Source: Planctomycetota bacterium (GTDB taxonomy: Bacteria > Planctomycetota > Phycisphaerae > SM23-33). Taken from it: a DNA stretch of 64,000 bases. The position numbers were made by a program, and so were the translations under genes. Positions 1 to 64,000 of this stretch are shown one piece after another. Position 1 is the first letter of the stretch. Every line of letters begins with the position of its first letter. The notes under the pieces were generated by a model that made no database searches, was not told the DNA's origin, and worked only from the letters and a program-made list of their open reading frames with translations. The stretch is from assembly GCA_022705325.1 (NCBI GenBank), contig JAKJER010000003.1, forward strand, positions 181,419-245,418, read 5' to 3'.

Positions 1-48
1 GGTATACTGCGTGTTTTCGCACATGCTCCGGATACGGGAAGGGCATCG

Positions 49-3198
<3,150 letters not shown>

Positions 3199-3307
3199 CG
3201 GCGCCCCGATCCTTGGCCGGTCCGGTCTGGCGTTCTCCCCTGCGGCGTCAGGCACTCCCCATGGATTCGCCCTGGAGCCCCGGGGGCCTCCCGACAAGAC
3301 GCGGCAG

Positions 3308-3400
3308 GGCGCACGCAGGGCGCAGGAGTTCGCGGGCAGGACGCGAAAGGGCGCACGTAGGGCGCGGGAGTTCGCGGGCAGGACGCGGAAAGGCGCACAT
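3308..3400. repeat. Intergenic tandem direct repeat, 42-43 bp unit, about 2.2 copies
   Basis: Unit 1 (3308-3349) is ggcgcacgcagggcgcaggagttcgcgggcaggacgcgaaag. Unit 2 (3350-3392) is ggcgcacgtagggcgcgggagttcgcgggcaggacgcggaaag. A partial third copy, gcgcacatg, follows. The repeat lies downstream of the uvrA stop. Confidence 0.8.
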
Positions 3401-3784
3401 GTAACTCCTTGCACACAGGGTGGTTTACCTCGTAGTCAGACGCCCGGCCAGCCCTTGACCGCCCGGAAAGAGCGAACTAAAGCGCCCTTCAGGGAACTCC
3501 CTGATTCCCCGACCGACCAGAGGCCGCGGCCCTGAGCCGGACCGAGAAGCGGACCGGCGAGGCCCGAGGCCTCACGGGTCGGCTGAGGGTCGAAAGCGGC
3601 CAAGGCGTCTGGCCGGTCCCAGGAGGCGTCGGCCGGCGCGGAGCGGGCGGTGGGAGTCGGTTCCTTCGGCCGATCGCGGCCTGAGCGATCCTGGCCGGTC
3701 CTGGGCGGGTCGGATAAAATGAGGGACGGGGCAAGAAAGACGGTTGAGGTCAGAGGCGGATGGCCCTACAATAACGTCATCCAC

Positions 3785-4633
3785 ATGCGAACGTCATGGG
3801 ACCAGGGAGAACGGCGACCCGGCCCGTTCGGACGTCGCCTATCCAAACCCGCCGCCCGCGGGCTCCGCCCGCCTTGCCGCAGGTCCCGCGCGGCATCGCC
3901 TGCCGCCTTCACCCTGGTCGAACTGCTCGTGGTGATCGCGATCCTGGCCCTGCTGCTGTCGATCCTGGCGCCGACCCTGGCGCGGTCGCGGGAACTTGTT
4001 CGCCGGGCCGTCTGCTGCTCGGGCATCCGCTCGACTGTGGCGGGCCACCAGACCTACGCCAGCATGTTTCGCGATCAATACGTCTACGGCACGCCGGCGG
4101 CGCCGGTGCAGGCCCGTTACGGGGCCTGGAGCGTCTGGACCTCAGGTTTCGCCAACAGCGGCGACAGCGATCAGGAGGGCTGGTTCGGCTGCGGGCTTCT
4201 CTTTCATCTGGGCTACCTGGGTGAGCCCGGCCTGCTCTATTGTCCGAGTTGGACCCACCCCTACTACCGCATGGGCGATCCGCTGTACGGGTTCGAGGAC
4301 GTCCCGGACCCGGCCACCAAGAAGTGGATCAGCCGCGGCTACCACTACCGGGCGACCCTGACCCTGGACACGGGCGGGAAGGCCCGCTCGGCCCGAGGCG
4401 TTCGCGACCCGAACGGAACGGCCATCCTGGCGGACGGTTTCGCCCAGGCGCCGCTGGTGGGCGCCGGGGCGGGCATGGACATGCATCACAAGGAAGGCTA
4501 CAACGCCGCGTACATGGACGGGCACGCACAATTCCTGATCGACGTCGACCGCGTCGTCGCCGACGCCATGACCAGCAACATGGCCTTCAGCGAACTGGAG
4601 GGCCACTGGCGGAACTTCTTCGACCGCCAGTAG
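3785..4633 (+). CDS. Prepilin-type N-terminal cleavage/methylation domain protein (DUF1559-like)
   Basis: Carries the motif AFTLVELLVVIAILALLLSILAPTL (class III signal-peptide-like, Glu at +5). The C-terminal motif HHKEGYNAAYMDGHAQFLID is typical of planctomycete DUF1559 proteins. I prefer ATG 3785 over the track start at 3650. The leader is unusually long (about 41 aa) and has Ala, not Gly, at -1. Confidence 0.75.
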   Translation: MRTSWDQGERRPGPFGRRLSKPAARGLRPPCRRSRAASPAAFTLVELLVVIAILALLLSILAPTLARSRELVRRAVCCSGIRSTVAGHQTYASMFRDQYVYGTPAAPVQARYGAWSVWTSGFANSGDSDQEGWFGCGLLFHLGYLGEPGLLYCPSWTHPYYRMGDPLYGFEDVPDPATKKWISRGYHYRATLTLDTGGKARSARGVRDPNGTAILADGFAQAPLVGAGAGMDMHHKEGYNAAYMDGHAQFLIDVDRVVADAMTSNMAFSELEGHWRNFFDRQ

Positions 4634-4748
4634 CCTTGCAGCCCTGGCCATTCGCCCTCTTGTCCCCGTGAACAGCGCCACTCGCGCTGGGTGTGCGCGC
4701 ACAAGCACACGGGCCCTGTCCGGGCCATCGCATCGGAGTCGCCCGCGG

Positions 4749-6176
4749 CTATTTCGTCTCCTGGGTGATCAGCGTGCCGAACCGTTTGCTGATGGCCAGG
4801 GCCGGGTCCAGCGGGACGGGCACGGGCTGGCAGTCGGCGGGGATGGAGATCGTCGGGCAGGGGCGGATCGTCTTGCCCTTGAAGTTGGGCAGCCACTGGC
4901 GCTGAGCATCGAGCATCTCGCTCGCCATGTCGCGGACCTGCTTGAGCGTGCAGACGGCGCCGGTCAGCGGGTCCATGGCCATGGCGTGGACGATGGCTTC
5001 CGGGTCGCTCTCCAGGGCGGCCTTGCCGGCCAGGGTCTGGACCTGGACGTTGCTCATGCAGGCGGCGGCACACTGGGCGGGCAGGTTCCCCACCCGCGTG
5101 GGATGCAGCCCGGCGTCGTCGGCGAAGACGGGCACTTCGACGCAGCAGCCGGCGGGCAGGTTGTCGATCAAGCCCTGGTTGCGGACGTTGCCCATGAAGC
5201 GGAAGGGCTTGCCCGTGGCCACCGCCTCCATGATGTACGAACAGTACTCGACGCTGCGCCCGGTGATTCTGGCCGACTCGTACTCCAACTCGTCGTGGGC
5301 GGCATACTTGTCCGCGATGGTCTTGCACCAGTTGTAGTAGGCCCCGCTGGCCCCTCCGAAAGCGGGCTCGTCGCAGTACAGGTCCAGGGCGAGCTTGTTC
5401 TTGCGGAACCAGGGCACGTACTCGCTGAGGTGCCCGGTGGACTCGGTCATGAAGTAGCCGAAGTGGCGGAAGACCTCGCCGCGGACCTTCTCGGTCTTGT
5501 AGTACTGGGGCTTCTCGAACTTCTCTCGCAGGTCGGGGTAGAGGTCGCGCCCCTTGTGCTCCAGGCGGAGGAACCAGTCCATGTGGTTGATCCCGCCGCA
5601 GGTGTAGGTGATCTCCTCCTTGGGCACGTTGCAGTAGCCGGCGATCAGGTCGAGCGTGGTCTGCACGCCGTGGCAAAGCCCGACGAACTGCACGTCGGTC
5701 GCCTTGCCCAGGGCCAGGCACACGCCGGCCATCGGGTTGGCGTACTGGAGCATGATGCAGTGGGGCTTGGCCAGTTCCTGCATGTCGCGGGCGATGTCCA
5801 CCACGACCGGGACAGCCCGCAGGGCGCGGAACACCCCGCCCGGGCCCAGCGAGTCTCCCACGCACTGGTCCACGCCGTACTTCATCGGGATCTCGTAGTC
5901 CAGCTTGAAGGCGTCCACGCCCCCCACCTGCACCATCACCACCACGAAGTCCGCGTCGCGGATGGCCTCGCGCCGGTCCAGCGTGGCCCACACCTTGGCC
6001 GGGCAGCCGTTCTCCCGGATCATCTTCTTCGCGAACGCCTCCATCCGCCTCAGCCGCGGCTCGGTCCGGCTCATCAGCGCGAACTCGCTGTCGGCCAGCG
6101 CGGGCGTGGCCAGGATGTCGCTCATCAGGGTCTTGCAGAACACGATACTGCCCGCACCGATCATCGCGATCTTCAT
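4749..6176 (-). CDS. Glycoside hydrolase family 4 (NAD+/Mn2+-dependent alpha-glucosidase/alpha-galactosidase type)
   Basis: 475 aa. The N-terminal Rossmann motif is MKIAMIGAGSIVF. GH4-typical blocks are present: YANPMAGVCLA, GLCHGVQ, GGINHMDWFL. Confidence 0.85.
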   Translation of the reverse strand: MKIAMIGAGSIVFCKTLMSDILATPALADSEFALMSRTEPRLRRMEAFAKKMIRENGCPAKVWATLDRREAIRDADFVVVMVQVGGVDAFKLDYEIPMKYGVDQCVGDSLGPGGVFRALRAVPVVVDIARDMQELAKPHCIMLQYANPMAGVCLALGKATDVQFVGLCHGVQTTLDLIAGYCNVPKEEITYTCGGINHMDWFLRLEHKGRDLYPDLREKFEKPQYYKTEKVRGEVFRHFGYFMTESTGHLSEYVPWFRKNKLALDLYCDEPAFGGASGAYYNWCKTIADKYAAHDELEYESARITGRSVEYCSYIMEAVATGKPFRFMGNVRNQGLIDNLPAGCCVEVPVFADDAGLHPTRVGNLPAQCAAACMSNVQVQTLAGKAALESDPEAIVHAMAMDPLTGAVCTLKQVRDMASEMLDAQRQWLPNFKGKTIRPCPTISIPADCQPVPVPLDPALAISKRFGTLITQETK

Positions 6177-6266
6177 GGTCCAGACTCCATGTAAAAGGGA
6201 CTCTTGCAGATCAACTGTTGCCCGGCAGGGACATTATGCAGTCAAGTCCGCGACGGTGCAACCGCC

Positions 6267-9200
6267 TCACCTGCCGCGGCACACGATGCTGCCGTCCTCC
6301 AGGACGAGCACGAGCCTCCCGCCGGCCAGCGCCGCCCCGTGCAGGACCGGCGGCGAGTGCAGCTTGAGTTCCGCCAGCCGCTCGCCGCTCGTCGAGTCGT
6401 ACACGTGCAGCAGGCCGCCCTTGCGCCCCTCGAAGCTGCCCAGCGGGTCGGCCGGGTCGATCTCGTCCGGCGGCCCGGCGAGTACCAACCGCTCGCCCGC
6501 CAATACCATTGTCCTCGCCCGCACGGCAATCCGCTTGGACCAGGCTGGCGCGGCCGCCTTGGAATCCTTGTCCCTCGCCAGCAGCAGGTAGCCCTTCTTG
6601 CCCGGGGCGAAGTACACCTCCGGATTGAGCCCCTGCAGCGAATCGAACATTCGCACGTAGCACGCCCGCCGCTGGTCGTGCACGATCAGACGGGCGTAGT
6701 CCTTCCCCAGCACCCACGGCACGCGCTTGAAGTACGTGCCATCCAGGATGCCGCTGACGATCTTCATCGTCGGCTGGCTCCGGACGGGCGAGAGCTTGTC
6801 GTCGAAGGCCGCCGTCCGCATGTAGACCGAGTTCGCCCCGTCCCCCACCAGCACGTCGTTAAGGTAGCCCATGGGCAGGTTGAAGTTCTGTTTGAAGGTG
6901 CCATCCACGTACTCCGGGCCCGACAGGGTTTTTTCGTGCAGCACCTTGCCCGTTGCCGGATCCAGGGCCAGCAGCACAATCCCGCCGTCCAGGTGCGACG
7001 ACCGCCCCGCCGCCGCGTACGCCACGTCGCCCTGCACCAGGATGCTGCCGTGGATCGGCCAGGGCGACTCCAGTTGACCCATTGCGGAAATGAGCCGATC
7101 GCCCGTTCCCGCCCGCAGCCGCCACGCCAGCGCACCGTCAGCCGCCCGCAGGCAGTAGACGTACCCGTCGACCGAGCCGAACAGCACCAGCCCCTTGTGG
7201 ATCGTCGGCGGGGAGTCGACGCGACCGTCGGCCGCGAACTCCCAGACTTGCCGCCCGTCGGCAGCGTCCAGGCAGATGACGTGATGCTCGTCCACCAGGG
7301 CCGCGTACACCCGCCCGCCAGCGACAACCGGGGCTGAGACCTTCACGCCCGGCCGCACGGTCCACAGCGGTCTCAACTCGCCGCTCAGCGCCGCGGGCGT
7401 TGAACCGGTCCGCATGGCGTCGTGGCGCAGCGTGGGCCAGTCGTCGAGCCCCTCCGGCTCCGCCTTGATCCTTCCCATCGCCGGCCCCGTCGTCAGGCGG
7501 GGTCCGGCTGCGGGACGCCGGGCGGACTCCCGCGCGGCCGTCAAGGCGTTGAAGCCGTTGAGCTTCTCGTCGATGTAGCACTGGCAGGGATGCGGCGGAG
7601 CGTACTGGAGCCCGTTGGCGGGCATCATGCCCACGTGGCAGGTCCCGCGGACCCAGTTGTCGACGACGTGCTTGCCGCCCTCGAGGCTGACGAACTCCGT
7701 GCCCCGCCGGCTGGCCAGGATGTACCGCACCGTCGCCTTGTCGCGGTAGCAGCGGTGGTGATGGTGCGTGGTGAAGATCTCGCCCACCTCGACCTGCTTC
7801 TTCCGCGCGCCGGTGTGCAGGTCGTAGCCGTTGGCCCATCGCGGGGCCAACGTGCCCCCCTGCTTCTTCGTGCCGCCCGTCAGCGGCTTGCGATCCAGTT
7901 CCGCCGACCACGTCCAGACCAGGCCGTCGATCACGAATACGTCTTTCCACTCGTACCACAGGTGCTGGATGAACTTCTTGGGCTGCTCCCACAGCAGCTT
8001 GCCCGTGTCGGCTGACAGGCCCGCCAGCTTGCTCGGGCTGGCGTGGACGACCACGCCGTCGGTCACGATCATCGCACCCACCCACAGGTGGTTGCGGAAG
8101 TTCTGCATGCCGCCGGCTGTGCGGTCGGCGGCGTCCAGCGGGAAGTCGGCCTTCCACTTCTCTTTGCCTGTGGCCAGGTCCAGGGCCGCGATCTGCGAAG
8201 CATCGATGAGGACCACGATCCGGCCGTCGGCGGCGAGGTTGGCCGCCGGGTCGAGCCTCTCCGGGGTCGACCCGCCGTGCATCTCCTTCCACCGGATGTA
8301 GTCGGTGGTCGTGCCCGCGTAGGTCTTGTCGGAAGTCCACAGCACCTTGCCGCTCGCGCCGTCGACCGCCTTCACCCTCAGCCGCTCGCCCTCCACCACG
8401 GAGATGATCAGCCGCCCGTCGAGGTACAGGATCTCGTTGGCGCCTTCCGTGCCCGCGTAGGTCTGGAGCACGGTCCCCGTCCGGGCGTCAAGCTGCGAGA
8501 CCGGCGCCCGGTAGCCCAGCGTGACGTAGACGAACTCCCCCGCCGCGACCAGTCGCTTCTGGATGTTCAGCGGGATGTCGCCCGGGCGGGTGTTGAACCA
8601 AGTGTGCTTCCACTCCCGCCAGCCCCAGCGGCGGATGGGGACCTGCCACAACACCACGCCGTTGAACGCGTCCTGGCAGACGAGCGACCACTTGTCGGGC
8701 AGGTCGTTTTGACCGGCCAGGCTGATCGGGGCTGCGTCCTGGATGGACAGGATACGCCCGTTGGCCGTGACCAGTGTGGAAGGGGTGGAGTCGGTTTCGT
8801 GCGAGCGGCTCCACACCGGATCGCTGATCCACTGGTAGTGCCTGGGCGGGCCGACGCGGAGGTCGCGGGCCACCGGGTTGCCGTCCGGCCCGTGGAGGTA
8901 GTGGCCCCACTGATCGATGTCGGCGGGCCAGGCCTTGGACAACTTCAGCCACGCCTGCCCCGTCTTTGCATCGACTGTCTGGGTTCCGGCGCCGGCTGCC
9001 TTGGCCTGGGCCGAAACCTCGCGGGCATCCACGGCCCCGCCCAGCCACGCCGTTCCCAGCGGGGCCAGCGCCCGCAGTACTTCTTTGACGGTCAAGCCCG
9101 CCTTGGCAGCCGCCGGCCAGTCCGGAACGACGATTACGTTGACCAGGTCGTCCACGTGCGGCAGGTACGGCGGCGACCAGGCGGTGACGGAGACTTGTCC

Positions 9201-9521
9201 GTAGAGTCCGGCTTCTCGCATGGCCTTGCGCAGGGAGTCGCAGGCGGATGCGTCCCCTTCCAGGCAATGCACGACCTGCGCGCCGTTGCGGGCCAGGGCG
9301 AGGGGCAGGACAGGCGACCGCGGAGCGACGAAGACGCAGACTCCGCCGGTCGGGGTCGAGCCGAGGACCTCGCGGGCAAACGGACCGAAATCGTCAGAAT
9401 CGCGCACGAACTCGAGCGAGGGCTGTGCGTCCGCGGCGGCGACCGACGAGGCCGAGCCCAGCAGAAGCGCCAAGACGCACATACCGGCAACTCCACAACA
9501 TCGTGTTCCGTTCATGTTCAT
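6267..9521 (-). CDS. Large exported PQQ-like beta-propeller repeat protein (BamB-like repeats)
   Basis: 1084 aa with signal peptide MNMNGTRCCGVAGMCVLALLLGSASSVAAA. Propeller-blade motifs recur (GRVYAALVDEHHVICLDAADGRQVWEF, GLVLFGSVDGYVYCLRAADGALAWR, GKVLWTS, GKEKWKA, GKLLWEQ). The N-terminal ~170 aa look Rossmann-like, but I cannot assign them. Confidence 0.7.
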   Translation of the reverse strand: MNMNGTRCCGVAGMCVLALLLGSASSVAAADAQPSLEFVRDSDDFGPFAREVLGSTPTGGVCVFVAPRSPVLPLALARNGAQVVHCLEGDASACDSLRKAMREAGLYGQVSVTAWSPPYLPHVDDLVNVIVVPDWPAAAKAGLTVKEVLRALAPLGTAWLGGAVDAREVSAQAKAAGAGTQTVDAKTGQAWLKLSKAWPADIDQWGHYLHGPDGNPVARDLRVGPPRHYQWISDPVWSRSHETDSTPSTLVTANGRILSIQDAAPISLAGQNDLPDKWSLVCQDAFNGVVLWQVPIRRWGWREWKHTWFNTRPGDIPLNIQKRLVAAGEFVYVTLGYRAPVSQLDARTGTVLQTYAGTEGANEILYLDGRLIISVVEGERLRVKAVDGASGKVLWTSDKTYAGTTTDYIRWKEMHGGSTPERLDPAANLAADGRIVVLIDASQIAALDLATGKEKWKADFPLDAADRTAGGMQNFRNHLWVGAMIVTDGVVVHASPSKLAGLSADTGKLLWEQPKKFIQHLWYEWKDVFVIDGLVWTWSAELDRKPLTGGTKKQGGTLAPRWANGYDLHTGARKKQVEVGEIFTTHHHHRCYRDKATVRYILASRRGTEFVSLEGGKHVVDNWVRGTCHVGMMPANGLQYAPPHPCQCYIDEKLNGFNALTAARESARRPAAGPRLTTGPAMGRIKAEPEGLDDWPTLRHDAMRTGSTPAALSGELRPLWTVRPGVKVSAPVVAGGRVYAALVDEHHVICLDAADGRQVWEFAADGRVDSPPTIHKGLVLFGSVDGYVYCLRAADGALAWRLRAGTGDRLISAMGQLESPWPIHGSILVQGDVAYAAAGRSSHLDGGIVLLALDPATGKVLHEKTLSGPEYVDGTFKQNFNLPMGYLNDVLVGDGANSVYMRTAAFDDKLSPVRSQPTMKIVSGILDGTYFKRVPWVLGKDYARLIVHDQRRACYVRMFDSLQGLNPEVYFAPGKKGYLLLARDKDSKAAAPAWSKRIAVRARTMVLAGERLVLAGPPDEIDPADPLGSFEGRKGGLLHVYDSTSGERLAELKLHSPPVLHGAALAGGRLVLVLEDGSIVCRGR

Positions 9522-9586
9522 ACTCCTGCTTTCGCCGCCCTGGGCGACTACGCCCTATGCCCTTACGGGCACACTACAAGCGCGCG

Positions 9587-11077
9587 CTATGAACGTTTGA
9601 ATTCCGCAGCGATCTCTTCCGCCGTCAGAGCCTTGTCGAACATCTTGACCTCGTCGATCAGGCCCCGGAAAGGCTCGACGACATCGACGCAACTGTTGGA
9701 CAGGTCGGCCCCGATCTCCATGGGCTGGCCGCAATTGCCCGGCACGGGGCCGGACGTCTTGGTTCGGGCGACCCGCACACCGTCCACGTACAGCTCGATG
9801 GCGTCCGCACCGACCACACCGGCGAGGTGGACCCACCGACCGGTCGCAACCGCGGCCGGGGCGACGGCCAGGAAGGGTTGCTCCTCCTGGGTGCGGCGGA
9901 TGCCGAAGCCAGCCTTGCCGCCCTTTAGGTGGAGCGAGAAGCCCTGGAAGGCGCCCCCGCGGGCGACTACCACCCCGCCGACTGCCTCGCTCTTGATCCA
10001 CGCACAGATCGTGAAGGGCCGGTCCGCGATGGCCAGCGCCTGCGGTTTGCCCAACTCGACGTACGCGTCCGGGCCGCACCGCACCGCCTTGCCGACCTTG
10101 CCAGGCTCGGCCTTGCACCCCTTGAACTGTCCGTCGCTCCCCCCGCCGGTCACGTCGCGGGCTTTGCCGTCGTCGAAGCTCCAGTGGGCCCAGAGTCCGC
10201 CTTTGGCGGCGGCCGGCGAGGGCGGGCCCAGGACGGCCAGCACAGCGGGTTCCTTCTCGATGGCCTGGCGTTTGGCAAGGGCGGCCTCGGCGTCTTTCTC
10301 GCTCATCCGCGACAGGGCGCAGGCGGCGGCAATGCGTACGCTCGTTTCGGCGTCCTTCAGGGCCCCTGCCAGAGGCGGCACCGCCGCCTCTCCGCCCAGC
10401 GCCCCCAAGGCTTCTGCCGCACGGGCGCGCAAGGCTGCGTCGTTGCTCTTGAGCAGCGCCGCCAGGGCGGCGGCAGGCTGGTCCGCCCGACCGCGGAGCA
10501 GCCAACCCACGTGGGCGGGTTGGACCTGCTCAGCCTTCAGCAGGGCCGCCAACTCGTTCGATGACTGGTTCCACCCGATCTCGCGGAGGGCCCAGGCCGC
10601 CTGGTCACGGACAGCCCACTCAGGATCGCCGAGTGCCTTGAGCAGCGCCGGCCCGGTCGTGGGCGACTTGATCTCGCCCAGGGCGAAGGCGGCGGCAGCC
10701 CGCACGTTGGCATCGTCGTCGCCCAGGGCGGCCATGAGGCCCTTGGCGGCTGCGGGGTCTCGCGTCGAGGCTAGAGACCTGGCGGCCGCCCGTCGGACAG
10801 CCGGGGCGGGGTCGGTCAGCGCCCGCACCAGAGCCGGGACCGCCGCACGATCCGCCAGCCGGCCCAGGCGCACGGCGGCTTGCTCGCGCACGGCCTGCTC
10901 CTTCGACTCCATGTCGCGCAGAGCTGCCTGGACCGCCGGAGCGGGGGGAACTTGGCCTGCGGCTTCTGCAGCATGCAGCGCACCGAACGCCGTCAGCACC
11001 ATCAGGAGGAGCCATTTCGCACGTGCCGGTCTCGATGGTTGATTCATGGCTCTACTGTATCCGCAGAAGCAGGGCAC
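9587..11077 (-). CDS. Exported HEAT-repeat / LamG (concanavalin A-like lectin) domain protein
   Basis: 496 aa with a signal-like N-terminus. HEAT/PBS-lyase-like repeats are present (AVPALVRALTDPAPAVRRAAARSLAS; LGDDDANVRAAAAFALGEI; LGDPEWAVRDQAAWALREIG). The C-terminal ~200 aa have a Laminin_G_3-like pattern (WVHLAGVVGADAIELYVDGVRVA ... GLIDEVKMFDKALTAEEI). Confidence 0.7.
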   Translation of the reverse strand: MPCFCGYSRAMNQPSRPARAKWLLLMVLTAFGALHAAEAAGQVPPAPAVQAALRDMESKEQAVREQAAVRLGRLADRAAVPALVRALTDPAPAVRRAAARSLASTRDPAAAKGLMAALGDDDANVRAAAAFALGEIKSPTTGPALLKALGDPEWAVRDQAAWALREIGWNQSSNELAALLKAEQVQPAHVGWLLRGRADQPAAALAALLKSNDAALRARAAEALGALGGEAAVPPLAGALKDAETSVRIAAACALSRMSEKDAEAALAKRQAIEKEPAVLAVLGPPSPAAAKGGLWAHWSFDDGKARDVTGGGSDGQFKGCKAEPGKVGKAVRCGPDAYVELGKPQALAIADRPFTICAWIKSEAVGGVVVARGGAFQGFSLHLKGGKAGFGIRRTQEEQPFLAVAPAAVATGRWVHLAGVVGADAIELYVDGVRVARTKTSGPVPGNCGQPMEIGADLSNSCVDVVEPFRGLIDEVKMFDKALTAEEIAAEFKRS

Positions 11078-11139
11078 GAACAGCCTTCTGCATGGGGAAT
11101 AGGCCTGGAGGTTCTGCTCCGGGCGGACTGGGCCAAAGC

Positions 11140-11172
11140 AACGGCCCCGCCGACAGGATCGACGGGGCCGTT
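11140..11172 (-). terminator. Putative intrinsic terminator after hyhL
   Basis: Perfect 10-bp GC-rich inverted repeat, aacggccccg (11140-11149) and cggggccgtt (11163-11172), with a 13-nt loop. It lies 42 nt downstream of the hyhL stop. On the minus strand it is followed by tgctttgg, a short T run. Confidence 0.45.
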
Positions 11173-11213
11173 GAAGCTTTCGCGAACGGACGCGGCGAGA
11201 CGCCGCATCTTCC

Positions 11214-12518
11214 CTACACCCAATCCACCTTCAGCAGATGGACCGAGCAGGAGATGCACGGGTCGTAGGAGCGGACGAGCATCTCCAGGTCGTGACCGAT
11301 CTGGTCCTGGGTGCGAGTGTTGATGACCTCGGGGACGTACTTCTGCATGTCGTGGTCGATGTTGGCCAGGTTCATCCCGGTCGGGATGATGCAGTTGGCC
11401 TTGGTGCAGACGCCCTTCTCGTCGTAGGTGTAGTCGTGGACGAGCAGGCCGCGGGGCACCTCGGTCAGGCCGATGCCGCGCCCGGCCTTGGGCGTGACAT
11501 TCGGGGCCAGCGTCGCTTCCGTGAGGTCCATCTTCATGATCTGGTCCATCAGCTTGACGGCCTCGTCGTAGAAATGGGCGATCTCGACGGTCTGGGCGAG
11601 GTTGTTGTAGTACGGGTTGTAGCACGGCGCCTTGAGGCCGAGCTTCTTGGCGGCGGCCTGCCCGCGATCATTGAGCTGGGCGGCGTTGTTGTTGAACCGC
11701 GACAGGGCGCCGACGGCCAGGCAGGCGTCCACGTTGCGGACGTGTTTGGAGGTCGAGTGCTCGACGCAGAACTCGTGGATGACCTTGGCGTAGTCGTGGA
11801 TGTCGTGCACGCCGGTCTTGGAGCTCTTGAGCTGCCCGTTGTAGAAGGCGTACTCGTCCGGGTGGGTCAGGCTGACGTCCTCTCGCTCGCGCTCGAACTT
11901 GGGGAAGGCCCCGCCGATGGCGGCGACGGTCTCGACGGTGGCGTCGACGTCGTCGTTGAGCATGAGGATGTAGTCCTGGACCTTCTTGAGGTCCTTCTTG
12001 CTGGGCACGTGGGTGAAGCCGCCCGGGACCAGGGCGATCGGGTGGACGTGCCGGCCCGCGACGGCGTCGCAGATGACGTTGCCGACCTTCTTCATCCGGA
12101 GGGCCCGTTTGACCACTTCCGGGTGGCTGGAGGCCAGCGGCAGGACGCTGCCGGCGCCCAGGGCGTCCGGAGCGGCCAGGAAGTACACGTGCAGGACGTG
12201 ACTTTGGATTTCCTCGGCCAGCAGCATGAGCTTGCGGAGGGCGAGCACCTCGGGCGTGAGTTTGAGTCCGAAGGCGTCGTCGGTGGCCTGGATGGAGGCG
12301 GTGGTGTGCCCGACCGAGCAGATGCCGCAGATCCGGCAGGTGAGCATGGCGGTGTCGCGCCAACTCAGGCCGCAGATCATGGACTCGAAGACGCGGGGCG
12401 TCTCGACGATCTGAAGGTGGCACTTCTCGACCTTGCCGTCGCTGGCCCGGACGATGATGTTGCCGTGGCCCTCGACGCGGGTCAGGTGATGGATGTTGAT
12501 GTCAAGTGTCTTTCCCAT
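11214..12518 (-). CDS. hyhL: [NiFe]-hydrogenase large (alpha) subunit, group 3b type
   Basis: 434 aa. The N-terminal Ni-binding motif is RICGICSVGH and the C-terminal motif is DPCISCSVH followed by LLKVDWV. The N-terminus (HHLTRVEGHG) is typical of group 3 enzymes. The gene is last in the 4-gene beta-gamma-delta-alpha order. Confidence 0.9.
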   Translation of the reverse strand: MGKTLDINIHHLTRVEGHGNIIVRASDGKVEKCHLQIVETPRVFESMICGLSWRDTAMLTCRICGICSVGHTTASIQATDDAFGLKLTPEVLALRKLMLLAEEIQSHVLHVYFLAAPDALGAGSVLPLASSHPEVVKRALRMKKVGNVICDAVAGRHVHPIALVPGGFTHVPSKKDLKKVQDYILMLNDDVDATVETVAAIGGAFPKFEREREDVSLTHPDEYAFYNGQLKSSKTGVHDIHDYAKVIHEFCVEHSTSKHVRNVDACLAVGALSRFNNNAAQLNDRGQAAAKKLGLKAPCYNPYYNNLAQTVEIAHFYDEAVKLMDQIMKMDLTEATLAPNVTPKAGRGIGLTEVPRGLLVHDYTYDEKGVCTKANCIIPTGMNLANIDHDMQKYVPEVINTRTQDQIGHDLEMLVRSYDPCISCSVHLLKVDWV

Positions 12519-12543
12519 ATGTATCTCCGTTCTCGGCTAGCGG

Positions 12544-13311
12544 TTAGCTCTTGAGGGCCCCGTCCGCCGGCGGCTCGGCCACCGGGAAGACGCCGTTGAA
12601 CATGCGGAACTCGGCCATCACCTGTTCAAGGGTCAGCCCATACTCCGCCAGCACGTCCTTGGCGGCGTTCTTGTTGAAGTCGGTGATCAGGCCCCGGCAG
12701 GCGTAGCACCGCCCGCCGTACGACGGGCACCAGGCGTTGCAGCCGGCCTTGGCGACCACGCCCATGCAGTACTCGCCCTTCTGGAAGAGGCAGACGTTCT
12801 CGCGCAGCTTGCACTCCACGCAGACCGGGTAGTCCGGGATCTGCGGGGTCCGCCCGGCCAGCACGCTCTTGACGACTTCCAGGAACTCCTGCTTGGGGAT
12901 GGGGCAGCCGTTGATCTTGACGTCGACCTTGATGGCGGCCTCGATGGGCAGGGCCGGGCTGGTCTCGTACCAGGAGGCGGCCTCGCCGTAGACCTTCTTC
13001 ATGGACTCGTCGATGCCTCGGAAGTTCTTGAGGACGTTGAGCCCGCCGGTGCAGGCGCAGGCGCCCAGGGCGACGACGATCTTGGCGCACTTGCGGATGT
13101 GCTCGAGGCGCTTGCGATCGCTCTCGCGGGTGAAGGCGCCCTCGATGAAGGCGATGTCATACTCGTCGCTCTTCTCGTCAATGGCCTCACGGAAGTTGAC
13201 GATGTCCACCGCGCCGACGATGCCCAGCAACTCGTCCTCGCAGTTGAGGACCTGGAGCTGGCAGCCTTCGCAGCTCGTGAAGTCGTGAAACGATACTCTC
13301 GGTTTTGCCAT
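12544..13311 (-). CDS. hyhS: [NiFe]-hydrogenase small (delta) subunit, group 3b type
   Basis: The N-terminus is MAKPRVSFHDFTSCEGCQ. Further Cys clusters (GACACTGG, CVECK, GCNAWCPSYGGRCYACRG) fit FeS ligands. I prefer ATG 13311, which lies 3 nt after the hyhG stop, over the track start at 13422. Confidence 0.85.
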   Translation of the reverse strand: MAKPRVSFHDFTSCEGCQLQVLNCEDELLGIVGAVDIVNFREAIDEKSDEYDIAFIEGAFTRESDRKRLEHIRKCAKIVVALGACACTGGLNVLKNFRGIDESMKKVYGEAASWYETSPALPIEAAIKVDVKINGCPIPKQEFLEVVKSVLAGRTPQIPDYPVCVECKLRENVCLFQKGEYCMGVVAKAGCNAWCPSYGGRCYACRGLITDFNKNAAKDVLAEYGLTLEQVMAEFRMFNGVFPVAEPPADGALKS

Positions 13312-13313
13312 AG

Positions 13314-14162
13314 TTAGATTCCTTCTCGAAGCCGCATGACCTCGGCGTAGTTGAAAATGGGCCCTTCCTGGCAGACGTAGACGTTGCGGATCTGGCAGTG
13401 CCCGCACTTGCCCAGCCCGCACTTCATCCGGCGCTCCAGGGAGCAGTAGATGCTGGTCTTTCGCAGACCCATCGCCAGGGCCTCCAGGACCGCGAACTTG
13501 AACATGATGGGCGGGCCGATGATGAAGGCGGCCGTGTTGGCCGGGTCCACCTTGGGCATCTTGCGGAACAGGGTGGTGATCACGCCCGTGTTGCCCTTCC
13601 AGTTCTCGTCGCCGCGGTCGACGGTCATCAGGAAGGTGGAGTCCTTACGCTGGGCCCAGGCTTCCAGGTCCTTGGTGAACAGCAGGTCCGCCGGCGTGCG
13701 GGCGCCGTAGAGGATAGTGACGTTGCGGAACTTCTCACGGTGGTTCAGGGCGTCCAGAATGAAGCTGCGGCAGGGCGCCAAACCAAGACCGCCGGCCACG
13801 AACAGCAGGTCCTTGCCGGCCACCTTGTCCATGTCAAAACCGTTTCCGAACGCGCCTCGCAGGCCGACCGTCTGCCCGACCTGCAGCGTGTGCAGGGCGT
13901 TGGTGACGTCGCCGACCGCCCGGATGCACATTTCCAGGTCGCCGCGCTTGCCCGGGGCCGAGCAGATCGAAATGGGCGCCTCGCCCACGCCGAACACGCT
14001 GACTTCCATGAACTGGCCGGCGGCGTACTGAATGCCCTGGCCGTCGGCAAACTCGAAGCGGAACCAGGCTTCCTTGGGGGTGAACTTGCAGGCCTCGGCA
14101 ACCGTGGCCACACGGGGCAGGTACGGAGAGGCCGACGCTGGATTGCTCATTGTCATCGTCAT
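13314..14162 (-). CDS. hyhG: Hydrogenase gamma subunit (FAD/NAD(P)-binding oxidoreductase with 2Fe-2S)
   Basis: 282 aa with a ferredoxin-NADP reductase-like fold (LLFVAGGLGLAPCRSF). The C-terminal cluster motif is CGLGKCGHCQ...C, as in sulfhydrogenase gamma / PyrK-like subunits. Confidence 0.85.
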   Translation of the reverse strand: MTMTMSNPASASPYLPRVATVAEACKFTPKEAWFRFEFADGQGIQYAAGQFMEVSVFGVGEAPISICSAPGKRGDLEMCIRAVGDVTNALHTLQVGQTVGLRGAFGNGFDMDKVAGKDLLFVAGGLGLAPCRSFILDALNHREKFRNVTILYGARTPADLLFTKDLEAWAQRKDSTFLMTVDRGDENWKGNTGVITTLFRKMPKVDPANTAAFIIGPPIMFKFAVLEALAMGLRKTSIYCSLERRMKCGLGKCGHCQIRNVYVCQEGPIFNYAEVMRLREGI

Positions 14163-14180
14163 GAATTTCCCTTTCTGGGC

Positions 14181-15233
14181 TTAGATCTCCGCCGCTGCCT
14201 CATCGGCGATCTGCTGGAAGGTCTCGAGAATGGAGATGCCGGCCACGCAATGGGTCGAACACCGCCCGCAGCCGACGCAACCCGGCTTGCCCGTCCGCTC
14301 GAGGATGAACTTCCCCTTGCGGAAGACGCGGTGTCGCAGACGGCTGTCAGCGTGCTCGCGGAAGTTCTCGCCGCCGGCGACTTCGGCGAAAACGCGGAGT
14401 TGACAGGAATCCCAGCTTCGCACGCGCTCGCCGCTGGCGGCGTCCAGGCCCAGCTTGTCCTGCACGTCGAAGCAGTAGCAGGTCGGGCAGACGTTGGTGC
14501 AGCTTCCGCAGCTGAAGCAACGACGAGCGACGGCGTTCCACAGCAGCGAGTCGTAGCTGTTGGCCAGAAGCTCGGGCAGGTAACGGGCGTCGTAGGGCAG
14601 CCGCTTGGAGCAGGCCGCCGCCTTGGCCTTGTCGAAGGCGACCTTGGCGGCGTGATCGTCGCTCTTGGCGGGGCTGAAGCCGGCGCACTTGGTGATCATC
14701 GCCTGCCCGGCCTCGCTGCCGACTTCGACGAACCAGCGATCGCCCAGGTCGGTCAGGAACAGGTCCCAACCGGAAGCAGGCGCATCGAGCGTGTCCATGT
14801 CGGCCATGAACTGGTAGTCGTTGGCGTACTGGGCGACGTTCAGGCCGACGATCTTCGTGACGGCCCGCTTGGCCTGGTAGTACGGGTCGGCGGGGTCCTT
14901 GGCCATGGCGGCATCGAGGGTGGCGATGGCGTGGAGGTCCATCGGCTGCACGCCCAGGATGACGGTGGGCTTGGCCTGCACCTGGGGCTGGACATTCTCG
15001 GGCCCTCGCCCGCCGAAGCTCAACAGCGTCTCTCGCTGGGGCATCAGGAACTTCTTGGGCGGCAGGATGGACAGGTCGTAGTCCATGCGGATGGCGGCCT
15101 GGTCCTCGGGCGTCTGGACCTCCTGGAAGGCGAAGGCCGGCCCCTTGGCCATGGGCGCCACGACCCGGTTGTCGGCGCTCAGGCTGCCGACAAACTCATC
15201 AAACTTCGACTTTGGAAGTATCTGCGGAAGCAT
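14181..15233 (-). CDS. hyhB: Hydrogenase beta subunit (4Fe-4S protein)
   Basis: Two ferredoxin-type motifs are present, CFSCGSCTNVCPTCYC and CVGCGRCSTHCV. The preferred start is ATG 15233 (MLPQILPKSKFDEF). The track start at 15275 is also possible. Confidence 0.8.
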   Translation of the reverse strand: MLPQILPKSKFDEFVGSLSADNRVVAPMAKGPAFAFQEVQTPEDQAAIRMDYDLSILPPKKFLMPQRETLLSFGGRGPENVQPQVQAKPTVILGVQPMDLHAIATLDAAMAKDPADPYYQAKRAVTKIVGLNVAQYANDYQFMADMDTLDAPASGWDLFLTDLGDRWFVEVGSEAGQAMITKCAGFSPAKSDDHAAKVAFDKAKAAACSKRLPYDARYLPELLANSYDSLLWNAVARRCFSCGSCTNVCPTCYCFDVQDKLGLDAASGERVRSWDSCQLRVFAEVAGGENFREHADSRLRHRVFRKGKFILERTGKPGCVGCGRCSTHCVAGISILETFQQIADEAAAEI

Positions 15234-16725
15234 CTTGGGTCCTTTCTTTGCCCGCCTGCGGCGGGCGGCGTTCACAAGACTCGGAATTCAAGCTCGCATT
15301 GCGATCAGTTGGGGGATGAGAATCGTCCGTGTCGCCCGCCGCAGTTTCGCCCGGTGCGCCCTGCACCTGGGCCAGCGGAAGAAGCACGGTTACGGTGGTG
15401 CCTTCTCCGTGCGTGCTGGACAGGCTTACGCGCCCGCCCAGCCGCTGGACCACCGTCTGCACGATGGGCAGACCCAGTCCGGTCCCGCCGGCCAACTGCC
15501 TGGCCTGGGGGGCGCGGTGGAACTCGTGGAACACCTGCTCCTGCTGGACGGGGGCGATGCCGATGCCGGTGTCAGCGACCACCAGTTCGGCCCGGTCCCC
15601 TGGCAGTCGCCTCAAGGTCACGTCCACCCGTCCGCCGGACAGGGTGTACTTGAGGGCATTGGACAGGAGGTTCTGGACCACCACCGCCAGGGCGTCGCTC
15701 CAGGCCTGTACGTACAGCGGCCCGTCCTCGGTGTGGACCGTGAGGGCGAGCCCCTTGTCGCGGGCCTGGGCCTTCAACGGGTCGACCGCCTCCGCCAGCA
15801 CCGACGCGAGGTCCACGCTCGACCGATTGCGGATCTCCACGCCGTTCTCGCGGACGGTGGACAGCAGCAGCATTTCGTCCATCTGCTCCACCAGTTCGCT
15901 CGCCCGGTCGCGGATGCGTCGGGCCAGGGCCGCCTGGCGGTCCGCCAGCGGGCTCACCGTCTCCATCGCGCCCAGCATGGAATGAATGGCCGCCACGTTG
16001 CCGCGAAGCTGGTGGCTGGAGAGCCTCAGGAAGCGGCTCTTGGTGCGGTCCAGCTCGGCCAGTTCCTCGTTGGCCCGGGTGAGCCGACGGTTGATGTTTC
16101 GCAGCCGTGACAGGATCGACCGGGTGAACCAGACGCTCAGCAGAAGCAACGCCCACCAGAAGGCCCCGGCCAGAAGAACCAGCGCGTTGTGGGCGACGGC
16201 CCCGGCGTGAGGCGAGCCCTGCCACTGCCCGGTCCAGAATGCCCCGCAGACCCACGCCCCGGCCAAACCGGCCTGAACGTAGGAGTCTCGCGAGGGCAGC
16301 AGGCTGGCCCCCACCGCGACGTGGAAGACCAGGATGGCGGCCAGGAACCATACGTCGGTGAAGGCGACCAGGAAGCCCAGCATGGCCAGATCCAGGGCCA
16401 TTTGGACGTTGGTTACGACGCGGACGAAGCGTCCGACCTGGGCCGGGTCGTGCCGCTCGCAGCGGCCGAGCACCCACCACATCAGGGCGCTGTGCAGGGC
16501 CATCAGGCCCGCCACCGTCAGCAGGGCTGCCGGGGTGGCCTGGGCGGCGTCCCAGGGGCGCACCGCCCGCACCCACACCGCGGCGGCGCCCAGCACCGCC
16601 AAGGCGCCCGCGTAGAACCAGCGCAGCACAACCAGCCACTGCACGCGGGCGACCAGGACGGCCACAAAGCTCGGCGTGAGCACCGGGTCGACGGGGCGGG
16701 AGGATGTCGCGGGGGCCTGGCTCAT
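15199..16725 (-). CDS. Membrane sensor histidine kinase
   Basis: 508 aa. The N-terminal ~190 aa have about six hydrophobic helices. Kinase motifs are the H-box LSSHQLRGNVAAIHS, N-box NLLSNALKYT, G1 DTGIGI and G2 GTGLGL. The stop codon at 15199-15201 overlaps the hyhB start region. Confidence 0.85.
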   Translation of the reverse strand: MSQAPATSSRPVDPVLTPSFVAVLVARVQWLVVLRWFYAGALAVLGAAAVWVRAVRPWDAAQATPAALLTVAGLMALHSALMWWVLGRCERHDPAQVGRFVRVVTNVQMALDLAMLGFLVAFTDVWFLAAILVFHVAVGASLLPSRDSYVQAGLAGAWVCGAFWTGQWQGSPHAGAVAHNALVLLAGAFWWALLLLSVWFTRSILSRLRNINRRLTRANEELAELDRTKSRFLRLSSHQLRGNVAAIHSMLGAMETVSPLADRQAALARRIRDRASELVEQMDEMLLLSTVRENGVEIRNRSSVDLASVLAEAVDPLKAQARDKGLALTVHTEDGPLYVQAWSDALAVVVQNLLSNALKYTLSGGRVDVTLRRLPGDRAELVVADTGIGIAPVQQEQVFHEFHRAPQARQLAGGTGLGLPIVQTVVQRLGGRVSLSSTHGEGTTVTVLLPLAQVQGAPGETAAGDTDDSHPPTDRNASLNSESCERRPPQAGKERTQDASADTSKVEV

Positions 16726-16741
16726 GGACGATCGGGCAATC

Positions 16742-17125
16742 CTACTTCAGCACCGTCTGGATCTTCTTCTGGAGCTGGGCCATGTCCAGCGGCTTGCGAA
16801 GGAAGCCCTGAACGGGCAGGAAGTCGCCGGCCTTGTCCGGCTCGAGCACCTCGCCCGTCTTCTCCTCGATGCAGGTAATCATGAGGATGGGAACGTCCTT
16901 GGTCTGGGGGTTCTCGCGGATCTTGTAGGCCAGGTGGAAACCTTCGGTGTCGGTTTCCATCATCACGTCCAGCAGGATGAGGTCGACAGCCTGCTTGTCC
17001 AGCAGCGCCATGGCCTCGGCCCCGCTGCTGGCGCCGACCACTTCGTAGCCGGCGCCGCTGAGCATGATCTGCGTCGCGTCCCGCAGGTCGGGGTCATCGT
17101 CAACGATCAGGATCTTCTTCGCCAT
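16742..17125 (-). CDS. Single-domain response regulator (CheY-like receiver only)
   Basis: 127 aa. Motifs are ILIVDDDPD, the phospho-acceptor context LILLDVMM and a conserved K in LRKP. There is no output domain. Confidence 0.9.
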   Translation of the reverse strand: MAKKILIVDDDPDLRDATQIMLSGAGYEVVGASSGAEAMALLDKQAVDLILLDVMMETDTEGFHLAYKIRENPQTKDVPILMITCIEEKTGEVLEPDKAGDFLPVQGFLRKPLDMAQLQKKIQTVLK

Positions 17126-17181
17126 TCAGGGACTCCTTCTCTGGTATTGGGACGGCCTTCGTAGCCGTCTTCCGTCTTGTC

Positions 17182-18201
17182 TTAACAGATCCGGGGCAAC
17201 TCCTCACCGTAAGGCATCTGCACGATCCGCCGACCACCGGCGGCGGTTGCCAATTCCACAATGGGACTCTCGCCGGCCGGGCCAATCGTCCCGATGACCG
17301 CCGCTCGCGAGCCGATCGCGTGTCGCCGCATCACGTCCACCGCGCGCCGGGCGGCGCCCTCGGCCACCACCGCCACCAGCTTGCCCTCGTTGGCTACCTG
17401 GAGCAGGTCCAGCCCGAGCATCTCGGCGGCCGAGCGGGCCGTCCGATGAGCGGGGATGGCCGACTCCTCGATCTCGATGTCCACGCCGCGCGACTCGGCG
17501 ATGTCCGCCAGCACGGCAGCCAGCCCGCTGCGGGTAGGGTCGCGCATGAAGCGGAGGTTCTCGCCCAACTCGTCCAGCAGGTCGCTCACCAGTTCGTGCA
17601 GCGGGGCGCAATCGCTGACCAGGTCGGCGGTAAAGCTCAGGCCTTTGCGCTGACTCATGACGGCCAGTCCGTGCTCGCCCAGCGGACCCGACAGGACGAC
17701 GCGATCGCCACTCTGGATGCGATCGAAACCCAGGCGGACGTCGGCGCCAATCAGGCCGACGCCGGAGGTATTGACGATGATCCCGTCGAGGGCGCTTCGC
17801 TCGACGACCTTGGTGTCGCCCGTGACGACGCGGATGCCGGCCTGGCGGGCCTGGCGCCCCGCGGAGTCCAGCACGCGCTGGAGCAGGTCGATCTCCAGAC
17901 CTTCCTGGAGGACCAGTCCCATGCTCAGGGCCAGCGGCTTGGCGCCGCAGACGGCCAGGTCGTTGATCGTGCCGCAGACAGCCAGCTTGCCGATGTCTCC
18001 GCCGGGAAACTCCAGCGGCTGGACGACGTACATGTCGGTCGTGAAGGCCAGCCGCCCGCCGCCGGTCTCCAGCACGGCGGCATCCGCCAGCGCGTGCGGA
18101 TCCTGGCCCCCGCCCAGCGCGGGCAGGATCACGTCGCGGATCAACTCGGCGGTCAGTTGACCTCCTCCGCCGTGTGCCAGTTGAATGCGGCTGGTATCCA
18201 C
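17182..18201 (-). CDS. hypE: Hydrogenase maturation protein HypE
   Basis: The protein has an AIR-synthase-like fold and the C-terminus ends ...PYGEELPRIC (HypE PRIC motif). The start is assigned to GTG 18201, which overlaps the hypD TAG stop by 1 nt (tagtg). The 641-aa track ORF extends upstream out of the conserved region. Confidence 0.9.
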   Translation of the reverse strand: MDTSRIQLAHGGGGQLTAELIRDVILPALGGGQDPHALADAAVLETGGGRLAFTTDMYVVQPLEFPGGDIGKLAVCGTINDLAVCGAKPLALSMGLVLQEGLEIDLLQRVLDSAGRQARQAGIRVVTGDTKVVERSALDGIIVNTSGVGLIGADVRLGFDRIQSGDRVVLSGPLGEHGLAVMSQRKGLSFTADLVSDCAPLHELVSDLLDELGENLRFMRDPTRSGLAAVLADIAESRGVDIEIEESAIPAHRTARSAAEMLGLDLLQVANEGKLVAVVAEGAARRAVDVMRRHAIGSRAAVIGTIGPAGESPIVELATAAGGRRIVQMPYGEELPRIC

Positions 18202-19295
18202 TATCGTTTCCTTGCGGGCATTTCGTACTTGAAGGCGGCGGCGCAAGCCCCTTCCGACGAGACCATGCACGGCCCGACCGGATCCCGCACGGTGCATCGC
18301 CGGGCGAACAAGGGGCACTCGGACGGGTGCAACCGTCCGCAGATCACGTCGCCGCATCGACAGCCGGGCATCTCGTAGCTTTCTTCGGCCGGCAGATCGA
18401 AGCGGCGCTCGGCGTCGAACTCGGCCCATTCGTCGCGCAAAGCCATTCCGCTGGCGGGAATGACGCCCAGTGCCCTCCAAGGCGCGTCGACGATCTCGAA
18501 GACCTCGTCCAGCACCTCTCGGGCGCGGGCGTTGCCCTCGCGGGAGACGCTCGGATAGACCGTCATGGCCCGGGGCTCGCCGGCCGACAGCTCGTCCAGA
18601 ATCTCCAGCACGCCCAGTAGGACCTGCTGGGGATCGAAGCCCGCGACCACGCAAGGCCGGCCGTAGTCGCGGACGATCTGGTCGTAGGCCCCGTAGCCGA
18701 GGATCACGCTGACGTGACCCGGGCAGAGGAAGGCGTCGATCTTGACGTCGCCGCCGGCCAGCAGGGCATTCATGGCGGGCAGGACCCACTTGTGGGCGGT
18801 CAGGACGCTGAAATTCCGGAGCCCTTCCTGTCGCGCATCGCGCACCGCCAGGGCCGTCCCCGGGGCGGTGGTCTCGAAGCCCACGCCGAGGAACACCACC
18901 TCGTGATCGGCGTGTTGGCGGGCCAGATCCAGCGCCTGCTGAATGGAGTAGACGACCTCGACGCGGGCGCCGACGGCGCGGGCCTCGCTCAGCGAACCCT
19001 GGCGTCCCGGCACGCGGACCATGTCGCCGTAGGTGGCTACGATAATGTCGGGGCGGTTTCGGGCCAGGCCAACTGCGCGGTCGATGTAGGACTGGTCGGT
19101 GACGCAAACGGGGCAGCCGGGTCCGCTCACGAGTCGGATGTCGGCGGGTTGAAGTATCGTTCTCAGCCCCCCTCGCGCAATAGCCATGGTGTGGGTGCCG
19201 CAGACCTCCATGATCTGGACGCCACCCATGTCCCGCGCCAGCCGCAATGCGGAGGCGTGAATTTTTTCACAAATGTCTGTGCAACCCGTCGTCAT
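18201..19295 (-). CDS. hypD: Hydrogenase maturation protein HypD
   Basis: 364 aa with HypD motifs MEVCGTHT, GPGCPVCVT and FLCPGHVS. Confidence 0.92.
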   Translation of the reverse strand: MTTGCTDICEKIHASALRLARDMGGVQIMEVCGTHTMAIARGGLRTILQPADIRLVSGPGCPVCVTDQSYIDRAVGLARNRPDIIVATYGDMVRVPGRQGSLSEARAVGARVEVVYSIQQALDLARQHADHEVVFLGVGFETTAPGTALAVRDARQEGLRNFSVLTAHKWVLPAMNALLAGGDVKIDAFLCPGHVSVILGYGAYDQIVRDYGRPCVVAGFDPQQVLLGVLEILDELSAGEPRAMTVYPSVSREGNARAREVLDEVFEIVDAPWRALGVIPASGMALRDEWAEFDAERRFDLPAEESYEMPGCRCGDVICGRLHPSECPLFARRCTVRDPVGPCMVSSEGACAAAFKYEMPARKR

Positions 19296-19432
19296 CGTCT
19301 CTGCGCCCTGGATTCTCTATCTCGGCGGTTGGCCTGCCCCCGCGGTTGCAGACGCCCACCCCGGCCAACGCCAACCCCCCGGCGTGATGCCGCTTGACCG
19401 TCCGTAGCCAAACACTTCTCTCCGCTGTCGCT

Positions 19433-19669
19433 TCACCCTGCCTCGCTCGTCGCGGCAGCATCCATCTGCCGCAGCAGGTCGTACGTAGCCAATGCATCCG
19501 CCTCGTCCAGCACCGTGATCGCATAGCCTGCGTGCACGAGCACCCAGTCGCCGATCTTGGCCTCCGGAACGAGCGTCAAAACAACATTCGTGCGGCTGCC
19601 GTCCAAGACGACCGTCGCACGATCATGCTCATTCATTGTCTCGATCTGGGCTGGAATGGCAAGGCACAT
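19433..19669 (-). CDS. hypC: Hydrogenase assembly chaperone HypC
   Basis: 78 aa starting MCLAIPAQI, the essential N-terminal Cys of the HypC/HupF family. The ATG at 19669 lies inside the 115-aa track ORF. Confidence 0.85.
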   Translation of the reverse strand: MCLAIPAQIETMNEHDRATVVLDGSRTNVVLTLVPEAKIGDWVLVHAGYAITVLDEADALATYDLLRQMDAAATSEAG

Positions 19670-19814
19670 TTTGCGATTTTTTCCTCTCGACCGAATGCAA
19701 GTCGTCCTTTTGTACGTCATGGGACCGCCGAGGTCCACTGGATTTCCAGAAAAGCACCCCGCAGATCGGGCGTGCAGCATCTGTCCCCCCCCGTCCGCAC
19801 TGGAAGTTCGCCGA

Positions 19815-22199
19815 CTATCCGCTATGCCTCCTGTCGCCGCGGCGATCGCCGCCCGCGCTCCGGCGGGCAGCCGCGATCACCGCCTGACCCAGGGCCACCC
19901 CCGCATCGTTGCACGGAATCTGCCGGTGGGTCAGCACGGTAAAGCTCATCGCCTTCAGTCTCGCCTCCAGGCGCGTGGCCAGGTACCGGTTGATGAAGCA
20001 CCCCCCCGACAGGGCGACCACGTCCAGGCCGGTCTCGGCCCGGGCTCGACCGGCCCCGTCGGCCAGGAAGGCCACCGCCGTGTTGTGGAACTTGGCCGAG
20101 ATCAATCCGATGTCGGCGCCGGCGTCGGCGTCGGCGACGATCTGCTCGACCATGGGTCGCAGGTCGATGACGAAGGGTCCTCCGGCGGTCACACGGTAGC
20201 TGTAGCAGTCGGCGATGCCCTGACGGGCGGCGACTTCCAGGCGCGCAGGCGCCTGGGCCTCGTAGGCGTTGCGGTCGGCGATCCGACAGAAGGCAGCCAC
20301 CGCATCGAACCATCGCCCCAGCGAACTGCTGGGCGGACAGTTCACGCCAATGGAGAGCATCTCCACGGCGTTGCGCACGGCCTCGCGGGCGGCCTCCAGC
20401 TTGCGCGCGATGTCCATCTCCATGCACTCGGGCCCGAAGGCGTCGAACAGGGCCGCCACAGCCGGACGGTAGGTCTCGACGGCCGCGGCGTCGCCCCCCA
20501 CCAGGGGCAAGTACCGCAGGTGGCCCAGTCGCTCGTAGGTGCACAGGTCGGCACGGAAGATCTCGCAGCCCCAATTGGCCCCGTCGTCGCCATGGCCCGT
20601 GCCGTCGCAGGCGATGCCGATGACCGGGGCGGTGTGCCCGTTCTCCGCCAGGCACGAGACCACGTGGGCGTGGTGGTGCTGAACGCGGGCGATGGGGATG
20701 GCCCAGCGCCCGGCCAGTTCGCCGTGATGGCGCCTCACCGCGTACTCGGTGGACAGGTAATGCGGGTGCATGTCGCAGGCCACCAACTCGGGGGTGACGT
20801 CGTACAGGGCCTCCAGGTGGCTGACAGTGTCGATGAACTGGCGATAGGTGCGCCCGTCCTTGAGGTCGCCGATGTGCTCGCTGAGCACCGCGTGGTCGCC
20901 TTTAAGCAGGCAGATGGTGTTCTTTAACTCGCCGCCGACAGCCAGAACGGCCGGGCCGCCGGCCACGGGGGCGGCCAGGCGGACGGGCTGGGGCGCGTAG
21001 CCGCGAGCGCGGCGGACGACAATCAGTTGACCGTCGTCTCTCCCGAGCACGACGCTGTCGTCCACACGGCGTTCGATGCGACGGTTGTGGAGCATGAGGG
21101 CGTCGGCGATGCGCCCGAGGTGCGCGATGGCCGAGTCGTTGTCTTTGACCAGGGGCTCGTCGCTGTAGTTTCCGCTGGTCATCACCAGGGGGCCCAGCCC
21201 CTGCTGGAAAAGCAGATGATGCAGGGGCGCGTAGGGCAGCATGACGCCCAGCGTGTTGAGGCCCTGGGCGACGGAAGCAGCCACTCGATCGCCGTCTTTG
21301 TTCACGGGCAGGATCACGATCGGCCGTAGCGACCCGCTCAGCAGCTTACGGGCCTCGCCGGTCAGGCGCACCAGACGCCCGGCCTGCTCGATGTCGGCGA
21401 CCATGATGGCGAAGGGCTTGGCGTCGCGGCGTTTCCGTTGTCGCAGGCGGCGGACGACGTGGTCGTCGTCGGCCCGGCAGACCAGGTGAAAACCGCCCAG
21501 GCCTTTGATGGCCAGTATCTTGCCCTCCTGCAGCATCCGGGCCGCCGAGGCGATCGGGTCATTGGAAGGAATCTGCTGGCCGCGCGTGTCCACCAGCCAG
21601 ACCGCCGGACCGCACTTCTCGCAGGCGGTCGGCTGGGCGTGGAAACGCCGGCTCGACGGGTCGCCGTACTCGCTCGCGCACGCCGGGCACAGGGCGAAGT
21701 CCGCCATCGTCGTGTTCGGGCGGTCATACGGAATCCGCGTCACGATGCTGTATCGCGGGCCGCAGTTGGTGCAGTTGATGAACGGGTACTTGTATCGCGG
21801 GTCGCCCGGGGCGTTCATCTCCCGCAGGCAGTCGCCGCAGGTGGCCGTGTCCACCGTCACCTGGGCGTCGGCGATTTCGCCCCCTTCGCTGGCGAGGATC
21901 TCGAAGTGTTTCTCGCCCACGATGACCTCGGCCGGAAGTTGGCTGCACCGGTCGATGGCCGCCAGCGGGGGCGACTCCTCCTGAAGCCGTCGGACGAACT
22001 CGGTCAGGCGATCGGGACTTCCCTGGACCTGGATGCTGACGCCGCGGGCGTCGTTGAGCACCCAACCGGTCAGGTGCAGTTCGCTGGCCAGGCGGTACGC
22101 GAAGGGACGAAACCCCACCCCCTGGACCTGCCCGGTGACGAACAGACAGGTCCGCTGGAGATCACCCGAAAGCTTCTGGATATTGGCCACGGTAGTCAC
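19815..22199 (-). CDS. hypF: Carbamoyltransferase HypF
   Basis: 794 aa. It has an acylphosphatase-like N-terminus (VQGVGFRPFAYRLA) and two zinc-finger pairs (CGDCLRE..CTNCGPRYS; CPACASEY..CEKCGP). YrdC-like and Kae1-like C-terminal parts follow. Confidence 0.93.
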   Translation of the reverse strand: MTTVANIQKLSGDLQRTCLFVTGQVQGVGFRPFAYRLASELHLTGWVLNDARGVSIQVQGSPDRLTEFVRRLQEESPPLAAIDRCSQLPAEVIVGEKHFEILASEGGEIADAQVTVDTATCGDCLREMNAPGDPRYKYPFINCTNCGPRYSIVTRIPYDRPNTTMADFALCPACASEYGDPSSRRFHAQPTACEKCGPAVWLVDTRGQQIPSNDPIASAARMLQEGKILAIKGLGGFHLVCRADDDHVVRRLRQRKRRDAKPFAIMVADIEQAGRLVRLTGEARKLLSGSLRPIVILPVNKDGDRVAASVAQGLNTLGVMLPYAPLHHLLFQQGLGPLVMTSGNYSDEPLVKDNDSAIAHLGRIADALMLHNRRIERRVDDSVVLGRDDGQLIVVRRARGYAPQPVRLAAPVAGGPAVLAVGGELKNTICLLKGDHAVLSEHIGDLKDGRTYRQFIDTVSHLEALYDVTPELVACDMHPHYLSTEYAVRRHHGELAGRWAIPIARVQHHHAHVVSCLAENGHTAPVIGIACDGTGHGDDGANWGCEIFRADLCTYERLGHLRYLPLVGGDAAAVETYRPAVAALFDAFGPECMEMDIARKLEAAREAVRNAVEMLSIGVNCPPSSSLGRWFDAVAAFCRIADRNAYEAQAPARLEVAARQGIADCYSYRVTAGGPFVIDLRPMVEQIVADADAGADIGLISAKFHNTAVAFLADGAGRARAETGLDVVALSGGCFINRYLATRLEARLKAMSFTVLTHRQIPCNDAGVALGQAVIAAARRSAGGDRRGDRRHSG

Positions 22200-22490
22200 G
22201 CGCCTCCGGGGACATTGTACAGACCGCCCGTGCCCCCAACCAAGCCAATCTGCGAAGCCGGGCGGGAACGCCTCTCACGTGGTGATATGTTTGTCGCCCC
22301 CGCAGGGCTCGCGTGCCGCCCGGGGGCATCGGGACGGAACGGTCCGGCAGACTCTTCGGTTCCGCCCGTCGTCTGCCTTCGCCCGCCGATTCGCGGAATC
22401 GCGCGATCCCCCCCCTTCCGTTCGTGGGCTGGTTCGACTATCCTGTCCGTCCAGTCACCGGGTCACTTCCGGACCTCTCAGGAGACCGAC

Positions 22491-23333
22491 ATGACCGCGA
22501 TCAATCTGCTGTGCGCGATGTGGACGCTGACCCTGGCCGCCGGGCCCGCTCAAAGCGTGGGCGAACCGATGGTGTACAAGACCGTAGAGGGCAAGCCGCT
22601 CAGGCTGTACGTCGTCAAGCCCGCCGACTGGAAGGCCTCCGACCACCGCCCCGCGATCGTCTTCTTCCATGGCGGCGGATGGACGGGCGGCCAGCCGACC
22701 CAGTTCAACGAGCACTGCGACCACTTCGCCGCCCGCGGGATGGTGTGTATCCAGGTCCAGTACCGTCTGATCGGGCGAGGAGCGAAGGAGACGCCGCAGG
22801 CGTGCGTGTACGATGCCCGCTCGGCGATGCGGTGGGTGCGTGGGCGGGCCGATCAGTTGGGCATCGACCCCAAGCGGATCGCCTCGGCCGGCGGCTCGGC
22901 CGGGGGCCACCTGGCCGCCCACGTAGGGATGGTGGACGCCCTGGACGATCCGGCCGATGACAAGAGCGTCTCGCCGAAGTCCAACGCGATGTTGCTGTTC
23001 AATCCGGTATTCGACAACGGTCCCGACGGCTGGGGCCATGCCCGCGTCGGCGACCGGTACAAGGAGTTCTCGCCCGCCCACAATGTCAGCCGGGATGACC
23101 CGCCGGCCATCGTATTCCTGGGATCCGAGGACAAGCTCATCCCGGTCAAGACTCTCGACGCGTTCAAGACGGCCATGGAGAAGGCGGGCGTGCGGTGCGA
23201 GGCGCGGGTCACGCAGGGCGCCGGCCACGGGTTCTTCAATCCCAACCGCGACGGCGGGGCGCACTTCAAGAAGACGCTGGCCGAAACGGATGCGTTCCTG
23301 GTCTCGCTGGGATGGCTGAAGGCGAAGTCCTGA
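22491..23333 (+). CDS. Secreted alpha/beta-hydrolase (esterase/lipase type)
   Basis: ATG 22491 is preceded by GGAG at 22481. The protein has signal peptide MTAINLLCAMWTLTLAAGPAQS, an oxyanion HGGG motif (FFHGGGWTGG) and a nucleophile elbow GGSAGGHLA. The 631-aa track ORF is an upstream extension antisense to hypF. Confidence 0.75.
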   Translation: MTAINLLCAMWTLTLAAGPAQSVGEPMVYKTVEGKPLRLYVVKPADWKASDHRPAIVFFHGGGWTGGQPTQFNEHCDHFAARGMVCIQVQYRLIGRGAKETPQACVYDARSAMRWVRGRADQLGIDPKRIASAGGSAGGHLAAHVGMVDALDDPADDKSVSPKSNAMLLFNPVFDNGPDGWGHARVGDRYKEFSPAHNVSRDDPPAIVFLGSEDKLIPVKTLDAFKTAMEKAGVRCEARVTQGAGHGFFNPNRDGGAHFKKTLAETDAFLVSLGWLKAKS

Positions 23334-23359
23334 CCTTGGAAATCACGCCCGGGTCGGGG

Positions 23360-24202
23360 CTACTTGCCTCCTCGTTGCGGCTTGCCGTCATCGGCGTCGT
23401 AGGGTCCGCCTTCGAGGATCGTGCCCTTGATCTCGACGCGCTCGGCGAACTCGGCCCGCCCGTTGGACGGGTTGACGCCCACCAGCAGACCCGAGAGACG
23501 CGGATCTCCACAGGAGATCTCGAAGTGCGTGGGCATGGAGGTGGTAAGGGCCGACAGAACGCGGTCCTTGCGTCGGCCCAGGACGCCATCGTACGGACCC
23601 GTCATCCCCAGGTCGCTGATGTACGCGGTGCCCTTGTCCAGGACTCGAGCGTCGGCGGTGGGAATGTGGGTGTGCGTACCGAAAACGATGCTGGCCCTCC
23701 CGTTGAGGTGCCAGCCCATGGCGATCTTCTCGCTGGAGGCCTCGGCGTGAAAGTCAACGATGCGGATTCTGGCCTCTGCGGGCATCTCGTTCATGACGCG
23801 ATCGATCGCCTGCCAGGGCGAGTCGGCCGCGTTCATATACATCTGCCCCAGCAGGCAGGCGACGCCGGCCAGGTGGCCCGAGCGGGTCTGGACGACGGTC
23901 CATCGCTTGCCCACGGCCTGGGGTGCGAGGTTGGCGGGGCGGACGATCCGGTCGCTGCTCTCGAGGACCTGGATGACCTCGCGCTTGCGGTAGACATGGT
24001 CGCCCATGGTCACCACGTCCACACCGTAGTTCATGAGTTTCTTGAAGATCTGCGGCGTCAGACCGCTGCCGCCGGCGGCGTTCTCGGCGTTGCAGACCAC
24101 CAGGTCGATCTGCCGCTCGGCGATCAGGCCCTTGAGATGCTCGGCCAGCACGGCCCGACCGGGCCTGCCGACCACGTCTCCGATACACAGAATATTGATC
24201 AC
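23360..24202 (-). CDS. ymdB: YmdB-like metallophosphoesterase (TIGR00282 family)
   Basis: 280 aa starting MINILCIGDVVGRPGR, with the blocks NAENAAGG, GDHVY and GTHTHIPTAD. Confidence 0.85.
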   Translation of the reverse strand: MINILCIGDVVGRPGRAVLAEHLKGLIAERQIDLVVCNAENAAGGSGLTPQIFKKLMNYGVDVVTMGDHVYRKREVIQVLESSDRIVRPANLAPQAVGKRWTVVQTRSGHLAGVACLLGQMYMNAADSPWQAIDRVMNEMPAEARIRIVDFHAEASSEKIAMGWHLNGRASIVFGTHTHIPTADARVLDKGTAYISDLGMTGPYDGVLGRRKDRVLSALTTSMPTHFEISCGDPRLSGLLVGVNPSNGRAEFAERVEIKGTILEGGPYDADDGKPQRGGK

Positions 24203-24376
24203 TACGTCCGTTCGCTTTCCAGGCCGATTCCGGCAAAGGTATTATAGGTTGAACGCCGGCGGGGCGGAATGATTGACCCGTAAGCCCAAGAATCCGAGGC
24301 GGCATTCGTTTGCCCCGCCTGAGCCCGGTGGATATGATGGCAGCTTGTGACGAATCCTCCGGCCCGGAGAGGCGAT

Positions 24377-24700
24377 ATGATTCAATGCAATGACTGCGAG
24401 TTCTTCCGCAAGAGCCCCACAGGCGAAATCTCCTTCGCCTGCGACCCGTTCACCAACGTCAAAGAGCCCGAGTGCCTGACCAAGTGGCAGTTGATCAAGA
24501 TCAACCAGATGGTCGCAGGCTACCAGGCTACCCTCAACTACTATCGCAAGCTGGCCCCCATGCAGGAGAAGATGTTCAAGGTCATGGAGCGAGAGCTGGA
24601 TGACATCAGCGAGGCCGACCGCTGGAAGGTGAACGAGGAAGACGAACCCCCGGCGGACGAAGACCCCGACGACTGGAACGGACCGCCCATCGGGCGATGA
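24377..24700 (+). CDS. Hypothetical small Cys-containing protein
   Basis: ATG 24377 is preceded by GGAGAGG at 24366-24372. The 107-aa protein starts MIQCNDCEFF...FACDPF...EPEC (4 Cys, zinc-ribbon-like) and has an acidic C-terminal tail. I recognise no family. Confidence 0.5.
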   Translation: MIQCNDCEFFRKSPTGEISFACDPFTNVKEPECLTKWQLIKINQMVAGYQATLNYYRKLAPMQEKMFKVMERELDDISEADRWKVNEEDEPPADEDPDDWNGPPIGR

Positions 24701-24738
24701 CGAGGCGGTGACGGACGACGCGCCGGAACGAACCAGCG

Positions 24739-24770
24739 CCGGCGAGACCGATGGGAATCGGCCTCGCCGG
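24739..24770. terminator. Hairpin between convergent genes (possible bidirectional terminator)
   Basis: The sequence ccggcgagaccgat-ggga-atcggcctcgccgg pairs at 13 of 14 positions with a 4-nt loop. It lies between the stop of the small Cys protein (24700) and the stop of bfr (24827). There is no clear U tract. Confidence 0.35.
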
Positions 24771-24826
24771 TGCTGTCGCGTTGGCGCAAGGAACGCGAGG
24801 ATCGCTCGATCACAAGCCGGCGCACA

Positions 24827-25297
24827 CTACTCGCGGACCTGGTGGACCAGGTAGAGCTGAGTGCCGAGCTGGCTGATCTGGTCGAGGTTCTCCTCGATCT
24901 CGTCGAGGTGTCCGTCCTCATCGGCCAGGATCGACTCCAGGAGCTGCTTGGTGGCGTTGTCGCCGACATCCTGGGCCAGCTTGATGGCGTCGTTGTACGC
25001 CTTGATCGCGCCGCTCTCCGCGCCGAGATCGTTCTGGAACATCTTGGGCACTTCCGAGCCGATCATCATCGGATTGAGCTTGCTGACCACCGGCAGGCCC
25101 TCCAGGAAGAGGATGCGGCCGATCAGCTTCTCGGCGTGCTTCATCTCCACAATAGCCCGGGCCTCGATCATTTTGTGGAGGCGGGCATAGCCCCAGTTGT
25201 CGCACATCTCGGAATGGACCATGTACTGGCTGATGGCGGTCAGTTCGTCGGCCAGTAGACTGTTCAGTCTGTCGATCAGAGCCTGGTTGCCTTTCAT
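24827..25297 (-). CDS. bfr: Bacterioferritin
   Basis: 156 aa starting MKGNQALIDRLNSLLADELTAISQYMVHSEM. Ferroxidase-centre residues fit the Bfr pattern (E..EE..H, EDGHLDEIE), as does the heme-ligand Met context EMKHAEKLI. I prefer ATG 25297 over the track start at 25468. Confidence 0.9.
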   Translation of the reverse strand: MKGNQALIDRLNSLLADELTAISQYMVHSEMCDNWGYARLHKMIEARAIVEMKHAEKLIGRILFLEGLPVVSKLNPMMIGSEVPKMFQNDLGAESGAIKAYNDAIKLAQDVGDNATKQLLESILADEDGHLDEIEENLDQISQLGTQLYLVHQVRE

Positions 25298-25452
25298 CGG
25301 TCGTGCTCCCGTTATGGATGGTCGGCCCACACGGTCCCGTCCGGCCCTTCCGGGGGGAACCTTCCGGCCTGTGTCTGCCGGCGTCGGCCGCAAAGGTGAC
25401 AGTATACGCACTGGCGGCCGGCGAGAAAATCCCCAAGCCAGAAATTCACCCC

Positions 25453-25707
25453 ATGTACCACCTTGCACCCGGAGGGGGCGGTGGGAATAATGAGGGCGTG
25501 GAACCTTTGCCCGAACAGGCTGTCTGGTTCTGGAAATTGGCCTGCTGTCTGCTGCCGCTGGCTGTCGCGTGCCTCGGCGCCCACGCCTTGGCCGGTCGGG
25601 GCGGGACGTATCTTCTGGGCCGGCTCTGGCACGCCCTGTCGACCTTGTCGCTGGCCGGCGCGGGAATGGTGGCGCTGGCGGGGTTGGTCGTCTGCGCCAT
25701 CGCGTGA
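25453..25707 (+). CDS. Possible small two-helix membrane protein
   Basis: The 84-aa reading from ATG 25453 has two hydrophobic stretches (AVWFWKLACCLLPLAVACLGAHAL; LSTLSLAGAGMVALAGLVVCAIA). No family is recognised, so it may be non-coding. Confidence 0.25.
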   Translation: MYHLAPGGGGGNNEGVEPLPEQAVWFWKLACCLLPLAVACLGAHALAGRGGTYLLGRLWHALSTLSLAGAGMVALAGLVVCAIA

Positions 25708-25798
25708 GCGACTGCAGGAACCAGCAAAGCCACGGGAGCCGCGGGACGACTCCCGGGGCTCCCGTGGCCTGTTACGCTCGCGACTCCTCGACGGGCTC

Positions 25799-27016
25799 CT
25801 AGAACAGCTTGCCTTGCACCGGCAACTCGCCGACCAGCGGGGCGGCGTATCTTCGGAAGGCCTCGGTGATGCCGTTGCCCGCGGTGTTGATGAACTCGAT
25901 GGGCAGGTCCTTCGTCTCGCGGGCCACGTCTTTCAGTTCGGCGCGGAAGCACTCGACGGCGTAGTCCTTGCCTTCGCCGATCCGCTTGAAGGCGACCGAT
26001 CCGTCGACGTTGCCGGCCATGGCGTACTCCACGGCCTTCGTGCCGGCCAGGCGGGCCTCCGCCTGGTCGACCGGCGAGGCGTAGCCGGCGAAGCTGCGCT
26101 GCAGATAGCCGAACGTATCCGCCCGGACGCGCATCTTCTTGACGCCCAGCTTCTGGGCGACCTTGAGCTTGACCAGGTTGGCCAGGTAGTCGCCCAGGGC
26201 GCCGCTGCCGGAGAGTTGCACGTTGCCGTGACTGTCGCGCTCGACGTCCTCGGCCAGCTTCTCGCCCCAGGCCTTGCCGTCCTCGTCCTCGATGCCCTCG
26301 CTGACGGCGACCAGGCAGCGCCCGAGCTTGCCGTACACCTCGGCGACCTCGTTGACGAACTTGTCCTGGCTGACCGGCGCCTCGGGGACGTAGATCAGGT
26401 GCGGTCCGTCGCTGTCGTCCTGACGGGCCAGGTGGCTGGCGGCCGTGAGCCAGCCGGCGTGGCGACCCATGATGACGTCGATCTTCACCCCGGGAAGGGC
26501 GGCGTTGTCGCGGTCGTCGCCCATGATGGCGCTGGCGACGAATCGACCGGCCGAGCCGTACCCCGGGCAGTGATCGGTCACGCGAAGATCATTATCGATG
26601 GTCTTGGGGATGTGAAACACCCGCAGTTCGTAGTTGGACTGGGCCGCCAACTCGTTGACGATGCGGGCGGTGTCGGCGGAATCATTGCCGCCGATATAGA
26701 AGAAGTAGCGGATATTGTGCTTCTCGAAGACCTCGAAGATTCGAGTGCAGTAGTCGGCATCGGGCTTGTCGCGGGTGGAGCCCAAGGCGGCCGCCGGCGT
26801 GACGGCGATCCGCTCGAGCAGGCCGGCGTCGAGCTTCTTGAGATGGAGGAAGTCCTCCTCGACAATCCCGCGGACGCCGTGGCGCGCGCCCAGGAGATTC
26901 TCGATGGCGTCGCAGTCGGCAATGCCCTGGATCACGCCCACCAGGGACTGATTGATGACGGCCGTCGGCCCCCCGGACTGCCCGATGACGGCATTGCCTC
27001 TAATGACGTTGCTCAT
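25799..27016 (-). CDS. pfp: Phosphofructokinase family A, probably PPi-dependent (pyrophosphate--fructose-6-phosphate 1-phosphotransferase)
   Basis: 405 aa with the blocks GQSGGPTAVINQ, IGGNDS and PKTIDNDL. Lys in PKTIDND (Gly in ATP-dependent enzymes) is the classical discriminator favouring PPi. Asn in GGNDS is atypical for either class. Confidence 0.8.
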   Translation of the reverse strand: MSNVIRGNAVIGQSGGPTAVINQSLVGVIQGIADCDAIENLLGARHGVRGIVEEDFLHLKKLDAGLLERIAVTPAAALGSTRDKPDADYCTRIFEVFEKHNIRYFFYIGGNDSADTARIVNELAAQSNYELRVFHIPKTIDNDLRVTDHCPGYGSAGRFVASAIMGDDRDNAALPGVKIDVIMGRHAGWLTAASHLARQDDSDGPHLIYVPEAPVSQDKFVNEVAEVYGKLGRCLVAVSEGIEDEDGKAWGEKLAEDVERDSHGNVQLSGSGALGDYLANLVKLKVAQKLGVKKMRVRADTFGYLQRSFAGYASPVDQAEARLAGTKAVEYAMAGNVDGSVAFKRIGEGKDYAVECFRAELKDVARETKDLPIEFINTAGNGITEAFRRYAAPLVGELPVQGKLF

Positions 27017-27018
27017 GG

Positions 27019-28365
27019 CTATCCTTTCAGCATTTCACGTTCGATGAAGGTGGTGTCCCACTCGCCATTGACGAACCGCTCGTGGCGAAGGACGTCTTTG
27101 CACAAGGCGATAGTCGTCTTGGTGGGATGGATGACGAACTCGTCCAGGGCCCGCCGAGCAGTGGCGATGGCCTCGTTGCGGGTGGGGCGGTGGACGATGA
27201 GCTTGCCGATCAGCGAATCGTAGGTGGACGGGATCTCGTAACCCTGGTAGATATGGGAGTCCCACCGCACTCCCAGCCCGCCTGGGGCGACGAACGCCTC
27301 CACCCGCCCGGGGCTGGGGCGGAAGTTGTGGACCGGGTCCTCGGCGTTGATGCGACACTCGATGGCGCAGCCCTGCTGACGGATGTCTTCCTGGCGCAGC
27401 GTCAGCGGCTCGCCCGCGGCCACGCGGATCTGCCACTTGACCAGATCCTCGCCCGTGACCATCTCGGTCACCGGATGCTCGACCTGGATGCGGGTGTTGA
27501 CCTCCAGGAAGTAGAACTGTCCACGCTGGTCGAGCATGAACTCGACCGTGCCGGCGGAGTAATACCCCACGCTGCGGGCCAGACGGACGGCGGCATCGCA
27601 GATTTCCTGGCGGAGCTTGGGGTCCAGGGCGGCCGACGGGCTCTCCTCGATGACCTTCTGGCGGCGCCGTTGGACGGAGCACTCGCGTTCGGCCAGGTGG
27701 ACAACGTTGCCCTGCTGGTCGCCCAGAAGCTGGATCTCGATGTGGCGGAAGTTCTCGATGCACCGCTCCATGTAGCATCGCCCGTCCTTGAAGGCGATCT
27801 CGGCCTCGCTCTGGGCCTGCTTGAAGCTCGAGCGAAGGGTCGCCTCGTTGTGGGCAAAGCGGATGCCGCGTCCGCCGCCGCCGGCGGCGGCCTTGATGGC
27901 CACCGGGTAGCCGATCTGCTCGGCGATCTGGACGGCCTGCTCGACGCTGTCGACCGGGCCGTTGGAGTCGGGGGCCATGGGGACGCCGGCCTTGCGGGCG
28001 AGTTCCTTGGCCTTGATCTTGTCGCCCAAGGCCCGCATGGACTCCACGCTGGGCCCGATGAACTCGATCTTGCAGTCGCGGCAGACTTCCGCAAAGTGGG
28101 CGTTCTCGGCCAGGAAGCCATAGCCGGGATGGATCGCCTCGACGTCGGCGATTTCCGCGGCCGCGATGATCCGGGGGATGTTGAGATAGCTTTCGACGGA
28201 CGGCGCCCCGCCGATGCAGATCCGTTCGTCGGCCAGGTGGAGATAGCTGGCGTTGCGGTCGGCCTGGGAGAAGACGGCCACCGTTTCGATGCCCATCTCC
28301 TTGCAGGCACGGATGATTCGCAGAGCGACTTCGCCGCGGTTGGCTACGAGAATACGTCGAAACAT
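27019..28365 (-). CDS. accC: Acetyl-CoA carboxylase biotin carboxylase subunit
   Basis: 448 aa from ATG 28365, starting [34 protein letters not shown]-grasp blocks are present ([31 protein letters not shown]). The track ORF (678 aa) runs upstream through accB in another frame. Confidence 0.95.
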
Positions 28366-28379
28366 GCGAGGCTCCTGCG

Positions 28380-28922
28380 TCAGCTCGGACGAACGCGGAA
28401 CAGAACCTGTCCGTACTCGACCGGCTGGGCGTTCTGGACACAGACCTCGACGATCTTGCCGACGCACTCGGCCCGGATCTCGTTCATGACCTTCATGGCC
28501 TCGATGATGCAGACGACCGTGTCGTCTCCGACGGCCGATCCGACGGTAACGTAGGGGTCGCTGTCGGGGCTGGGGGCACTGTAGAAGGTGCCGACCATGG
28601 GGCTCTTGATTTCCAGGAGGGTCTCGGCTGGGGGTTTGGGAGGCTCGACGTGGGCCGCAGAGGCAGCCGCCGCCAGGGAGGGCGTCAGTTGCGGGGCCGT
28701 CACCACGTGTCCCGCGACCGGCATGTGCGGCAGGGAGACCACCGAGGGACCTCGCTTCAGGTGCACCTTTACTTCGCCATCGGTAATGTCCACCTCGCTC
28801 AGGTCGTTGTCGACCATGAGTTGGACCAGCAGGCGGATCGAATCGATGTCCGTCCCGCTTCCGATCTTCCGCTCGCCCGCCTCGGCGGGCGCCGCAGCCG
28901 GCACCGCTGTTTTCTTGGCCAT
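28380..28922 (-). CDS. accB: Biotin carboxyl carrier protein
   Basis: 180 aa with a Pro/Ala linker and the biotinylation motif [10 protein letters not shown]. Confidence 0.9.
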
Positions 28923-28987
28923 GTCGCTCTCTCTCTGTTAGATCCGCCGTCCGGTCCGCATTTGCTCGCCGTCGGCCATCTTGCCGC

Positions 28988-30109
28988 CTACCGCAACACC
29001 ATGGCTTGCAGGTCGCGGCTGAGGCGGCTGAGACGCCGAGGTCCCTGGCGGGCAACCAGCACGTCGTCCTCGATCCGCACCCCGCCGACGCCAGGCAGGT
29101 AAATCCCCGGCTCGACCGTCACGACCATCCCGCAACGCAGTCGGGTGTCGCTGGTCCTGGCCAGGGAGGGAGCCTCGTGAACTTGCCGTCCCAGCCCATG
29201 GCCCAGACCGTGTACGAATTGCTTTCCGTACCCGCCGTCCTCGACCACCTGCCGGGCGGCCGCGTCAACCTTCTTGCAGGAGGCGCCGACTGACAGAGCG
29301 GCGATGCCCGCCTGCTGAGCTCGAAGGACGATCTCGTACAATTCCGCGATTTTCGGCGGAATTGTACCGGTGAACACCACTCGCGTCAAGTCGCTGCAAT
29401 ATCCGTCAACCATCGCGCCCCAGTCGATCAGCACCGCCTCGCCCTTTCGCACCACCCGGTCCCGCGGACGATAGTGAGGCTTGGAGCCGTTAGGCCCGGC
29501 CGCGATGATCGACTCGAACGAGGGCTTGTCCGCCCCCAACATCCTCATGCGGTATTCCAGTTCGGCGGCAATCTGGCGCTCGGTGCGCCCGATCAAGGCC
29601 TTGGCCCCCCCACCGGTAAGCTCCACGAACGCCTGCTCGGCCACCCGCAGCGCCCGCTCGATCGCGCGAACCTCCTGCTGGTCCTTGATCACGCGGAGTT
29701 GGTCGACCAGGTCGTCGCTCGCGCGCACCTTGGCCGCCCCCAGCGTCTGGCCCAGCGCGCCGTGCAGTCCGACGGTGACGTTGCCCTTCTGGACGCCCAG
29801 CCGGCGAACGCCTCGGCCCTTGAGGCACTCCTTGACCGCCGCCGCCAGGCCCGCCGGACGAACGAACACTTCCAGGCCCGGACACTCCAGCCGGGCCTGC
29901 TCGTCATAGCGACCGTCGGTGATCAGGATGGCGCTCCACTCTTCGCCCACCAGCAGCCAACTGTCGTGGCCCGTGAAGCCGCTGAGATAGCCCACATCCT
30001 CAACGCGCGTAACGAGCATAGCCTGGACCTTGTGCTTGCGGGCCAGCCTGATCAACCCCCGCCGCCGTTCGGCCGTGCGGGCGGACTGCGATTGCTTTGC
30101 CTTTGCCAT
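28988..30109 (-). CDS. pepP: M24 family Xaa-Pro aminopeptidase/dipeptidase
   Basis: 373 aa with a creatinase-like N-domain and pita-bread fold metal ligands ([39 protein letters not shown]). Confidence 0.85.
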
Positions 30110-30194
30110 GCAGACTCCCGATTGGATGCAAGTCGTTTATTAGAGGCTACGCAGAGCGGCAAGTCCACCTTTTCTTGAAGCTGAAATGGCCGAA

Positions 30195-31436
30195 CTAGAA
30201 CTTCTCCGCCTTCGCGGTAGTACGGACGAACCCGAATGGCAAACCACGGCCGCCGACGAAAGACCCGATTCCAGCCTCCAGGGCCTGGAACTCCTCGATG
30301 CATGCGCGTATCTGCCTGGCCCGGCGAAAGCTGGCCGCAACGTCATACCAGGTCACCGGATCGCAATTCTTGAATAGGAAGCCGGCCGCCAACGCGGCAA
30401 ACCAACCAAGAGCGACCAACGGCAGGAGCATGAGCTGCGCGATCCCCGTCAACAGGTAGCGCCTATGCAGTCGCGACGCCATCTCCGTCACACGCTGAAT
30501 GTTGAGCAGACGGTCAGTCGACTGGGGCGGGAGAAACTCGCCACTCGCTAGGTCCAGGCGAAAGCTGTGCAGACAAACCAAGTGGAGGTAGCGGGCGATA
30601 GGCCAGATCAACGGCAGCTTCGTTGAGAACCGAAAGGCACCACGGCGGGATTCAATCCGGACGCGCCCATGCCACGGCGGCATGTCTTGGAAAAACCCCG
30701 TGCCCAACAAGTCGATGTCGCCCCACGGGATGAACTGATGGGACAAGAGCCTCGTCCTGACGATGCCTTCCCGTGACAGGACGATCTTTTCGCTGCTAAT
30801 TCGCCAGCCTCGAAGCAATCCACCCATCCCGATAGCCGTAAGCAAGGCCGCCACCCACCAGTCCGCGTCCCCGCGCAGCCAGACCGCCGTGACAGCGCTG
30901 GCTCCCAGGAGCACGACGGCCGATACGGCAATCCAGGCCCCTGCGGGCAAGAAACTGCGCAGGTAGAGCGGGACATTGCGACGCCCCGATCCCGTGACCC
31001 CACGCCGCCACGCCCTGTGCAAGCGGCTGTAACAGTCTCCGTCCTCGGCACCTCCCGGGATTCGCAGATCAAGATACCTTCCGCCGATGTTCAAGTGGAC
31101 ATACCTACCCTCGCTCGGCCTCATGCGGCAGATGTCCGTCCAGGAGACACTCTCTCTCATCCACAGCAACCGCCCCTGCAAGCCTTCCTCGGTGGCTTCA
31201 AACAAGGCAAACGACCAGACCATGCCATCGCGCAGGGTCTTCATGCATATCAGGCCCACCGGGAGCATGAGGAGCATTGCCTCAGGCTTCGGTTGCCCAA
31301 CTTTCGTTGCGGTAGCGCCGACCCACAACACCGCGCCCAGGAAGAACAAGGCGCCTCCCGCAATTCCCATGGAAAAAAGGTGCGAGAAGAAATTGGCCGC
31401 TCGCAACTTTACAGTCTGATCGGCGGAATCACACAT
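30195..31436 (-). CDS. Hypothetical polytopic membrane protein in a lower-GC segment
   Basis: 413 aa from ATG 31436 (MCDSADQTVKLRAANFF...). Three pairs of hydrophobic helices are separated by two ~90-aa soluble segments. No family is recognised. Sampled 60-nt lines here are 50-62% G+C versus about 66-68% in the flanks. Confidence 0.5.
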   Translation of the reverse strand: MCDSADQTVKLRAANFFSHLFSMGIAGGALFFLGAVLWVGATATKVGQPKPEAMLLMLPVGLICMKTLRDGMVWSFALFEATEEGLQGRLLWMRESVSWTDICRMRPSEGRYVHLNIGGRYLDLRIPGGAEDGDCYSRLHRAWRRGVTGSGRRNVPLYLRSFLPAGAWIAVSAVVLLGASAVTAVWLRGDADWWVAALLTAIGMGGLLRGWRISSEKIVLSREGIVRTRLLSHQFIPWGDIDLLGTGFFQDMPPWHGRVRIESRRGAFRFSTKLPLIWPIARYLHLVCLHSFRLDLASGEFLPPQSTDRLLNIQRVTEMASRLHRRYLLTGIAQLMLLPLVALGWFAALAAGFLFKNCDPVTWYDVAASFRRARQIRACIEEFQALEAGIGSFVGGRGLPFGFVRTTAKAEKF

Positions 31437-31593
31437 TGCACACCCACTCTCAACCGTAAACGTGCGCAAAGCCACCCTGCAGCAAGGGGCACCGCGAATT
31501 AGCACTGGCGCCAATTCGCCAGGCTCAGCCTTCCCGCCAGGTGTTACAGCCCTGCTGCGAAGAAGTCGCCCGCTGGAGCGGACCGCCGAATGT

Positions 31594-33219
31594 TCAATGG
31601 TTGAAGTGCCTGGTCCCGGTGAAGACCATGGCCAGGCCAAGCTCGTCGGCGCGAGCGATGACGTCGGCGTCCTTCTTGGCCCCGCCGGGCTCGATAACAG
31701 CGGTCGCACCGGCCTCGACGGCCCAGTCCAGGCTGTCGGGGAACGGGAAGAAGGCGTCGCTGGCCAGGGCGCAACCCTTGGTGTCCAGCGCGCCGCCCCC
31801 GGCATACTGCTGGGCGAGCATGTTGGCCAGGCGGGCCGAGTTGACGCGGCTCATCTGCCCCGCGCCGGCGCCCAGCAGCGTCTTGTCCTTGGCCAGGACG
31901 ATCGCGTTGGACTTCACGTGTTTGGCCACCAGCCAGGCGAAGCGCAGGTCGTCCATCTCGCCGGCCGAGGGCTGGCGCTTCGAGACGACCTTCCAGTTCG
32001 ACTCGTTGAGGGCCAGGAGATCGCGGTCCTGCACCAGCAGACCGCCGACGACGTACTTGAGGAACTTCTCGTGGTTGCGCCGCGCGCTGAACGGGCCGGT
32101 CTCCAGCAGGCGGACCTCGCCGCCCCAGCCCTCGCGGGCGCGGATGATCTCCAGGCTGCCCGGCTCGAACGACGGGGCGATGATGATCTCCGCGAAGAAC
32201 CCGCCCGCGCCGGCCTGCTTGCCCCAACGCTTGTAGCTCTCCACGATCGCCTGCGCCAGCTCCGGGGTGACCGGGCGGTTGACCGCGACGATGCCGCCCA
32301 TGGCCGCGTTCACGTCGGCCAGGTACGCTTTGCGATACGCCTCGACCAGGTCCTGATCGATCGCGCAGCCGGCGGGATTGGCGTGCTTGATGATGGCGAT
32401 GGCGGGATCGGTGAAGTCCTTCACCAGTTCCAGCGCGCCGTTGGCATCGAAGTAGTTGTTGTAGGAGATCTCCTTGCCGCCCAGCAGCCTGGCCCGGCCC
32501 ACACAGGCCTCGCCGCCGTCAGGCGCGACGTAGAAGGCCCCTTTCTGGTGCGGGTTCTCGCCGTAGCGAAGGTCGCCCACTTTGCGATAGCTGAAACTGA
32601 TCCGCTCGGGGAACTCCTCGCCAAGCTGGCACGCGAGGTAGGCGGAGATGGCCGAGTCATACCCGCAGGTGGTGGCGAAGGCCTGGCGGGCCAGCTTCTG
32701 GCGCAGCCGCCCGTTGATCTGCCCGTCGTTGGCCCGCATCTGATCCAGGACGATGTTGTACTGGCTCTTGTCGGTCACGACGGTGACGAACTTGTGGTTC
32801 TTGGCCGCGGCCCGGACCATGGTGGGCCCGCCAATGTCGATCATCTCGACCGCGTCGGCGAGTGTGCAGCCTTCCTTGGCGATGGCCTGCTCAAAGGGAT
32901 AGAGCCCCACGCAGACCAGGTCGATCAGTTCGAGATTGTGCTTGGCGATGTCGGCCTGGTGGGCGGGATCGTCCCGCAAGGCCAGGATCGCCCCGTGCAC
33001 CTTGGGGTGCAGCGTGACGACTCGGTGGCCGAGCATCTCGGGGAACCCGGTCCATTCCTGGACATACCGCACCTTCAGGCCGGCCTTTTCCAGGGCCTTG
33101 GCCGTGCCGCCGGAGGAGATGATCTCCACGCCCATGTCCGCCAAGGCGCGGGCGAACTCCTCGATGCCCGTCTTGTCGAAAACGCTGATCAGTGCCCGAC
33201 GAATCTTCACGCCGTCCAT
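31594..33219 (-). CDS. purH: Bifunctional AICAR transformylase / IMP cyclohydrolase
   Basis: 541 aa starting MDGVKIRRALISVFDKTGIEEFARALADMGVEIISSGGTAKAL (MGS-like domain). The C-terminal AICARFT domain ends FTGTRHFNH. Confidence 0.95.
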   Translation of the reverse strand: MDGVKIRRALISVFDKTGIEEFARALADMGVEIISSGGTAKALEKAGLKVRYVQEWTGFPEMLGHRVVTLHPKVHGAILALRDDPAHQADIAKHNLELIDLVCVGLYPFEQAIAKEGCTLADAVEMIDIGGPTMVRAAAKNHKFVTVVTDKSQYNIVLDQMRANDGQINGRLRQKLARQAFATTCGYDSAISAYLACQLGEEFPERISFSYRKVGDLRYGENPHQKGAFYVAPDGGEACVGRARLLGGKEISYNNYFDANGALELVKDFTDPAIAIIKHANPAGCAIDQDLVEAYRKAYLADVNAAMGGIVAVNRPVTPELAQAIVESYKRWGKQAGAGGFFAEIIIAPSFEPGSLEIIRAREGWGGEVRLLETGPFSARRNHEKFLKYVVGGLLVQDRDLLALNESNWKVVSKRQPSAGEMDDLRFAWLVAKHVKSNAIVLAKDKTLLGAGAGQMSRVNSARLANMLAQQYAGGGALDTKGCALASDAFFPFPDSLDWAVEAGATAVIEPGGAKKDADVIARADELGLAMVFTGTRHFNH

Positions 33220-33389
33220 GGTAAAGCTCCTTTAGCCAGGAAACGTGCGCCCCGCCACCGCTCCACCAGGCCCAAAGGCCCTGGCGGCTCCTGCGCGACA
33301 GGTCGCGTTAGCTTTTCCCGCCTCGATTGGGCGGGCGACAGCGGCGCGGGCCAGACCGGACCTCGCGCCAGACCGTTAGATTGGCACGA

Positions 33390-34709
33390 TCAGCTCACGT
33401 CGAGCCCACCGGCATCGGCGGCCGGCTTCTTCGGCGCCGCCTTGGGCGCCGGCTTCGCAGCGGGCTTGCTTGTGGGCGCCTCGGGCTGAATGAGCTGAGG
33501 AGCGTTGGGATAGACCTCTTCGATCTTGATCGCCGCCGCATCCGACGGACGGATCGAGAACAACCTGCCGCACCGCGTCGCCACGTACATCGTCGGGGCC
33601 GTCGTGTTGGGCAGGAAGAGGTCCAGACCCTGCATGGGCGTCGAACTGAGCGCGGTGCCCTGGATTTCGTCCTTGATGTACAGCGTGTGGTCCTTATCGA
33701 GCAGGAAGGCCTTGCCGCCCATCGTGGCCAGAACGAACAGCCCGCCGGGCTGCTTCCACCGCTGCTGTCCGTTGACCAGGTTCAGGGCGTACAGGCCGTC
33801 GCCCCGAACGCACTGGAAGACCGTCGCCTGCCCCACTTGCGGACTGTCGTACAGGTGACGGCGGAAGTAGACGGGGTCCCACAGCGGACGGCCCGTGACG
33901 GCGTCCAGGGCGTACAGGCGCCCGTTGTTGGCGGCGACGAAGCAGCCCCGCTCGTCCACGTGGAAGGGACGGGTGAAGTCGCCCTCGAGCTTGGCCGACC
34001 AGGCGTCCTGGCGCGTTCGCCCCACCCGAGCGACGCGGACGTTGCCCCTCCGGCTGACCGAGTAGACGCTGTGGTTGTACACCTGGACCGGGGCGCTGAT
34101 CATGTCGTCGGCGGGGAACGTCCAGCTCTGCACCTCTTCGGCCAGGCTGACGGCGAAGGTCAGGCCCTTGGTGTCGGGAGCGAAGTAGTAGCCGCCCTCA
34201 AACGCGCCGCCGGAGGCCGCGGCGTAGGGCAGCTCGGCCCGCCGGACCTGCCGCCCGGTAGCCCGGTCCAACACGATCACGTGCGTCAACGAATTGAACA
34301 TGACCGCGTTAAACGGCTTGAGCACGGGCAGCTTCTGGCCGACCATGTCGATGATGCTGGTGGGCTTGTCCGACATCATCACCTTGTCCGCGTGAATCGG
34401 ACGGAAAACGGGATTGTCGCGGGGATCGATCTGGTAGGACCACCGCATGGCCAGCGAGCGGGCGTCACAGGCGATCAGGCGGTGATGGTCGGTCAGCAGA
34501 TACAGGTGTTCGTCCAGCCGGTGCATGGAGAGGATGTCCTCCCCGTCGTCCAGCTTGACCTTGAAGTGCGCGTAATAGTGCAGCCCGGAGCGAGCCAGCA
34601 CTTCCGGCTGGGGCACCCCGGCAAACTCGCCGCCCTGCTGCGGGCGACCGCAGCCGCCCAGCAACGCACCCAACGCCAACACCACCAACCAGCGTACCCA
34701 AACGTGCAT
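33390..34709 (-). CDS. PQQ-like beta-propeller lipoprotein (BamB-like)
   Basis: 439 aa with lipobox-like signal LVVLALGALLGGCG. Propeller motifs recur (GRLYALDAVTGRPLW, DGLYALNLVNGQQRWK). The protein ends in a Lys/Pro/Ala-rich tail. Confidence 0.7.
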   Translation of the reverse strand: MHVWVRWLVVLALGALLGGCGRPQQGGEFAGVPQPEVLARSGLHYYAHFKVKLDDGEDILSMHRLDEHLYLLTDHHRLIACDARSLAMRWSYQIDPRDNPVFRPIHADKVMMSDKPTSIIDMVGQKLPVLKPFNAVMFNSLTHVIVLDRATGRQVRRAELPYAAASGGAFEGGYYFAPDTKGLTFAVSLAEEVQSWTFPADDMISAPVQVYNHSVYSVSRRGNVRVARVGRTRQDAWSAKLEGDFTRPFHVDERGCFVAANNGRLYALDAVTGRPLWDPVYFRRHLYDSPQVGQATVFQCVRGDGLYALNLVNGQQRWKQPGGLFVLATMGGKAFLLDKDHTLYIKDEIQGTALSSTPMQGLDLFLPNTTAPTMYVATRCGRLFSIRPSDAAAIKIEEVYPNAPQLIQPEAPTSKPAAKPAPKAAPKKPAADAGGLDVS

Positions 34710-34755
34710 GGCAGACTCCTAAACGGCAAGTCAAGACGGCGGCCTGAAGCCGGAG

Positions 34756-35031
34756 CTAAGGCTCCAGCGTCACGTATTCGCTCAGATCGACGCGGTGGTC
34801 CCGCTCGAACTCCCGCAGGCGTTCGATCCGCACCAGATCGTCGTTGATGCGGTTGGCCAGTTTGAAGATGAAAGGCCGGCCTTCCAGCCGGGCTCGCAGG
34901 TCCGCGACCATCTCGTCCCAACTCCCCTCGTACAACTCGTGCTTGAGGACCACCAGCATGCGTTCCTCGCCGCTGAGGCCTTGCACAAACTGCCGTACGA
35001 TCTCGTCAGTCCGGGTCGAGGGGGTCGACAC
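34756..35031 (-). CDS. Hypothetical small protein
   Basis: The 91-aa ORF has normal composition (MSTPSTRTDEIVRQFVQGLSGEERMLVVLKHELYEGSWDEMVADLRARLEG...). No family is recognised. Confidence 0.5.
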   Translation of the reverse strand: MSTPSTRTDEIVRQFVQGLSGEERMLVVLKHELYEGSWDEMVADLRARLEGRPFIFKLANRINDDLVRIERLREFERDHRVDLSEYVTLEP

Positions 35032-35293
35032 TCCGGCACCTCGTCCTGCAGGGTCCGATCACCTTCGCCGTCCGCGACTGCTGCGTACGGCGTCCGCGCC
35101 AGGTTCGTACTCTAAGGCCCGAATTTTGATTTTGCAATACTATTTCCCTGTCGTGCCTTGCGGCGAGCCATCACCGCGAGCGGCGACAAATGGACTCCCG
35201 TTTGGCCGTTTGGATGCCCGGCGCCGGGGGCGGGATTTCTTCTTGCCCCCGAAAGTGCACCGGGCGACAATGCCGCCAACTGCGAGGTGAATC

Positions 35294-36175
35294 ATGATCC
35301 GATCGATCGTTGCCGCTGCGACCGTAACGCTGAGTCTGGCTGGCGGGCTGTGGGCTCAGGACGCCCCCACGGTCATGCCCCTGTGGGCTGACGGGGCCCC
35401 CGGAGCGACAGGCGACAAGGACGCGGACAAGCCCACGCTGACCCTCTGGCCCGCCCCGGCCGACAAGGCCACCGGCGCCGCCGTCGTCATCTGTCCCGGC
35501 GGCGGGTACGGCCATCTTGCCGTCGGCCACGAGGGCAAGGACGTCGCCGCATGGCTCAACAGCTTCGGCGTTTCGGGATACATGCTCAAATACCGCATCG
35601 CCCCCTACAAGCACCCCATCCCGCTGGGCGACGCGCAACGGGCTGTCCGCATCGTGCGGGCCAATGCTGAGAAGTGGAAGATCGATCCCGCCCGCATCGG
35701 CATCCTGGGCTTCTCCGCGGGCGGGCACCTGGCCTCGTCGGCGGCCACCCACTTCGACGCCGGCCAGGCCGACGCCGCCGACCCCATCGACCGCGCATCG
35801 TGCCGCCCGGACTTCGCCGTGTTCGTCTACCCGGTCATCACCATGGGCAGCTTCACCCACGGCGGGTCAAGGAACAACCTGCTGGGCAAGAACCCCGACC
35901 AGGCCCTGGTGGACCTGATGAGCAACGAGAAGCAGGTCACCGCCCAGACGCCGCCGACCTTCCTGGCCCACACGGGCGACGACCGGGCCGTTCCCGTCGA
36001 GAACAGCCTGGCGTTCTGGGCCGCCTGCCGCGCCGCCAAGGTGCCGGTCGAGTTGCACGTCTTCGAGTCCGGCCCGCACGGCTTCGGCCTGGGCAAGGCC
36101 GACAAGCCCTACGCCGCCTGGCCCAAGCTGTGCGAAGAGTGGATGCGCGGCCGCAAGCTGTTGGAGAAGAAATGA
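35294..36175 (+). CDS. Secreted alpha/beta-hydrolase (esterase, BD-FAE/acetyl-esterase-like)
   Basis: 293 aa with signal peptide MIRSIVAAATVTLSLAGGLWAQ, an oxyanion motif ICPGGGYGHL and a nucleophile elbow GFSAGGHLAS. The stop overlaps the next start (ATGA at 36172-36175). Confidence 0.8.
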   Translation: MIRSIVAAATVTLSLAGGLWAQDAPTVMPLWADGAPGATGDKDADKPTLTLWPAPADKATGAAVVICPGGGYGHLAVGHEGKDVAAWLNSFGVSGYMLKYRIAPYKHPIPLGDAQRAVRIVRANAEKWKIDPARIGILGFSAGGHLASSAATHFDAGQADAADPIDRASCRPDFAVFVYPVITMGSFTHGGSRNNLLGKNPDQALVDLMSNEKQVTAQTPPTFLAHTGDDRAVPVENSLAFWAACRAAKVPVELHVFESGPHGFGLGKADKPYAAWPKLCEEWMRGRKLLEKK

Positions 36176-36918
36176 CCGAGCCAATCGGCCGGCAGTTCAT
36201 GCGTCTGACCCGGTACGCGGAGATGGGGCCCGGCGACGAAGCGTTGGGCAAGCCCCAGCCTCCTTTGGAGACCGCCCCGGCTGCGGGGGCGACCATCATC
36301 AAGCTGACCCCTCCGACCGCCCTTGGCATTCCGCCCGTCGAACTGCGCGATGCGATCGAGCAGCGGCGCAGCCTTCGCGACTTCCGCGATCAACCATTGG
36401 AGGAGGTGGAGCTGTCGTGGCTGCTGTGGGCTTGCCAGGGCGTGAGGATGGTCTCGTCCTTGGCCACCTTCCGCAACGTGCCGTCGGCCGGGGCCAGGCA
36501 CGCCCTGGACACGTACCTGCTGGTCAACCGCGTTGAGGGCGTGACAGCCGGGCTCTATCGCTTCATCGCCGCGCGGCACGAGCTGGAACTGATCCGTCCG
36601 GACGAGGGCGGGGCGCACTCGCTCAAGGCCCGGTTCGCCCATGCCTGCCTCGGTCAGCACTTCATCGCGTCGGCTGGGGTCGTGCTGATCTGGGCTGCCG
36701 ACGTCTACCGCATGGCCTGGCGCTACGGGCAACGCGGTTACCGCTACCTGCACCTGGACGCCGGGCACATCTGTCAGAACGCCGCCCTGGCAGCCGAGGC
36801 AATCGGTTGCGGGCTGTGCCCCGTGGCCGCCTTTGACGATGATCTGCTCAACGCCGCCCTGGGACTGGATGGCTGCGACCATCTGGCCTTGTACCTGGCG
36901 GCAGTGGGAAAGCGATAA
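36172..36918 (+). CDS. SagB/ThcOx-type nitroreductase-fold dehydrogenase
   Basis: 248 aa with the blocks RRSLRDF, PSAGARHALDTYLLV and YRYLHLDAGHICQNAALAAEAIGCGLCPVAAFDD. This pattern fits the SagB-type dehydrogenase domain family. The gene is translationally coupled to the upstream esterase. Confidence 0.7.
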   Translation: MTEPIGRQFMRLTRYAEMGPGDEALGKPQPPLETAPAAGATIIKLTPPTALGIPPVELRDAIEQRRSLRDFRDQPLEEVELSWLLWACQGVRMVSSLATFRNVPSAGARHALDTYLLVNRVEGVTAGLYRFIAARHELELIRPDEGGAHSLKARFAHACLGQHFIASAGVVLIWAADVYRMAWRYGQRGYRYLHLDAGHICQNAALAAEAIGCGLCPVAAFDDDLLNAALGLDGCDHLALYLAAVGKR

Positions 36919-36942
36919 CAGCACCCGCACACCCTCCTGGTA

Positions 36943-38631
36943 ATGGACATTCTGCAGCCAAGCGTCTACAATCCGCGTGGGATGAATGTCAGTCGTATCT
37001 TATTGAAACCTGTGGCCTTTGCGGCCGGCCTGCACGCTTCCCGCCAAACGCGGGCGTTTCTCGACGCGCACAGGCGGACCGAACAAGTCCAGGCGGACCT
37101 GCTGGGCCGGCTGGTCGCTGCCCACGCCGACACCGATTTCGGGCGCACGCACGGGTTCGCTTCCATCCGGGGATACGAGGACTTCGTCCGGGCCGTTCCA
37201 ATCGCCTCGTACGAGACCTTCCGCCCGTACGTGGAACGGGTACTGGCCGGCGAGACGACCGCCCTGCTGCCTGCCGGCGTGCCCGTGCTCATGTTCAGCC
37301 AGACGTCCGGCACGACCGCTCAGCCCAAGCACATCCCCGTCACCGCCGCCTTCCTGGCGTCTATCCGAATGGGCTGGAACGTCTTCGGGCTCTTGGCGCT
37401 CCAGGACCACCCGGAAGCATGGCTGCGCCCCATCCTCCAGATTTCGTCGAGCATGCACGAGGCCACCAGTCCCACGGGCCTGCCCTGCGGGGCGATCAGC
37501 GGCCTGCTGGCGGCCACCCAGAAGAAGATCGTCCGCCGCATGTACTGCGTTCCGCAGGCGGTGGCGTCGATCGCCGATCCGGCCGCCAAGTATTACGCCA
37601 CCGTTCGCTGCGGTGTGATGCATGACGTATCGTTTATCACGACGGCCAACCCGTCCAGCACAATCAAGATGATCGAGACCGGCCAAGCCCACGCCGAACG
37701 GCTGATCCGAGACGTGGCCGACGGGACGATCACGGCTCCGGGCGAGCTGGGCAGCGAGGCCGAGGCCGTCTTGCGTTTTCGCCCCGCGCCGGGGCTGGCT
37801 CGTCGCCTCCAGGCGGGCCTGGACCGTGACGGTCAGCTCCTGCCCCGTCACTTCTGGAACCTCGCGTTCGCGGCCAACTGGACCGGCGGAACGCTGCGCC
37901 TGTACCTGCGCCGTCTGCGGGAGTTGCTGGACGACCCGCCCATTCGCGACATTGGACTGTTGGCCAGCGAGGGACGTTTCTCCATCCCCCTGGTCGACAA
38001 CACGCCGGCCGGCGTGGCCGAGATCCTGGGCAACTTCCTGGAGTTCATTCCCGCCGAGCATCGCGACGAGGACGACCCGCCTGCCCTCCGGGCTCACGAG
38101 GTGGAGGTCGGACGGGAGTACTTCCTGGTCTTCAGCAACTGGACGGGCCTGTTCCGCTACAATCTGGACGACCGCGTCCGCGTGGTGGAACGGCTCGGCG
38201 ACAGTCCCGTATTCGAGTTCCTTTGCCGGGGCCAGCACACCGCCAGCATCACCGGCGAGAAGATCACCGAGCACCAGGTGGTCGAAGCCATGCACAGGGC
38301 CTGTCTCCGCGCCGCCGCCCGCGTCGACCGTTTTGTCTTGCAGGGCTGTTTCGCCGCCCAGCCCTACTATCAACTCCGCATGGAGATCGACGGTCGGGCC
38401 CACGCCCTGTGCAGCTCGCTGGACGAGGAACTGGCCGCCCTGAACCTGGAGTACGCGTCCAAGCGCAAGAGCGGGCGGCTGGGTCCCATTCAGCCCGTCC
38501 ACCTGCCGGCAGGCAGCCTGGAACTACAGGAACGTCGGCAGATCCAATGCCGTCACGGCCGCGGCGAACAGTACAAGCACCAGTATCTGATGACCGACGT
38601 GCTGGACGAGCAAGGCTCCGCCCCGGACTGA
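36943..38631 (+). CDS. GH3 family (auxin-responsive-promoter-like) acyl-acid amido synthetase homolog
   Basis: 562 aa. The adenylating motif is FSQTSGTTAQPKHIPVT. Overall collinearity fits bacterial GH3 proteins (YEDFVRAVPIASYETFRPYVERV ... FRYNLDDRV ... SITGEKITEHQV). Confidence 0.8.
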   Translation: MDILQPSVYNPRGMNVSRILLKPVAFAAGLHASRQTRAFLDAHRRTEQVQADLLGRLVAAHADTDFGRTHGFASIRGYEDFVRAVPIASYETFRPYVERVLAGETTALLPAGVPVLMFSQTSGTTAQPKHIPVTAAFLASIRMGWNVFGLLALQDHPEAWLRPILQISSSMHEATSPTGLPCGAISGLLAATQKKIVRRMYCVPQAVASIADPAAKYYATVRCGVMHDVSFITTANPSSTIKMIETGQAHAERLIRDVADGTITAPGELGSEAEAVLRFRPAPGLARRLQAGLDRDGQLLPRHFWNLAFAANWTGGTLRLYLRRLRELLDDPPIRDIGLLASEGRFSIPLVDNTPAGVAEILGNFLEFIPAEHRDEDDPPALRAHEVEVGREYFLVFSNWTGLFRYNLDDRVRVVERLGDSPVFEFLCRGQHTASITGEKITEHQVVEAMHRACLRAAARVDRFVLQGCFAAQPYYQLRMEIDGRAHALCSSLDEELAALNLEYASKRKSGRLGPIQPVHLPAGSLELQERRQIQCRHGRGEQYKHQYLMTDVLDEQGSAPD

Positions 38632-38636
38632 AGACA

Positions 38637-38676
38637 AGACCCCCCGACGAACGGTCCTGCCATTCGCCGGGGGTCT
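38637..38676. terminator. Hairpin between convergent GH3 and EF-hand genes
   Basis: 9-bp perfect inverted repeat, agacccccg (38637-38645) and cgggggtct (38668-38676), with a loop of about 22 nt. It lies in the 80-nt convergent spacer. Confidence 0.35.
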
Positions 38677-38711
38677 GTACGTGGTGCGGTATGCTCTTTG
38701 GGTTCCGCCCG

Positions 38712-40163
38712 CTACTCGTTCTGCCGCACCGGCCTCACCCCGAGATCTTCTCCGAACTGCTGCATCAAGGCGACCGTCTCTTCCGCGCTGAGCCTTCCGT
38801 CGCCGTCGGTGTCGGCCTTGGCAATGCGGTCGCTCCAACTGGCTCGCATCCCTTCGACGACTTTCTCCCGCTCGGCCTGGTCGAGCCGCCCGTCCCGGTT
38901 CTGGTCGTATTTCAAGCCGAACTCGTCCATGTAGCGGATCAAGCCGGACGTGACCCTGGTCTGAAACTCCTTTCGCTCTTCCGGCGAAATCTTCCCGTCG
39001 CCGTCGTTGTCCATGTATCGCGGAGCCTGGCCCAGCAGTTTCAGGCCTGCCTCGCGCATCTGTTCGCCGGCCTGGCGGCGTTCCTCTTCGCTGATCTTTC
39101 CGTCGCCGTCGCGATCCATCATCCGGTCGCGAAGCTGCTGGCCGACGTTCATGATCTTCTTCCCGTACTCCTCGGCCTCGGCCAGTTCCTTCTCGTCCAG
39201 CCGCCCGTCGCCGTCGCCGTCGAAATCGCGCAGGCCCCACTGGAGGGCCGCAGCTTCCATGTTCGTGCGGGCCTGCTCGGCGAGGGCCTCGCGTTCGGAC
39301 CCGACGATCCTGCCGTCACCGTCGGCATCGAACTTGCGGATGGTCTCCTCACGCCGGCGCTCCCGGGTCCGGTCGACTCGGGCCTGGCGCTCGGCGTCGC
39401 TCTCGCCGGGGCGGCGAGCGAACATGCCGCCTCCGCCTCGCCCCTCGCCCGACTCGCCGCCGCGCCCCTCTCGGCCCGCCGGCGCGTCCGGCGGGGGCTT
39501 GATGTCGTCGTAGCGGGTGATGGGTTCGCTCGGACCGAACGGCGCGGCCTCGGCGCGATGTTCCTGCTCGCGACGGGCCCGATACTCTTCGAGGGCGGCG
39601 CGGCGCTCGGTCTCATTCAGCTTGCCATCGCCGTCCTTGTCGTGACGCTTGATCATCTCGGCGCGGCGCTGTTCCCAATTGTCGGACCCCGGACCGGCAT
39701 CGCGGCCGCTCGGGCCCGCAGCCAGACGCCTCTCCAGGCCCGGCACCTTGCCGGCGGCCAGGCTCTTGTTGGCCGCCTCGCGCTCCGCCCCGGTCAGACG
39801 CCCGTCCTTGTTCTCGTCGAACGCGTCGAGGACCAGGCGGCGGACCTCCCGGCGATAGGCGTCCACCTCGAACCAGTCCAGGGTCTTGTTGTTGTTCTTG
39901 TCGAACTGGATCATCCGCTCCCATTTGTCGAAAACGGCCGCCAGGCCCGCCCTACCCCGCGAGGCGGCGAACTCCTCCGCCGTCAGTTCGTTGTCCACCC
40001 CCGCGGCGGTAAAGAACAGGTTTCGTTGAGCGGTCGGGTCGTAGGGGTCCACCCGCCCGGCGCAGTGATCCACGGCGGCTGGCGCAGACGACTCCTGCGC
40101 CTGGCCCCGCAGCGCGCCAGCCGCAACGATCAGCAGCACAACCACGAGTTGCGTCCTTTTCAT
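38712..40163 (-). CDS. Secreted multi-EF-hand calcium-binding protein
   Basis: 483 aa with signal peptide MKRTQLVVVLLIVAAGALRGQAQ. It has about nine DxDxDG-type loops (DKDGDGKLNETE, DADGDGRIVGSE, DGDGDGRLDEKE, DRDGDGKISEEE, DNDGDGKISPEE, DQNRDGRLDQAE, DTDGDGRLSAEE, DENKDGRLTGAE, DKNNNKTLDWFE). Confidence 0.8.
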   Translation of the reverse strand: MKRTQLVVVLLIVAAGALRGQAQESSAPAAVDHCAGRVDPYDPTAQRNLFFTAAGVDNELTAEEFAASRGRAGLAAVFDKWERMIQFDKNNNKTLDWFEVDAYRREVRRLVLDAFDENKDGRLTGAEREAANKSLAAGKVPGLERRLAAGPSGRDAGPGSDNWEQRRAEMIKRHDKDGDGKLNETERRAALEEYRARREQEHRAEAAPFGPSEPITRYDDIKPPPDAPAGREGRGGESGEGRGGGGMFARRPGESDAERQARVDRTRERRREETIRKFDADGDGRIVGSEREALAEQARTNMEAAALQWGLRDFDGDGDGRLDEKELAEAEEYGKKIMNVGQQLRDRMMDRDGDGKISEEERRQAGEQMREAGLKLLGQAPRYMDNDGDGKISPEERKEFQTRVTSGLIRYMDEFGLKYDQNRDGRLDQAEREKVVEGMRASWSDRIAKADTDGDGRLSAEETVALMQQFGEDLGVRPVRQNE

Positions 40164-40470
40164 GTCTGCACTCCTCTGGCCCGGCCAATACGGTCCACCT
40201 CGTCTCCTGTAACCGCTGGGGCCTGCTCAAGAGTATACACGTCTGAAAGGGCGCCGGTTACATGTGATTTCCCGGGCCCTGCACCGGCAATGGGCTCACG
40301 CGTCTGTTCCGTCTCGACCGATTAGGATATTGCTGTCTGACCGCGCCGCGAAAAGGGGCCTCTCCGCGGTTGGCGGCAACAATATAGTTGTAGAGGCGGC
40401 GTTAAGCCGTGCAGCGGCCGGTGAGGGTAAACCGGAGGGCGCGTGGGCTGCGGATCTGTGACCGGAGACG

Positions 40471-40499
40471 TGCAAGTTCAGCCAATATAGCGACTTGCA
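40471..40499 (+). promoter_or_regulatory. Inverted repeat / hairpin immediately upstream of the gspE start
   Basis: tgcaagt (40471-40477) and acttgca (40493-40499) form a perfect 7-bp inverted repeat with an AT-rich 15-nt spacer (tcagccaatatagcg). The repeat ends 8 nt before ATG 40508 and overlaps the likely RBS. The octamer caatatag also occurs at 40380-40387. Confidence 0.3.
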
Positions 40500-40507
40500 G
40501 GATAGAC

Positions 40508-42184
40508 ATGAGTATTGCCGAAGAACTGTTGGATCGCGGAATGATCACGGCGGAGCAGTTCGCCGAGGCCATGACTCTACACAAGAGCGAGGGGCTTCGT
40601 GTGGACCGGGCCCTGGTGAAGCTTGGCTGCCTGAGCGAGGATGCCCTGCTTCGGATCATGAGCGAGCAGTTGTCCATCCCCATGGTCGACCTGAGCAAGG
40701 TGAGCGTCGACGTGGAGATTCTCAAGAACCTCCCGGCCAAGCTGGTCTACCGCAAGCGCCTTGTGCCGGTCAGCCAGCACAACGGCTCGCTCACCGTCGC
40801 CACCAGCGACCCCTTCGACCTCTACGCTTTCGACGAGCTTCGCCTTCTGACGGGACTTGAGATCCGCCCCGTGCTGGCCAGTGAGGATGACATCAGCAAG
40901 ATCATCAAGGCCAACTACGGCGTCGGCGGCGACACCATCGACGAGATGATGATGTCCACCGACGACCTGGAAGTCATCAAGGACAGCAACGGGGACACCG
41001 AGGACCTCCTGGAGATGGCCCAGGAGGCCAGCGTCATCAAGCTGGTCAACGAGATCTTCCTGGAGGCCCTCAACGAGCGGGCCAGCGACATCCACATCGA
41101 GCCCTACGAGAAGGACCTCAAGATTCGCTACCGCATCGACGGCGTCCTCCATGATGCCTCGGTCCCCCCCCAGATCCGGCGATTCCAGGCCGCCATCATC
41201 AGCCGCATCAAGATCATGGCCTCCCTTAACATCGCCGAGAAACGCCTCCCCCAGGACGGGCGCATCAAGCTTCAGGCCGGCGGTCGCCAGATCGATATCC
41301 GCGTCAGCGTCATCCCGATGCTCTTCGGCGAGGGGATCGTGATGCGCTTGCTGGACAAGGCCAACGTCCTGTTCACCCTGCCGCAACTGGGCATGGACGA
41401 GACCACATTCGGCACGTTCAAGGAACTGATCGACCGCCCGCACGGTATCATCCTGGTCACCGGCCCGACCGGCAGCGGCAAGACCACCACCCTGTACGCC
41501 GCCCTCCAGGCGATCGTCAGCCCCGAGATCAAGGTTCTCACCGTCGAAGACCCCGTCGAGTACAACCTCGAGGGCGTCAATCAGATTCAGGTCCACCCGA
41601 AGATCAACATGACCTTCGCCGCCGGGCTGCGGGCCATCCTCCGCCACGACCCCGACGTGGTCATGATCGGCGAAATCCGCGATTCCGAAACCGCCGAGGC
41701 CGCCATCCAGGCCTCCCTTACCGGGCACCTGGTGTTATCCACCTTGCACACCAACGACGCCTGCTCGGCCGCCACCCGCCTGCTGGACATGGGCATCGAG
41801 CCGTTCCTGGTCTCCAGCACGCTGATGGCCGCCATGGCCCAGCGACTGGTGAGGACCATTTGCTCCGAGTGCAAGGAAGCCTACAAAGCCGACCGCGAGA
41901 ACCTGCCCGCCGACTTCACGCCTCCCGACGACCTCAAGCTCTACCGCGGGGCCGGCTGCCGAAAATGTCGCGGCACCGGCTATCACGGACGAACGGGGGT
42001 CTACGAAATGATGCTGGTCAACGAGCCGATCCGCCAGCTCATCATGGCGCGCCGCACCGCCGGCGAGATCGTCCGGGAAGCCAGGAAGATCGGGCTGCGA
42101 TTGCTGCGGGAGGACGGCTGGGACAAGGTTCGCCATGGGATTACCACCCCGGAAGAGGTTACGCGAAACACCAGCTTCGCGTAG
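40508..42184 (+). CDS. gspE: Type II secretion / type IV pilus assembly ATPase (GspE/PilB family)
   Basis: 558 aa from ATG 40508. It has an N-terminal MshEN/T2SSE_N-like domain and Walker A GPTGSGKTTT. Further motifs are the Asp box, Walker B DPDVVMIGEIRD and His box GHLVLSTLHTND. The tetracysteine motif is CSECKEAY...CRKCRGTG. Confidence 0.92.
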   Translation: MSIAEELLDRGMITAEQFAEAMTLHKSEGLRVDRALVKLGCLSEDALLRIMSEQLSIPMVDLSKVSVDVEILKNLPAKLVYRKRLVPVSQHNGSLTVATSDPFDLYAFDELRLLTGLEIRPVLASEDDISKIIKANYGVGGDTIDEMMMSTDDLEVIKDSNGDTEDLLEMAQEASVIKLVNEIFLEALNERASDIHIEPYEKDLKIRYRIDGVLHDASVPPQIRRFQAAIISRIKIMASLNIAEKRLPQDGRIKLQAGGRQIDIRVSVIPMLFGEGIVMRLLDKANVLFTLPQLGMDETTFGTFKELIDRPHGIILVTGPTGSGKTTTLYAALQAIVSPEIKVLTVEDPVEYNLEGVNQIQVHPKINMTFAAGLRAILRHDPDVVMIGEIRDSETAEAAIQASLTGHLVLSTLHTNDACSAATRLLDMGIEPFLVSSTLMAAMAQRLVRTICSECKEAYKADRENLPADFTPPDDLKLYRGAGCRKCRGTGYHGRTGVYEMMLVNEPIRQLIMARRTAGEIVREARKIGLRLLREDGWDKVRHGITTPEEVTRNTSFA

Positions 42185-42402
42185 CAGAGCGCCGGCGGTC
42201 TTGCGTTGGTAACTGGAAGTTGGCAGCCTGGAGCGGTAGACAACCTCCGCGAACCTGCCTTGCGGGCCAAGCAGCCTGTGGGGCGTGAGGGACGGTTGGA
42301 TCGCTCGCATGGATTGGTTGACCCGCCTCTTGCCTTCGGCGGGCCCGAGGCCGCGAGGGGCCAAGAGACCGACGGACAGCGATCGACAGTCGAAGACCGA
42401 AC

Positions 42403-43605
42403 ATGAGTCGCTTCTACGAGTATGTCGCCCGGAACACGGCCGGGGAAGAAGTCGCCGGCACGATGCAGGCCGACAGCGAGGCGGCCGTTGCCCGCACGCT
42501 CAACGAGCGTCAACTCTTTCCGGTCCGCGTAAGCGAGCAGGCTGACGCCGGCCAGTCCACCCGGCGCCGCAGGGGCAAGATCGCTCTGCGCCATGTCGGG
42601 GCGTTCTATGGGCAACTCAGCGACCTGCTCCAGGCCGGCGTGCCCATGATGCGGGCCCTGGACACCCTAGTCCGCTCATCGGTCAACCCCGTGTTCACGC
42701 CGATCATGCAGAAGGTTCGCGATGAGGTGTCGGCGGGCAAGACGCTGGCCGACGCGATGGCGGAGCATCCCGAGGCCTTCACCTCGCTCCATACCGCCAT
42801 GATCCGCGCCGGCGAGGCTGCGGGTTTCCTGGAAGACGTGCTGGCCAACCTGGCCCAGTTCATCGAGCGCGTGGACGACCTCCGCAGCCGTGTCCGCGGG
42901 GCCATGATCTACCCCATGATGCTCACGATTTTCGGGCTGGCGGCCATGGTGTTCATCCTCATTGTCCTGGTACCCCAGTTCAAGCCGGTCTTTAAGAACA
43001 TGCCCCTGCCTCTGCCCACTCTGGCGCTGTTTGGCCTGAGCGACCTGCTGGTCCAGTACTGGCATGTGGCGGGCGCCATGGCGCTACTGGGCCTGCTGGG
43101 GCTGCAGTTCGCACTCTCCAGTTCCTGGGGCAAGCAAAAGTGGGAGCGATGGCGCCTCAAGCTGCCCCTGCTGGGCCGCGTGACCACCATGGTCAGCATC
43201 ACCCGGTTCTGCCGCATCCTGGGCACCATGCTGGCCAACGGTGTGCCCATCATCCAGGCCCTGAACATCTCCAAGGACGCCACCGGCTGCACGGTCCTGG
43301 CCGGCCATATCGAAAAGGCCACCGACAACGTCCGCGCGGGCGAACCCCTGGCCCATCCGCTCAAAGAGAGCGGACTCTTCCCAGCCGAGATCATCGAGAT
43401 GATCGCCGTCGCCGAGGAGTCCAACCAACTCGACAAGGTTCTTGTCCAGATCGCCGATACCGTTGAACGCAGGACCAACCGCCAGGTAGACGTGGCCGTC
43501 CGCCTGGTCGAACCGCTCATCCTGGCCCTGATCGCAGGGGCCATCGGGTTCATGGCCGTCGGGCTTTATTACCCGATCTTCAACATGGCCAAGACGTTGC
43601 GCTAG
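42403..43605 (+). CDS. gspF: Type II secretion system platform protein (GspF/PilC family)
   Basis: 400 aa with two T2SSF repeats (FYGQLSDLLQAGVPMMRAL; FCRILGTMLANGVPIIQAL) and three TM segments. Confidence 0.92.
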   Translation: MSRFYEYVARNTAGEEVAGTMQADSEAAVARTLNERQLFPVRVSEQADAGQSTRRRRGKIALRHVGAFYGQLSDLLQAGVPMMRALDTLVRSSVNPVFTPIMQKVRDEVSAGKTLADAMAEHPEAFTSLHTAMIRAGEAAGFLEDVLANLAQFIERVDDLRSRVRGAMIYPMMLTIFGLAAMVFILIVLVPQFKPVFKNMPLPLPTLALFGLSDLLVQYWHVAGAMALLGLLGLQFALSSSWGKQKWERWRLKLPLLGRVTTMVSITRFCRILGTMLANGVPIIQALNISKDATGCTVLAGHIEKATDNVRAGEPLAHPLKESGLFPAEIIEMIAVAEESNQLDKVLVQIADTVERRTNRQVDVAVRLVEPLILALIAGAIGFMAVGLYYPIFNMAKTLR

Positions 43606-43741
43606 CCGCCCAGGGGCGAGAGAGGGTTTCGATGGAATTTCACGCCGACGCGCCAAGCAATTCGCCGCAGCAGCGTTAACCATATAACAGAAGTTGGGCG
43701 GCACCGAGGCCGCCGGACGCGAGACAGGAGAAAGGAACACA

Positions 43742-44209
43742 ATGATTGCGTCGCGAACAACTGGAAGAGGCTTTACGCTGGTCGAGGTGCTGCTGGTCAT
43801 CGTGATCATTGCCATGCTGGCTGGCGTGGCGATCGTGGCCTTCCCGGGCATTCTCAGCGGGGCCAAGGAAGATACCACGCGCCAGAAGCTCAAGGCCGTC
43901 GCCAACGTCCTGGACACGTACAACCTCCACATGGGGCACTACCCCACCGAAGAAGAGGGCGGTCTCAAGGCGCTGACGGTCAAGCCCGAGGTGGATGAGA
44001 AAGCCGCCGAGAAGTGGCGGGGGCCTTATCTTACCGAAGACCCCGTGGACGCCTGGGGCAATGAGTTCGTCTACATGCCCACGGCCCCCGAGACCTCCGG
44101 AGAGAAGACCGGCCCGGCCTACACCCTTTTCTCCAAGGGCCCCGACGGGCAGGAAAACACCGAGGATGATGTGTCGGCCCAACCCAAGAGCGAAGACTAC
44201 GAGAAGTAG
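43742..44209 (+). CDS. gspG: Major pseudopilin GspG
   Basis: ATG 43742 is preceded by AGGAGAAAGG. The prepilin motif is MIASRTTGRG/FTLVEVLLVIVIIAML. The T2SS_G signature WRGPYLTEDPVDAWGNEFVY argues for a T2SS-type pseudopilin rather than a T4 pilin. Confidence 0.9.
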   Translation: MIASRTTGRGFTLVEVLLVIVIIAMLAGVAIVAFPGILSGAKEDTTRQKLKAVANVLDTYNLHMGHYPTEEEGGLKALTVKPEVDEKAAEKWRGPYLTEDPVDAWGNEFVYMPTAPETSGEKTGPAYTLFSKGPDGQENTEDDVSAQPKSEDYEK

Positions 44210-45029
44210 CCTCGCAACGGCTGGCAATAGACAGGAGCGGCGCCGGACGCGTCTGCAGGCTTCGGCGCCGTCTCTTTGCGCTGCGCACCGGGGCCGAGGC
44301 GGCTTCACGCTCATAGAGACCTTCGTCACCCTTGTCCTGCTGAGCCTGCTGGGCGGACTGGTTATCGTCAACTTCCATTCCTGGCGGCGGGGCTACAACC
44401 TGGAGGAAGGCGCCCTCCAGGTGGAGACGCTTCTGCGCCTGACGCGAGCCGAGGCTGCACGCGTGGGCCTTCGCTTCCGCCTGCAGGCCGACGAGGAGAC
44501 CGGCACACTCCAGGTCCTCTACGAGCCCAAGCCTCTGGAAGAACCCGGGACCTTCGTCCCCTATCGCGACGCTTCGTGGGTCACCTACACCCCCGAGGCG
44601 ATGGTCCTCGTCAAACGTATCCGCCTGAGCGGCCCGGCGGCCTTCCGCACCATGAGTATTCAGCAGATCGAGGGCGGCGAGCAGAGCGAGTTCGAGCCGA
44701 TCACGCTCTACCCCGACGGCTCGTGTGACTCGGCCCTGATTGAGTTGGCCGACACGGAAGAACTCGAAGACGATCCGACACAAGCCCATCGCGCCTTGCT
44801 GATCCTGGACGGCGTGCACTGCGTGATCAATCCGCATTACATCACGCCGTCCCAATACGAAGAGTACAAGACGACCCCGTTCAACCCGGAGAATCCCAAG
44901 GCGGTCATCCCCCCGCCCCCAGAGGAAGAGGGCGAGGACCCGTACGCCCCGCCGCCGGAACCGCCCCCGCCGGGCAAGATCATCAACAAACCCTCCGGCA
45001 ACGGAAAGAACCCCAGCCTCATGGGGTAG
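44166..45029 (+). CDS. Minor pseudopilin (GspH-like), start uncertain
   Basis: The prepilin motif is RGRGG/FTLIETFVTLVLLSLLGGLVIV and a GspH-like region follows (NLEEGALQVETLLRLTRAEAARVG). No ATG, GTG or TTG lies between the gspG stop and the motif. The candidates are ATG 44166 (overlaps gspG, 42-aa leader) or CTG 44253. The C-terminus has a Pro-rich tail (PPPPEEEGEDPYAPPPEPPPPGK). Confidence 0.6.
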   Translation: MMCRPNPRAKTTRSSLATAGNRQERRRTRLQASAPSLCAAHRGRGGFTLIETFVTLVLLSLLGGLVIVNFHSWRRGYNLEEGALQVETLLRLTRAEAARVGLRFRLQADEETGTLQVLYEPKPLEEPGTFVPYRDASWVTYTPEAMVLVKRIRLSGPAAFRTMSIQQIEGGEQSEFEPITLYPDGSCDSALIELADTEELEDDPTQAHRALLILDGVHCVINPHYITPSQYEEYKTTPFNPENPKAVIPPPPEEEGEDPYAPPPEPPPPGKIINKPSGNGKNPSLMG

Positions 45030-45101
45030 TCGCAGGCATGCCGCACTCCCTGGACCGCAGACCCATGCAGCAACCGGCAAGAAAGGAATCGCACAAGTCC
45101 G

Positions 45102-45593
45102 ATGGCTCCCCTGGCTGACAGCTTCGGTGCCTGGTCGGCGAGTCGGCGCGGCGGCATCCTGTTGGAGGTCGTCCTGGCGATGGTGCTGTTCTTCTCGGCC
45201 GGGGCGGTCATTCTGGCCGGGCTGGGCAGCGCCGTGCGCGGCATGGAGCAGCTTCGCCTGGACGCCCAGGCGGCCGACCTGGCTGTCACGCTGCTTTCGC
45301 GCCTGCAGATCGGCGACCTGGAACTGACCGACGCCGGGCCCACCGAGTTCGAACCCATTGAGGGCCCCGAGCAGGAACTGGAAGGCTGGACGTGGCAGGT
45401 GATCACCACCGAGATGCAGGACACCATCGATGCCGGCGGGCCCACGGGCAAACTCGTCCAGGTGATCGTGAAGAACGAACAGAAAGGATACTCCTACCGC
45501 CTTTCGCAGTGGTTGGCCACCGATGAGTCGGGCCAGGTGGTGACCGCCGCGACCCAACCCGCCGCCAGCGCCAGCGAGGAGGACCTGCCATGA
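45102..45593 (+). CDS. Minor pseudopilin (GspI-like) with atypical cleavage motif
   Basis: 163 aa. The motif SRRGG/ILLEVVLAMVLFFSAGAVIL has Ile instead of Phe at +1 but retains Glu at +5. Size and position fit GspI. Confidence 0.55.
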   Translation: MAPLADSFGAWSASRRGGILLEVVLAMVLFFSAGAVILAGLGSAVRGMEQLRLDAQAADLAVTLLSRLQIGDLELTDAGPTEFEPIEGPEQELEGWTWQVITTEMQDTIDAGGPTGKLVQVIVKNEQKGYSYRLSQWLATDESGQVVTAATQPAASASEEDLP

Positions 45594-46303
45594 AGCGGGG
45601 CGGCTTCACACTCTTCGAGGCCCTGTTGGCCATTGGATTGTCCATCGGCATCGTCGGCGGGACGATGGCCCTGTACCAGCAGGCCGTCATGATCCGCCAA
45701 CGCATCAGCGAGGACCTCGAGGTCCTGACGGCCGAGCGGATCATCATGGACCGCATGACGCAAGAGATGCGTGCCGCGATCGTCTACCCGTTCCTTGGCT
45801 TTGGCCTGGAAGGCCAGGCCGACAGCATCACGTTCATGACCGCGACCGTCCCGGGCCCGGCTGCCTGGGCGGTTCGATCAGGATCCGAAGACCCCGTCCC
45901 ACCGGAGACGGACCTGCAACTGGTGACGTATCGCATGCGAACGTACGAGGATGACTACGGCATGCTCCAGGTCGCGGGGATCGAGCGAAGCTGCCAGCGG
46001 ATCCTGTCCTCCCCCACCGCCCAGGAAGGGGCCGACGTGTCCACCGTCCTGCTGACCCCCTACATTCAGCACATGCAGTTCGCCTTCTTTGACGGATCAG
46101 GCTGGACCAACATCTGGCAGGACAAGGGGCTCCCCCTGGCCGTCGAGGTGACGATGGGTTTCCCGCCCCTGCCCGAAGAGGTCGAGGCCCAGGATTATCC
46201 CTACCCGGTCTTTCGGCGCATGATCTACCTGCCCGGCGCGACCACCTCGCTCCAGGGCCCGCTCATCCGCGGGCTGGGCGGACGGAGAGGAGGGGGACGA
46301 TGA
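45590..46303 (+). CDS. Minor pseudopilin (GspJ-like)
   Basis: 237 aa starting MKRGG/FTLFEALLAIGLSIGIV. The start overlaps the previous stop (ATGA at 45590-45593) and is preceded by GAGGAGGA. Confidence 0.6.
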   Translation: MKRGGFTLFEALLAIGLSIGIVGGTMALYQQAVMIRQRISEDLEVLTAERIIMDRMTQEMRAAIVYPFLGFGLEGQADSITFMTATVPGPAAWAVRSGSEDPVPPETDLQLVTYRMRTYEDDYGMLQVAGIERSCQRILSSPTAQEGADVSTVLLTPYIQHMQFAFFDGSGWTNIWQDKGLPLAVEVTMGFPPLPEEVEAQDYPYPVFRRMIYLPGATTSLQGPLIRGLGGRRGGGR

Positions 46304-46324
46304 TGATTGCTGATTACGGATCGC

Positions 46325-46376
46325 GGATTGCCGATTGCAGACGATTGACGATTGTCGATTGTCGATTCTCGACTCG
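46325..46376. repeat. Degenerate heptamer tandem array (CGATTGN) in the gspJ-like / gspK spacer
   Basis: The units are ggattgc cgattgc (aga) cgattga cgattgt cgattgt cgattct cgactcg. This AT-richer patch lies in the 158-nt spacer. A direct decamer repeat ccgcagtccg (46436-46445 and 46451-46460) follows just before ATG 46462. Confidence 0.7.
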
Positions 46377-46461
46377 TCCTCGGTGTCCCAGCGTCCAGTC
46401 GCGAGTTGGGAATCGAAGATCGCATACGGAGAATTCCGCAGTCCGTGATCCGCAGTCCGCA

Positions 46462-47865
46462 ATGGCGAAGGGCACGATCCTGGTGGCGGTGCTCGTCGTG
46501 ACGGCCCTGGCGTCGATGGTGGCGGTGACGGCAATGTACCGCATGCACAGCGAAAGCGCCGCTTGCGCCGCCAGCACCCTCAACGAGCAGGCGCACGCCG
46601 CGGCCATGAGCGGCATCGCCCGCGTGACCGCACTGCTGCGCGTCGTTCGCGAGAGCGGGATCGATCTGTACGACAACCCCGGCCTGCTTCGCACCCAACT
46701 CGTCTGCGACGACGGCATTAACAAGTGGTACTTCACCATCTACGCGGGGGTTGACGCCCCGGGCTTCGGCGGCTCGACATTCGACTCCGCCGGGGACGCC
46801 AAGGTCCGCTACGGCGTGATCGACGAGGCCGCCAAGATCAACATCAACTTCGCCACGCCCGAGTCGCTGCTGGCCCTGCCCGGCATGAACGAGGAACTGG
46901 CCGACTGCCTTGTCGACTTCCGCGACCGCGACAACGAACCCCTGCCTAACGGCGCCGAGCAGGAATACTACGACCAACTCCCCCGTCCTTACAAAGCCAA
47001 GAACGGGTTCTTCTTCACCCTGGAAGAGACGCTGCTGGTCAAGGGCTTCAACGGATCGATCCTGTACGGCGAAGACGCCAACCTCAACGGGATGCTCGAG
47101 CCGAACGAGGACGACGGGGACGCGACCTTCCCGGCCGACGACTCGGACGGGCAACTCAATCCCGGCCTGCGCGGGCTGGCCACCACGCTGACCTACGAAC
47201 CCGACGTCGACAACGAGGGCCAGGCCCGCACCAACCTCAATACGGCCGTCCGCTCCGTCGAGGGCCTCGACCCGCGCACAACGGCGTTCATCCAGGCGTA
47301 CCTGGCCGACAAGAACGTCTTCACGCATCCGAGTCAACTGCTGAACATGGAGTACCGTCTGAAAGCGGACCAGCCGACCAAGGCCGGCCAAACGGGCCGA
47401 AAGGCCGGCGAGGTCATCTACTCCTACGTAGACGCCTCGACGCTGCCGCTGGTGCTGGATCGCCTGACAACCAATCCTTCCAAGATGCCCCTTTTCGGGC
47501 TGCTCAACGTGAACAGCGCACCGGCGGGCGCGCTAGCCGCCGTGCCGGGCATGGACGCCGACCTGGCGCGGCGGATCGTGGACGCTCGGGCTTCCATCGC
47601 CCCCGAAGCCCGCGCCACGACGGCGTGGCTGTTCACCGAGGGACTGATGGATGCCGATCGCTTCAAGCAGGTCGCCCCCCGGCTGACCGCACGCACCTTC
47701 CAGTACCGCGTCCAATGCGTGGGCTTCGGCTGGCCTTGCGGGCGGTATCGGGTCATCGAGGCCGTGGTGGACCTGGCCGGCGGGACGCCGAGACTGCTGT
47801 ACATGCGCGACCTGACGCGCATGGGAGTCCCCCTGCCGCTGAACGTGGACTCGGGCGAAGGATGA
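46462..47865 (+). CDS. gspK: Minor pseudopilin GspK
   Basis: 467 aa from ATG 46462. The hydrophobic N-terminus MAKGTILVAVLVVTALASMV lacks Glu+5, as is typical for GspK. GspK blocks are present (RYGVIDEAAKININFATPESLLALPGMNEELADCLVDFRD, EEYYDQLPRPYKAKNGFFFTLEETLLVKGF) along with a second HhH-like segment (LLNVNSAPAGALAAVPGMDADLARRIVDAR). Confidence 0.8.
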   Translation: MAKGTILVAVLVVTALASMVAVTAMYRMHSESAACAASTLNEQAHAAAMSGIARVTALLRVVRESGIDLYDNPGLLRTQLVCDDGINKWYFTIYAGVDAPGFGGSTFDSAGDAKVRYGVIDEAAKININFATPESLLALPGMNEELADCLVDFRDRDNEPLPNGAEQEYYDQLPRPYKAKNGFFFTLEETLLVKGFNGSILYGEDANLNGMLEPNEDDGDATFPADDSDGQLNPGLRGLATTLTYEPDVDNEGQARTNLNTAVRSVEGLDPRTTAFIQAYLADKNVFTHPSQLLNMEYRLKADQPTKAGQTGRKAGEVIYSYVDASTLPLVLDRLTTNPSKMPLFGLLNVNSAPAGALAAVPGMDADLARRIVDARASIAPEARATTAWLFTEGLMDADRFKQVAPRLTARTFQYRVQCVGFGWPCGRYRVIEAVVDLAGGTPRLLYMRDLTRMGVPLPLNVDSGEG

Positions 47866-48070
47866 TCGCGGATGCAGGAGACACAAGCGAAGAAAGGCCC
47901 GGCGCAGCAGGCGGCGGAGCGACGCAGTTCAGATGGCACATGGGAGCCCTTGCTGCTTTGCGGAACCGCCCCGAGGCGATTGTGTCTCTTTGAGGCCCTA
48001 AGACGTCGAATTTCCTTCCCGGTCCTGCGTTTAACTTGAACAGGATGCGCATGGACGCTGGAGATCGAGA

Positions 48071-50029
48071 ATGTCGGTTCTGTCGGGCGTGAAAAAGCTG
48101 GTGTCCGGTTTGCCGAGGCGGTTCACCGCGGTGGACTTCGACTCGCGCCAGATGCGCATCGTCCACGCCGAGCACGTGGGTGGGCGCATGCGGGTGCTCA
48201 AGCTGCATCAACTGGCCATGCCGCCGGAAACGGACCTGTCCAACGCCCAGTTGGTCGGACAGGTCCTGGGCAAGGGCATCCGCGATCTGGGGCTGTCCGG
48301 AACGGGCGTGCTGATGAATGTGCCCCGCGGACAGGCGGTGCTCAAGCCCCTCACGCTCCCCGCGCAGACTCCGCGACAGGAACTGCCAGCCATGGTCCAG
48401 TTCCAGATGGAGAAGGAACTCCCCTTCCGCCCCGAGGAAGCGGTTATCGACTTCACCATGGCTGAGCATTTCGACGCGGTCGCCAGCGCCGAACTCAGCG
48501 CCGCCGGCGCGGGCGTCAGCCTGTTGGTGTCGGCGGTGCGCCTGCCTGTCGTCGACTACTATCGCCGCGTCGCCGAAGCCGCGGGAGTCAAGCTCGCTCG
48601 CCTGGGGCTGAGACCCTACGCCAGCATTCAGTGCGTCGATGCCTGCACCCTGCGGGCGGAGAGCGAGACGGTCGCCATCGTCCACGTCACCCCGGACGAG
48701 ACGGAGATCAACGTCCTCCTGGGCGGGGGCCTGACGTTCAGCCGCTCGGCCGTCGTCACCGTCCTGCCCCCCAAGACCGGCAGCGACCCGGCGGTCAAGG
48801 AGACCGTAGACGCTCTGGCCACCGAGGTCGCCCGGAGCCTCCAGAGCTACCAGGCTGTCCAGGGCGGCAAGAAGGTCGACGCCATCCTCGTCGCCGGCGG
48901 GACGGGCATCGAGTCGCGGCTGGCCAGCCACCTGGCGCAGCGCCTGCTGACCAAGTGCGAGATATTCCACCCCGGCCCGGCCCTCGGCGTGCACAGCGAT
49001 GCGCCGGAGACCTCCGCCTTCATTGCGGCCCTTGGGCTGGCCGTCGGGCACTGCAGCAAGATCCTGCCTTTCGACTTCCTCGCCCCCAAGCGCCCCGTGG
49101 TCCGGCGCGATCTCAAGAAGATCCGCCGCATCGCCGCCCTGGCGATGGCCGGCGTTGTCCTCCTGGGCGCCGGCATCGCCTTCACCGCTCACCTCCAGGC
49201 CAAGCGGACCGTCCTGCAGAACCTTCGCAACAAGGTTGCCTCCGCACAGAAGGAGAACAAGGACGTCAAGGCCCTGCAGAAGCGGGTGAAGGCTTTCGAC
49301 ACGTGGCTGTCCGACAGCCGCAACTGGCTCGATCACTGGACCTATCTCAGTTGTCTCTTCCCGCCCTGCCAAGACGCTTATATCTCCGACTTCCGCGTCA
49401 ACCGCAGCGATGGCTCGATCAGCTTCATCGTCAAGGCCCGTGAGGCCGAAATCATCACCGACCTCGGAAAACGCCTCACCGAAGCCGGCTACGAGTTCCG
49501 CGCCGGGCGCGAGACCGCCACCGAGCAGGACCGTTACGGGTACCTCCACGCCGCCGACATGAAGGTGATCCTCCCGCCGAACCTGGAGATGAACCTGGCC
49601 AACATGGAGAAGCCCAAGCGCCCGGTCGACGACTCTTCCCTGGAGGACTTTCTCCGGCCCGGCTACAAGCCTGTGGGTTCGCCGAACCTGCGTCCGCCTG
49701 AAGGCTCCCCCCCCTCCGCCTCCGGCCCGGCGCCCTCGTCGTTGCCATCGTCACCGGAAGCGCCCGAGGCGCCCGCAGCTCCGACGGCGGCATCGCCTCC
49801 TCCTCAGCCCGCCGACGGATACATCGGAACCGACGGCAAGACCTACACGGGCCGGCTCGCCGTCGACCGCAAGCAGCACGAGAAGACGACGGAGCTGTAT
49901 TGGCAGAAGAAGGTGCGAGACCGCGAGAGAGAGAGCCAGCGAGAGGTCGAGAAGAAACGCGAGTTGGAGAAGGCGCGCGAGCGGGAACGCGAACGACGCT
50001 CCAGCCGCCGGGGGGACGGCAATGAATAA
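48071..50029 (+). CDS. PilM-like / PilN-like fusion protein (GspL-analogous assembly-platform component)
   Basis: 652 aa with GGAG 8 nt upstream. The N-terminal ~330 aa resemble the PilM/GspL actin-like cytoplasmic domain (VDFDSRQMRIVHAE, MVQFQMEKELPF, VAIVHVTPDETEINVLLGG, AILVAGGTG). One TM helix (IAALAMAGVVLLGAGIAFTA) and a PilN-like coiled-coil/periplasmic part follow. The protein ends in a Pro-rich segment and an Arg/Glu-rich tail (RDRERESQREVEKKRELEKARERERERR). Confidence 0.65.
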   Translation: MSVLSGVKKLVSGLPRRFTAVDFDSRQMRIVHAEHVGGRMRVLKLHQLAMPPETDLSNAQLVGQVLGKGIRDLGLSGTGVLMNVPRGQAVLKPLTLPAQTPRQELPAMVQFQMEKELPFRPEEAVIDFTMAEHFDAVASAELSAAGAGVSLLVSAVRLPVVDYYRRVAEAAGVKLARLGLRPYASIQCVDACTLRAESETVAIVHVTPDETEINVLLGGGLTFSRSAVVTVLPPKTGSDPAVKETVDALATEVARSLQSYQAVQGGKKVDAILVAGGTGIESRLASHLAQRLLTKCEIFHPGPALGVHSDAPETSAFIAALGLAVGHCSKILPFDFLAPKRPVVRRDLKKIRRIAALAMAGVVLLGAGIAFTAHLQAKRTVLQNLRNKVASAQKENKDVKALQKRVKAFDTWLSDSRNWLDHWTYLSCLFPPCQDAYISDFRVNRSDGSISFIVKAREAEIITDLGKRLTEAGYEFRAGRETATEQDRYGYLHAADMKVILPPNLEMNLANMEKPKRPVDDSSLEDFLRPGYKPVGSPNLRPPEGSPPSASGPAPSSLPSSPEAPEAPAAPTAASPPPQPADGYIGTDGKTYTGRLAVDRKQHEKTTELYWQKKVRDRERESQREVEKKRELEKARERERERRSSRRGDGNE

Positions 50030-51098
50030 GCGCGAGAAGACGATGGCTGGCCTGACCGCCGCCATGGCGGGGATCTTCCTGGGTTTCCTGACGATCAACG
50101 GCTTCGTGCTCAAACCGCTGCAGAAGATGGATGTCGACGCCCAGAAGCTCAGCGGGCAACTGGCGAGCTTGCAGCGAGAGAATGCAGCCCGCAAGAGCCT
50201 CGAGCCGCGTCTCAAGGAGTTGGTGTCGCGCTGCTTCGGCGGCGACGAACTCAAGGCGGGCGAGGAACTGCGGGCCCGGCTGGTGACGCTGATGGACCAG
50301 GCGGGGCTGTCCACCGAGAAGCGTCTGCTGAACCCGGTCACCGGACAGTCGGTCAGTGGCGCGTACAAGGAGATCGGACGGCGGGTACAGGTCAGCGGGA
50401 AGCTCGGCAACGCCGTCGACTTCCTCTATTTGCTCAATGCAGAGCCGCACCTGCACCGCCTGGACTCGCTCAGCCTCACACCCGCCCAGGGAGGCACCGT
50501 GGAGTTGAACCTGACCTACTCCACGCTCGTGCCAGCGGAGGGCTTGCCAGCCTCCAAGGACATCAAGCCGCTTCCCACGCAGCCCGCGCCCAACCTGCGA
50601 GAAGGCGAGCGGACACTGTACGATCCGATCGCGTCGCGAGATCTTCTGCGCCCGTACATCAAGCGCCCCCCGCCGCCTCCCCCGGTGCCGCAGCCCGTGC
50701 CCGCTGTTGCACGCCGCCATGATCCGCCCCCACCGCCTCCCCCGCCGCCAAAGACCAGCAGCGAGGGACGCTATCGCCTGGTCCTCATGCCGATGGCGCC
50801 GGGAGAGCCGTTCTCCGTGCTGGACCAGAGCACGCGCCAGACCTACTCCTACAACATCGGGCAGTTCCTGGGCGGCGGAAAGGTCGTCATGGTCGACTTC
50901 CGCCCCTGTCCCCTCCCGGACGACCCCGACACGATCTCGCCCAGCAGGCTCATTCTCCAGATCGGCGACGCCTACTGGGCCGTCGAGTATGGACAGACCC
51001 TCTCGGCCAAGCGACAATTGCGGAAGGATGAATTGCCTCCTGAATTGTCTGGCGCCGCAGCAGCGCCGGCCAGTCAACCGGCCTCGCCAGCCTCCTGA
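50022..51098 (+). CDS. PilO/GspM-like protein with C-terminal PilP/GspC-HR-like domain
   Basis: 358 aa, with an 8-nt overlap with the previous gene. It has an N-terminal TM (LTAAMAGIFLGFLTINGFVL), a coiled coil and a PilO-like domain (VSGKLGNAVDFLYLLNAEPHLHRLDSLSLTP). A Pro-rich linker (PPPPPPVPQPVP...PPPPPPPPK) follows. The last part is a ~90-aa beta-rich domain (YRLVLMPMAPGEPFSVLDQSTRQTYSYNIGQFLGGGKVVMVDF...LILQIGDAYWAVEYGQTL). Domain calls are by pattern only. Confidence 0.55.
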   Translation: MNKREKTMAGLTAAMAGIFLGFLTINGFVLKPLQKMDVDAQKLSGQLASLQRENAARKSLEPRLKELVSRCFGGDELKAGEELRARLVTLMDQAGLSTEKRLLNPVTGQSVSGAYKEIGRRVQVSGKLGNAVDFLYLLNAEPHLHRLDSLSLTPAQGGTVELNLTYSTLVPAEGLPASKDIKPLPTQPAPNLREGERTLYDPIASRDLLRPYIKRPPPPPPVPQPVPAVARRHDPPPPPPPPPKTSSEGRYRLVLMPMAPGEPFSVLDQSTRQTYSYNIGQFLGGGKVVMVDFRPCPLPDDPDTISPSRLILQIGDAYWAVEYGQTLSAKRQLRKDELPPELSGAAAAPASQPASPAS

Positions 51099-51311
51099 GC
51101 CGGAGGCAGAGCAAGGTCTTACAACCGATGCATCAACGCGCACCGCCCCCGGAGAGGGTGCGTGCCCCAGGAGGGGCCACTGCAAGCTCCCCAGGTCGCA
51201 GTCCAAGCCCCTGTATCCTGTGGGACAGTTGGCCCCAAACGCGGTGCAAAATGCGGCAGTCCGGGCGTATGATCGCCTGGTTCCTGCGTTAGACATGAGA
51301 TGAACGAACTC

Positions 51312-51336
51312 AAGCCTTCTTGCGTGTGTAAGGCTT
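51312..51336 (+). promoter_or_regulatory. Hairpin immediately upstream of the giant ORF RBS
   Basis: aagcctt (51312-51318) and aaggctt (51330-51336) form a perfect 7-bp stem with an 11-nt loop. The stem ends 2 nt before GGAG (51339-51342) and 14 nt before ATG 51351. Confidence 0.3.
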
Positions 51337-51350
51337 CAGGAGATCAGACG

Positions 51351-54300
51351 ATGCGAACTAACTGGATACTGGCTTTCGCGGTTATCTCCGCCCTTGCCGT
51401 GGCCCTGACTGCCCAGACGACCAAACCGTCGCCGCAGCCGGCCACCCAGCCAGCCGCCGCACCGACCACCCAGCCCGCCGTCGCTGCCGCGCCGACCACC
51501 AAGCCGGCCGTTGCCGCTGCGCCGACTACCCAGCCCGCCGTCGCTGCCGCACCGACCACCAAGCCGGCCGTTGTCGCTGCGCCGACTACCCAGCCCGCCG
51601 TCGCTGCCGCACCGACCACCAAGCCGGCCGTTGCCGCTGCGCCGACCACCCAGCCCGCCGTCGCTGCCGCACCGACCACCAAGCCGGCCGTTGCCGCTGC
51701 GCCGACCACCAAGCCCGCCGTCGCTGCCGCGCCGACCACCAAGCCGGCCGTTGCCGCTGCGCCGACCACCCAGCCCGCCGTCGCTGCCGCGCCGACTGTG
51801 AGACCGGCCGGGACGTACAGTAAGGACTCACCCAAGATCTTCCTCTTCCAGTTTAGCGGCTGTCCGTATCATGAGGTGATTCGCAAGTTCGCCCAGGCCT
51901 GTAAGAAACCGTTGTTGGGGGAAGTCGAGATTCCGGGCAGTCTCACGTTCTTCGACAGCGAACCTTACTGCTACGAAGAAGCCCTGGACACCCTCAACAT
52001 CCTCTTGAACATGCGGGGCTTCGCCCTGATCGAGTTCAAGCGGTATCTCCGCGTGGTGCAGGTAACCGAACTGGCCAACAACGCGAGCATCCTCCGCGGA
52101 CTGGACCAGGTCGGGGACATCCGGAACGAGCAGGTCGTCACCGTCTTGCTTCCGGTGGAGAATCTCGATCCGGAGGCCGCCTCCAAAGCCATCGTCCGCA
52201 TGGTGTCTTCGTACGGCTCGATCACTCCCATGCCTCGAGGCAAGGGTGTTCTCATCACCGACCGTCTGTCCAGCGTTCGCCGCATTCAGGACATGATCCA
52301 GATGCTGGACGCCGAGCGGGCGACCGCCAGCGACATCAAGACCATCCAGATCAAGAAGGCTTCGGCCAAGTCCGTCGCTTCGGTCATCAATCAGGTCCTG
52401 GGCGGTCCGTCTTCCAGCCCCGAACGCAGGTCGTCATCGGCTCCGCCGGCCTCTTCGGGTGACAGCGTGTCAGCCTACAGCGATGACCGCACCAATCTCC
52501 TGTTCCTGCGCGGTGTGGGCGCCAAGCTGCAACTGGCCGAGCAACTCGTGGAGAAGTTGGACAGCGAAGCGACCAGCGATGTCAGCGACATGCGCCTGAT
52601 CGAGTTGAAGAACGCCCGCGCCGAGGACGTAGCCAAGACCATCAGCGAAGTCATGCCCCGCGACCAGATCCAGGTGGCGGGCCCGCCCAGCAGCGACTCC
52701 AGCCGACGCCACTATCCCGTCACCGTGGCCAAGGGCAAGGTCGTCGCCGAGCCGGAGACCAACCGCCTGATCGTCTCCGCTCCGCTGGACGTGATGGTCA
52801 AGATCGAGGAACTGATCAAGAAGCTCGACGTGGCCAGCGACACCAGCGGCGGGGTCAAGGTCCTGCGTCTCAAGACCGCCGACGCCGCCCAGCTTGCCCC
52901 TATTGTCTCGGCCGCGGTGGCCAAGCAAACCCTCGCCGCTGGCGGGGCGAGAAGGGGAATGGTCACTGTCACCGCAGACAGCCGCACGAATTCTCTGGTG
53001 ATCGTGGGCCCGGCCGGCGACATCCAGGCAGCCGAGAAGCTCGTCGCCGAACTCGACCGCCCGCTGGACAAGGAAGAGGAACGCCAGATCCGCATCATCC
53101 AGTTACCCTCGGGCAACGCCGAGAAGCTGGCCAGTGCCATCTCCCGCGTGCTGGACAGCTCCCCGTCTTCGCATTACGGCTCCAGCCGCTATGGGTCGTC
53201 CTCGTCCCGCTCCCAGACCAGCCGCCCGCGTATCGAGGCCGACTCCGGCACCAACAGTCTGCTGATCTCGGCTGCCCCAAGCGACTGGCCGCAGATCGAA
53301 TCCATCCTGAAGCAGATCATTCCGCCCCCACCGCCTGACCAGCCCGCGGCCGCCACGCCGCTGGCCTTGACGACTCCGGTGCTGCGCCACGTGCCGCTCA
53401 AGTTCGCCAAGGCGGAGGATCTCGCCACCACGCTGCTGTCCGTGTTCGGCACGCGCCGGCGCAGCGAGGCCGTTTCCATCATCATCACCCCGTCGGCCCG
53501 CACCAACAGTCTGCTCATCTCGGCCGCCGAACCCGACCAGATCGCCATGGGGGAGTTGATCAAGACTCTCGACGTCGACTCCAGCGAGAAGCTCGACCCG
53601 GTCCGCATCGTCGAACTGAAGGTGGCTGACGCCGCCAAGGTCGCCGACGCCATCCAGGCCGTCCTGCCCCCGCGCCCCGTCGGGCGACGCGGCGAGACCC
53701 ACCAGGTCACCATCCACGCCGACACCGCCACCAACACCCTCTTTATCCGCGCCGGCGAGGCCGAGCAGAAGCTCATCGACGAGGTTATAGCCCGGATGGA
53801 CAAGGGCGCAATCGACCCCACCATTGTCCGCGAGACGCGAATCATCGCCCTCAAGTTCGTCCCTGCCAGCCAGATGGCGGCCAGTGTCCAGCAGTTCTTC
53901 CAGTCGGCCGGCGGCTCGCCCTCCAGCCCATACGGCTCGTCGTATTATCGCCGCCGGAGCTACTCCTCCGCCTCCGGAGAAAAGGCCTTCGATTCGCTGG
54001 TCGTCGCCGCCGCACCGGGAGACCAGGCCCTCATCGTGGAAGGACCCAAGAAGAAGGTCGACGAGGTCGCCGCCTTCGTCGCCAAACTCGACACCCAGGA
54101 CACCGGCCAGGCGACAATTGTCCGCGTCTATACCCTCAAGGAAGCCGACGCCGGCGAAATCTCCCGGACCCTGTCGGCCACTTTCTCCAAGAAGTGGCAG
54201 GACCAGAAGCGACGCGATCCGAAGCTGGCCGACCCCGAGCCGTCGTTTGAAATCAACGCCGGCGCCAACCAGCTCATCATCGCCGCCACCGAGAAGCAGC

Positions 54301-57300
54301 TTACCGAGATAGACGCGTTGATCGCCCAACTCGAGAAGGCCCCGGCTGTGACCAGCCAGACCAAGACCTTCCCCCTCAAGCACGCCAAGGCCGAGGAACT
54401 GGTCAACGTCCTCCAGACGATGCTGACCTCAGGCGCTCCCAGCCCCTACAGCGGCTATGCGTACAGTCGGCGATCCAGAAGCGTCGAGGGCGAGTTGAAG
54501 ATCGCCGCCATCGCCGCCTCCAATTCGCTGGTCATCCAGGGCCCGCCAGCCAAGATGGCCAAGGCCGAGCAACTCATCGCCTCCTTCGACACGCCCCAGG
54601 CGGGCGAGTCCTCGCTGATCAGCATCGTGCCGCTCAAGGCCGCCTCCGCCTCCCAACTCGCGGTCACCCTCAAGAACATGCTGCCTCCCCAGAGTCGAGA
54701 GCGAGAAAGCGAGTTGGTCATTCAGGCGGACACGGCGAGCAACTCCCTGCTCATCCGCGCCAGCGCCACGCAGCGAAAGATCATCGACGAACTGATCCCC
54801 AAGCTCGACGTCGAGTTGGCCGAAGGCACCCGCGAGATGCGGGTCGTGCCCGTAATGTTCGTCTCGGCCTCTCAGATCGCCCAGACCGTGTCGCAGGTCT
54901 TCCGCGGCCAGAACGGGACATCTTCGTCGTCTTCCTCCTATCGACGATCGTACTATCGGTCGTACGACGCCCCGCAGGCGGGTCCGGGCAGCGACGAGAT
55001 TCTTATCACGCCCGCCCCCAACGACCGCAGCATCGTCATCGAAGCCCCCAAGAAGAAGATCGAGCCGATTGTTCAGCTCATCGCAACCCTTGACGTTGCC
55101 GAAGGCACCGCCAAGGCCAACCAGATCCGCACCTACCAGCTCAAGAACGCCAACGCAGCCGAAGTTTCCCGCGTTCTTTCGGGCATGTACACCCAGCGAA
55201 CCAGCGGATACGGCGAGGCCCCTTCCGCGCGAGGCGGCTCGGGCCCGACCGCCACCCCGCCCAAGTTCGACCACGACACCGCGACCAATCAGCTCGTCGT
55301 CTCGGCCAGCGACGAACAGTTCGTCGAGATCGACGCACTGATCAAGAAGCTGGAAGAGGCGCCCCAACTGGCCACCCAGACCAAGACCTTCCCGCTCAAG
55401 CACGTGCGGGCGAGCGAGGTCCTGCCGGTGCTGACCAACCTGCTGAGCGAAACGCCCGCCTCCACCCCCGAGGGCTACGCGGGCTACTCGCCCTACTCCT
55501 CCCGTCGGCGCTACGGAGCGTCTGCGTCGTCGGAGCTTCGCCTGGCCGCCCTCCCCGGCGCCAATAGCATCGTCGCCCAGGGCCCGCCGCCCAAGATGCT
55601 CAAGGTCGAGCAACTCATCGCTTCCTTCGACACGCCCCAGGCGGGCGAGTCCTCGCTGATCACGATGGTGCCGCTGAAGAACGCCTCGGCCGCCAAACTC
55701 GCCGAGACCCTCAAGTCCATGCTGCCCGCCGCCTCGCGAGACAAGCCAAGCGAACTGGTCGTCCAGGCCGACACCGCGACCAACTCTCTGCTCATCCGCG
55801 CCGACGGCACCCAGCGGAAGATGCTCGACGAGTTGATCCTCAAACTCGACGTCGAGGTCGTCCAGACCGCCCGCGAAATGCGGGTCGTTCCGGTGCAGTT
55901 CGTCTCCGCCGCCCAGATCGCCCAGACCGTCTCCCAAGTCTTCCTGAAACAGGACGCTTCGTCGTCCTCCTACCGGCGATCCTCGTACTACTACCGCTCG
56001 TATTACCGCTCCTACGACGAGCCCGAAGAACCCACCCGCACCGGCGCGGATGCCGACAAGATCGTCGTGACGGCCTCCCCCAACGACCGCTCCGTCATCG
56101 TCGAGGCCCCCAAGCTGAAGATCGAGCCTGTCGTTCAGCTCATCACGACCCTGGACGTGCCCGAGGGCACGGCCAAGCCCCAGCAGATCCGCACCTACCA
56201 GCTCAAGAACGCCAACGCAGCTGAAACCGCCCGCATCCTGAGCAATATGTACGCCCAGCGTCAGAACGGCAGCGTCAGCAGCTACGGCGAGGAAGGCAGT
56301 CCAAGCCGGACCGCCAAGTCGAAGATCCCCGCGCCGAAGTTCGACCACGACGCCGGATCCAATCAGCTTGTCATCTCGGCCAACGACGAGCAGTTCGTCG
56401 AAATCGAAGCCCTGATCAAGACGCTGGATGAGACGCCCCAACTGGCCACGCAGACCAAGACGTTCCCGCTCAAGCACGCCAGGGCCAGCGAGATCGTCCC
56501 GCTGCTGACCAGCCTGTTGAGCGACACGCCCTCGTCCCCGGCGGTCGGCAGCTACTCGCGGTATTCATCGCGAAGTCGCTACGGCGCGTCGGCGACCGCC
56601 GGAGAGGTCCACGTCGCCACCCTGCCCGGGACCAACTCTGTGATTGTGCAGGGCCCGCCGGCCAAACTCACCCAGGCCGAGCAGTTGATCTCCACGTTCG
56701 ACACGCCCGAAGCGGGCGGCTCGTCGCTGGTGACGGTGATCCCGCTCAAGAACGCCTCGGCCGTCACGCTCGCCGAGACGTTGCGGAGCATGCTGCCCCC
56801 GCCCGTGCGGGGAAGGCCCGAGGAGATCGTCATCCAGGCCGACAGCCTGACCAACTCGCTGTTGGTCCGAGCTCCCGAAGACCAGCGCAAGACTATCGAC
56901 GACCTCATCGCCAAGCTCGACGGCGGCCTGGCCGATAATGCCCAGACCCGCGAGATGCGGATCATCCCGGTCAAGCACCTGTCGGCCGCCCAACTCGCAG
57001 AGACCGTCAGCGTCATGTACCAGCAACTCCGCGAGGCCCGGCGCGGGCTCCGCGCCCGTCCCGTTGACCCGGGCGAGCAGGTCGTCATCACCCCCTCTCC
57101 CAATGACCGCTCGATCGTCGTCGAAGCCCCCAAGAAGAAGGTAGAGGAGATCGCCAAGCTGGTGGCCGATCTGGACACCGAGGAGAACAGCTTCCAGATC
57201 CTCGTGCGGACCTACCAGCTCAAGACCGCCAGTGCATCGGAGCTGGCCCGTTCCCTGACCAACATCTTCGCCGCCAAAGTCGCCGGCTCCGCCTCGCCCG

Positions 57301-60300
57301 GCCGGCGCCCCGGCGCCGTGCCCAATCGCGCCGGTCCGCAGCCCACCTTCGACGTCGACGCCGCCAGCAACCAACTCCTGGTCGCCGCCACGTCTGAACA
57401 ACTCATCGAGATCGAGCAGCTCATCCAGAAGATGGACAATCCGGAGGTGCAGGCCGTCCAGACCCGCATCTTCCCCATCCAGCACGCCAAGGCCGACGAG
57501 CTGGTCACTCTCCTTCAGACGATGCTGAATGAGAATCCCCCCTCGGCCGCCTACGGCAGCTCGGCGTACTACTCGCGACGCTACCGCCCGACCGGGTCGT
57601 CCAGTGGAGACGACATCCGCATTTCCACGCTGCCCGGCACGAACAGCATTGTCGTCCAGGGGCCGCCCAACAAGCTTACGCGGGCCGAACAGCTCATCAA
57701 GAGCTTTGACACGCCCGAGGCGGCCGTCGCCGCCACCGTCACCATCATCCCCATCAAGAACGCCTCCGCGGCCACCCTGGTCGAGACCCTGCGGGCCATG
57801 CTCCCGCCGGTCAAGGGTCGGGCCGAGGAAGTGTTCATCCAGGCCGACATCCTGACCAACTCCGTGCTCATCCGCGCTCCCGAGACCCAACGGAAAATGG
57901 TCACCGAGTTGGTCGCCAAGCTGGACACCCAGAGCGAGCTTACCCGCGAGATGCGCGTTATCCCGCTCACCTTCACCAGCGCCACCCAACTCGCCAGCGC
58001 CCTGCAGGTCATGTACCAGCAGCACATGGCCACCCGGGGCGGCCCGCGGGCCAAGCCGGTGGACCCGGCCGAGCAGGTCATCTTCACCCCCGCGCCGCAC
58101 GACCAGGCCCTGGTCGTCGAGGCGCCCAAGAAGAAGATGGAGGAGATCGCCGCCCTCATCGAGAAGCTGGACGTCCAGGAAAGCCCCGACCGCCTCACGG
58201 TACGCACCTACCAGTTGGCCGAGAACTCCGACGCGGTCGAGACCGCCCGTACGCTGGCCAAGCTCTTTACCGAGACCCGCGTTCGCCCGGGCGCGATCGC
58301 GGGCAATCAACAGCAGCCCCGCTTCGAGGCCGACGGAGTGGGCAACCAGCTCATCATCGCCGCCACGCCCAAGCAGTTCGAGGAGATCGAGCCGCTGCTG
58401 AAGAAGCTCCAGGACTCCGCCCAGCTTGCCGTGCGAAGCAAAACCTACCAGCTCAAGTTCGCCAAGGCCGCCGACATCGTCCAGATGCTCCAGTCCATGC
58501 TGACCGGGACCACCGGCCGGTCGCGGTACTCCGCCTATGGGGACCCGGCCGCCGCGTCGAGCGAGGTCCGTGTCGCTGCCGTCAACGGCAGCAACAGTGT
58601 CTTCGTCCAGGGGCCGCCGGCCAAGCTGGCCATGGCCGACGAACTGATCCGCACCTTCGACACCGAGCAGGCGGCTGCCCGCAGCGTGATTCAGATCATC
58701 AAGCTCAAGAACGCCCAGGCGGCCTCGCTGGCCCAGGCCGTCAACGCCACGCTGGAGGCCCGGGCCGCCCGCCGTCCTTACGGCGAGCAGGCCGGCGCCG
58801 ACGACGGAAAGGTCACCGTCACGCCCGAGCCCAACTCCAACAGCCTTCTGGTCCGCGGGCCGCTGGCCGAGATTCCCTCCGTGCTGGAGATGATCCGCGA
58901 CCTGGATGAGGGCGGGACGAGCGCCAAGAGCGAAGTCCGCATCTTCCCGATCAAGAACTCCGACGCATACGAGCTTTCGACAACCCTGGGCAGACTGGTG
59001 CAGGACATGATCGCCCAGCAGACGCGCGCTCGCGGCGACGTGCCCGTGCCGGCCTTCAGCATCGCCGCCGACACCCGCACCAACTCGCTCATCGTCTCCA
59101 CCACCTCCGCCTACTTCGCCATCGTCGAGCAACTCCTGGAGAACCTCGACAAGGAACAGCCCATCCGCGACGTTCAGTACATCGCTCTGACCAACGCCCA
59201 AGCCGTCGACGTAGCCGAGAAGGTCAACGCCCTCTTCACCGACCGCAAAGGGTCCGACAAGCCTGTCATCGAGGCGGAGGAGTACACCAATTCCCTCACC
59301 GTCATCGCCAAGGCGGTGGACCTGCTGACGATCCAGGAAATGGTGGAGAAGCTCGACAAGGGACGGCGCGAACTTCAGGTCCGGGTCGTCCCCATCAAGC
59401 AGATCAAGGCCGAACGGATGGCCGAGATCATCCAGCGGGTATACGGGCAGACGACGAGCAGCCGTGTCATCGTCACCGGCCAGTCCCCCCCGACGCGGAT
59501 GGGGATCGAGTTGCCCGCCCCTCAACCGACGCCCGCTCCGCCCCCGCCGGCGGGCAAAGGCCCCGCCGCTTCGGCCAAGCCGTGGACCGGCAGCGTTCCT
59601 CGCCCGGCGACGCAGCCAGCCACCCGGCCCACCACGCGACCGGAGAGCGCCCCAGCCGCCAAGGACGATGGCGAGTTGGAGGAGAACCCTCCGATCACCA
59701 TCGCCATCGACCATAAGAGCAACACGCTGATCATCTCGGGCCCGCCCCAGGAGATCGACAACATCCAGGGCCTCATCGACCAGATGATGACCTCGCCCGA
59801 GGAGGCCGAGGCTGAGTTCCGGACCTATAGGATCGAGCACGCCGACCCGGTGGTTCTGGCCCAGACGCTGGAGGACATGTTCAACCCCAAGCCCAAGGTA
59901 GTCTACCTCCAAGCCCGTACCGGACAGCCGGCGCAGGCCCCGGCTGAACCGCCCCCGCCCATTACTGTACAGGCCGACGCCCGCACTCGCTCCATTGTCG
60001 TCCGGGCGAAAGTCATCGACTTCGACATGATCGAGCCGCTGATCAAGTACCTCGACCAGGAGACTTCCGCCCACAGCGAACTGCGCGTCTTCCCGCTGGA
60101 GAACACCGAGGCCGGCGAGGTCGCCGACAACCTCAAGGAGATGTTCAACCTGGCCCAGAAGGGGACCGCGGCCCAGCCCGCGCCCCAGCCTCAGGCCGGG
60201 CGCACGGCCCAGCGCGGCCGGGCCGACCGTGTCCGCCAGGTCATGGACCTGCAGGTCGCTGCCGGCGGCTCAGCCAAGGTCGATCCCTATTCGGCCATCT

Positions 60301-63300
60301 CCATCTCCGCCAACCGCAACACCAACAGCGTGGTCGTCTCGGCGCCTAAGGAAGTCATGAAGCTCGTCGAGTCGATCATTCAGGAGTTGGACCAGTCGGC
60401 TCTCCAGTCCAAGACCGTGGTCCGCATGTACCCGCTCAAGCACGCCGAGGTCACGCCGACGGTGTCGGCCCTGCGGGAGATCTTCTCGCAGGCGGCCCGC
60501 ACCAGCCCGCTGCGCTCGTCCCGCACCGGTTCGACGCCCGGAGCCTCGCTGCGAGACGCCCCGATCGTCGTCACCGGCGACGAGGTCGGCAGGCAGATCA
60601 TCGTGTCCGCCCCCGTCACCCAGCATGAAACGGTCGCCAAGGTCATCCAGGACATCGACACCGCCCAGGGAGTCGGGCAGATCCTGGTGCAGGTCTACCG
60701 CATCCAGAACGCGGAGGCGACCAGCGTCGCCGCTTCACTCAGTACCATGTTCTCGTCGACGGCCTCCGCCGCCGGCACGGGGCGGCGTGTCCGCACTGCC
60801 ACCGGAGGCGGCGGCCCCAGGATCAGCGCCGACGCCAGCAGCAACTGCATCGTGGTGCGGGCCGTCCAGGAGGACCACGCCGAGATCACCCGTCTGCTGG
60901 AGGAACTGGACGCCTCGCCGGCCGACAAGTATCCCGTGCGCCGCATCCCCATCCAGAACGCAAGCCCCACCGTCCTGGCCACCAACCTGCGGGCGGTCTT
61001 CGCCGGCCGTTCAGGCACGGCTGGCGGGCGGCGAGGCGGTGCCGCCGGACGCGACGGACTGGTCATACAGCCTGACGAGGACGCCCGCATGCTCCTGGTC
61101 CGAGCGGACGAGGAGACCTACAAGAAGATCGAGGAGATGGTCCAGGCCCTCGATGCCGTCAGCGTCTCCGACAAGCTCCAGACCGTCATCATCCCGCTCG
61201 AACACGGGCAGGCGACCAGCGTGGCCGCCGCATTATCCCAGGCGTTCGGCGCCTCCGCACGCGGGGGACGCCGCTCCACCAGCCCCGAAGACGAAGTCCG
61301 CATCGCTGCGGAGACGTTCACCAACTCCATCCTGATCACCGCCAGCGAGAAGAATCTGCTGAAGATCCAGGCGATGGTCCAGAAGCTTGAGAAGGACACG
61401 GCCGGCGGGGTCAAGAGCGAGTTCCTTGTGCTCACCAACGCCAAGGCCGACGACCTGGCGACCGTCCTGGCACGCCTGGCCGGCGCGAGCGGACGCGGCG
61501 CCCGGGGCGCAGCCGGGACCGGCGGGGTCACCGTGGCCGCCGATGCCGCCGCCAACGCCCTGGTGTTCTCCGGACCGGCCGCCGAGGTCGCGAAGCTCTC
61601 GACGATGGCCAAGCAACTCGACCAGGCGGCTCAGGGCTCGGCTGTCCAGGTGTTCATGATCCCGTTGAAGAACAACATCGCGTCGGAGGTGGCAGCCGCC
61701 ATCCAGCAACTCCACGCCCAGCAGGCGGTGCGCCGCGGCGGGGCCGCTTCCCGCGAACCGCTCTCGGTCACGTTCGACGACTCCGCCAACGTCGTCGTCC
61801 TGTCCACCACCAAGCGACAGTATGACGAGATTTCACAGTGGGTGACCAAGTTCGAGGAACTGAAGGTCACGCGCGAAGCCCCGAAGATCATCGCCCTGGT
61901 CAACAGCGACCCGCAGGAGATCGAGCGGGCCCTTCGCCAGATGTTCGCCGGCGGGTCGGCCCCTGGAGGGCGCGGCTCGCGGACCGTTCGCACCACCGGC
62001 AAGGTCGAGATCGCCTCTCTGCCACAGCAGCGTGCCCTGCTGGTCAAGGCTGGCGCCGAGGACTTCAAGCTCATCAGCGATCTGGTCAAGTCGCTGGACG
62101 AGTCGGCCCCGACCGCCATGCCCAAGCAGACAATGGTCGCGCTGAAGCACGCGCCGGCCGCCAGCGTGGCCTCCGCCTTGACGGCGGCCTTCGGCCCCGG
62201 CAGGCGAGGGCGCACCGCCCTGGCCCGACCCGAGGATGAGGTCCGCGTCGTGGCCGAGGCGGCCTCCAACTCCGTCATCATCACCGCCGACGAGAAGAAC
62301 ACGACCGCCGTGCTGAGCCTGATCGCCAAGCTGGACACCGACGAGGCCTCGGGCAAGGCCCAGTTCCTGATCCTCAAGAAGGCCAAAGCCGTCGAGTTGG
62401 CCCGCGTGCTCAGCGCGGCCACGTCGCGGGGCGCCCGCAAGCCGGGCCAGCAGCCGCTGGTAGTCACGGCGGATGCCGCCAGCAACGCCCTGGTCCTCTC
62501 GGGCCCGCCCAACGACATCGAAGCCGCCATCGCCATGGCCACCAAGCTGGACGAGGCCGCCACGGCGGGCATCTCGGAAGTCTTCCTGATCCCGCTCAAG
62601 ACGGGCCAGGCCAGCGAGGTCGCCGCCACCGTACAGCAGATCTACCAGCAGCAGGCCGCGGCGACGCGCTCGGCGGGGCGGACGATCGACCCCCTCGCCG
62701 TCTCGGCTGATGACTCGGCCAACGTGATCATCCTGGCCACCACCAAGGTCATGCATGACCAGGTGAACCAGTGGATCGGCAAGGTCGAAGAGATGAAGGT
62801 CGGCCAGGGCGAGCCGCGCCTGGTCACGCTCGAGAACGCCGATGTGGCCGAGGTAGAGAAGGCCGTGCGGGCGTTGTTCATCACTGTCCGGGCGACCGCC
62901 GGGCGTGGCGCCCGCGGGGCGGCCGGGGCCACCGGCGCCCGTATCGAGGTGGCTTCCCTGCCCCAGCAGCGGGCCTTGCTGATCAAGTCCGGCGAGGAAG
63001 ACTTCAAGGCCATCAACGACCTGATCATGGCACTGGACGCAGCCGCCGTCACCCGCCTGAACAAGCAGACGATCATTCCGCTGAAGCACGCCCAGGCCAC
63101 CAGCGTAGCTCCGGCTTTGCAGTCGGCATTTCAGCAGCAGATTCGCGGGCGCGGAGCGGCGGTGAAGCCAGAAGATGAGGTCCGCATCATCGCCGAGCCG
63201 ATCTCCAACACATTGATCGTGGCTGCCAGCGACAAGAACACGGTCCTCGTGCAGGGCCTGGTGGCCAAGCTGGATACGGACGAGGCCTCGGGCAAGGCCC

Positions 63301-64000
63301 AGTTCCTGATTCTCCAGAAGGCCAAGGCGGTCGAACTGGCCAAGGTGCTGTCTACGGTGTCGGCCAGTCGCAGCCGTAAGCCCGGCCAGCAACCGCTGAT
63401 CATCACCGCCGACGTTGCCAGCAACGCCTTGGTCATGTCGGGCTCCGCGACCGAGATGGACGCGGCGATCAAGATGGCGCAGGAGTTGGACGGCGCCGCC
63501 AGCGAGAGCCTCGCGCAGGTATTCCTGATCACGCTCAAGAGCGGACAGGCCAGCGACGTGGCTGCCACGGTTCAGCAGATTTATCAGCAGCAGACGGCGG
63601 CCGCCCGCACCGCGGGCCGCTCCATCGATCCCCTGGCGGTCTCGGCGGATGACTCCGCCAACGTGCTCATCCTCTCAACCACCAAGGCGATGCATGACCA
63701 GGTGAACCAGTGGGTGCAGAAGGTTGAGGAGATGAAACTCAACCAGGAAGCGCCCCAGTTGGTCACCCTCGAGAACGCCGACGTCCAGGAAGTGGAGAAG
63801 GCCATCCGACAGATCTTCGTCTCCGGGAAGGTCAGCCGAACGGGAAAGGCCATCGGGAAGATCGAATTGGCCGTGTTGCCCCAGCAGCGAGCCTTGTTGA
63901 TCAAGGCGGGCGAGGAGGACTTCAAGGCCATCAACGAGTTGATCAAGTCCCTGGACGCTGCGGCCGTTGCCGCCAAGCACCAGCAGACGCTGATTACACT
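51351..64000 (+). CDS. Giant secretin (GspD)-like protein with about 47 tandem secretin N-domain-like modules; 5' partial, continues beyond the window
   Basis: This ORF is not in the supplied track. ATG 51351 has GGAG 8 nt upstream, and the frame with codons starting at positions divisible by 3 has no stop through nt 64000 (>=4,216 codons). I translated it manually end to end. It has signal peptide MRTNWILAFAVISALAVALTAQ, an (APTT[QK]PAVAA)x11 linker and an N0-like domain (KIFLFQFSGCPYHEVIRKFAQACKKPLLGEVEIPGSLTFFDSEPYCYEEALDTLNILLNMRGFALIEFKRYLRVVQV). Repeated modules of the form xxTFPLKHAKAEELVNVLQTML...(loop)...IQADTASNSLLIRASATQRKIIDELIPKLD follow. All checked repeat anchors (54360, 55380, 56454, 57462, 58437, 61416, 62358, 63297) are in this frame. 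It is co-directional with, and directly downstream of, the T2SS genes. Confidence 0.85.
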   Translation, partial: MRTNWILAFAVISALAVALTAQTTKPSPQPATQPAAAPTTQPAVAAAPTTKPAVAAAPTTQPAVAAAPTTKPAVVAAPTTQPAVAAAPTTKPAVAAAPTTQPAVAAAPTTKPAVAAAPTTKPAVAAAPTTKPAVAAAPTTQPAVAAAPTVRPAGTYSKDSPKIFLFQFSGCPYHEVIRKFAQACKKPLLGEVEIPGSLTFFDSEPYCYEEALDTLNILLNMRGFALIEFKRYLRVVQVTELANNASILRGLDQVGDIRNEQVVTVLLPVENLDPEAASKAIVRMVSSYGSITPMPRGKGVLITDRLSSVRRIQDMIQMLDAERATASDIKTIQIKKASAKSVASVINQVLGGPSSSPERRSSSAPPASSGDSVSAYSDDRTNLLFLRGVGAKLQLAEQLVEKLDSEATSDVSDMRLIELKNARAEDVAKTISEVMPRDQIQVAGPPSSDSSRRHYPVTVAKGKVVAEPETNRLIVSAPLDVMVKIEELIKKLDVASDTSGGVKVLRLKTADAAQLAPIVSAAVAKQTLAAGGARRGMVTVTADSRTNSLVIVGPAGDIQAAEKLVAELDRPLDKEEERQIRIIQLPSGNAEKLASAISRVLDSSPSSHYGSSRYGSSSSRSQTSRPRIEADSGTNSLLISAAPSDWPQIESILKQIIPPPPPDQPAAATPLALTTPVLRHVPLKFAKAEDLATTLLSVFGTRRRSEAVSIIITPSARTNSLLISAAEPDQIAMGELIKTLDVDSSEKLDPVRIVELKVADAAKVADAIQAVLPPRPVGRRGETHQVTIHADTATNTLFIRAGEAEQKLIDEVIARMDKGAIDPTIVRETRIIALKFVPASQMAASVQQFFQSAGGSPSSPYGSSYYRRRSYSSASGEKAFDSLVVAAAPGDQALIVEGPKKKVDEVAAFVAKLDTQDTGQATIVRVYTLKEADAGEISRTLSATFSKKWQDQKRRDPKLADPEPSFEINAGANQLIIAATEKQLTEIDALIAQLEKAPAVTSQTKTFPLKHAKAEELVNVLQTMLTSGAPSPYSGYAYSRRSRSVEGELKIAAIAASNSLVIQGPPAKMAKAEQLIASFDTPQAGESSLISIVPLKAASASQLAVTLKNMLPPQSRERESELVIQADTASNSLLIRASATQRKIIDELIPKLDVELAEGTREMRVVPVMFVSASQIAQTVSQVFRGQNGTSSSSSSYRRSYYRSYDAPQAGPGSDEILITPAPNDRSIVIEAPKKKIEPIVQLIATLDVAEGTAKANQIRTYQLKNANAAEVSRVLSGMYTQRTSGYGEAPSARGGSGPTATPPKFDHDTATNQLVVSASDEQFVEIDALIKKLEEAPQLATQTKTFPLKHVRASEVLPVLTNLLSETPASTPEGYAGYSPYSSRRRYGASASSELRLAALPGANSIVAQGPPPKMLKVEQLIASFDTPQAGESSLITMVPLKNASAAKLAETLKSMLPAASRDKPSELVVQADTATNSLLIRADGTQRKMLDELILKLDVEVVQTAREMRVVPVQFVSAAQIAQTVSQVFLKQDASSSSYRRSSYYYRSYYRSYDEPEEPTRTGADADKIVVTASPNDRSVIVEAPKLKIEPVVQLITTLDVPEGTAKPQQIRTYQLKNANAAETARILSNMYAQRQNGSVSSYGEEGSPSRTAKSKIPAPKFDHDAGSNQLVISANDEQFVEIEALIKTLDETPQLATQTKTFPLKHARASEIVPLLTSLLSDTPSSPAVGSYSRYSSRSRYGASATAGEVHVATLPGTNSVIVQGPPAKLTQAEQLISTFDTPEAGGSSLVTVIPLKNASAVTLAETLRSMLPPPVRGRPEEIVIQADSLTNSLLVRAPEDQRKTIDDLIAKLDGGLADNAQTREMRIIPVKHLSAAQLAETVSVMYQQLREARRGLRARPVDPGEQVVITPSPNDRSIVVEAPKKKVEEIAKLVADLDTEENSFQILVRTYQLKTASASELARSLTNIFAAKVAGSASPGRRPGAVPNRAGPQPTFDVDAASNQLLVAATSEQLIEIEQLIQKMDNPEVQAVQTRIFPIQHAKADELVTLLQTMLNENPPSAAYGSSAYYSRRYRPTGSSSGDDIRISTLPGTNSIVVQGPPNKLTRAEQLIKSFDTPEAAVAATVTIIPIKNASAATLVETLRAMLPPVKGRAEEVFIQADILTNSVLIRAPETQRKMVTELVAKLDTQSELTREMRVIPLTFTSATQLASALQVMYQQHMATRGGPRAKPVDPAEQVIFTPAPHDQALVVEAPKKKMEEIAALIEKLDVQESPDRLTVRTYQLAENSDAVETARTLAKLFTETRVRPGAIAGNQQQPRFEADGVGNQLIIAATPKQFEEIEPLLKKLQDSAQLAVRSKTYQLKFAKAADIVQMLQSMLTGTTGRSRYSAYGDPAAASSEVRVAAVNGSNSVFVQGPPAKLAMADELIRTFDTEQAAARSVIQIIKLKNAQAASLAQAVNATLEARAARRPYGEQAGADDGKVTVTPEPNSNSLLVRGPLAEIPSVLEMIRDLDEGGTSAKSEVRIFPIKNSDAYELSTTLGRLVQDMIAQQTRARGDVPVPAFSIAADTRTNSLIVSTTSAYFAIVEQLLENLDKEQPIRDVQYIALTNAQAVDVAEKVNALFTDRKGSDKPVIEAEEYTNSLTVIAKAVDLLTIQEMVEKLDKGRRELQVRVVPIKQIKAERMAEIIQRVYGQTTSSRVIVTGQSPPTRMGIELPAPQPTPAPPPPAGKGPAASAKPWTGSVPRPATQPATRPTTRPESAPAAKDDGELEENPPITIAIDHKSNTLIISGPPQEIDNIQGLIDQMMTSPEEAEAEFRTYRIEHADPVVLAQTLEDMFNPKPKVVYLQARTGQPAQAPAEPPPPITVQADARTRSIVVRAKVIDFDMIEPLIKYLDQETSAHSELRVFPLENTEAGEVADNLKEMFNLAQKGTAAQPAPQPQAGRTAQRGRADRVRQVMDLQVAAGGSAKVDPYSAISISANRNTNSVVVSAPKEVMKLVESIIQELDQSALQSKTVVRMYPLKHAEVTPTVSALREIFSQAARTSPLRSSRTGSTPGASLRDAPIVVTGDEVGRQIIVSAPVTQHETVAKVIQDIDTAQGVGQILVQVYRIQNAEATSVAASLSTMFSSTASAAGTGRRVRTATGGGGPRISADASSNCIVVRAVQEDHAEITRLLEELDASPADKYPVRRIPIQNASPTVLATNLRAVFAGRSGTAGGRRGGAAGRDGLVIQPDEDARMLLVRADEETYKKIEEMVQALDAVSVSDKLQTVIIPLEHGQATSVAAALSQAFGASARGGRRSTSPEDEVRIAAETFTNSILITASEKNLLKIQAMVQKLEKDTAGGVKSEFLVLTNAKADDLATVLARLAGASGRGARGAAGTGGVTVAADAAANALVFSGPAAEVAKLSTMAKQLDQAAQGSAVQVFMIPLKNNIASEVAAAIQQLHAQQAVRRGGAASREPLSVTFDDSANVVVLSTTKRQYDEISQWVTKFEELKVTREAPKIIALVNSDPQEIERALRQMFAGGSAPGGRGSRTVRTTGKVEIASLPQQRALLVKAGAEDFKLISDLVKSLDESAPTAMPKQTMVALKHAPAASVASALTAAFGPGRRGRTALARPEDEVRVVAEAASNSVIITADEKNTTAVLSLIAKLDTDEASGKAQFLILKKAKAVELARVLSAATSRGARKPGQQPLVVTADAASNALVLSGPPNDIEAAIAMATKLDEAATAGISEVFLIPLKTGQASEVAATVQQIYQQQAAATRSAGRTIDPLAVSADDSANVIILATTKVMHDQVNQWIGKVEEMKVGQGEPRLVTLENADVAEVEKAVRALFITVRATAGRGARGAAGATGARIEVASLPQQRALLIKSGEEDFKAINDLIMALDAAAVTRLNKQTIIPLKHAQATSVAPALQSAFQQQIRGRGAAVKPEDEVRIIAEPISNTLIVAASDKNTVLVQGLVAKLDTDEASGKAQFLILQKAKAVELAKVLSTVSASRSRKPGQQPLIITADVASNALVMSGSATEMDAAIKMAQELDGAASESLAQVFLITLKSGQASDVAATVQQIYQQQTAAARTAGRSIDPLAVSADDSANVLILSTTKAMHDQVNQWVQKVEEMKLNQEAPQLVTLENADVQEVEKAIRQIFVSGKVSRTGKAIGKIELAVLPQQRALLIKAGEEDFKAINELIKSLDAAAVAAKHQQTLIT
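51459..51800 (+). repeat. In-frame 30-nt tandem repeat (11 copies plus a degenerate 12th) encoding APTT[Q/K]PAVAA
   Basis: Units start at 51459, 51489 and so on up to 51759. Two nucleotide variants largely alternate (gcaccgaccacccagcccgccgtcgctgcc and gcgccgaccaccaagccggccgttgccgct), giving a 60-nt higher-order period. The track ORFs 51344..51835(-) and 51511..51801(+) are shadows of this repeat. Confidence 0.95.
54360..58436 (+). repeat. Super-repeat family 1 inside the giant ORF: four copies of a 4-module (~1 kb) unit
   Basis: Anchors are TKTFPLKHAKAEE (54360), TKTFPLKHVRASE (55380), TKTFPLKHARASE (56454) and TRIFPIQHAKADE (57462). A diverged fifth copy starts at SKTYQLKFAKAAD (58437). Periods are 1020, 1074, 1008 and 975 nt. 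Each copy holds four distinct module types in fixed order. Confidence 0.85.
61416..64000 (+). repeat. Super-repeat family 2 inside the giant ORF: 4-module (~0.94 kb) unit, at least 2.7 copies, continuing past the window
   Basis: Anchors are SEFLVLTNAKADDLA (61416), AQFLILKKAKAVELA (62358) and AQFLILQKAKAVELA (63297). Periods are 942 and 939 nt. A 60-nt stretch aligned by eye (62341-62400 against 63281-63340) is identical at 54 of 60 positions. Confidence 0.85.

What the first reader, a model, noticed from the sequence alone, without database searches (positions are those of the whole stretch)
40508..64000. Complete but hybrid T2SS/T4P-like locus with fused platform components and no GspC/GspN/prepilin peptidase in view
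The order is gspE, gspF, gspG, H-like, I-like, J-like, gspK, PilM-PilN fusion, PilO-PilP-like fusion, giant secretin-like ORF, all on the + strand. The pseudopilin set, with the GspG signature DAWGNEFVY and a GspK lacking Glu+5, is T2SS-like. The inner-membrane platform, in contrast, is built from PilMNOP-type parts (T4P-like) instead of recognisable GspL/GspM/GspC. No prepilin peptidase (GspO/PilD) or GspN is present in the window. Several unusually long spacers interrupt the operon: 218 nt between gspE and gspF, 136 nt between gspF and gspG, 158 nt between J-like and gspK, 205 nt between gspK and pilMN, and 252 nt before the giant ORF. Taken together this looks like a divergent secretion or fibre-assembly machine rather than a textbook Gsp operon.
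Basis: partly seen in the sequence, partly recalled or inferred. Interest (0 to 1): 0.7.

Follow-up and report, generated by a model that had tools for sequence, protein, structure and literature searches.

The report
Secretion locus with giant secretin
This is a complete type II secretion-like gene cluster of an uncultured Phycisphaerae (Planctomycetota) bacterium whose outer-membrane channel protein is 6,885 residues long, with about 76 stacked-ring domains where ordinary channels have 3 to 6, which suggests a protein tube long enough to cross the unusually wide periplasm of these bacteria.

Summary
Ten co-oriented genes at 40508-64000 read gspE, F, G, H-, I-, J-like, K, a PilM-PilN fusion, a second fusion protein, and a giant secretin ORF that runs off the window. 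The spacer lengths, the DAWGNEFVY motif and the GspK without Glu+5 are all as stated. No prepilin peptidase is in the window.

GspE, GspG and GspD score above NCBIfam's curated T2SS cut-offs, while PilB and PilQ fall below theirs. The "GspL" really is a full PilM plus PilN fusion. The "PilO-PilP" protein is a PilO/GspM-fold domain fused to a GspC HR-type domain, so GspC is not missing.

The main result concerns the secretin. The window ORF is identical to the first 4,216 residues of a 6,885-residue public protein. That protein has a signal peptide, a Pro/Thr repeat, N0, an N1-like domain, 74 further back-to-back Secretin_N domains and a GspD-type pore. The same operon with a 3,200-5,500-residue secretin recurs in Phycisphaerae and Verrucomicrobiota genomes. 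I found no paper describing it.

Best reading: a PVC-specific T2SS variant whose secretin forms a very long periplasmic conduit. That mechanism is inferred, not shown.

The parts
40508..42184 (+). gspE: assembly ATPase with an N-terminal MshEN domain
   Evidence: TIGR02533 GspE scores 659.1 bits against a cut-off of 630.25. PilB scores 612.7 against a cut-off of 675.65. Pfam T2SSE 472 bits and MshEN 79 bits.
42403..43605 (+). gspF: inner-membrane platform protein
   Evidence: Pfam T2SSF x2, 189.7 bits. TIGR02120 GspF is the best NCBIfam hit at 324 bits, below its 424 cut-off.
43742..44209 (+). gspG: major pseudopilin with GFTLVE class III signal and DAWGNEFVY motif
   Evidence: TIGR01710 GspG scores 108.4 against a cut-off of 88.85. 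Pfam T2SSG 82.6 bits and N_methyl.
44166..45029 (+). gspH-like minor pseudopilin; start uncertain (ATG 44166 overlapping gspG, or a non-canonical start near 44253); GFTLIE motif at 44298
   Evidence: Weak GspH and N_methyl hits. Start-codon analysis. Orthologues in relatives carry weak Pfam GspH hits.
45102..45593 (+). gspI-like minor pseudopilin
   Evidence: Only a weak XpsI hit (E 0.0018). Assignment rests on position, size and a GG-ILLE N-terminus.
45590..46303 (+). gspJ-like minor pseudopilin
   Evidence: Pfam T2SSJ 25.4 bits (cut-off 28) and TIGR01711 at E 4e-5. GFTLFE motif.
46462..47865 (+). gspK: tip pseudopilin without Glu+5, with HhH motifs
   Evidence: Pfam T2SSK_1st 44.3 bits (cut-off 26.2) and T2SSK 27.5 bits (cut-off 24.2). 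NF037980 GspK at E 5e-17.
48071..50029 (+). PilM-PilN fusion (functional GspL equivalent). It has a full actin-like PilM domain (res 17-328), a conserved LPFDFLxPKRP linker, a TM helix plus coiled coil (348-415), a ferredoxin-like periplasmic domain (419-500), a Pro-rich region and a charged C-terminal helix.
   Evidence: Pfam PilM_2 75.8 bits. Profile against the PDB hits PilM only. AF2 model pLDDT 81. Foldseek top hit 5eou PilM:PilN at E 3.8e-21, with GspL hits at E ~5e-9.
50022..51098 (+). GspM/PilO-like plus GspC-HR-like fusion. It has a TM helix and coiled coil (3-94), a ferredoxin-like domain (102-171), the RDLLRPYIKRP motif, a poly-Pro linker and a beta domain (251-322).
51351..64000 (+). 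Giant gspD secretin gene: the first 4,216 of 6,885 codons, continuing about 8 kb beyond the window
   Evidence: A stop-free frame runs from 51273 to 63998. 100% identical to residues 1-4216 of P0300, 6,885 aa. Pfam Secretin_N in 46 stretches. The C-terminal 760 aa of P0300 score 411 bits on TIGR02517 GspD, cut-off 351.
51453..51796 (+). 30/60-nt tandem repeat encoding about 13 copies of (A)APTT[QK]PAVAA, between the signal peptide and N0
   Evidence: TRF finds 11.4 copies of 30 nt, with a 60-nt unit at 96% match. Many metagenome contigs end here. P0295 has 80 residues fewer here.
52332..63965 (+). Array of 46 consecutive Secretin_N-type domains (residues 328-4205) joined mostly by 3-6-residue linkers (up to 18); 28 more follow beyond the window
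   Evidence: An HMM built from the repeats themselves. Four-domain super-repeats, some 90-100% identical.

Best explanation
The locus encodes a Gsp-type type II secretion machine in a variant form characteristic of Phycisphaerae (Planctomycetota) and some Verrucomicrobiota.

Proposed working, in order:
1. GspE powers assembly of a GspG pseudopilus on the GspF platform. The pseudopilus is capped by GspH-I-J-K.
2. A PilM-PilN fusion does the job of GspL.
3. A second fusion protein joins a GspM/PilO-type domain to a GspC HR-type domain. The HR-type domain would dock onto the N0 domain of the secretin.
4. The secretin protomer is 6,885 residues (734 kDa). It has N0, an N1-like domain, 74 further ring-building N domains and a GspD-type pore.
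5. By analogy with solved secretins, the N domains stack as rings. That would give a periplasmic tube of roughly 200 nm or more, assuming about 3 nm per ring (my own estimate, not measured here).
6. Such a tube would connect the inner-membrane platform to the outer membrane across the enlarged periplasm reported for PVC bacteria.

Shown here: gene content, family assignments, domain architecture, full length and conservation. Inferred: ring stacking, tube length, the HR-N0 contact, protein secretion as the function, and the link to periplasm width.
For: Family assignments:
- GspE, GspG and GspD are above NCBIfam equivalog cut-offs; PilB and PilQ are below theirs.
- GspK Pfam domains pass their cut-offs.
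- No PilT-like second ATPase was found in the window.
- The OP protein has a PilO/GspM fold plus a GspC HR fold.
- The MN protein has a PilM:PilN fold.

The secretin:
- The window ORF is identical to P0300 over 4,216 aa.
- P0300 has 74 back-to-back N domains after N0 and the N1-like domain, then a pore domain at 6540-6843.
- Two full-length assemblies agree over 6,764 aa. Six of seven partial cluster members from other assemblies could be placed on P0300, and they cover residues 82-6885.

Conservation:
- The same 10-gene order with secretins of 4,739, 3,245, 4,536 and 3,506 aa is seen in four relatives.
- A fifth relative, L012, has the same order with a downstream frame of at least 2,973 aa still open at the locus end.
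- Of 80 species-representative loci, 66 have a downstream ORF with N-domain hits. 48 of those carry 26-33 N domains and are still open at the end of the 10-kb flank. They include Verrucomicrobiota.
- 122 of the 150 best representative proteins combine 19-56 N domains with a pore domain, median length 4,218 aa.
- Pfam finds N0, 45 Secretin_N and Secretin in P0130, and 40 Secretin_N and Secretin in P0132.

Precedent: the six N rings of Thermus PilQ are described as unusually many and as spanning its wide periplasm (PMC5745081). Planctomycetota are described as having an enlarged periplasm (PMC11131199).
Against: - No structure, expression or secretion data exist for this system.
- GspF, H, I, J and the GspM part score below curated cut-offs.
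- The GspL position is PilM-type, and the best fold matches of OP are T4P PilO and Amuc_1100. A fibre function is therefore not excluded.
- A 200-nm pseudopilus piston is hard to reconcile with the usual T2SS model.
- Some super-repeats are 99-100% identical, so the exact copy number could be affected by assembly.
- Verrucomicrobiota with the same secretin are not all known to have a wide periplasm.
- The prepilin peptidase and any substrates were not located.
Confidence: 0.6

Rival explanations
1. The machine assembles a surface or periplasmic type IV pilus-like fibre used for adhesion, uptake or motility, rather than secreting proteins. The long secretin tube would be a sheath that guides the fibre to the surface.
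For: - The platform is PilM-PilN type.
- OP's best fold matches are PilO of M. xanthus and P. aeruginosa, and Amuc_1100 from the Akkermansia pili-like cluster.
- MN weakly matches the Amuc_1101 family.
- The ATPase has an MshEN domain, as in MSHA pilus ATPases.
- A filament at least 200 nm long inside the tube is in effect a pilus.
- The related Akkermansia cluster is discussed in the literature as pili-forming (PMC4960237).
Against: - PilB and PilQ models fall below their cut-offs, while GspE, GspG and GspD pass.
- The minor pseudopilin set includes a GspK with T2SSK domains.
- A GspC HR-type domain is present.
- No PilT/PilU retraction ATPase and no AMIN domains were found.
Confidence: 0.25
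2. The N-domain array is not a stacked-ring conduit. Most of the 74 domains would act as a flexible spacer, tether or scaffold, for example binding cell-wall or periplasmic partners, while only the domains nearest the pore form rings as in ordinary GspD.
For: - About 33 domains are old and divergent (40% identity or less to any other), while two blocks expand by 4-domain duplications. This is the pattern of a length-variable spacer.
- Length varies widely among relatives, from 19 to 56 domains.
- Low-complexity Ser/Tyr/Arg-rich and Pro-rich insertions lie inside some domains.
Against: - Linkers are mostly 3-6 residues (up to 18) throughout, as expected for tightly packed consecutive domains.
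- Every unit matches the ring-building Secretin_N model.
- N0 sits at the far N-terminal end, where it would have to meet the inner-membrane HR domain. That needs the whole array to span the gap.
Confidence: 0.12
3. The giant ORF is an assembly or annotation artefact: collapsed or expanded repeats, or a chimaera. The real secretin would be of ordinary size.
For: - Near-identical 4-domain repeats exist.
- Many short-read contigs break in the 5' tandem repeat.
- P0295 and P0300 differ by 80 residues there.
- One public record splits the orthologous frame into small, wrong genes.
Against: - Two full-length assemblies are identical over 6,764 aa, and six of seven partial members from other assemblies place on the sequence and cover residues 82-6885.
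- The frame is uninterrupted with GC3 0.87.
- Complete orthologues of 3,200-5,500 aa with a signal peptide and a pore domain occur in more than 100 clusters, and next to the same operon in dozens of species.
Confidence: 0.03

Closest known systems
Proteobacterial type II secretion system (Gsp/Eps/Xcp/Pul)
   Same: The gene order is E-F-G-H-I-J-K followed by platform accessory proteins and a secretin. GspE, GspG and GspD equivalog models are passed. GspK lacks Glu5. A GspC HR-type domain is present. GspM-like profile hits are seen.
   Different: - GspL is replaced by a full PilM-PilN fusion.
- GspM and the GspC HR domain are one polypeptide, and no PDZ or coiled-coil GspC C-terminus was detected.
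- gspD lies last rather than next to gspC.
- The secretin has about 76 N-type domains against 4 (N0-N3), and 6,885 aa against roughly 650-750 (the latter from my own knowledge).
- No gspO or gspN is in the locus.
Thermus thermophilus PilQ secretin
   Same: Extra ring-building N domains lengthen the periplasmic part of a secretin so that it spans a wide periplasm (PMC5745081).
   Different: Thermus PilQ has six rings in 757 residues and serves a T4P/DNA-uptake machine. Here there are about 76 N-type domains in 6,885 residues with a GspD-type pore.
T4aP alignment complex PilM-PilN-PilO-PilP (P. aeruginosa, M. xanthus)
   Different: Four proteins are reduced to two fusions. The rest of the machine (ATPase, pilins, secretin) is Gsp-type. 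There is no PilT.
Akkermansia muciniphila Amuc_1098-1102 pili-like cluster
   Same: It is a PVC-lineage relative. The Amuc_1101-family model hits MN, Amuc_1100 is a top structural match of OP, and the Amuc_1098-family model hits the pore domain.
   Different: Amuc_1098 is a 907-residue secretin with an N-terminal TPR/BAM-like region (PMC4960237), not a multi-N array. All matches are far below the family cut-offs.

Membership tests
Type II secretion system (Gsp-type) | GspE-type assembly ATPase | tested here: met
   TIGR02533 scores 659.1 bits against a cut-off of 630.25.
Type II secretion system (Gsp-type) | GspF inner-membrane platform | tested here: inconclusive
   TIGR02120 is the best hit at 324 bits but falls below its 424 cut-off. 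Pfam T2SSF x2 passes.
Type II secretion system (Gsp-type) | GspG major pseudopilin | tested here: met
   TIGR01710 scores 108.4 against a cut-off of 88.85; Pfam T2SSG.
Type II secretion system (Gsp-type) | Minor pseudopilins GspH, I, J and K, with GspK lacking Glu5 | tested here: met
   K passes Pfam T2SSK_1st and T2SSK and has no Glu+5. H, I and J have only weak hits but sit in the correct order with prepilin motifs.
Type II secretion system (Gsp-type) | GspD secretin (N0, N domains, secretin pore) | tested here: met
   The C-terminal 760 aa of the full-length protein score 411 bits on TIGR02517 against a cut-off of 351. PilQ scores 256 against 284. N0 is weak in the window protein (17.7 bits, cut-off 27). 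The number of N domains is about 20 times the norm.
Type II secretion system (Gsp-type) | GspL (reduced actin-like cytoplasmic domain, TM, periplasmic domain) | tested here: not met
   No GspL profile hit. Sequence and fold are those of full-size PilM fused to PilN. GspL cytoplasmic domains rank 31-34. The fusion architecture is nevertheless that of GspL.
Type II secretion system (Gsp-type) | GspM | tested here: inconclusive
Type II secretion system (Gsp-type) | GspC with an HR domain that binds secretin N0 | tested here: met
Type II secretion system (Gsp-type) | Prepilin peptidase GspO/PilD | not testable with these tools
   It is absent from the 64-kb window. The rest of the genome was not available. 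Peptidases are often encoded elsewhere or shared between systems (PMC6668835).
Type II secretion system (Gsp-type) | Secretes folded periplasmic proteins across the outer membrane | not testable with these tools
   There are no experimental data, and no substrate was identified near the locus.
Type IVa pilus system | PilB extension ATPase plus PilT retraction ATPase | tested here: not met
   TIGR02538 PilB scores 612.7 against a cut-off of 675.65. No second T2SSE/PilT-family ORF was found in the window.
Type IVa pilus system | PilQ secretin with AMIN domains | tested here: not met
   TIGR02515 scores 256 against a cut-off of 284 on the pore region. No AMIN hit.
Type IVa pilus system | PilM, PilN, PilO, PilP alignment complex | tested here: inconclusive
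   PilM and PilO folds are clearly present, but as two fusion proteins. No PilN, PilO or PilP profile hit passes.

The most novel reading that the evidence does not exclude
The secretin multimer, with about 76 N-type domains per protomer, is a continuous protein tube of 200 nm or more. It bridges the inner and outer membranes across the enlarged periplasm (the former 'paryphoplasm') of Phycisphaerae and some Verrucomicrobiota. Inside it, a correspondingly long GspG filament moves cargo. If so, this would be the longest known trans-envelope conduit. Its length would be tuned by 4-domain duplications, and it might correspond to envelope-spanning structures seen in PVC cells by electron microscopy.
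Probability: 0.35. Interest if true: 0.9.

Novelty: new variant of a known kind. Interest (0 to 1): 0.78.

Why it matters
Secretins are textbook channels with a handful of periplasmic rings. Six rings in Thermus were called exceptional. A conserved family with 20 to about 76 N-type domains, always attached to the same T2SS-like operon, points to a different physical solution for crossing a bacterial envelope.

How PVC bacteria with a greatly enlarged periplasm export proteins is an open cell-biology question. This locus names a concrete candidate structure. At that size it should be visible by cryo-electron tomography, which makes the question directly testable.

The locus also preserves a natural PilM-PilN fusion in the GspL position and a GspM-GspC fusion. 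Both bear on how T2SS platforms evolved from T4P-type parts.

In practice, the gene is routinely broken or mis-called in metagenome assemblies, so these systems are probably under-counted.

Tried and rejected
- A word-indexed homologue search with the last 716 aa of the window ORF returned only ordinary secretins. The giant proteins were recovered only by the exhaustive HMMER search and by cluster look-up.
- A genome-contig scan with the last 500 aa found nothing. The second scan, with the MN family alignment, worked.
- Rfam at gathering thresholds over the whole window gave 0 hits.
- Promoter and terminator scans of 40-52 kb gave counts no higher than in shuffled sequence.
- The repeat search found no shared element in the long spacers. 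The direct repeats it did find are the prepilin N-terminal motifs of G, H and J.
- The OP family profile against PDB sequences gave only spurious hits. Pfam gave nothing significant for OP.
- Nine literature searches found no description of multi-N giant secretins. The Omnitrophota giant-gene preprint mentions gspD only as a neighbour of other giant genes.
- I considered and rejected a prepilin peptidase hidden in an unannotated frame. No stretch in any of the six frames has 4 or more hydrophobic segments.
- I first read L012 as lacking the giant gene because its record's gene calls are fragmented. The correct frame is open for at least 2,973 aa.
Full report
**1. Observation**

The region 40508-64000 carries ten co-oriented genes on the + strand, with the codon bias of real genes (GC3 0.77-0.87). 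The same gene calls appear on independent public assemblies of the same organism.

An exact copy of the MN protein is named as coming from 'Planctomycetes bacterium ADurb.Bin126'. Its relatives are labelled Phycisphaerae.

They are specific to this lineage: in four related loci the same junctions are 11-77, 76-117, -4..11, -8..2 and 23-55 nt. Nothing recognisable lies in them. Rfam found nothing. Promoter-like and terminator-like sites are no more frequent than in shuffled sequence. There is no shared repeat.

No prepilin peptidase or GspN is encoded anywhere in the 64 kb. This rests on Pfam scans of all major ORFs and on the absence of any six-frame stretch with 4 or more hydrophobic segments.

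**2. What the components are**

NCBIfam's curated equivalog models give a clear result for the core of the machine.
- GspE scores 659 bits (cut-off 630). PilB scores 613 (cut-off 676).
- GspG scores 108 (cut-off 89).
- The pore end of the secretin scores 411 on GspD (cut-off 351) and 256 on PilQ (cut-off 284).
- GspK passes both Pfam T2SSK models and lacks Glu+5.
- GspF and the H-, I- and J-like proteins have T2SS models as their best hits but fall below the cut-offs.

The core is therefore Gsp-type, not T4P-type.

**3. The two platform fusions**

*MN (652 aa).* A profile of 34 family members hits only PilM chains in the PDB (E 6e-16) and no GspL. The AlphaFold model (pLDDT 81) superposes best on P. 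aeruginosa PilM:PilN(1-12) (E 4e-21, TM 0.76) and on Thermus PilM-PilN. GspL cytoplasmic domains rank 31-34 (E ~5e-9).

After the PilM domain comes an invariant FDFLxPKRP segment. It sits where PilN's N-terminal peptide would be; this reading is my inference. It is followed by a TM helix, a coiled coil and a ferredoxin-like periplasmic domain. It has the architecture of GspL but not GspL's reduced domain.

GspC is therefore not absent. Its secretin-binding module is fused to the GspM/PilO-type protein.

**4. The secretin**

The ORF starting at 51351 is still open at the end of the window. In the 4,216 residues in view it has:
- a signal peptide
- about 13 copies of (A)APTT[QK]PAVAA, encoded by a 30/60-nt tandem repeat
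- a weak N0 match
- 46 Pfam Secretin_N stretches

An exhaustive HMMER search followed by a cluster look-up recovered the full-length protein. P0300 is 6,885 aa, and its first 4,216 residues are identical to the window ORF. A second deposit, OQB85541.1, is 6,805 aa and is auto-named 'Type II secretion system protein D precursor'. It is identical over the C-terminal 6,764 residues and differs only in the N-terminal repeat. Six of seven partial cluster members from other assemblies could be placed on P0300, and together they cover residues 82-6885.

With an HMM built from the repeats, P0300 has 74 consecutive Secretin_N-type domains between residues 328 and 6538. The linkers are mostly 3-6 residues (up to 18). 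One domain carries a Pro-rich insertion. These 74 domains follow N0 and an N1-like domain and are followed by the pore domain at 6540-6843. The protomer mass is 734 kDa.

Domain similarity peaks at lags of 4, 8 and 12. Domains 9-25 and 35-58 are blocks of 4-domain duplications, some 90-100% identical. About 33 domains are old, with 40% identity or less to any other. The array therefore has an ancient many-domain core plus recent lineage-specific growth.

**5. Distribution**

The exhaustive search found 413 clusters at 50% identity with E <= 1e-30. Of the best 150, 122 combine a pore domain with 19-56 N domains. Their median length is 4,218 aa and the maximum is 5,532 aa. Pfam confirms N0, 45 Secretin_N and Secretin in P0130, and 40 Secretin_N and Secretin in P0132.

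Four relatives show the same order, E-F-G-H-I-J-K-MN-OP-D, with secretins of 4,739, 3,245, 4,536 and 3,506 aa. In a fifth, L012, the frame downstream of OP is open for at least 2,973 aa, although the record's own gene calls fragment it.

A scan of species-representative genomes found 156 genomes with an MN relative. Of the 80 loci kept, 66 have a downstream ORF with N-domain hits. In 48 of those the ORF already holds 26-33 N domains and is still open at the end of the 10-kb flank. These loci include MAGs labelled Pedosphaera, Limisphaerales and other Verrucomicrobiota, at 31-36% MN identity.

The arrangement is thus a conserved system type of part of the PVC superphylum, not a peculiarity of one genome.

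**6. How it most likely works**

*Shown:* all parts of a Gsp-type machine except the peptidase are present. The inner-membrane side carries an HR-type domain of the kind that binds secretin N0 in solved complexes. N0 sits at the extreme N-terminus of a protein whose pore lies about 6,300 residues away.

*Inferred:* the N domains stack as rings, as they do in solved secretins. The six rings of Thermus PilQ were called unusually many and are said to let the complex span its wide periplasm (PMC5745081). At roughly 3 nm per ring (my own estimate, not measured here), 76 rings would give a tube of 200 nm or more. Planctomycetota are described as having an enlarged periplasm (PMC11131199).

The simplest reading is that the secretin grew to keep the outer-membrane pore connected to the inner-membrane platform across that space. 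The GspG filament would then have to be correspondingly long.

The main rival is that the machine makes a pilus-like fibre. That is favoured by the PilM and PilO character of the platform, the MshEN domain of the ATPase and the kinship with the Akkermansia Amuc_1098-1102 cluster. However, that cluster's secretin is an ordinary 907-residue protein (PMC4960237). A tether or spacer role for most N domains, and an assembly artefact, are less likely for the reasons given under the rival explanations.

**7. Comparison and novelty**

The system works like a T2SS and meets most membership tests. It fails the GspL test, is inconclusive for GspF and GspM, and cannot be tested for GspO.

It differs from all described T2SS in three respects:
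- the two platform fusions
- the gene order, with gspD last
- above all, a secretin with about 20 times the usual number of N domains

The sequences are public and auto-annotated. Nine full-text searches found no paper that describes such secretins. The library does not cover most subscription journals, so this is absence of evidence only. I rate it a new variant of a known kind, of high interest because it points to a large and testable structure.

Noticed in passing
window 46304-46461: The J-K spacer has low GC for this genome (0.55) and is made largely of degenerate CGATTG/GATTGC short repeats. The orthologous junction in relatives is -4 to 11 nt.
   Followed up: partly
window 44166-44300: The gspH-like gene has no ATG, GTG or TTG between the gspG stop and its GFTLIE cleavage motif. 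It either starts at ATG 44166 (a 45-residue leader overlapping gspG by 44 nt) or uses a non-canonical start such as CTG 44253, which lies downstream of an AGGAG.
   Followed up: partly
window 40508-40960: The GspE N-terminus carries an MshEN domain (79 bits). It comes within 1.3 bits of NCBIfam's c-di-GMP-binding motif model (36.7 against 38), hinting that c-di-GMP may control the machine.
   Followed up: no
window 38712-40163 (-): A 483-aa EF-hand protein is transcribed divergently from gspE. A similar EF-hand gene sits upstream of gspE in L012. Many MN orthologues carry EF-hand hits, placed by the model layout in their periplasmic C-terminal tails. This suggests a link to calcium.
   Followed up: partly
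window 51453-51796: A 30/60-nt tandem repeat encodes the Pro/Thr/Ala-rich N-terminus of the secretin. Most short-read metagenome contigs end exactly here, and two full-length deposits differ by 80 residues here. In L012 the public gene calls break the giant frame into small spurious genes.
   Followed up: yes
window 3650-4633 (+): An ORF with a prepilin-type N-methylation motif at residues 86-106 of the longest frame. It may be an orphan prepilin-like protein far from the gsp locus.
   Followed up: no
window 11214-22199 (-): A [NiFe] hydrogenase large and small subunit with FAD/NAD and Fe-S subunits, a histidine kinase and response regulator, and the maturation genes hypE-like, hypD and hypF. 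This is consistent with an anaerobic-digester lifestyle.
   Followed up: no
L060-L092 (genome-contig loci): The same PilM-PilN gene followed by a secretin ORF of more than 2,900 aa, still open at the flank end, occurs in Verrucomicrobiota MAGs (Pedosphaera, Limisphaerales). Several records carry implausible organism labels (Akkermansia muciniphila, Klebsiella, Anaerolineales, Proteobacteria).
   Followed up: partly
P0300 residues 3592-4748 (window about 62124-64000 and beyond): Four-domain super-repeats are 90-100% identical at the protein level (for example domains 41 and 49). This implies very recent tandem duplication and probably strain-level length variation of the secretin.
   Followed up: partly

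What the first reader, a model, noticed from the sequence alone, without database searches (positions are those of the whole stretch)
51351..64000. Hypothesis: an extremely elongated periplasmic secretin conduit, or a fibre/tether built from N-domains
In solved T2SS/T3SS/T4P secretin structures the N-domains stack as rings below the barrel, each adding a few nm to the periplasmic vestibule. If the ~47 modules stacked the same way, the periplasmic part would be on the order of 100 nm or more. That is far beyond a normal Gram-negative periplasm. It is conceivable in lineages with enlarged periplasmic space or deep envelope invaginations, as reported for Planctomycetota. Their large surface pits (crateriform structures) associated with fibres are, to my knowledge, not fully defined at the molecular level. 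Alternatively the modules may form a flexible multivalent scaffold or may be proteolytically processed. This is speculation prompted by the sequence, not something the sequence demonstrates.
Basis: inference. Interest (0 to 1): 0.7.

Follow-up and report, generated by a model that had tools for sequence, protein, structure and literature searches.

The report
Giant type II secretin, ~75 N-domains
The last gene of an ordinary-looking type II secretion operon in an anaerobic-digester planctomycete encodes an outer-membrane secretin whose periplasmic part holds about 75 tandem N-domains instead of the usual 3-6; it belongs to a large, apparently undescribed family of such giants, whose periplasmic part could be hundreds of nanometres long if the domains stack as they do in solved secretins.

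Summary
A single open frame, 51351 to beyond 64000 on the + strand, encodes a signal peptide, a P/T/A-rich repeat spacer, an N0 domain, 47 complete secretin N-domains and the start of a 48th.

The missing 3' end was recovered on another contig, L003. Exact identity of the flanking proteins to OQB85540 and OQB85542 of 'Planctomycetes bacterium ADurb.Bin126' places both ends in one gene. L003 adds 27 more modules and a true secretin domain (PF00263, E 2.5e-54; above the GspD TIGR02517 cutoff). The protein therefore has at least 6,780 aa and about 75 modules.

The gene closes a GspE-F-G-(H/I)-J-K-L-M/C operon. Inter-module linkers are 2-6 aa. Module order is collinear with other giants, and two zones of 4-module cassettes carry the extra length.

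It is not unique. At least 111 distinct complete homologues have 26-57 modules, mostly from Planctomycetota and Verrucomicrobiota by source labels. I found no paper describing them.

The stacked-ring conduit reading is plausible but undemonstrated. The link to crateriform structures is not supported.

The parts
40409..42184 (+). GspE-type secretion ATPase, first gene of the operon
   Evidence: PF00437 T2SSE E 1e-141 and MshEN
42403..43605 (+). GspF-type inner-membrane platform protein
   Evidence: PF00482 T2SSF E 2e-56, two stretches
43694..44209 (+). Major pseudopilin GspG
   Evidence: PF08334 T2SSG E 3e-23 and N_methyl motif
44421..45029 (+). Minor pseudopilin candidate (H-like); start taken from the NCBI/JGI gene calls
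   Evidence: N_methyl motif in the ORF 43995-45029; 202-aa gene called at this place in L004/L005; no NCBIfam hit
45102..45593 (+). Minor pseudopilin candidate (GspI-like)
   Evidence: Weak XpsI/GspI hits, E 0.002-0.05
45590..46303 (+). Minor pseudopilin GspJ
   Evidence: PF11612 T2SSJ E 2e-5
46300..47865 (+). Minor pseudopilin GspK
   Evidence: T2SSK_1st E 4e-11, T2SSK, HHH_3
48071..50029 (+). PilM/GspL-like assembly-platform protein (652 aa)
   Evidence: PilM_2 E 4e-21; TIGR01175 and Amuc_1101-family PilM-like; homologue upstream of the giant in L001
50022..51098 (+). 358-aa protein with weak GspM-like N-half and GspC-like C-half; conserved immediately upstream of giant secretins
   Evidence: NF040576 GspM E 2e-7 (aa 12-158) and NF041515 GspC_delta E 8.5e-4 (aa 168-324), both below cutoff; 36% identical homologue in the same position in L001; equals OQB85540.1
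51351..51416 (+). Signal peptide of the giant secretin (no lipobox cysteine)
   Evidence: Sequence MRTNWILAFAVISALAVALTAQ read directly; cleavage site is my inference
51430..51796 (+). 30/60-nt tandem repeats encoding PTTQ/KPAVAAA; a P/T/A-rich spacer between signal peptide and N0
   Evidence: TRF period 60, 5.7 copies, 96% matches; translation; 240 nt shorter in L007
51852..52061 (+). N0 domain
   Evidence: PF21305 E 0.003, below cutoff. Collinear phmmer alignment to V. cholerae GspD 5wq8, query 3-330 to chain 7-316. AF2 model pLDDT 80-92; Foldseek top hits PulD 6hcg, XcpQ N0-N2, GspD 3ezj
52134..52322 (+). Divergent N1 module
   Evidence: beta-alpha-beta-beta-alpha in the AF2 model, residues 97-159; weak match to the module HMM
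52329..53582 (+). Modules W1-W5, unique, one-to-one with modules 1-5 of other giants
53598..58670 (+). Expansion zone A: five copies of a 4-module cassette (W6-W25), many with S/Y/R-rich alpha1-beta2 loops
   Evidence: Self-similarity at offsets 332-358 aa; cassette pattern 6-7-8-x against P0190; paralogue dN/dS 0.45-0.84; loops
58683..60920 (+). Modules W26-W33, unique, collinear with 8 consecutive modules of P0189/P0192; includes a 69-aa P/T/A-rich insertion in W29
61176..64000 (+). Expansion zone B: 4-module cassettes of about 313 aa (W35-W46 plus the cut W47), continuing off the window into L003
   Evidence: Offsets 306-315 aa; dN/dS 0.34-0.72; L003 nt 1-600 is 91-96% identical to 62451-63050, differing mostly at synonymous sites

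Best explanation
What it is (about 0.9 sure): the outer-membrane secretin (GspD class) of a complete type II secretion / type IV filament-type operon in the Phycisphaerae bacterium 'Planctomycetes bacterium ADurb.Bin126'. Its periplasmic N-domain array has been expanded to about 75 beta-alpha-beta-beta-alpha modules, giving at least 6,780 aa. The layout is signal peptide, P/T/A-rich spacer, N0, N1, about 74 further N-modules, secretin beta-barrel domain, short tail.

How it most likely works (about 0.4-0.45 sure; inferred, not shown): 12-15 protomers form the usual outer-membrane pore. The tightly linked N-modules then stack as successive rings, or at least as an ordered multi-chain bundle. 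This makes a defined-length periplasmic tube or strut that carries N0 to the GspL/M/C-like inner-membrane platform across an unusually wide or variable periplasm. The GspG pseudopilus would polymerise inside it.

At about 3.5-4.2 nm per ring, scaled from Thermus PilQ, the extension would be roughly 260-310 nm. About 32 individually conserved modules form a fixed core. Two zones of 4-module cassettes act as evolutionary length adjusters.
For: - Identity of the N-terminal part: 46 Pfam Secretin_N stretches, N0 and TIGR02517.
- The 3' end is on L003: 26 Pfam Secretin_N stretches (27 modules with my HMM) plus PF00263 Secretin at E 2.5e-54. Its last 666 aa score 397.8 against the GspD equivalog cutoff of 351.35, while PilQ falls below its cutoff.
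- Both ends are one gene. The flanking proteins are exact matches to OQB85540.1 (locus tag BWX88_01806) and to OQB85542.1 and OQB85543.1 (BWX88_01809), all with a 348,935-nt longest contig.
- Operon context: GspE/F/G/J/K/L-like genes. The gene order PilM-like, 358-aa protein, giant is conserved in a distant genome.
- Ordered architecture: linkers are 2-6 aa. Across 111 complete homologues the median linker is 4 aa and 93% are 8 aa or shorter.
- All length variation sits at one intra-domain loop.
- Module order is collinear with P0189, P0190 and P0192. The last 16 modules map 16/16 and the first 8 map 8/8.
- Fold: AF2 models show beta-alpha-beta-beta-alpha repeats, with T2SS secretins as the top PDB matches.
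- Precedent: in Thermus PilQ six N rings make a 35-nm complex that spans a wide periplasm, and loop insertions there form a second gate (PMC5745081).
- Not junk: independent assemblies agree, paralogue dN/dS is below 1, and near-identical cassette copies differ mostly at synonymous sites.
Against: - No data on oligomerisation or ring stacking. Monomer AF2 gives low pTM (0.31-0.41), so inter-module geometry is undetermined.
- A tube of about 260-310 nm exceeds any measured periplasm and approaches cell dimensions.
- A 15-mer would weigh more than 10 MDa, and the pseudopilus would need hundreds of subunits.
- No expression evidence was available.
- The exact module number is a lower bound. The window ends and L003 begins inside repeat zone B, and short-read contigs can be chimeric in repeats.
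- The envelope architecture of this uncultured organism is unknown.
Confidence: 0.45

Rival explanations
1. Partial ring model. Only the outer-membrane-proximal, best-conserved modules (roughly the last 16) build a ring-stacked vestibule. The remaining ~58 modules of each protomer are not closed rings but 12-15 rod-like or flexible chains. They would act as tethers or a scaffold keeping the inner-membrane platform leashed to the pore, binding peptidoglycan or partners, or forming a periplasmic mesh. The S/Y/R-rich loops might provide cohesive contacts.
For: - The last 16 modules show much larger orthology score margins than the distal ones.
- The distal half carries lineage-specific low-complexity S/Y/R loops, a 69-aa P/T/A insertion and variable cassette numbers.
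- AF2 gives no rigid inter-module packing.
- It avoids the need for a 300-nm straight periplasm.
Against: - Linkers of 2-6 aa along the whole array argue against a floppy chain.
- The distal modules W1-8 and W26-33 are also positionally conserved.
- N0 is kept at the very tip.
- Solved secretins show N-domains only as rings.
Confidence: 0.3
2. The machine is a pilus or fibre assembly system (type IV-filament, Akkermansia Amuc_1098-1102-like) rather than a protein-secreting T2SS. The long N-array would be a sheath guiding a true pilus through the periplasm. This concerns the cargo and is compatible with either structural model.
For: - The platform protein is PilM-like and matches the Amuc_1101 family. 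The C-terminus weakly matches the Amuc_1098 family.
- Planctomycetes carry long fibres of unknown machinery (PMC5394234).
Against: - GspJ and GspK-type minor pseudopilins and a T2SSG-type major pseudopilin are present.
- The GspD equivalog passes its cutoff while PilQ fails.
- No AMIN domain was reported, and no retraction ATPase was seen in the operon.
Confidence: 0.25
3. It is the molecular basis of planctomycetal crateriform structures.
For: Only circumstantial. The crateriform complexes are outer-membrane complexes of unknown composition associated with fibres. By source labels the family is mostly from Planctomycetota and Verrucomicrobiota.
Against: - Crateriform structures are always in close contact with the cytoplasmic membrane and are missing where the periplasm is enlarged (PMC5394234).
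- The named relatives are all metagenome-assembled genomes, and no giant from a crateriform-bearing cultured strain turned up.
- The host is an uncultured Phycisphaerae of unknown morphology.
Confidence: 0.07
4. Assembly artefact, pseudogene or non-expressed repeat expansion.
For: - Short-read assemblies break in this gene: contigs end in it.
- The PT-repeat length differs between assemblies, and one has a 100-nt gap there.
- No expression data.
Against: - More than 4,200 and 2,566 codons are open in frame, with gene-like codon bias.
- Identity is 99.6-100% across independent assemblies.
- 111 complete homologues have the same architecture, and a long-read contig carries a contiguous, frameshifted homologue.
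- Differences between near-identical cassette copies are mostly synonymous.
Confidence: 0.03

Closest known systems
T2SS secretin GspD/PulD/XcpQ (TIGR02517; PDB 5wq8, 6hcg, 3ezj)
   Same: - Signal peptide, N0, N-domains and C-terminal secretin domain in the same order.
- The first ~330 aa after the spacer align collinearly with V. cholerae GspD N0-N3.
- The C-terminal 666 aa pass the GspD equivalog cutoff.
- The gene sits last in a gspE-F-G-...-K-L-M-type operon.
- Structural top hits are T2SS secretins.
   Different: - About 75 N-modules instead of 3 after N0, and at least 6,780 aa instead of about 650.
- A 150-aa P/T/A-rich spacer precedes N0.
- No clear separate GspC; only weak GspM and GspC similarity in one 358-aa protein.
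- The platform protein is PilM-like.
Thermus thermophilus PilQ (six stacked rings N0-N5, 35 nm; PMC5745081)
   Same: It is the only characterised secretin whose extra N-domain rings lengthen the periplasmic channel to span a wide periplasm. [quoted passage not shown]
   Different: - Six rings against about 75.
- Thermus PilQ serves a T4P/DNA-uptake system.
- This protein scores as GspD rather than PilQ.
- Ring stacking here is inferred only.
Uncharacterised giant 'secretin N-terminal domain-containing proteins' of Planctomycetota/Verrucomicrobiota in public databases (for example P0189 with 5,532 aa and 57 modules, P0190, P0192, and the L001 giant of 3,968 aa)
   Same: - Same architecture: signal peptide, A/P/T-rich spacer, N0, tens of N-modules with ~4-aa linkers, secretin domain.
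- Collinear module order and the same two cassette zones.
- The same upstream partner gene.
   Different: - This gene has more modules (at least 75 against 26-57), owing to larger cassette zones: zone B has at least 25 modules against about 10 in P0190.
- S/Y/R-rich loops are shared by only 9 of 111 homologues.
Akkermansia Amuc_1098-1102 type IV pilus-like cluster (NCBIfam NF042912, NF045709)
   Same: A type IV filament-type system from the same bacterial superphylum, with a PilM-like platform protein. Weak family matches for the 652-aa protein and the secretin C-terminus.
   Different: The matches are far below cutoff, and the Amuc_1098 family profile (805 positions) is of ordinary secretin size.

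Membership tests
Secretin superfamily (PF00263) | C-terminal secretin beta-barrel/gate domain | tested here: met
   Not inside the window. It lies on L003, the 3' end of the same gene: PF00263 E 2.5e-54, aa 2305-2471 of the 2,566-aa fragment. The link to the window gene rests on exact flanking proteins OQB85540 and OQB85542/43.
Secretin superfamily (PF00263) | Periplasmic N-domains of the Secretin_N (beta-alpha-beta-beta-alpha) type | tested here: met
   46 Pfam stretches in the window and 26 in L003; AF2 secondary structure and Foldseek hits.
Secretin superfamily (PF00263) | Homo-oligomeric (12-15-mer) outer-membrane channel | not testable with these tools
   No multimer modelling or experiment was available.
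T2SS secretin GspD (TIGR02517 equivalog) | Score above the curated equivalog cutoff | tested here: met
   Window part 1187 bits, inflated by repeats. The non-repetitive C-terminal 666 aa score 397.8 against a cutoff of 351.35.
T2SS secretin GspD (TIGR02517 equivalog) | N0 domain at the N-terminus, the docking site for GspC | tested here: met
   Pfam N0 is below its cutoff (E 0.003). Support comes from the collinear alignment to GspD 5wq8 residues 7-316, and from the AF2 model with Foldseek hits to N0-containing structures 3ezj, 3oss_D and 6hcg.
T2SS secretin GspD (TIGR02517 equivalog) | Encoded with GspE, F, G and the minor pseudopilins J and K | tested here: met
T2SS secretin GspD (TIGR02517 equivalog) | A GspC partner with an HR domain | tested here: inconclusive
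   Only a weak GspC_delta match (E 8.5e-4, 19 bits against a cutoff of 150) in the C-half of the 358-aa ORF.
T2SS secretin GspD (TIGR02517 equivalog) | Canonical size: N0 plus three N-domains | tested here: not met
   About 75 N-modules. Hence I call it a variant rather than an ordinary member.
Type IV pilus secretin PilQ (TIGR02515) | Score above cutoff; AMIN domains | tested here: not met
   231-260 bits against a cutoff of 284. No AMIN family appears among the Pfam hits.
Extended stacked-ring secretin (Thermus PilQ type) | Additional N-domains forming stacked periplasmic rings | not testable with these tools
   Additional N-domains are present, but stacking cannot be assessed. Monomer pTM is 0.31-0.41.
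Planctomycetal crateriform structure component | Localisation to crateriform pits | not testable with these tools
   The literature places the pits where the periplasm is narrow. No localisation data exist for this protein.

The most novel reading that the evidence does not exclude
Giant secretins are the structural solution that lets bacteria of the Planctomycetes-Verrucomicrobia group run a type II secretion or type IV filament machine across a greatly enlarged, variable periplasm. A closed tube of about 30-75 stacked, individually specialised N-rings, 100-300 nm long, would link the outer-membrane pore to the inner-membrane platform, with two cassette zones tuning its length to envelope geometry. 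In this lineage, S/Y/R-rich loops at a single site in each ring might line the lumen as a low-complexity gate or filter, by analogy with loop-built Gate 2 of Thermus PilQ.
Probability: 0.25. Interest if true: 0.88.

Novelty: new variant of a known kind. Interest (0 to 1): 0.7.

Why it matters
Characterised secretins have 2-6 periplasmic rings. [quoted passage not shown] A family with 26-75 ordered N-domains would be an order of magnitude beyond that.

If the domains stack, these would be the longest trans-periplasmic conduits known, each weighing more than 10 MDa. That would make a concrete, testable prediction for cryo-ET of Planctomycetes and Verrucomicrobia cells, whose enlarged periplasm and fibre or uptake machinery are molecularly undefined.

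The conserved module order, together with the two cassette zones, also offers a natural system for studying how the length of a molecular machine evolves.

A practical point: these genes are routinely fragmented in short-read metagenome-assembled genomes and labelled 'partial', so their existence is easy to miss.

Tried and rejected
- **Whole-protein homologue search.** It timed out.
- **Word-indexed protein search.** In three searches it returned nothing longer than about 1,160 aa, only contig-end fragments. It therefore could not show full-length relatives, and I do not read that as absence. The exhaustive representative search did find them.
- **Genome-contig scan.** It did not contain the source genome, only distant loci: L001 was useful, while the long open frame in L002 is a TonB-dependent receptor.
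- **First exact look-ups of the L003 downstream proteins.** They failed because I had the start codons wrong. Retrying with alternative starts worked.
- **Is L003 just an allelic copy of window 62.4-64 kb?** Rejected. Identity is 91-96% only over the first 600 nt and falls to 64-83% over the next 600 nt, then lower. The window's last 612 nt match L003 at 72%. Meanwhile the population is clonal and L003's flanking proteins are exact matches to the source bin. The two are therefore paralogous cassette copies in one gene.
- **First paralogue alignment for AlphaFold (A1).** It was a staircase of overlapping segments and was discarded.
- **AF2 monomer models.** They did not inform inter-module geometry.
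- **L010 (Phycisphaerales CP070685).** It holds Secretin_N-only ORFs outside any T2SS context and did not help.
- **Ten literature searches.** None found a description of poly-N giant secretins. The giant-gene preprint 10.1101/2023.11.21.568195 mentions T2SS-like loci next to Omnitrophota giants but does not contain the word 'secretin'.
Full report
**1. The observation**

Frame 2 of the + strand is open from 51273 to the end of the window, 4,242 codons. The ATG at 51351 opens a typical signal peptide, MRTNWILAFAVISALAVALTAQ, with no lipobox cysteine. It is followed by about 150 aa of PTTQ/KPAVAAA repeats, encoded by a 30/60-nt tandem array at 51430-51796.

Pfam reports 46 Secretin_N stretches (E = 0) and a weak N0. 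NCBIfam reports GspD TIGR02517 at 1187 bits.

A 73-position HMM that I built from the modules places 46 complete modules at aa 327-4205, with the first residues of another at the cut. AlphaFold shows one more, divergent beta-alpha-beta-beta-alpha module (N1) at aa ~262-324.

Third-position GC is 0.87, the same as in neighbouring genes.

**2. Source and independent confirmation**

The two genes upstream are exact matches to OQB85539.1 and OQB85540.1 of 'Planctomycetes bacterium ADurb.Bin126', on a contig of 348,935 nt. Related records are labelled Phycisphaerae.

The same organism occurs in NCBI, JGI, ENA and Logan assemblies. These are 99.6-100% identical to window 40-61 kb. All of these short-read contigs end inside the giant gene, which explains why it is seen only as fragments.

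**3. The missing C-terminus**

A metagenome scan with the last 400 aa found L003 (JGI Ga0116149_1000310). Its open frame of 2,566 aa holds 26 Pfam Secretin_N stretches (27 modules with my HMM), then a Secretin domain (PF00263, E 2.5e-54), then a short tail. The last 666 aa exceed the curated GspD equivalog cutoff (397.8 against 351.35), whereas PilQ and SctC fall below theirs.

The genes just downstream in L003 are exact matches to OQB85542.1, OQB85543.1 (BWX88_01809) and OQB85544.1 of the same bin and contig. OQB85540.1 is BWX88_01806. So exactly one locus lies between them, and the window ORF and the L003 ORF are the two ends of one gene.

L003 nt 1-600 is 91-96% identical to window 62451-63050, with mostly synonymous differences. 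It then diverges, and the window's last 612 nt match L003 at only 72%. Because the population is clonal and L003's flanks are exact, these are paralogous cassette copies, not an overlap.

The lower bound is therefore 4,216 + 2,566 = 6,782 aa. Following the cassette register (window ends in a b1-type module, L003 starts in b2) gives about 6,880 aa and 75 modules. More cassettes could lie in between.

**4. Context**

The gene closes a same-strand operon:
- GspE
- GspF
- GspG
- two small pseudopilin-like ORFs
- GspJ
- GspK
- a 652-aa PilM/GspL-like protein, which also matches the Amuc_1101 family
- a 358-aa protein with a weak GspM-like N-half and GspC-like C-half

The last two genes are found in the same order directly upstream of a distant giant in L001, at 30% and 36% identity. 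The rest of the window is ordinary chromosome, with UvrA, HypF, PurH and PFK.

**5. Anatomy**

*Linkers and loops.* Inter-module linkers are 2-6 aa, with one of 16 aa. All length variation (modules of 67-142 aa) sits at one site, the alpha1-beta2 loop after HMM state 29. In modules W1-W26 these loops are S/Y/R-rich, for example SSSSYRRSSYYYRSYYRSYDEPEEP. Module W29 carries a 69-aa P/T/A-rich insertion. Some C-proximal modules carry 24-34-aa loops of ordinary composition.

*Positional orthology.* Best-hit mapping of modules onto other giants shows conserved order:
- W1-8 map to modules 1-8.
- W26-33 map to eight consecutive unique modules.
- The last 16 modules (C12-27) map 16/16 in order onto the last 16 of P0189, P0190 and P0192, with large score margins.

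*Expansion zones.* Between these blocks lie two zones of 4-module cassettes:
- Zone A covers W6-25, five copies.
- Zone B covers W35-47 plus C1-11, at least 25 modules. The corresponding zone in P0190 has about 10.

Paralogous cassettes have dN/dS of 0.34-0.84.

The picture is an ancient, ordered array of individually distinct modules, with lineage-specific length changes confined to two zones.

**6. Structure**

The N-terminal 330 aa after the spacer align collinearly with V. cholerae GspD N0-N3 (5wq8 residues 7-316).

I predicted two AF2 models:
- N0 plus five N-modules (N1 and W1-W4): pLDDT 83.
- Four mid-array modules: pLDDT 77.

Both show clean beta-alpha-beta-beta-alpha repeats with disordered loops. 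Their best PDB matches are T2SS secretins: PulD 6hcg, ExeD 6i1x, XcpQ N0-N2 and GspD 3ezj. T3SS InvG and PilQ follow.

pTM is 0.31-0.41 and global rmsd is large. The monomer models therefore say nothing about how modules pack.

**7. It is a family**

An exhaustive HMMER search of 1.84 billion representatives with 1,200 aa of the array gave 3,501 hits at E <= 1e-3 and 457 at E <= 1e-30.

Of the top 150, 111 are complete proteins with signal peptide, N0, 26-57 modules and a C-terminal secretin domain. They measure 2,794-5,532 aa, with a median of 39 modules. The median linker is 4 aa, and an A/P/T-rich spacer (median 76 aa) precedes N0.

L001 is one complete example on a single contig (3,968 aa). 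L011 is a long-read contig with a contiguous but frameshifted one.

Named C-terminal fragments come mainly from Phycisphaerae, other Planctomycetota and Verrucomicrobiota metagenome-assembled genomes.

The present gene is the longest I saw. S/Y/R loops occur in only 9 of 111 homologues.

**8. Mechanism**

*Shown:* this is a GspD-class secretin with a hyper-expanded, ordered N-domain array, encoded in a T2SS-type operon.

*Inferred:* in every solved secretin the N-domains form stacked rings. In Thermus PilQ six rings give a 350-Å complex that spans most of a wide periplasm, and loop insertions there build a second gate (PMC5745081).

Four features here make an ordered, defined-length periplasmic tube or strut the most economical reading: short linkers, N0 retained at the tip, conserved module order, and a conserved GspM/C-like neighbour. 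Such a structure would carry N0 to the inner-membrane platform.

Scaling from Thermus (about 3.5-4.2 nm per ring) gives roughly 260-310 nm for 75 modules. This is my extrapolation, not a measurement. I put about 0.4-0.45 on it.

The main rival, at about 0.3, is that only the conserved barrel-proximal block forms rings and the rest are tethers or a scaffold. Whether the cargo is secreted proteins or a fibre remains open.

**9. Crateriform structures**

Boedeker et al. 2017 found these pits only where the cytoplasmic membrane is held close to the outer membrane, calling them 'press-stud' connections. They are absent at invaginations (PMC5394234). That fits poorly with a conduit longer than 100 nm, and nothing here links the two.

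**10. Novelty**

The sequences are public and auto-annotated as GspD or 'secretin N-terminal domain-containing protein, partial'. In ten full-text searches I found no paper that describes secretins with tens of N-domains.

I rate it a new variant of a known kind: unremarkable in family membership, remarkable in scale and in what it predicts for the cell envelope of this bacterial group.

Noticed in passing
window 51430-51796: A 30/60-nt tandem array encodes PTTQ/KPAVAAA repeats between the signal peptide and N0. The ENA contig L007 is 240 nt (eight 30-nt units) shorter here, and the NCBI contig L004 has an unaligned stretch of exactly 100 nt here, which looks like a scaffold gap. This is either copy-number variation or assembly collapse. 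An A/P/T-rich spacer before N0 is common in the family (median 76 aa).
   Followed up: partly
window 52329-58900 (modules W1-W26): The alpha1-beta2 loops are low-complexity S/Y/R(G)-rich, for example SSSSSSYRRSYYRSYD and GYAGYSPYSSRR. They occur only in the N-terminal (inner-membrane-side) half and in only 9 of 111 complete homologues. Their function is unknown. Whether they face the lumen was not determined.
   Followed up: partly
window 59373-59798 (module W29): One module carries a 69-aa P/T/A-rich insertion in the same loop, in the middle of the array. It could be a hinge or a spacer.
   Followed up: no
window 50022-51098: This 358-aa ORF has no Pfam hit. It shows weak GspM-like (aa 12-158) and GspC-like (aa 168-324) similarity, and a 36%-identical homologue sits immediately upstream of the giant secretin in L001. 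It may be a fused GspM/GspC adaptor specific to giant secretins.
   Followed up: partly
window 48071-50029: The PilM-like platform protein also matches the Akkermansia Amuc_1101 family, which hints that this system is related to the Amuc_1098-1102 pilus-like cluster.
   Followed up: no
window 38712-40163 (- strand): A 483-aa protein with many EF-hand and dockerin-like calcium-binding repeats lies directly upstream of the operon, transcribed divergently.
   Followed up: no
L001 (CALQJI020000005.1): The record is titled as a Klebsiella pneumoniae MAG. Yet it carries a 3,968-aa giant secretin and a PSCyt1/PSCyt2/PSD1 protein typical of Planctomycetes, so it is very likely mis-binned or mislabelled.
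   Followed up: partly
L011 (ENA ERZ25039462 contig_9555, 1.23 Mb): A giant secretin is split into six consecutive same-strand ORFs of 871+, 1519, 768, 224, 997 and 121 aa. This looks like long-read frameshift errors rather than a real operon of fragments.
   Followed up: no
L010 (Phycisphaerales CP070685.1, 2.09 Mb region): Two adjacent Secretin_N-only ORFs (823 and 1,121 aa) have no secretin barrel domain and no T2SS neighbours. They sit next to FUR and ferritin genes and ATP synthase genes.
   Followed up: no
tool behaviour, versus 46: In three searches the word-indexed protein search returned no protein longer than about 1,160 aa, although thousands-of-aa relatives exist in the 50% representative library. 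Giant proteins may be invisible to that index.
   Followed up: partly

What the first reader, a model, noticed from the sequence alone, without database searches (positions are those of the whole stretch)
53150..57610. Ser/Tyr/Arg-rich low-complexity inserts inside the loop of many modules
In the first half of the array the loop between the first helix and the DxxTNS strand often carries a peculiar Ser/Tyr/Arg tract. Examples with approximate positions: SSPSSHYGSSRYGSSSSRSQTSRP (~53160), SPSSPYGSSYYRRRSYSSASGEK (~53910), SGAPSPYSGYAYSRRSRS (~54430), TSSSSSSYRRSYYRSYD (~54920). Further examples are YAGYSPYSSRRRYGASASS (~55480), DASSSSYRRSSYYYRSYYRSYDEPEEP (~55953), GSYSRYSSRSRYGASAT (~56550) and AAYGSSAYYSRRYRPTGSSS (~57550). 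Later modules instead carry Gly/Arg/Ala tracts (GRGARGAAGTGG, GGRGSRTVRTTG). S/Y/R tracts of this kind are unusual for bacterial periplasmic proteins. They would place dozens of flexible, cationic, aromatic loops along the assembly. These could be candidates for inter-ring contacts, peptidoglycan or polysaccharide binding, or modification sites.
Basis: seen in the sequence. Interest (0 to 1): 0.6.

Follow-up and report, generated by a model that had tools for sequence, protein, structure and literature searches.

The report
Tyr/Arg/Ser loops in giant secretin
Nine repeat units of a giant outer-membrane secretion-channel protein carry floppy loops rich in serine, tyrosine and arginine; related bacteria have them at the same spots, so they are real and probably under selection, but they are a new flavour of a loop already known to vary in such channels.

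Summary
All eight quoted tracts, plus a weaker ninth, lie in one + strand ORF (51351 to beyond 63998). This is a type II secretion secretin with 46 Secretin_N modules in the window. Every tract sits in the loop between helix 1 and strand 2 of a module.

Tyr is 7.7-fold enriched in these loops: 33 of the protein's 70 Tyr fall in 259 of its 4216 residues (p about 2e-22). Codons are mixed, so this is not a microsatellite. Tyr and Arg cluster in the loop centre. AlphaFold places the tracts outside confidently folded cores.

The tracts occupy two of the four positions of an old four-module super-repeat, so they represent about three origins, not eight. The closest homologues (40-45% identity, Planctomycetota MAGs) carry YSRYSRY- or YSPYSRY-like motifs in the same module types. 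More distant homologues keep only an Arg core, or have short loops.

The loop corresponds to the disordered N3 loop of PulD/GspD, whose N3 domains constrict the channel. Ordinary secretins also carry low-complexity inserts there.

My best reading is that these are lumen-facing sticky contact loops in the inner-membrane-proximal part of a very long conduit. Their function is inferred, not shown. Verdict: a new variant of a known kind, of moderate interest.

The parts
51351..63998 (+). Giant GspD-like secretin gene. It starts with a signal peptide (MRTNWILAFAVISALAVALTAQ) and is cut off by the window end. At least 4216 aa and 46 Secretin_N modules are visible.
   Evidence: Longest stop-free frame; GC3 0.87; Pfam Secretin_N with 46 stretches, E=0, and a weak GspD N0 match at aa 174-234; full-length homologues end in Secretin PF00263.
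53154..53225 (+). S/Y/R loop of module m04 (DSSPSSHYGSSRYGSSSSRSQTSR). It lies before the super-repeat array.
53901..53996 (+). S/Y/R loop of module m07 (A-type).
54426..54494 (+). S/Y/R loop of module m09 (B-type). pLDDT is below 50 in the model.
54903..54998 (+). S/Y/R loop of module m11 (A-type). pLDDT is below 50 in the model.
55446..55535 (+). S/Y/R loop of module m13 (B-type). It contains GYSPYSSRRRYG, related to the YSPYSRY motif of homologues.
55944..56060 (+). S/Y/R loop of module m15 (A-type). This is the longest loop: 39 aa with 7 Tyr.
56520..56606 (+). S/Y/R loop of module m17 (B-type).
57528..57614 (+). S/Y/R loop of module m21 (B-type).
58503..58565 (+). Weak, decayed S/Y/R loop of module m25 (B-type; TGTTGRSRYSAYGDPAAASSE).
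54360..58436 (+). Four copies of a four-module super-repeat (B-C-A-D; m09-12, m13-16, m17-20, m21-24), 47-69% aa identical to one another. S/Y/R loops occur at positions B and A. Position C always has a 10-residue loop. The A loops of the last two copies (m19, m23) have lost Ser and Tyr.
61482..62942 (+). Later modules whose loops are Gly/Arg/Ala-rich instead: m36 61482-61526, m38 61947-62003, m42 62880-62942.
40409..51098 (+). Type II secretion operon directly upstream: GspE 40409-42184, GspF 42403-43605, GspG 43694-44209, two unassigned ORFs, GspJ 45590-46303, GspK 46300-47865, a PilM-like gene 48071-50029, and an unassigned ORF 50022-51098.
   Evidence: Pfam; the same gene order occurs next to the giant secretin in the homologous loci.

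Best explanation
What is shown: the tracts are intrinsically disordered expansions of the helix 1 to strand 2 loop of Secretin_N modules in a giant type II secretion secretin. Each loop has a neutral Ser/Pro/Gly/Ala leader, a central cluster of alternating Tyr and Arg, and a short acidic tail. The loops sit at fixed positions (module types A and B of a conserved four-module super-repeat, plus some earlier modules) in the N-terminal part of the array.

What is inferred: this N-terminal part is the inner-membrane-proximal end. The loop is the counterpart of the disordered N3 loop of classical secretins (PulD, GspD, pIV), whose N3 domains narrow the channel. If the modules stack as oligomeric rings, as classical N domains do, each A or B ring would project a crown of Tyr/Arg loops into the lumen. 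There they would act as soft, multivalent contact surfaces, using cation-pi, hydrogen-bond and electrostatic interactions. They would touch one another, the acidic pseudopilus, or passing cargo. The Arg core is the ancestral, family-wide feature. The Ser/Tyr expansion is a clade-specific elaboration.
For: - Position in the loop.
- Disorder, outside the core: one search gives pLDDT below 50 for residues 25-43 and 185-210, against cores of 70-87. One search gives loop 57-64 against core 85-95.
- Homology of the loop to the N3 loop: m09 aligns end to end with N3 of ExeD 6i1x (148-230), whose own loop is low complexity, and with PulD 6hcg 266-339. PulD residues 288-303 were not modelled and 'N3 domain constriction sites' lie in the channel (PMC6882859). 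The pIV paper reports disordered N3 loops pointing into the pore centre (PMC8563730).
- Evidence for selection rather than mutational bias: Tyr (AT-rich codons) is 7.7x enriched in a 66% GC gene. Synonymous codons are mixed. Tyr and Arg are clustered: the cluster spans 0.48 of the loop against 0.79 in shuffles (p<1e-4), and the Tyr-to-nearest-Arg distance is 2.76 against 4.38 (p=0.004).
- Retention: composition is kept across paralogous units that are only 47-69% identical. Orthologous modules of proteins 40-45% identical (L001, L002, L004, L024) carry YSRYSRY, SRYGRY or YSPYSRY.
- An Arg core is present in nearly all loops of the homologues inspected.
- Pseudopilins encoded next to the gene are acidic here and in the homologous loci, for example GspG -11, orf45 -14 and GspK -12 in the window.
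- The C-type loop is fixed at 10 residues while A and B loops range from about 12 to about 40. This fits loops that project into free space.
Against: - No tool here could show which way the loop points in an assembled ring. The lumen orientation rests on homology to one domain type (N3) and on the assumption that all modules form rings.
- Distant homologues with the same architecture manage with 12-15 residue loops and no aromatics (L018, L009). The Tyr/Ser expansion is therefore not needed for assembly.
- Within this protein the A-type loops of m19 and m23 have lost Tyr and Ser.
- Net loop charge is near zero, which weakens a purely electrostatic role.
- Acidic pseudopilins may be common in general. 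I did not compare them with systems that lack Arg loops.
Confidence: 0.4

Rival explanations
1. The loops are unconstrained surface loops that accumulate low-complexity sequence by local duplication and drift. The S/Y/R composition is a lineage quirk with no specific role.
For: - This loop is a general hotspot for low-complexity inserts in secretins, with a different flavour in each lineage: G/S/T in ExeD, XcpQ and GspD N3; S/R/Q/G/M/F in P0003-P0011 and 80-90 residue G/S loops in P0013 and P0015; G/A or P/A in L017 and L010.
- Loops are short in L018 and L009.
- The tracts were lost in m19 and m23.
- m15 looks like m11 with an extra RSYY-like unit.
Against: - Tyr enrichment runs against the GC bias.
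- Tyr and Arg cluster non-randomly.
- Recognisable motifs (YSRYSRY, YSPYSRY) persist at the same module types in proteins only 40-45% identical, and across paralogues 47-69% identical.
Confidence: 0.25
2. The loops face outward or toward neighbouring rings. They would glue the ring stack together or anchor it to peptidoglycan or periplasmic polysaccharide. This would be analogous in role to the AMIN domains of type IV pilus secretins.
For: - Tyr and Arg are typical carbohydrate- and protein-contact residues (my own knowledge).
- The loops are concentrated in the N-terminal third of the array in this protein and in its homologues. This would fit one envelope layer.
- Pfam found no AMIN or other known peptidoglycan-binding domain in the visible part.
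Against: The homologous loop of PulD and pIV N3 is associated with the channel interior, not the outside (PMC6882859; PMC8563730). No test of binding was possible.
Confidence: 0.2
3. The tracts are substrates for post-translational chemistry, such as Ser/Tyr phosphorylation, O-glycosylation or oxidative Tyr-Tyr cross-linking. This would stiffen or regulate the assembly.
For: Only composition: the loops are dense in exposed Ser and Tyr and are disordered.
Against: Pfam named no kinase, glycosyltransferase or oxidase in the operon. Three of its ORFs have no Pfam match. The gene order is conserved across the homologous loci. Nothing here tests modification.
Confidence: 0.1

Closest known systems
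Disordered loop of the N3 domain of T2SS secretins (PulD, GspD, ExeD, XcpQ), associated with the 'N3 constriction'
   Same: It has the same topological position, between helix 1 and strand 2 of a Secretin_N domain. It is low complexity and unresolved or disordered. It belongs to a GspD-type secretin encoded in a T2SS operon (PMC6882859).
   Different: Classical secretins have one such loop per chain, rich in Gly/Ser/Thr/Lys. Here at least nine modules per chain carry it, with a Tyr/Arg cluster. The modules lie far from the outer-membrane barrel, in the N-terminal third of an array of at least 46 modules.
Extended N3 loop of the type III secretin InvG, and disordered N3 loops of phage pIV
   Same: These are N3 loops reported to extend toward the gate (InvG) or to point into the pore centre (pIV) (PMC8563730). 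I did not check that they are the same helix 1 to strand 2 loop.
   Different: The InvG loop is described as an extended loop, not low complexity. There is a single copy per chain.
Thermus thermophilus PilQ, a secretin with additional N-domain rings spanning a wide periplasm
   Same: It shows the principle that extra N-domain rings lengthen the periplasmic conduit. I saw only the title and abstract of PMC5745081; the rest is my own knowledge.
   Different: It has a handful of rings rather than 46 or more, and I know of no Tyr/Arg loops in it.
Tyr/Arg 'sticker' with Ser/Gly 'spacer' low-complexity regions of eukaryotic condensate proteins, and Tyr/Ser/Gly/Arg-rich synthetic antibody loops
   Same: The composition grammar is the same: aromatic plus Arg contact residues separated by small polar spacers (10.1101/2021.01.01.425046 for the sticker role of Tyr; the antibody analogy is my own knowledge).
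   Different: This is an analogy only. The loops are 21-39 residues long, tethered at both ends to a folded periplasmic domain, and bacterial. No cohesion or binding was tested.

Membership tests
Secretin (T2SS GspD type) | Repeated Secretin_N (PF03958) periplasmic domains | tested here: met
   46 stretches, E=0, 1520.8 bits. The models fold as beta-alpha-beta-beta-alpha. The top Foldseek hits are GspD, ExeD and PulD N domains.
Secretin (T2SS GspD type) | N0 domain at the N-terminus | tested here: inconclusive
   The window protein scores 17.7 bits against a cut-off of 27 at aa 174-234. The homologue in L006 passes with 33.3 bits.
Secretin (T2SS GspD type) | C-terminal Secretin beta-barrel domain (PF00263) | not testable with these tools
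   The gene runs off the window end at 63998. The full-length homologues L006 and L008 have it, at 175.5 and 180.6 bits.
Secretin (T2SS GspD type) | Encoded with GspE, GspF and pseudopilin genes | tested here: met
   GspE, F, G, J, K and a PilM-like gene lie directly upstream. The synteny is conserved in the homologous loci.
N3-type disordered channel loop of secretins | Located between helix 1 and strand 2 of the N domain | tested here: met
   Module alignment. Alignment of m09 to ExeD N3 including its loop, and to PulD 266-339; the unmodelled PulD loop 288-303 falls at the matching offset (PMC6882859).
N3-type disordered channel loop of secretins | Disordered and outside the folded core | tested here: met
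   pLDDT below 50 with no secondary structure. pLDDT 57-64 against a core of 85-95.
N3-type disordered channel loop of secretins | Projects into the channel lumen of an oligomeric ring | not testable with these tools
   Only single-chain prediction is available and no model coordinates are returned. This needs an oligomer model or cryo-EM.
Sticker-spacer (prion-like) low-complexity domain | Aromatic and Arg stickers separated by small polar spacers | tested here: met
   Composition and clustering.
Sticker-spacer (prion-like) low-complexity domain | Long free disordered domain (typically 100 residues or more) that self-associates | tested here: not met
   The loops are 21-39 residues and anchored at both ends. 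Self-association was not tested. I therefore do not file the loops in this family; it is a resemblance only.

The most novel reading that the evidence does not exclude
In an assembled multi-ring tube, the Tyr/Arg loops of successive A and B rings would form cohesive, gel-like gaskets. These would resemble FG-nucleoporin barriers, inside a periplasm-spanning secretin conduit that could exceed 100 nm. They would seal the lumen against the periplasm while letting the acidic pseudopilus or selected cargo slide through. That would be a bacterial, periplasmic use of condensate-type sequence grammar.
Probability: 0.1. Interest if true: 0.8.

Novelty: new variant of a known kind. Interest (0 to 1): 0.45.

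Why it matters
If the loops line the lumen, they mark functional specialisation along a secretin tube far longer than any studied. Alternating 'sticky' and 'plain' rings would occupy the inner-membrane-proximal third. That would give a concrete handle (Tyr/Arg to Ser/Gly swaps, loop peptides) for asking how such a conduit is sealed, guided or loaded.

The loops also offer a conserved sequence signature (YSRYSRY or YSPYSRY in A/B modules) for recognising one clade of these giant secretins in metagenomes.

If the loops are mere drift, the result is still useful. It shows that the helix 1 to strand 2 loop of Secretin_N is a general hotspot for low-complexity insertion.

Tried and rejected
- Wrong frame or antisense gene: rejected. 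Long minus-strand ORFs overlap the region (54429-56477, 56565-60074). However, the + frame has GC3 0.87 and 46 Pfam domains.
- Microsatellite or slippage artefact: rejected. Tandem Repeats Finder finds nothing in 53150-57610, and Ser, Tyr and Arg use mixed synonymous codons.
- Recent duplication alone as the reason for similar tracts: rejected. The super-repeat copies are only 67-79% identical in DNA and 47-69% in protein.
- RS-domain-like (Arg-Ser dipeptide) reading: not pursued. The loops are built around Tyr/Arg clusters rather than RS runs.
- Searches for near relatives to measure loop turnover at short distance: the protein database gave only two fragments at 30-33% identity. The species-representative genome set had nothing above 45%. 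The metagenome scan gave one locus at 40%. The source genome itself was not found.
- Literature searches for giant or multi-N-domain planctomycete secretins found nothing relevant. This covers the held library only.
- Rfam scan of the window: no matches.
- Loop orientation could not be computed, because model coordinates are not returned and only single chains can be predicted.
- In one search my first ORF choice for L001, L002 and L004 picked the wrong frame. I corrected this.


Full report
**What the region is.** The finding lies inside one very long + strand reading frame, stop-free from 51273 to the window end (4242 codons). The gene starts at 51351 with a signal peptide (MRTNWILAFAVISALAVALTAQ). 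Third-position GC is 0.87, as in the other real genes of this 66% GC window. The long minus-strand ORFs that overlap it are high-GC artefacts.

Pfam finds 46 Secretin_N (PF03958) stretches (E=0) and a sub-threshold GspD N0 match. Directly upstream on the same strand lie GspE, GspF, the pseudopilin GspG, GspJ, GspK and a PilM-like gene. The protein is therefore the secretin of a type II secretion system, with an extraordinary number of periplasmic N domains. It is cut off by the window end. Complete homologues end in the Secretin barrel domain PF00263 and begin with N0.

**Checking the observation.** I built a module HMM, segmented the protein into 46 modules and aligned them. Every module reads strand 1, helix 1, variable loop, strand 2, a D-x-x-T-N-S-like turn, strand 3, helix 2. 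All eight quoted tracts, at the quoted coordinates, lie in the variable loop. A weaker ninth is m25. The Gly/Arg/Ala loops quoted for later modules are also present.

The nine loops make up 6% of the visible protein. They hold 47% of its tyrosines (33 of 70; 7.7-fold; p=1.9e-22). Ser is enriched 3.5-fold and Arg 1.9-fold. A six-frame scan of the whole window finds comparable tracts nowhere else.

The tracts are not nucleotide repeats. Tandem Repeats Finder reports only the N-terminal APTT[QK]PAVAA repeat. Ser, Tyr and Arg in the loops use mixed synonymous codons.

Within each loop, Tyr and Arg are packed together in the centre. The cluster spans 0.48 of the loop, against 0.79 in shuffles (p<1e-4). 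The distance from Tyr to the nearest Arg is 2.76, against 4.38 (p=0.004). The cluster is flanked by a neutral Ser/Pro/Gly/Ala leader and an acidic tail. Net charge is therefore only 0 to +2.

**Non-independence.** Modules m09-m24 are four copies of a four-module unit, which I label B-C-A-D. S/Y/R loops occupy position B (m09, m13, m17, m21 and, decayed, m25) and position A (m07, m11, m15). The A loops of m19 and m23 have lost Ser and Tyr. Position C always has a 10-residue loop. Module m04 is separate. The 'many modules' thus reduce to about three origins. The copies are old, however (47-69% protein identity, 67-79% DNA identity). Retention of the composition is therefore informative.

**Structure.** An AlphaFold model of m09-m12 gives four beta-alpha-beta-beta-alpha domains with core pLDDT of 70-87. 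The two S/Y/R loops (residues 25-43 and 185-210) fall below 50 and have no secondary structure. A single-module model of m15, using the 46 modules as the alignment, gives mean pLDDT 81.7, with the core at 85-95 and the loop at 57-64. The nearest solved structures are the N domains of T2SS secretins. The inserts are therefore outside the folded core, and the module boundaries are right.

**Homologues.** The large protein database holds only two related fragments. A scan of species-representative genomes returned 22 loci with giant secretins, and one metagenome locus was added later. These proteins are about 3,700 to more than 5,100 aa long, with 35-55 modules, and come from Planctomycetota and Verrucomicrobiota MAGs. 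All have the same operon order. The B-C-A-D unit is orthologous across them.

- The closest proteins (L001, L002, L004, L024; 40-45% identity) carry, in the same A and B modules, loops such as SEAPATSSSPAYSRYRGRYRSPTASTSGG, PGSSQPASRYSRYRTRTVVPGGDEAER and ADEGTSASSGYSPYSRYGGYGSRYGRRRSTSSSSGG.
- L003, L005, L008, L013 and L016 have similar tracts.
- Others use Trp or Phe with Arg, for example SRWGRR and RRRWWE.
- More distant proteins keep only an Arg core (SRGRGR). Some have short 12-15 residue loops (L018, L009). Others fill the loop with Gly/Ala or Pro.
- The Verrucomicrobiota proteins lack the tracts.
- In the close homologues inspected (L001, L002, L024), as in the window protein, the Tyr/Arg character fades in the last super-repeat copy.

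The insert position is therefore conserved. An Arg core is family-wide. The Ser/Tyr expansion is a trait of the nearest clade.

**Relation to known secretins.** Module m09 aligns over its whole length with the N3 domain of ExeD (6i1x 148-230), whose own loop is a Gly/Thr/Ala tract. It also aligns with PulD (6hcg 266-339). The PulD paper states that residues 288-303 could not be modelled and that N3 domain constriction sites lie within the channel (PMC6882859). That segment falls at the offset of the S/Y/R loop. The pIV paper reports disordered N3 loops pointing into the pore centre (PMC8563730).

Ordinary 930-970 aa secretins recovered carry 40-56 residue S/R/Q/G/M/F inserts in this loop. Two Burkholderiales-type GspD proteins carry 80-90 residue Gly/Ser loops. 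Low-complexity inserts at this spot are thus a general property of Secretin_N domains. What is new is the Tyr/Arg flavour and its repetition in many modules of one chain.

**Most likely mechanism.** Three things are shown: the loops are disordered, they have a conserved position, and their composition appears to be under selection. The rest is inferred. If the modules stack as rings like classical N domains, the A and B rings of the N-terminal part of the tube would project crowns of Tyr/Arg loops into the lumen. These would alternate with plain C rings.

Tyr and Arg with small polar spacers is the grammar of multivalent weak contacts (10.1101/2021.01.01.425046). It is also, from my own knowledge, the grammar of promiscuous binding loops in minimalist antibodies. 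The pseudopilins encoded alongside are acidic here and in the homologues. This fits contact with Arg-centred loops, but I ran no control on systems without such loops.

I give this reading 0.4. Its rivals are neutral drift in a hotspot loop (0.25), outward-facing or inter-ring or cell-wall contacts (0.2), and modification or cross-linking sites (0.1).

**Novelty and verdict.** I rate it a new variant of a known kind, with moderate interest (0.45). The most novel reading not excluded is an FG-nucleoporin-like cohesive gasket inside a very long secretin tube (probability about 0.1). The giant secretin family itself is the more remarkable object, but it lies outside this finding. I found no paper on it in the held library.

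Noticed in passing
window 51351-63998 (+); loci L001-L022, L024: The host protein is a giant secretin. At least 46 Secretin_N modules are visible before the window ends. Homologues of about 3,700 to more than 5,100 aa with 35-55 modules occur in Planctomycetota and Verrucomicrobiota MAGs, always behind the same T2SS operon. The conserved C-terminal modules seen in homologues (loops such as RPSATAQVTPEARALQEQVRLL) have not been reached at 63998, so the real protein is probably well over 5,500 aa. I found no paper on this in the held library.
   Followed up: partly
window 51453-51796: There is a near-perfect tandem repeat just after the signal peptide (period 60 nt, 5.7 copies, 96% matches; or period 30 nt, 11.4 copies). 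It encodes APTTQPAVAA/APTTKPAVAA, a Pro/Thr/Ala linker ahead of the N0 domain.
   Followed up: no
window 59445-59693 (m29), 59883-59960 (m30), 60147-60296 (m31): Three consecutive mid-array modules have much longer loops: 83 residues (Pro-rich), 26 (Pro-rich) and 50. Homologues have long loops at the matching place, starting GQMTD..., NPK... and containing QQRAEMIRQMIE-like helices. This looks like a conserved landmark that divides the array into two halves.
   Followed up: partly
window 54684-54713, 55725-55754, 56796-56825, 57804-57830 and matching modules in L007, L010, L018: The C-type module of the four-module unit has a loop of 9-10 residues (PPxxRGxxxE-like; 9 in m22 and in one L018 module) in this protein and in the homologues where the unit is clear. 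The neighbouring A and B loops vary from 12 to about 40 residues.
   Followed up: partly
proteins P0003-P0011: Ordinary-sized (930-970 aa) environmental secretins carry 40-56 residue low-complexity inserts in the same loop of all four N domains. These are rich in S/R/Q/G, with motifs such as PMMFRGPFGG that recall FG repeats.
   Followed up: no
window 43995-45029, 45102-45593, 50022-51098: Three operon ORFs have no Pfam match but conserved position in all homologous loci. The 45102-45593 product is very acidic (pI 4.1). They probably stand in for the missing T2SS parts (GspH or GspI, and a GspC, M or N-like partner).
   Followed up: partly
window 38712-40163 (-): A 483 aa protein made largely of EF-hand calcium-binding motifs lies just upstream of the T2SS operon on the opposite strand.
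   Followed up: no
L002 and L004: Runs of N (200 and 100 bases) occur in these loci, and the giant reading frame of L004 is split across two frames. The protein database holds only fragments of this family. Such repetitive genes appear to be poorly assembled and under-represented in public data.
   Followed up: no
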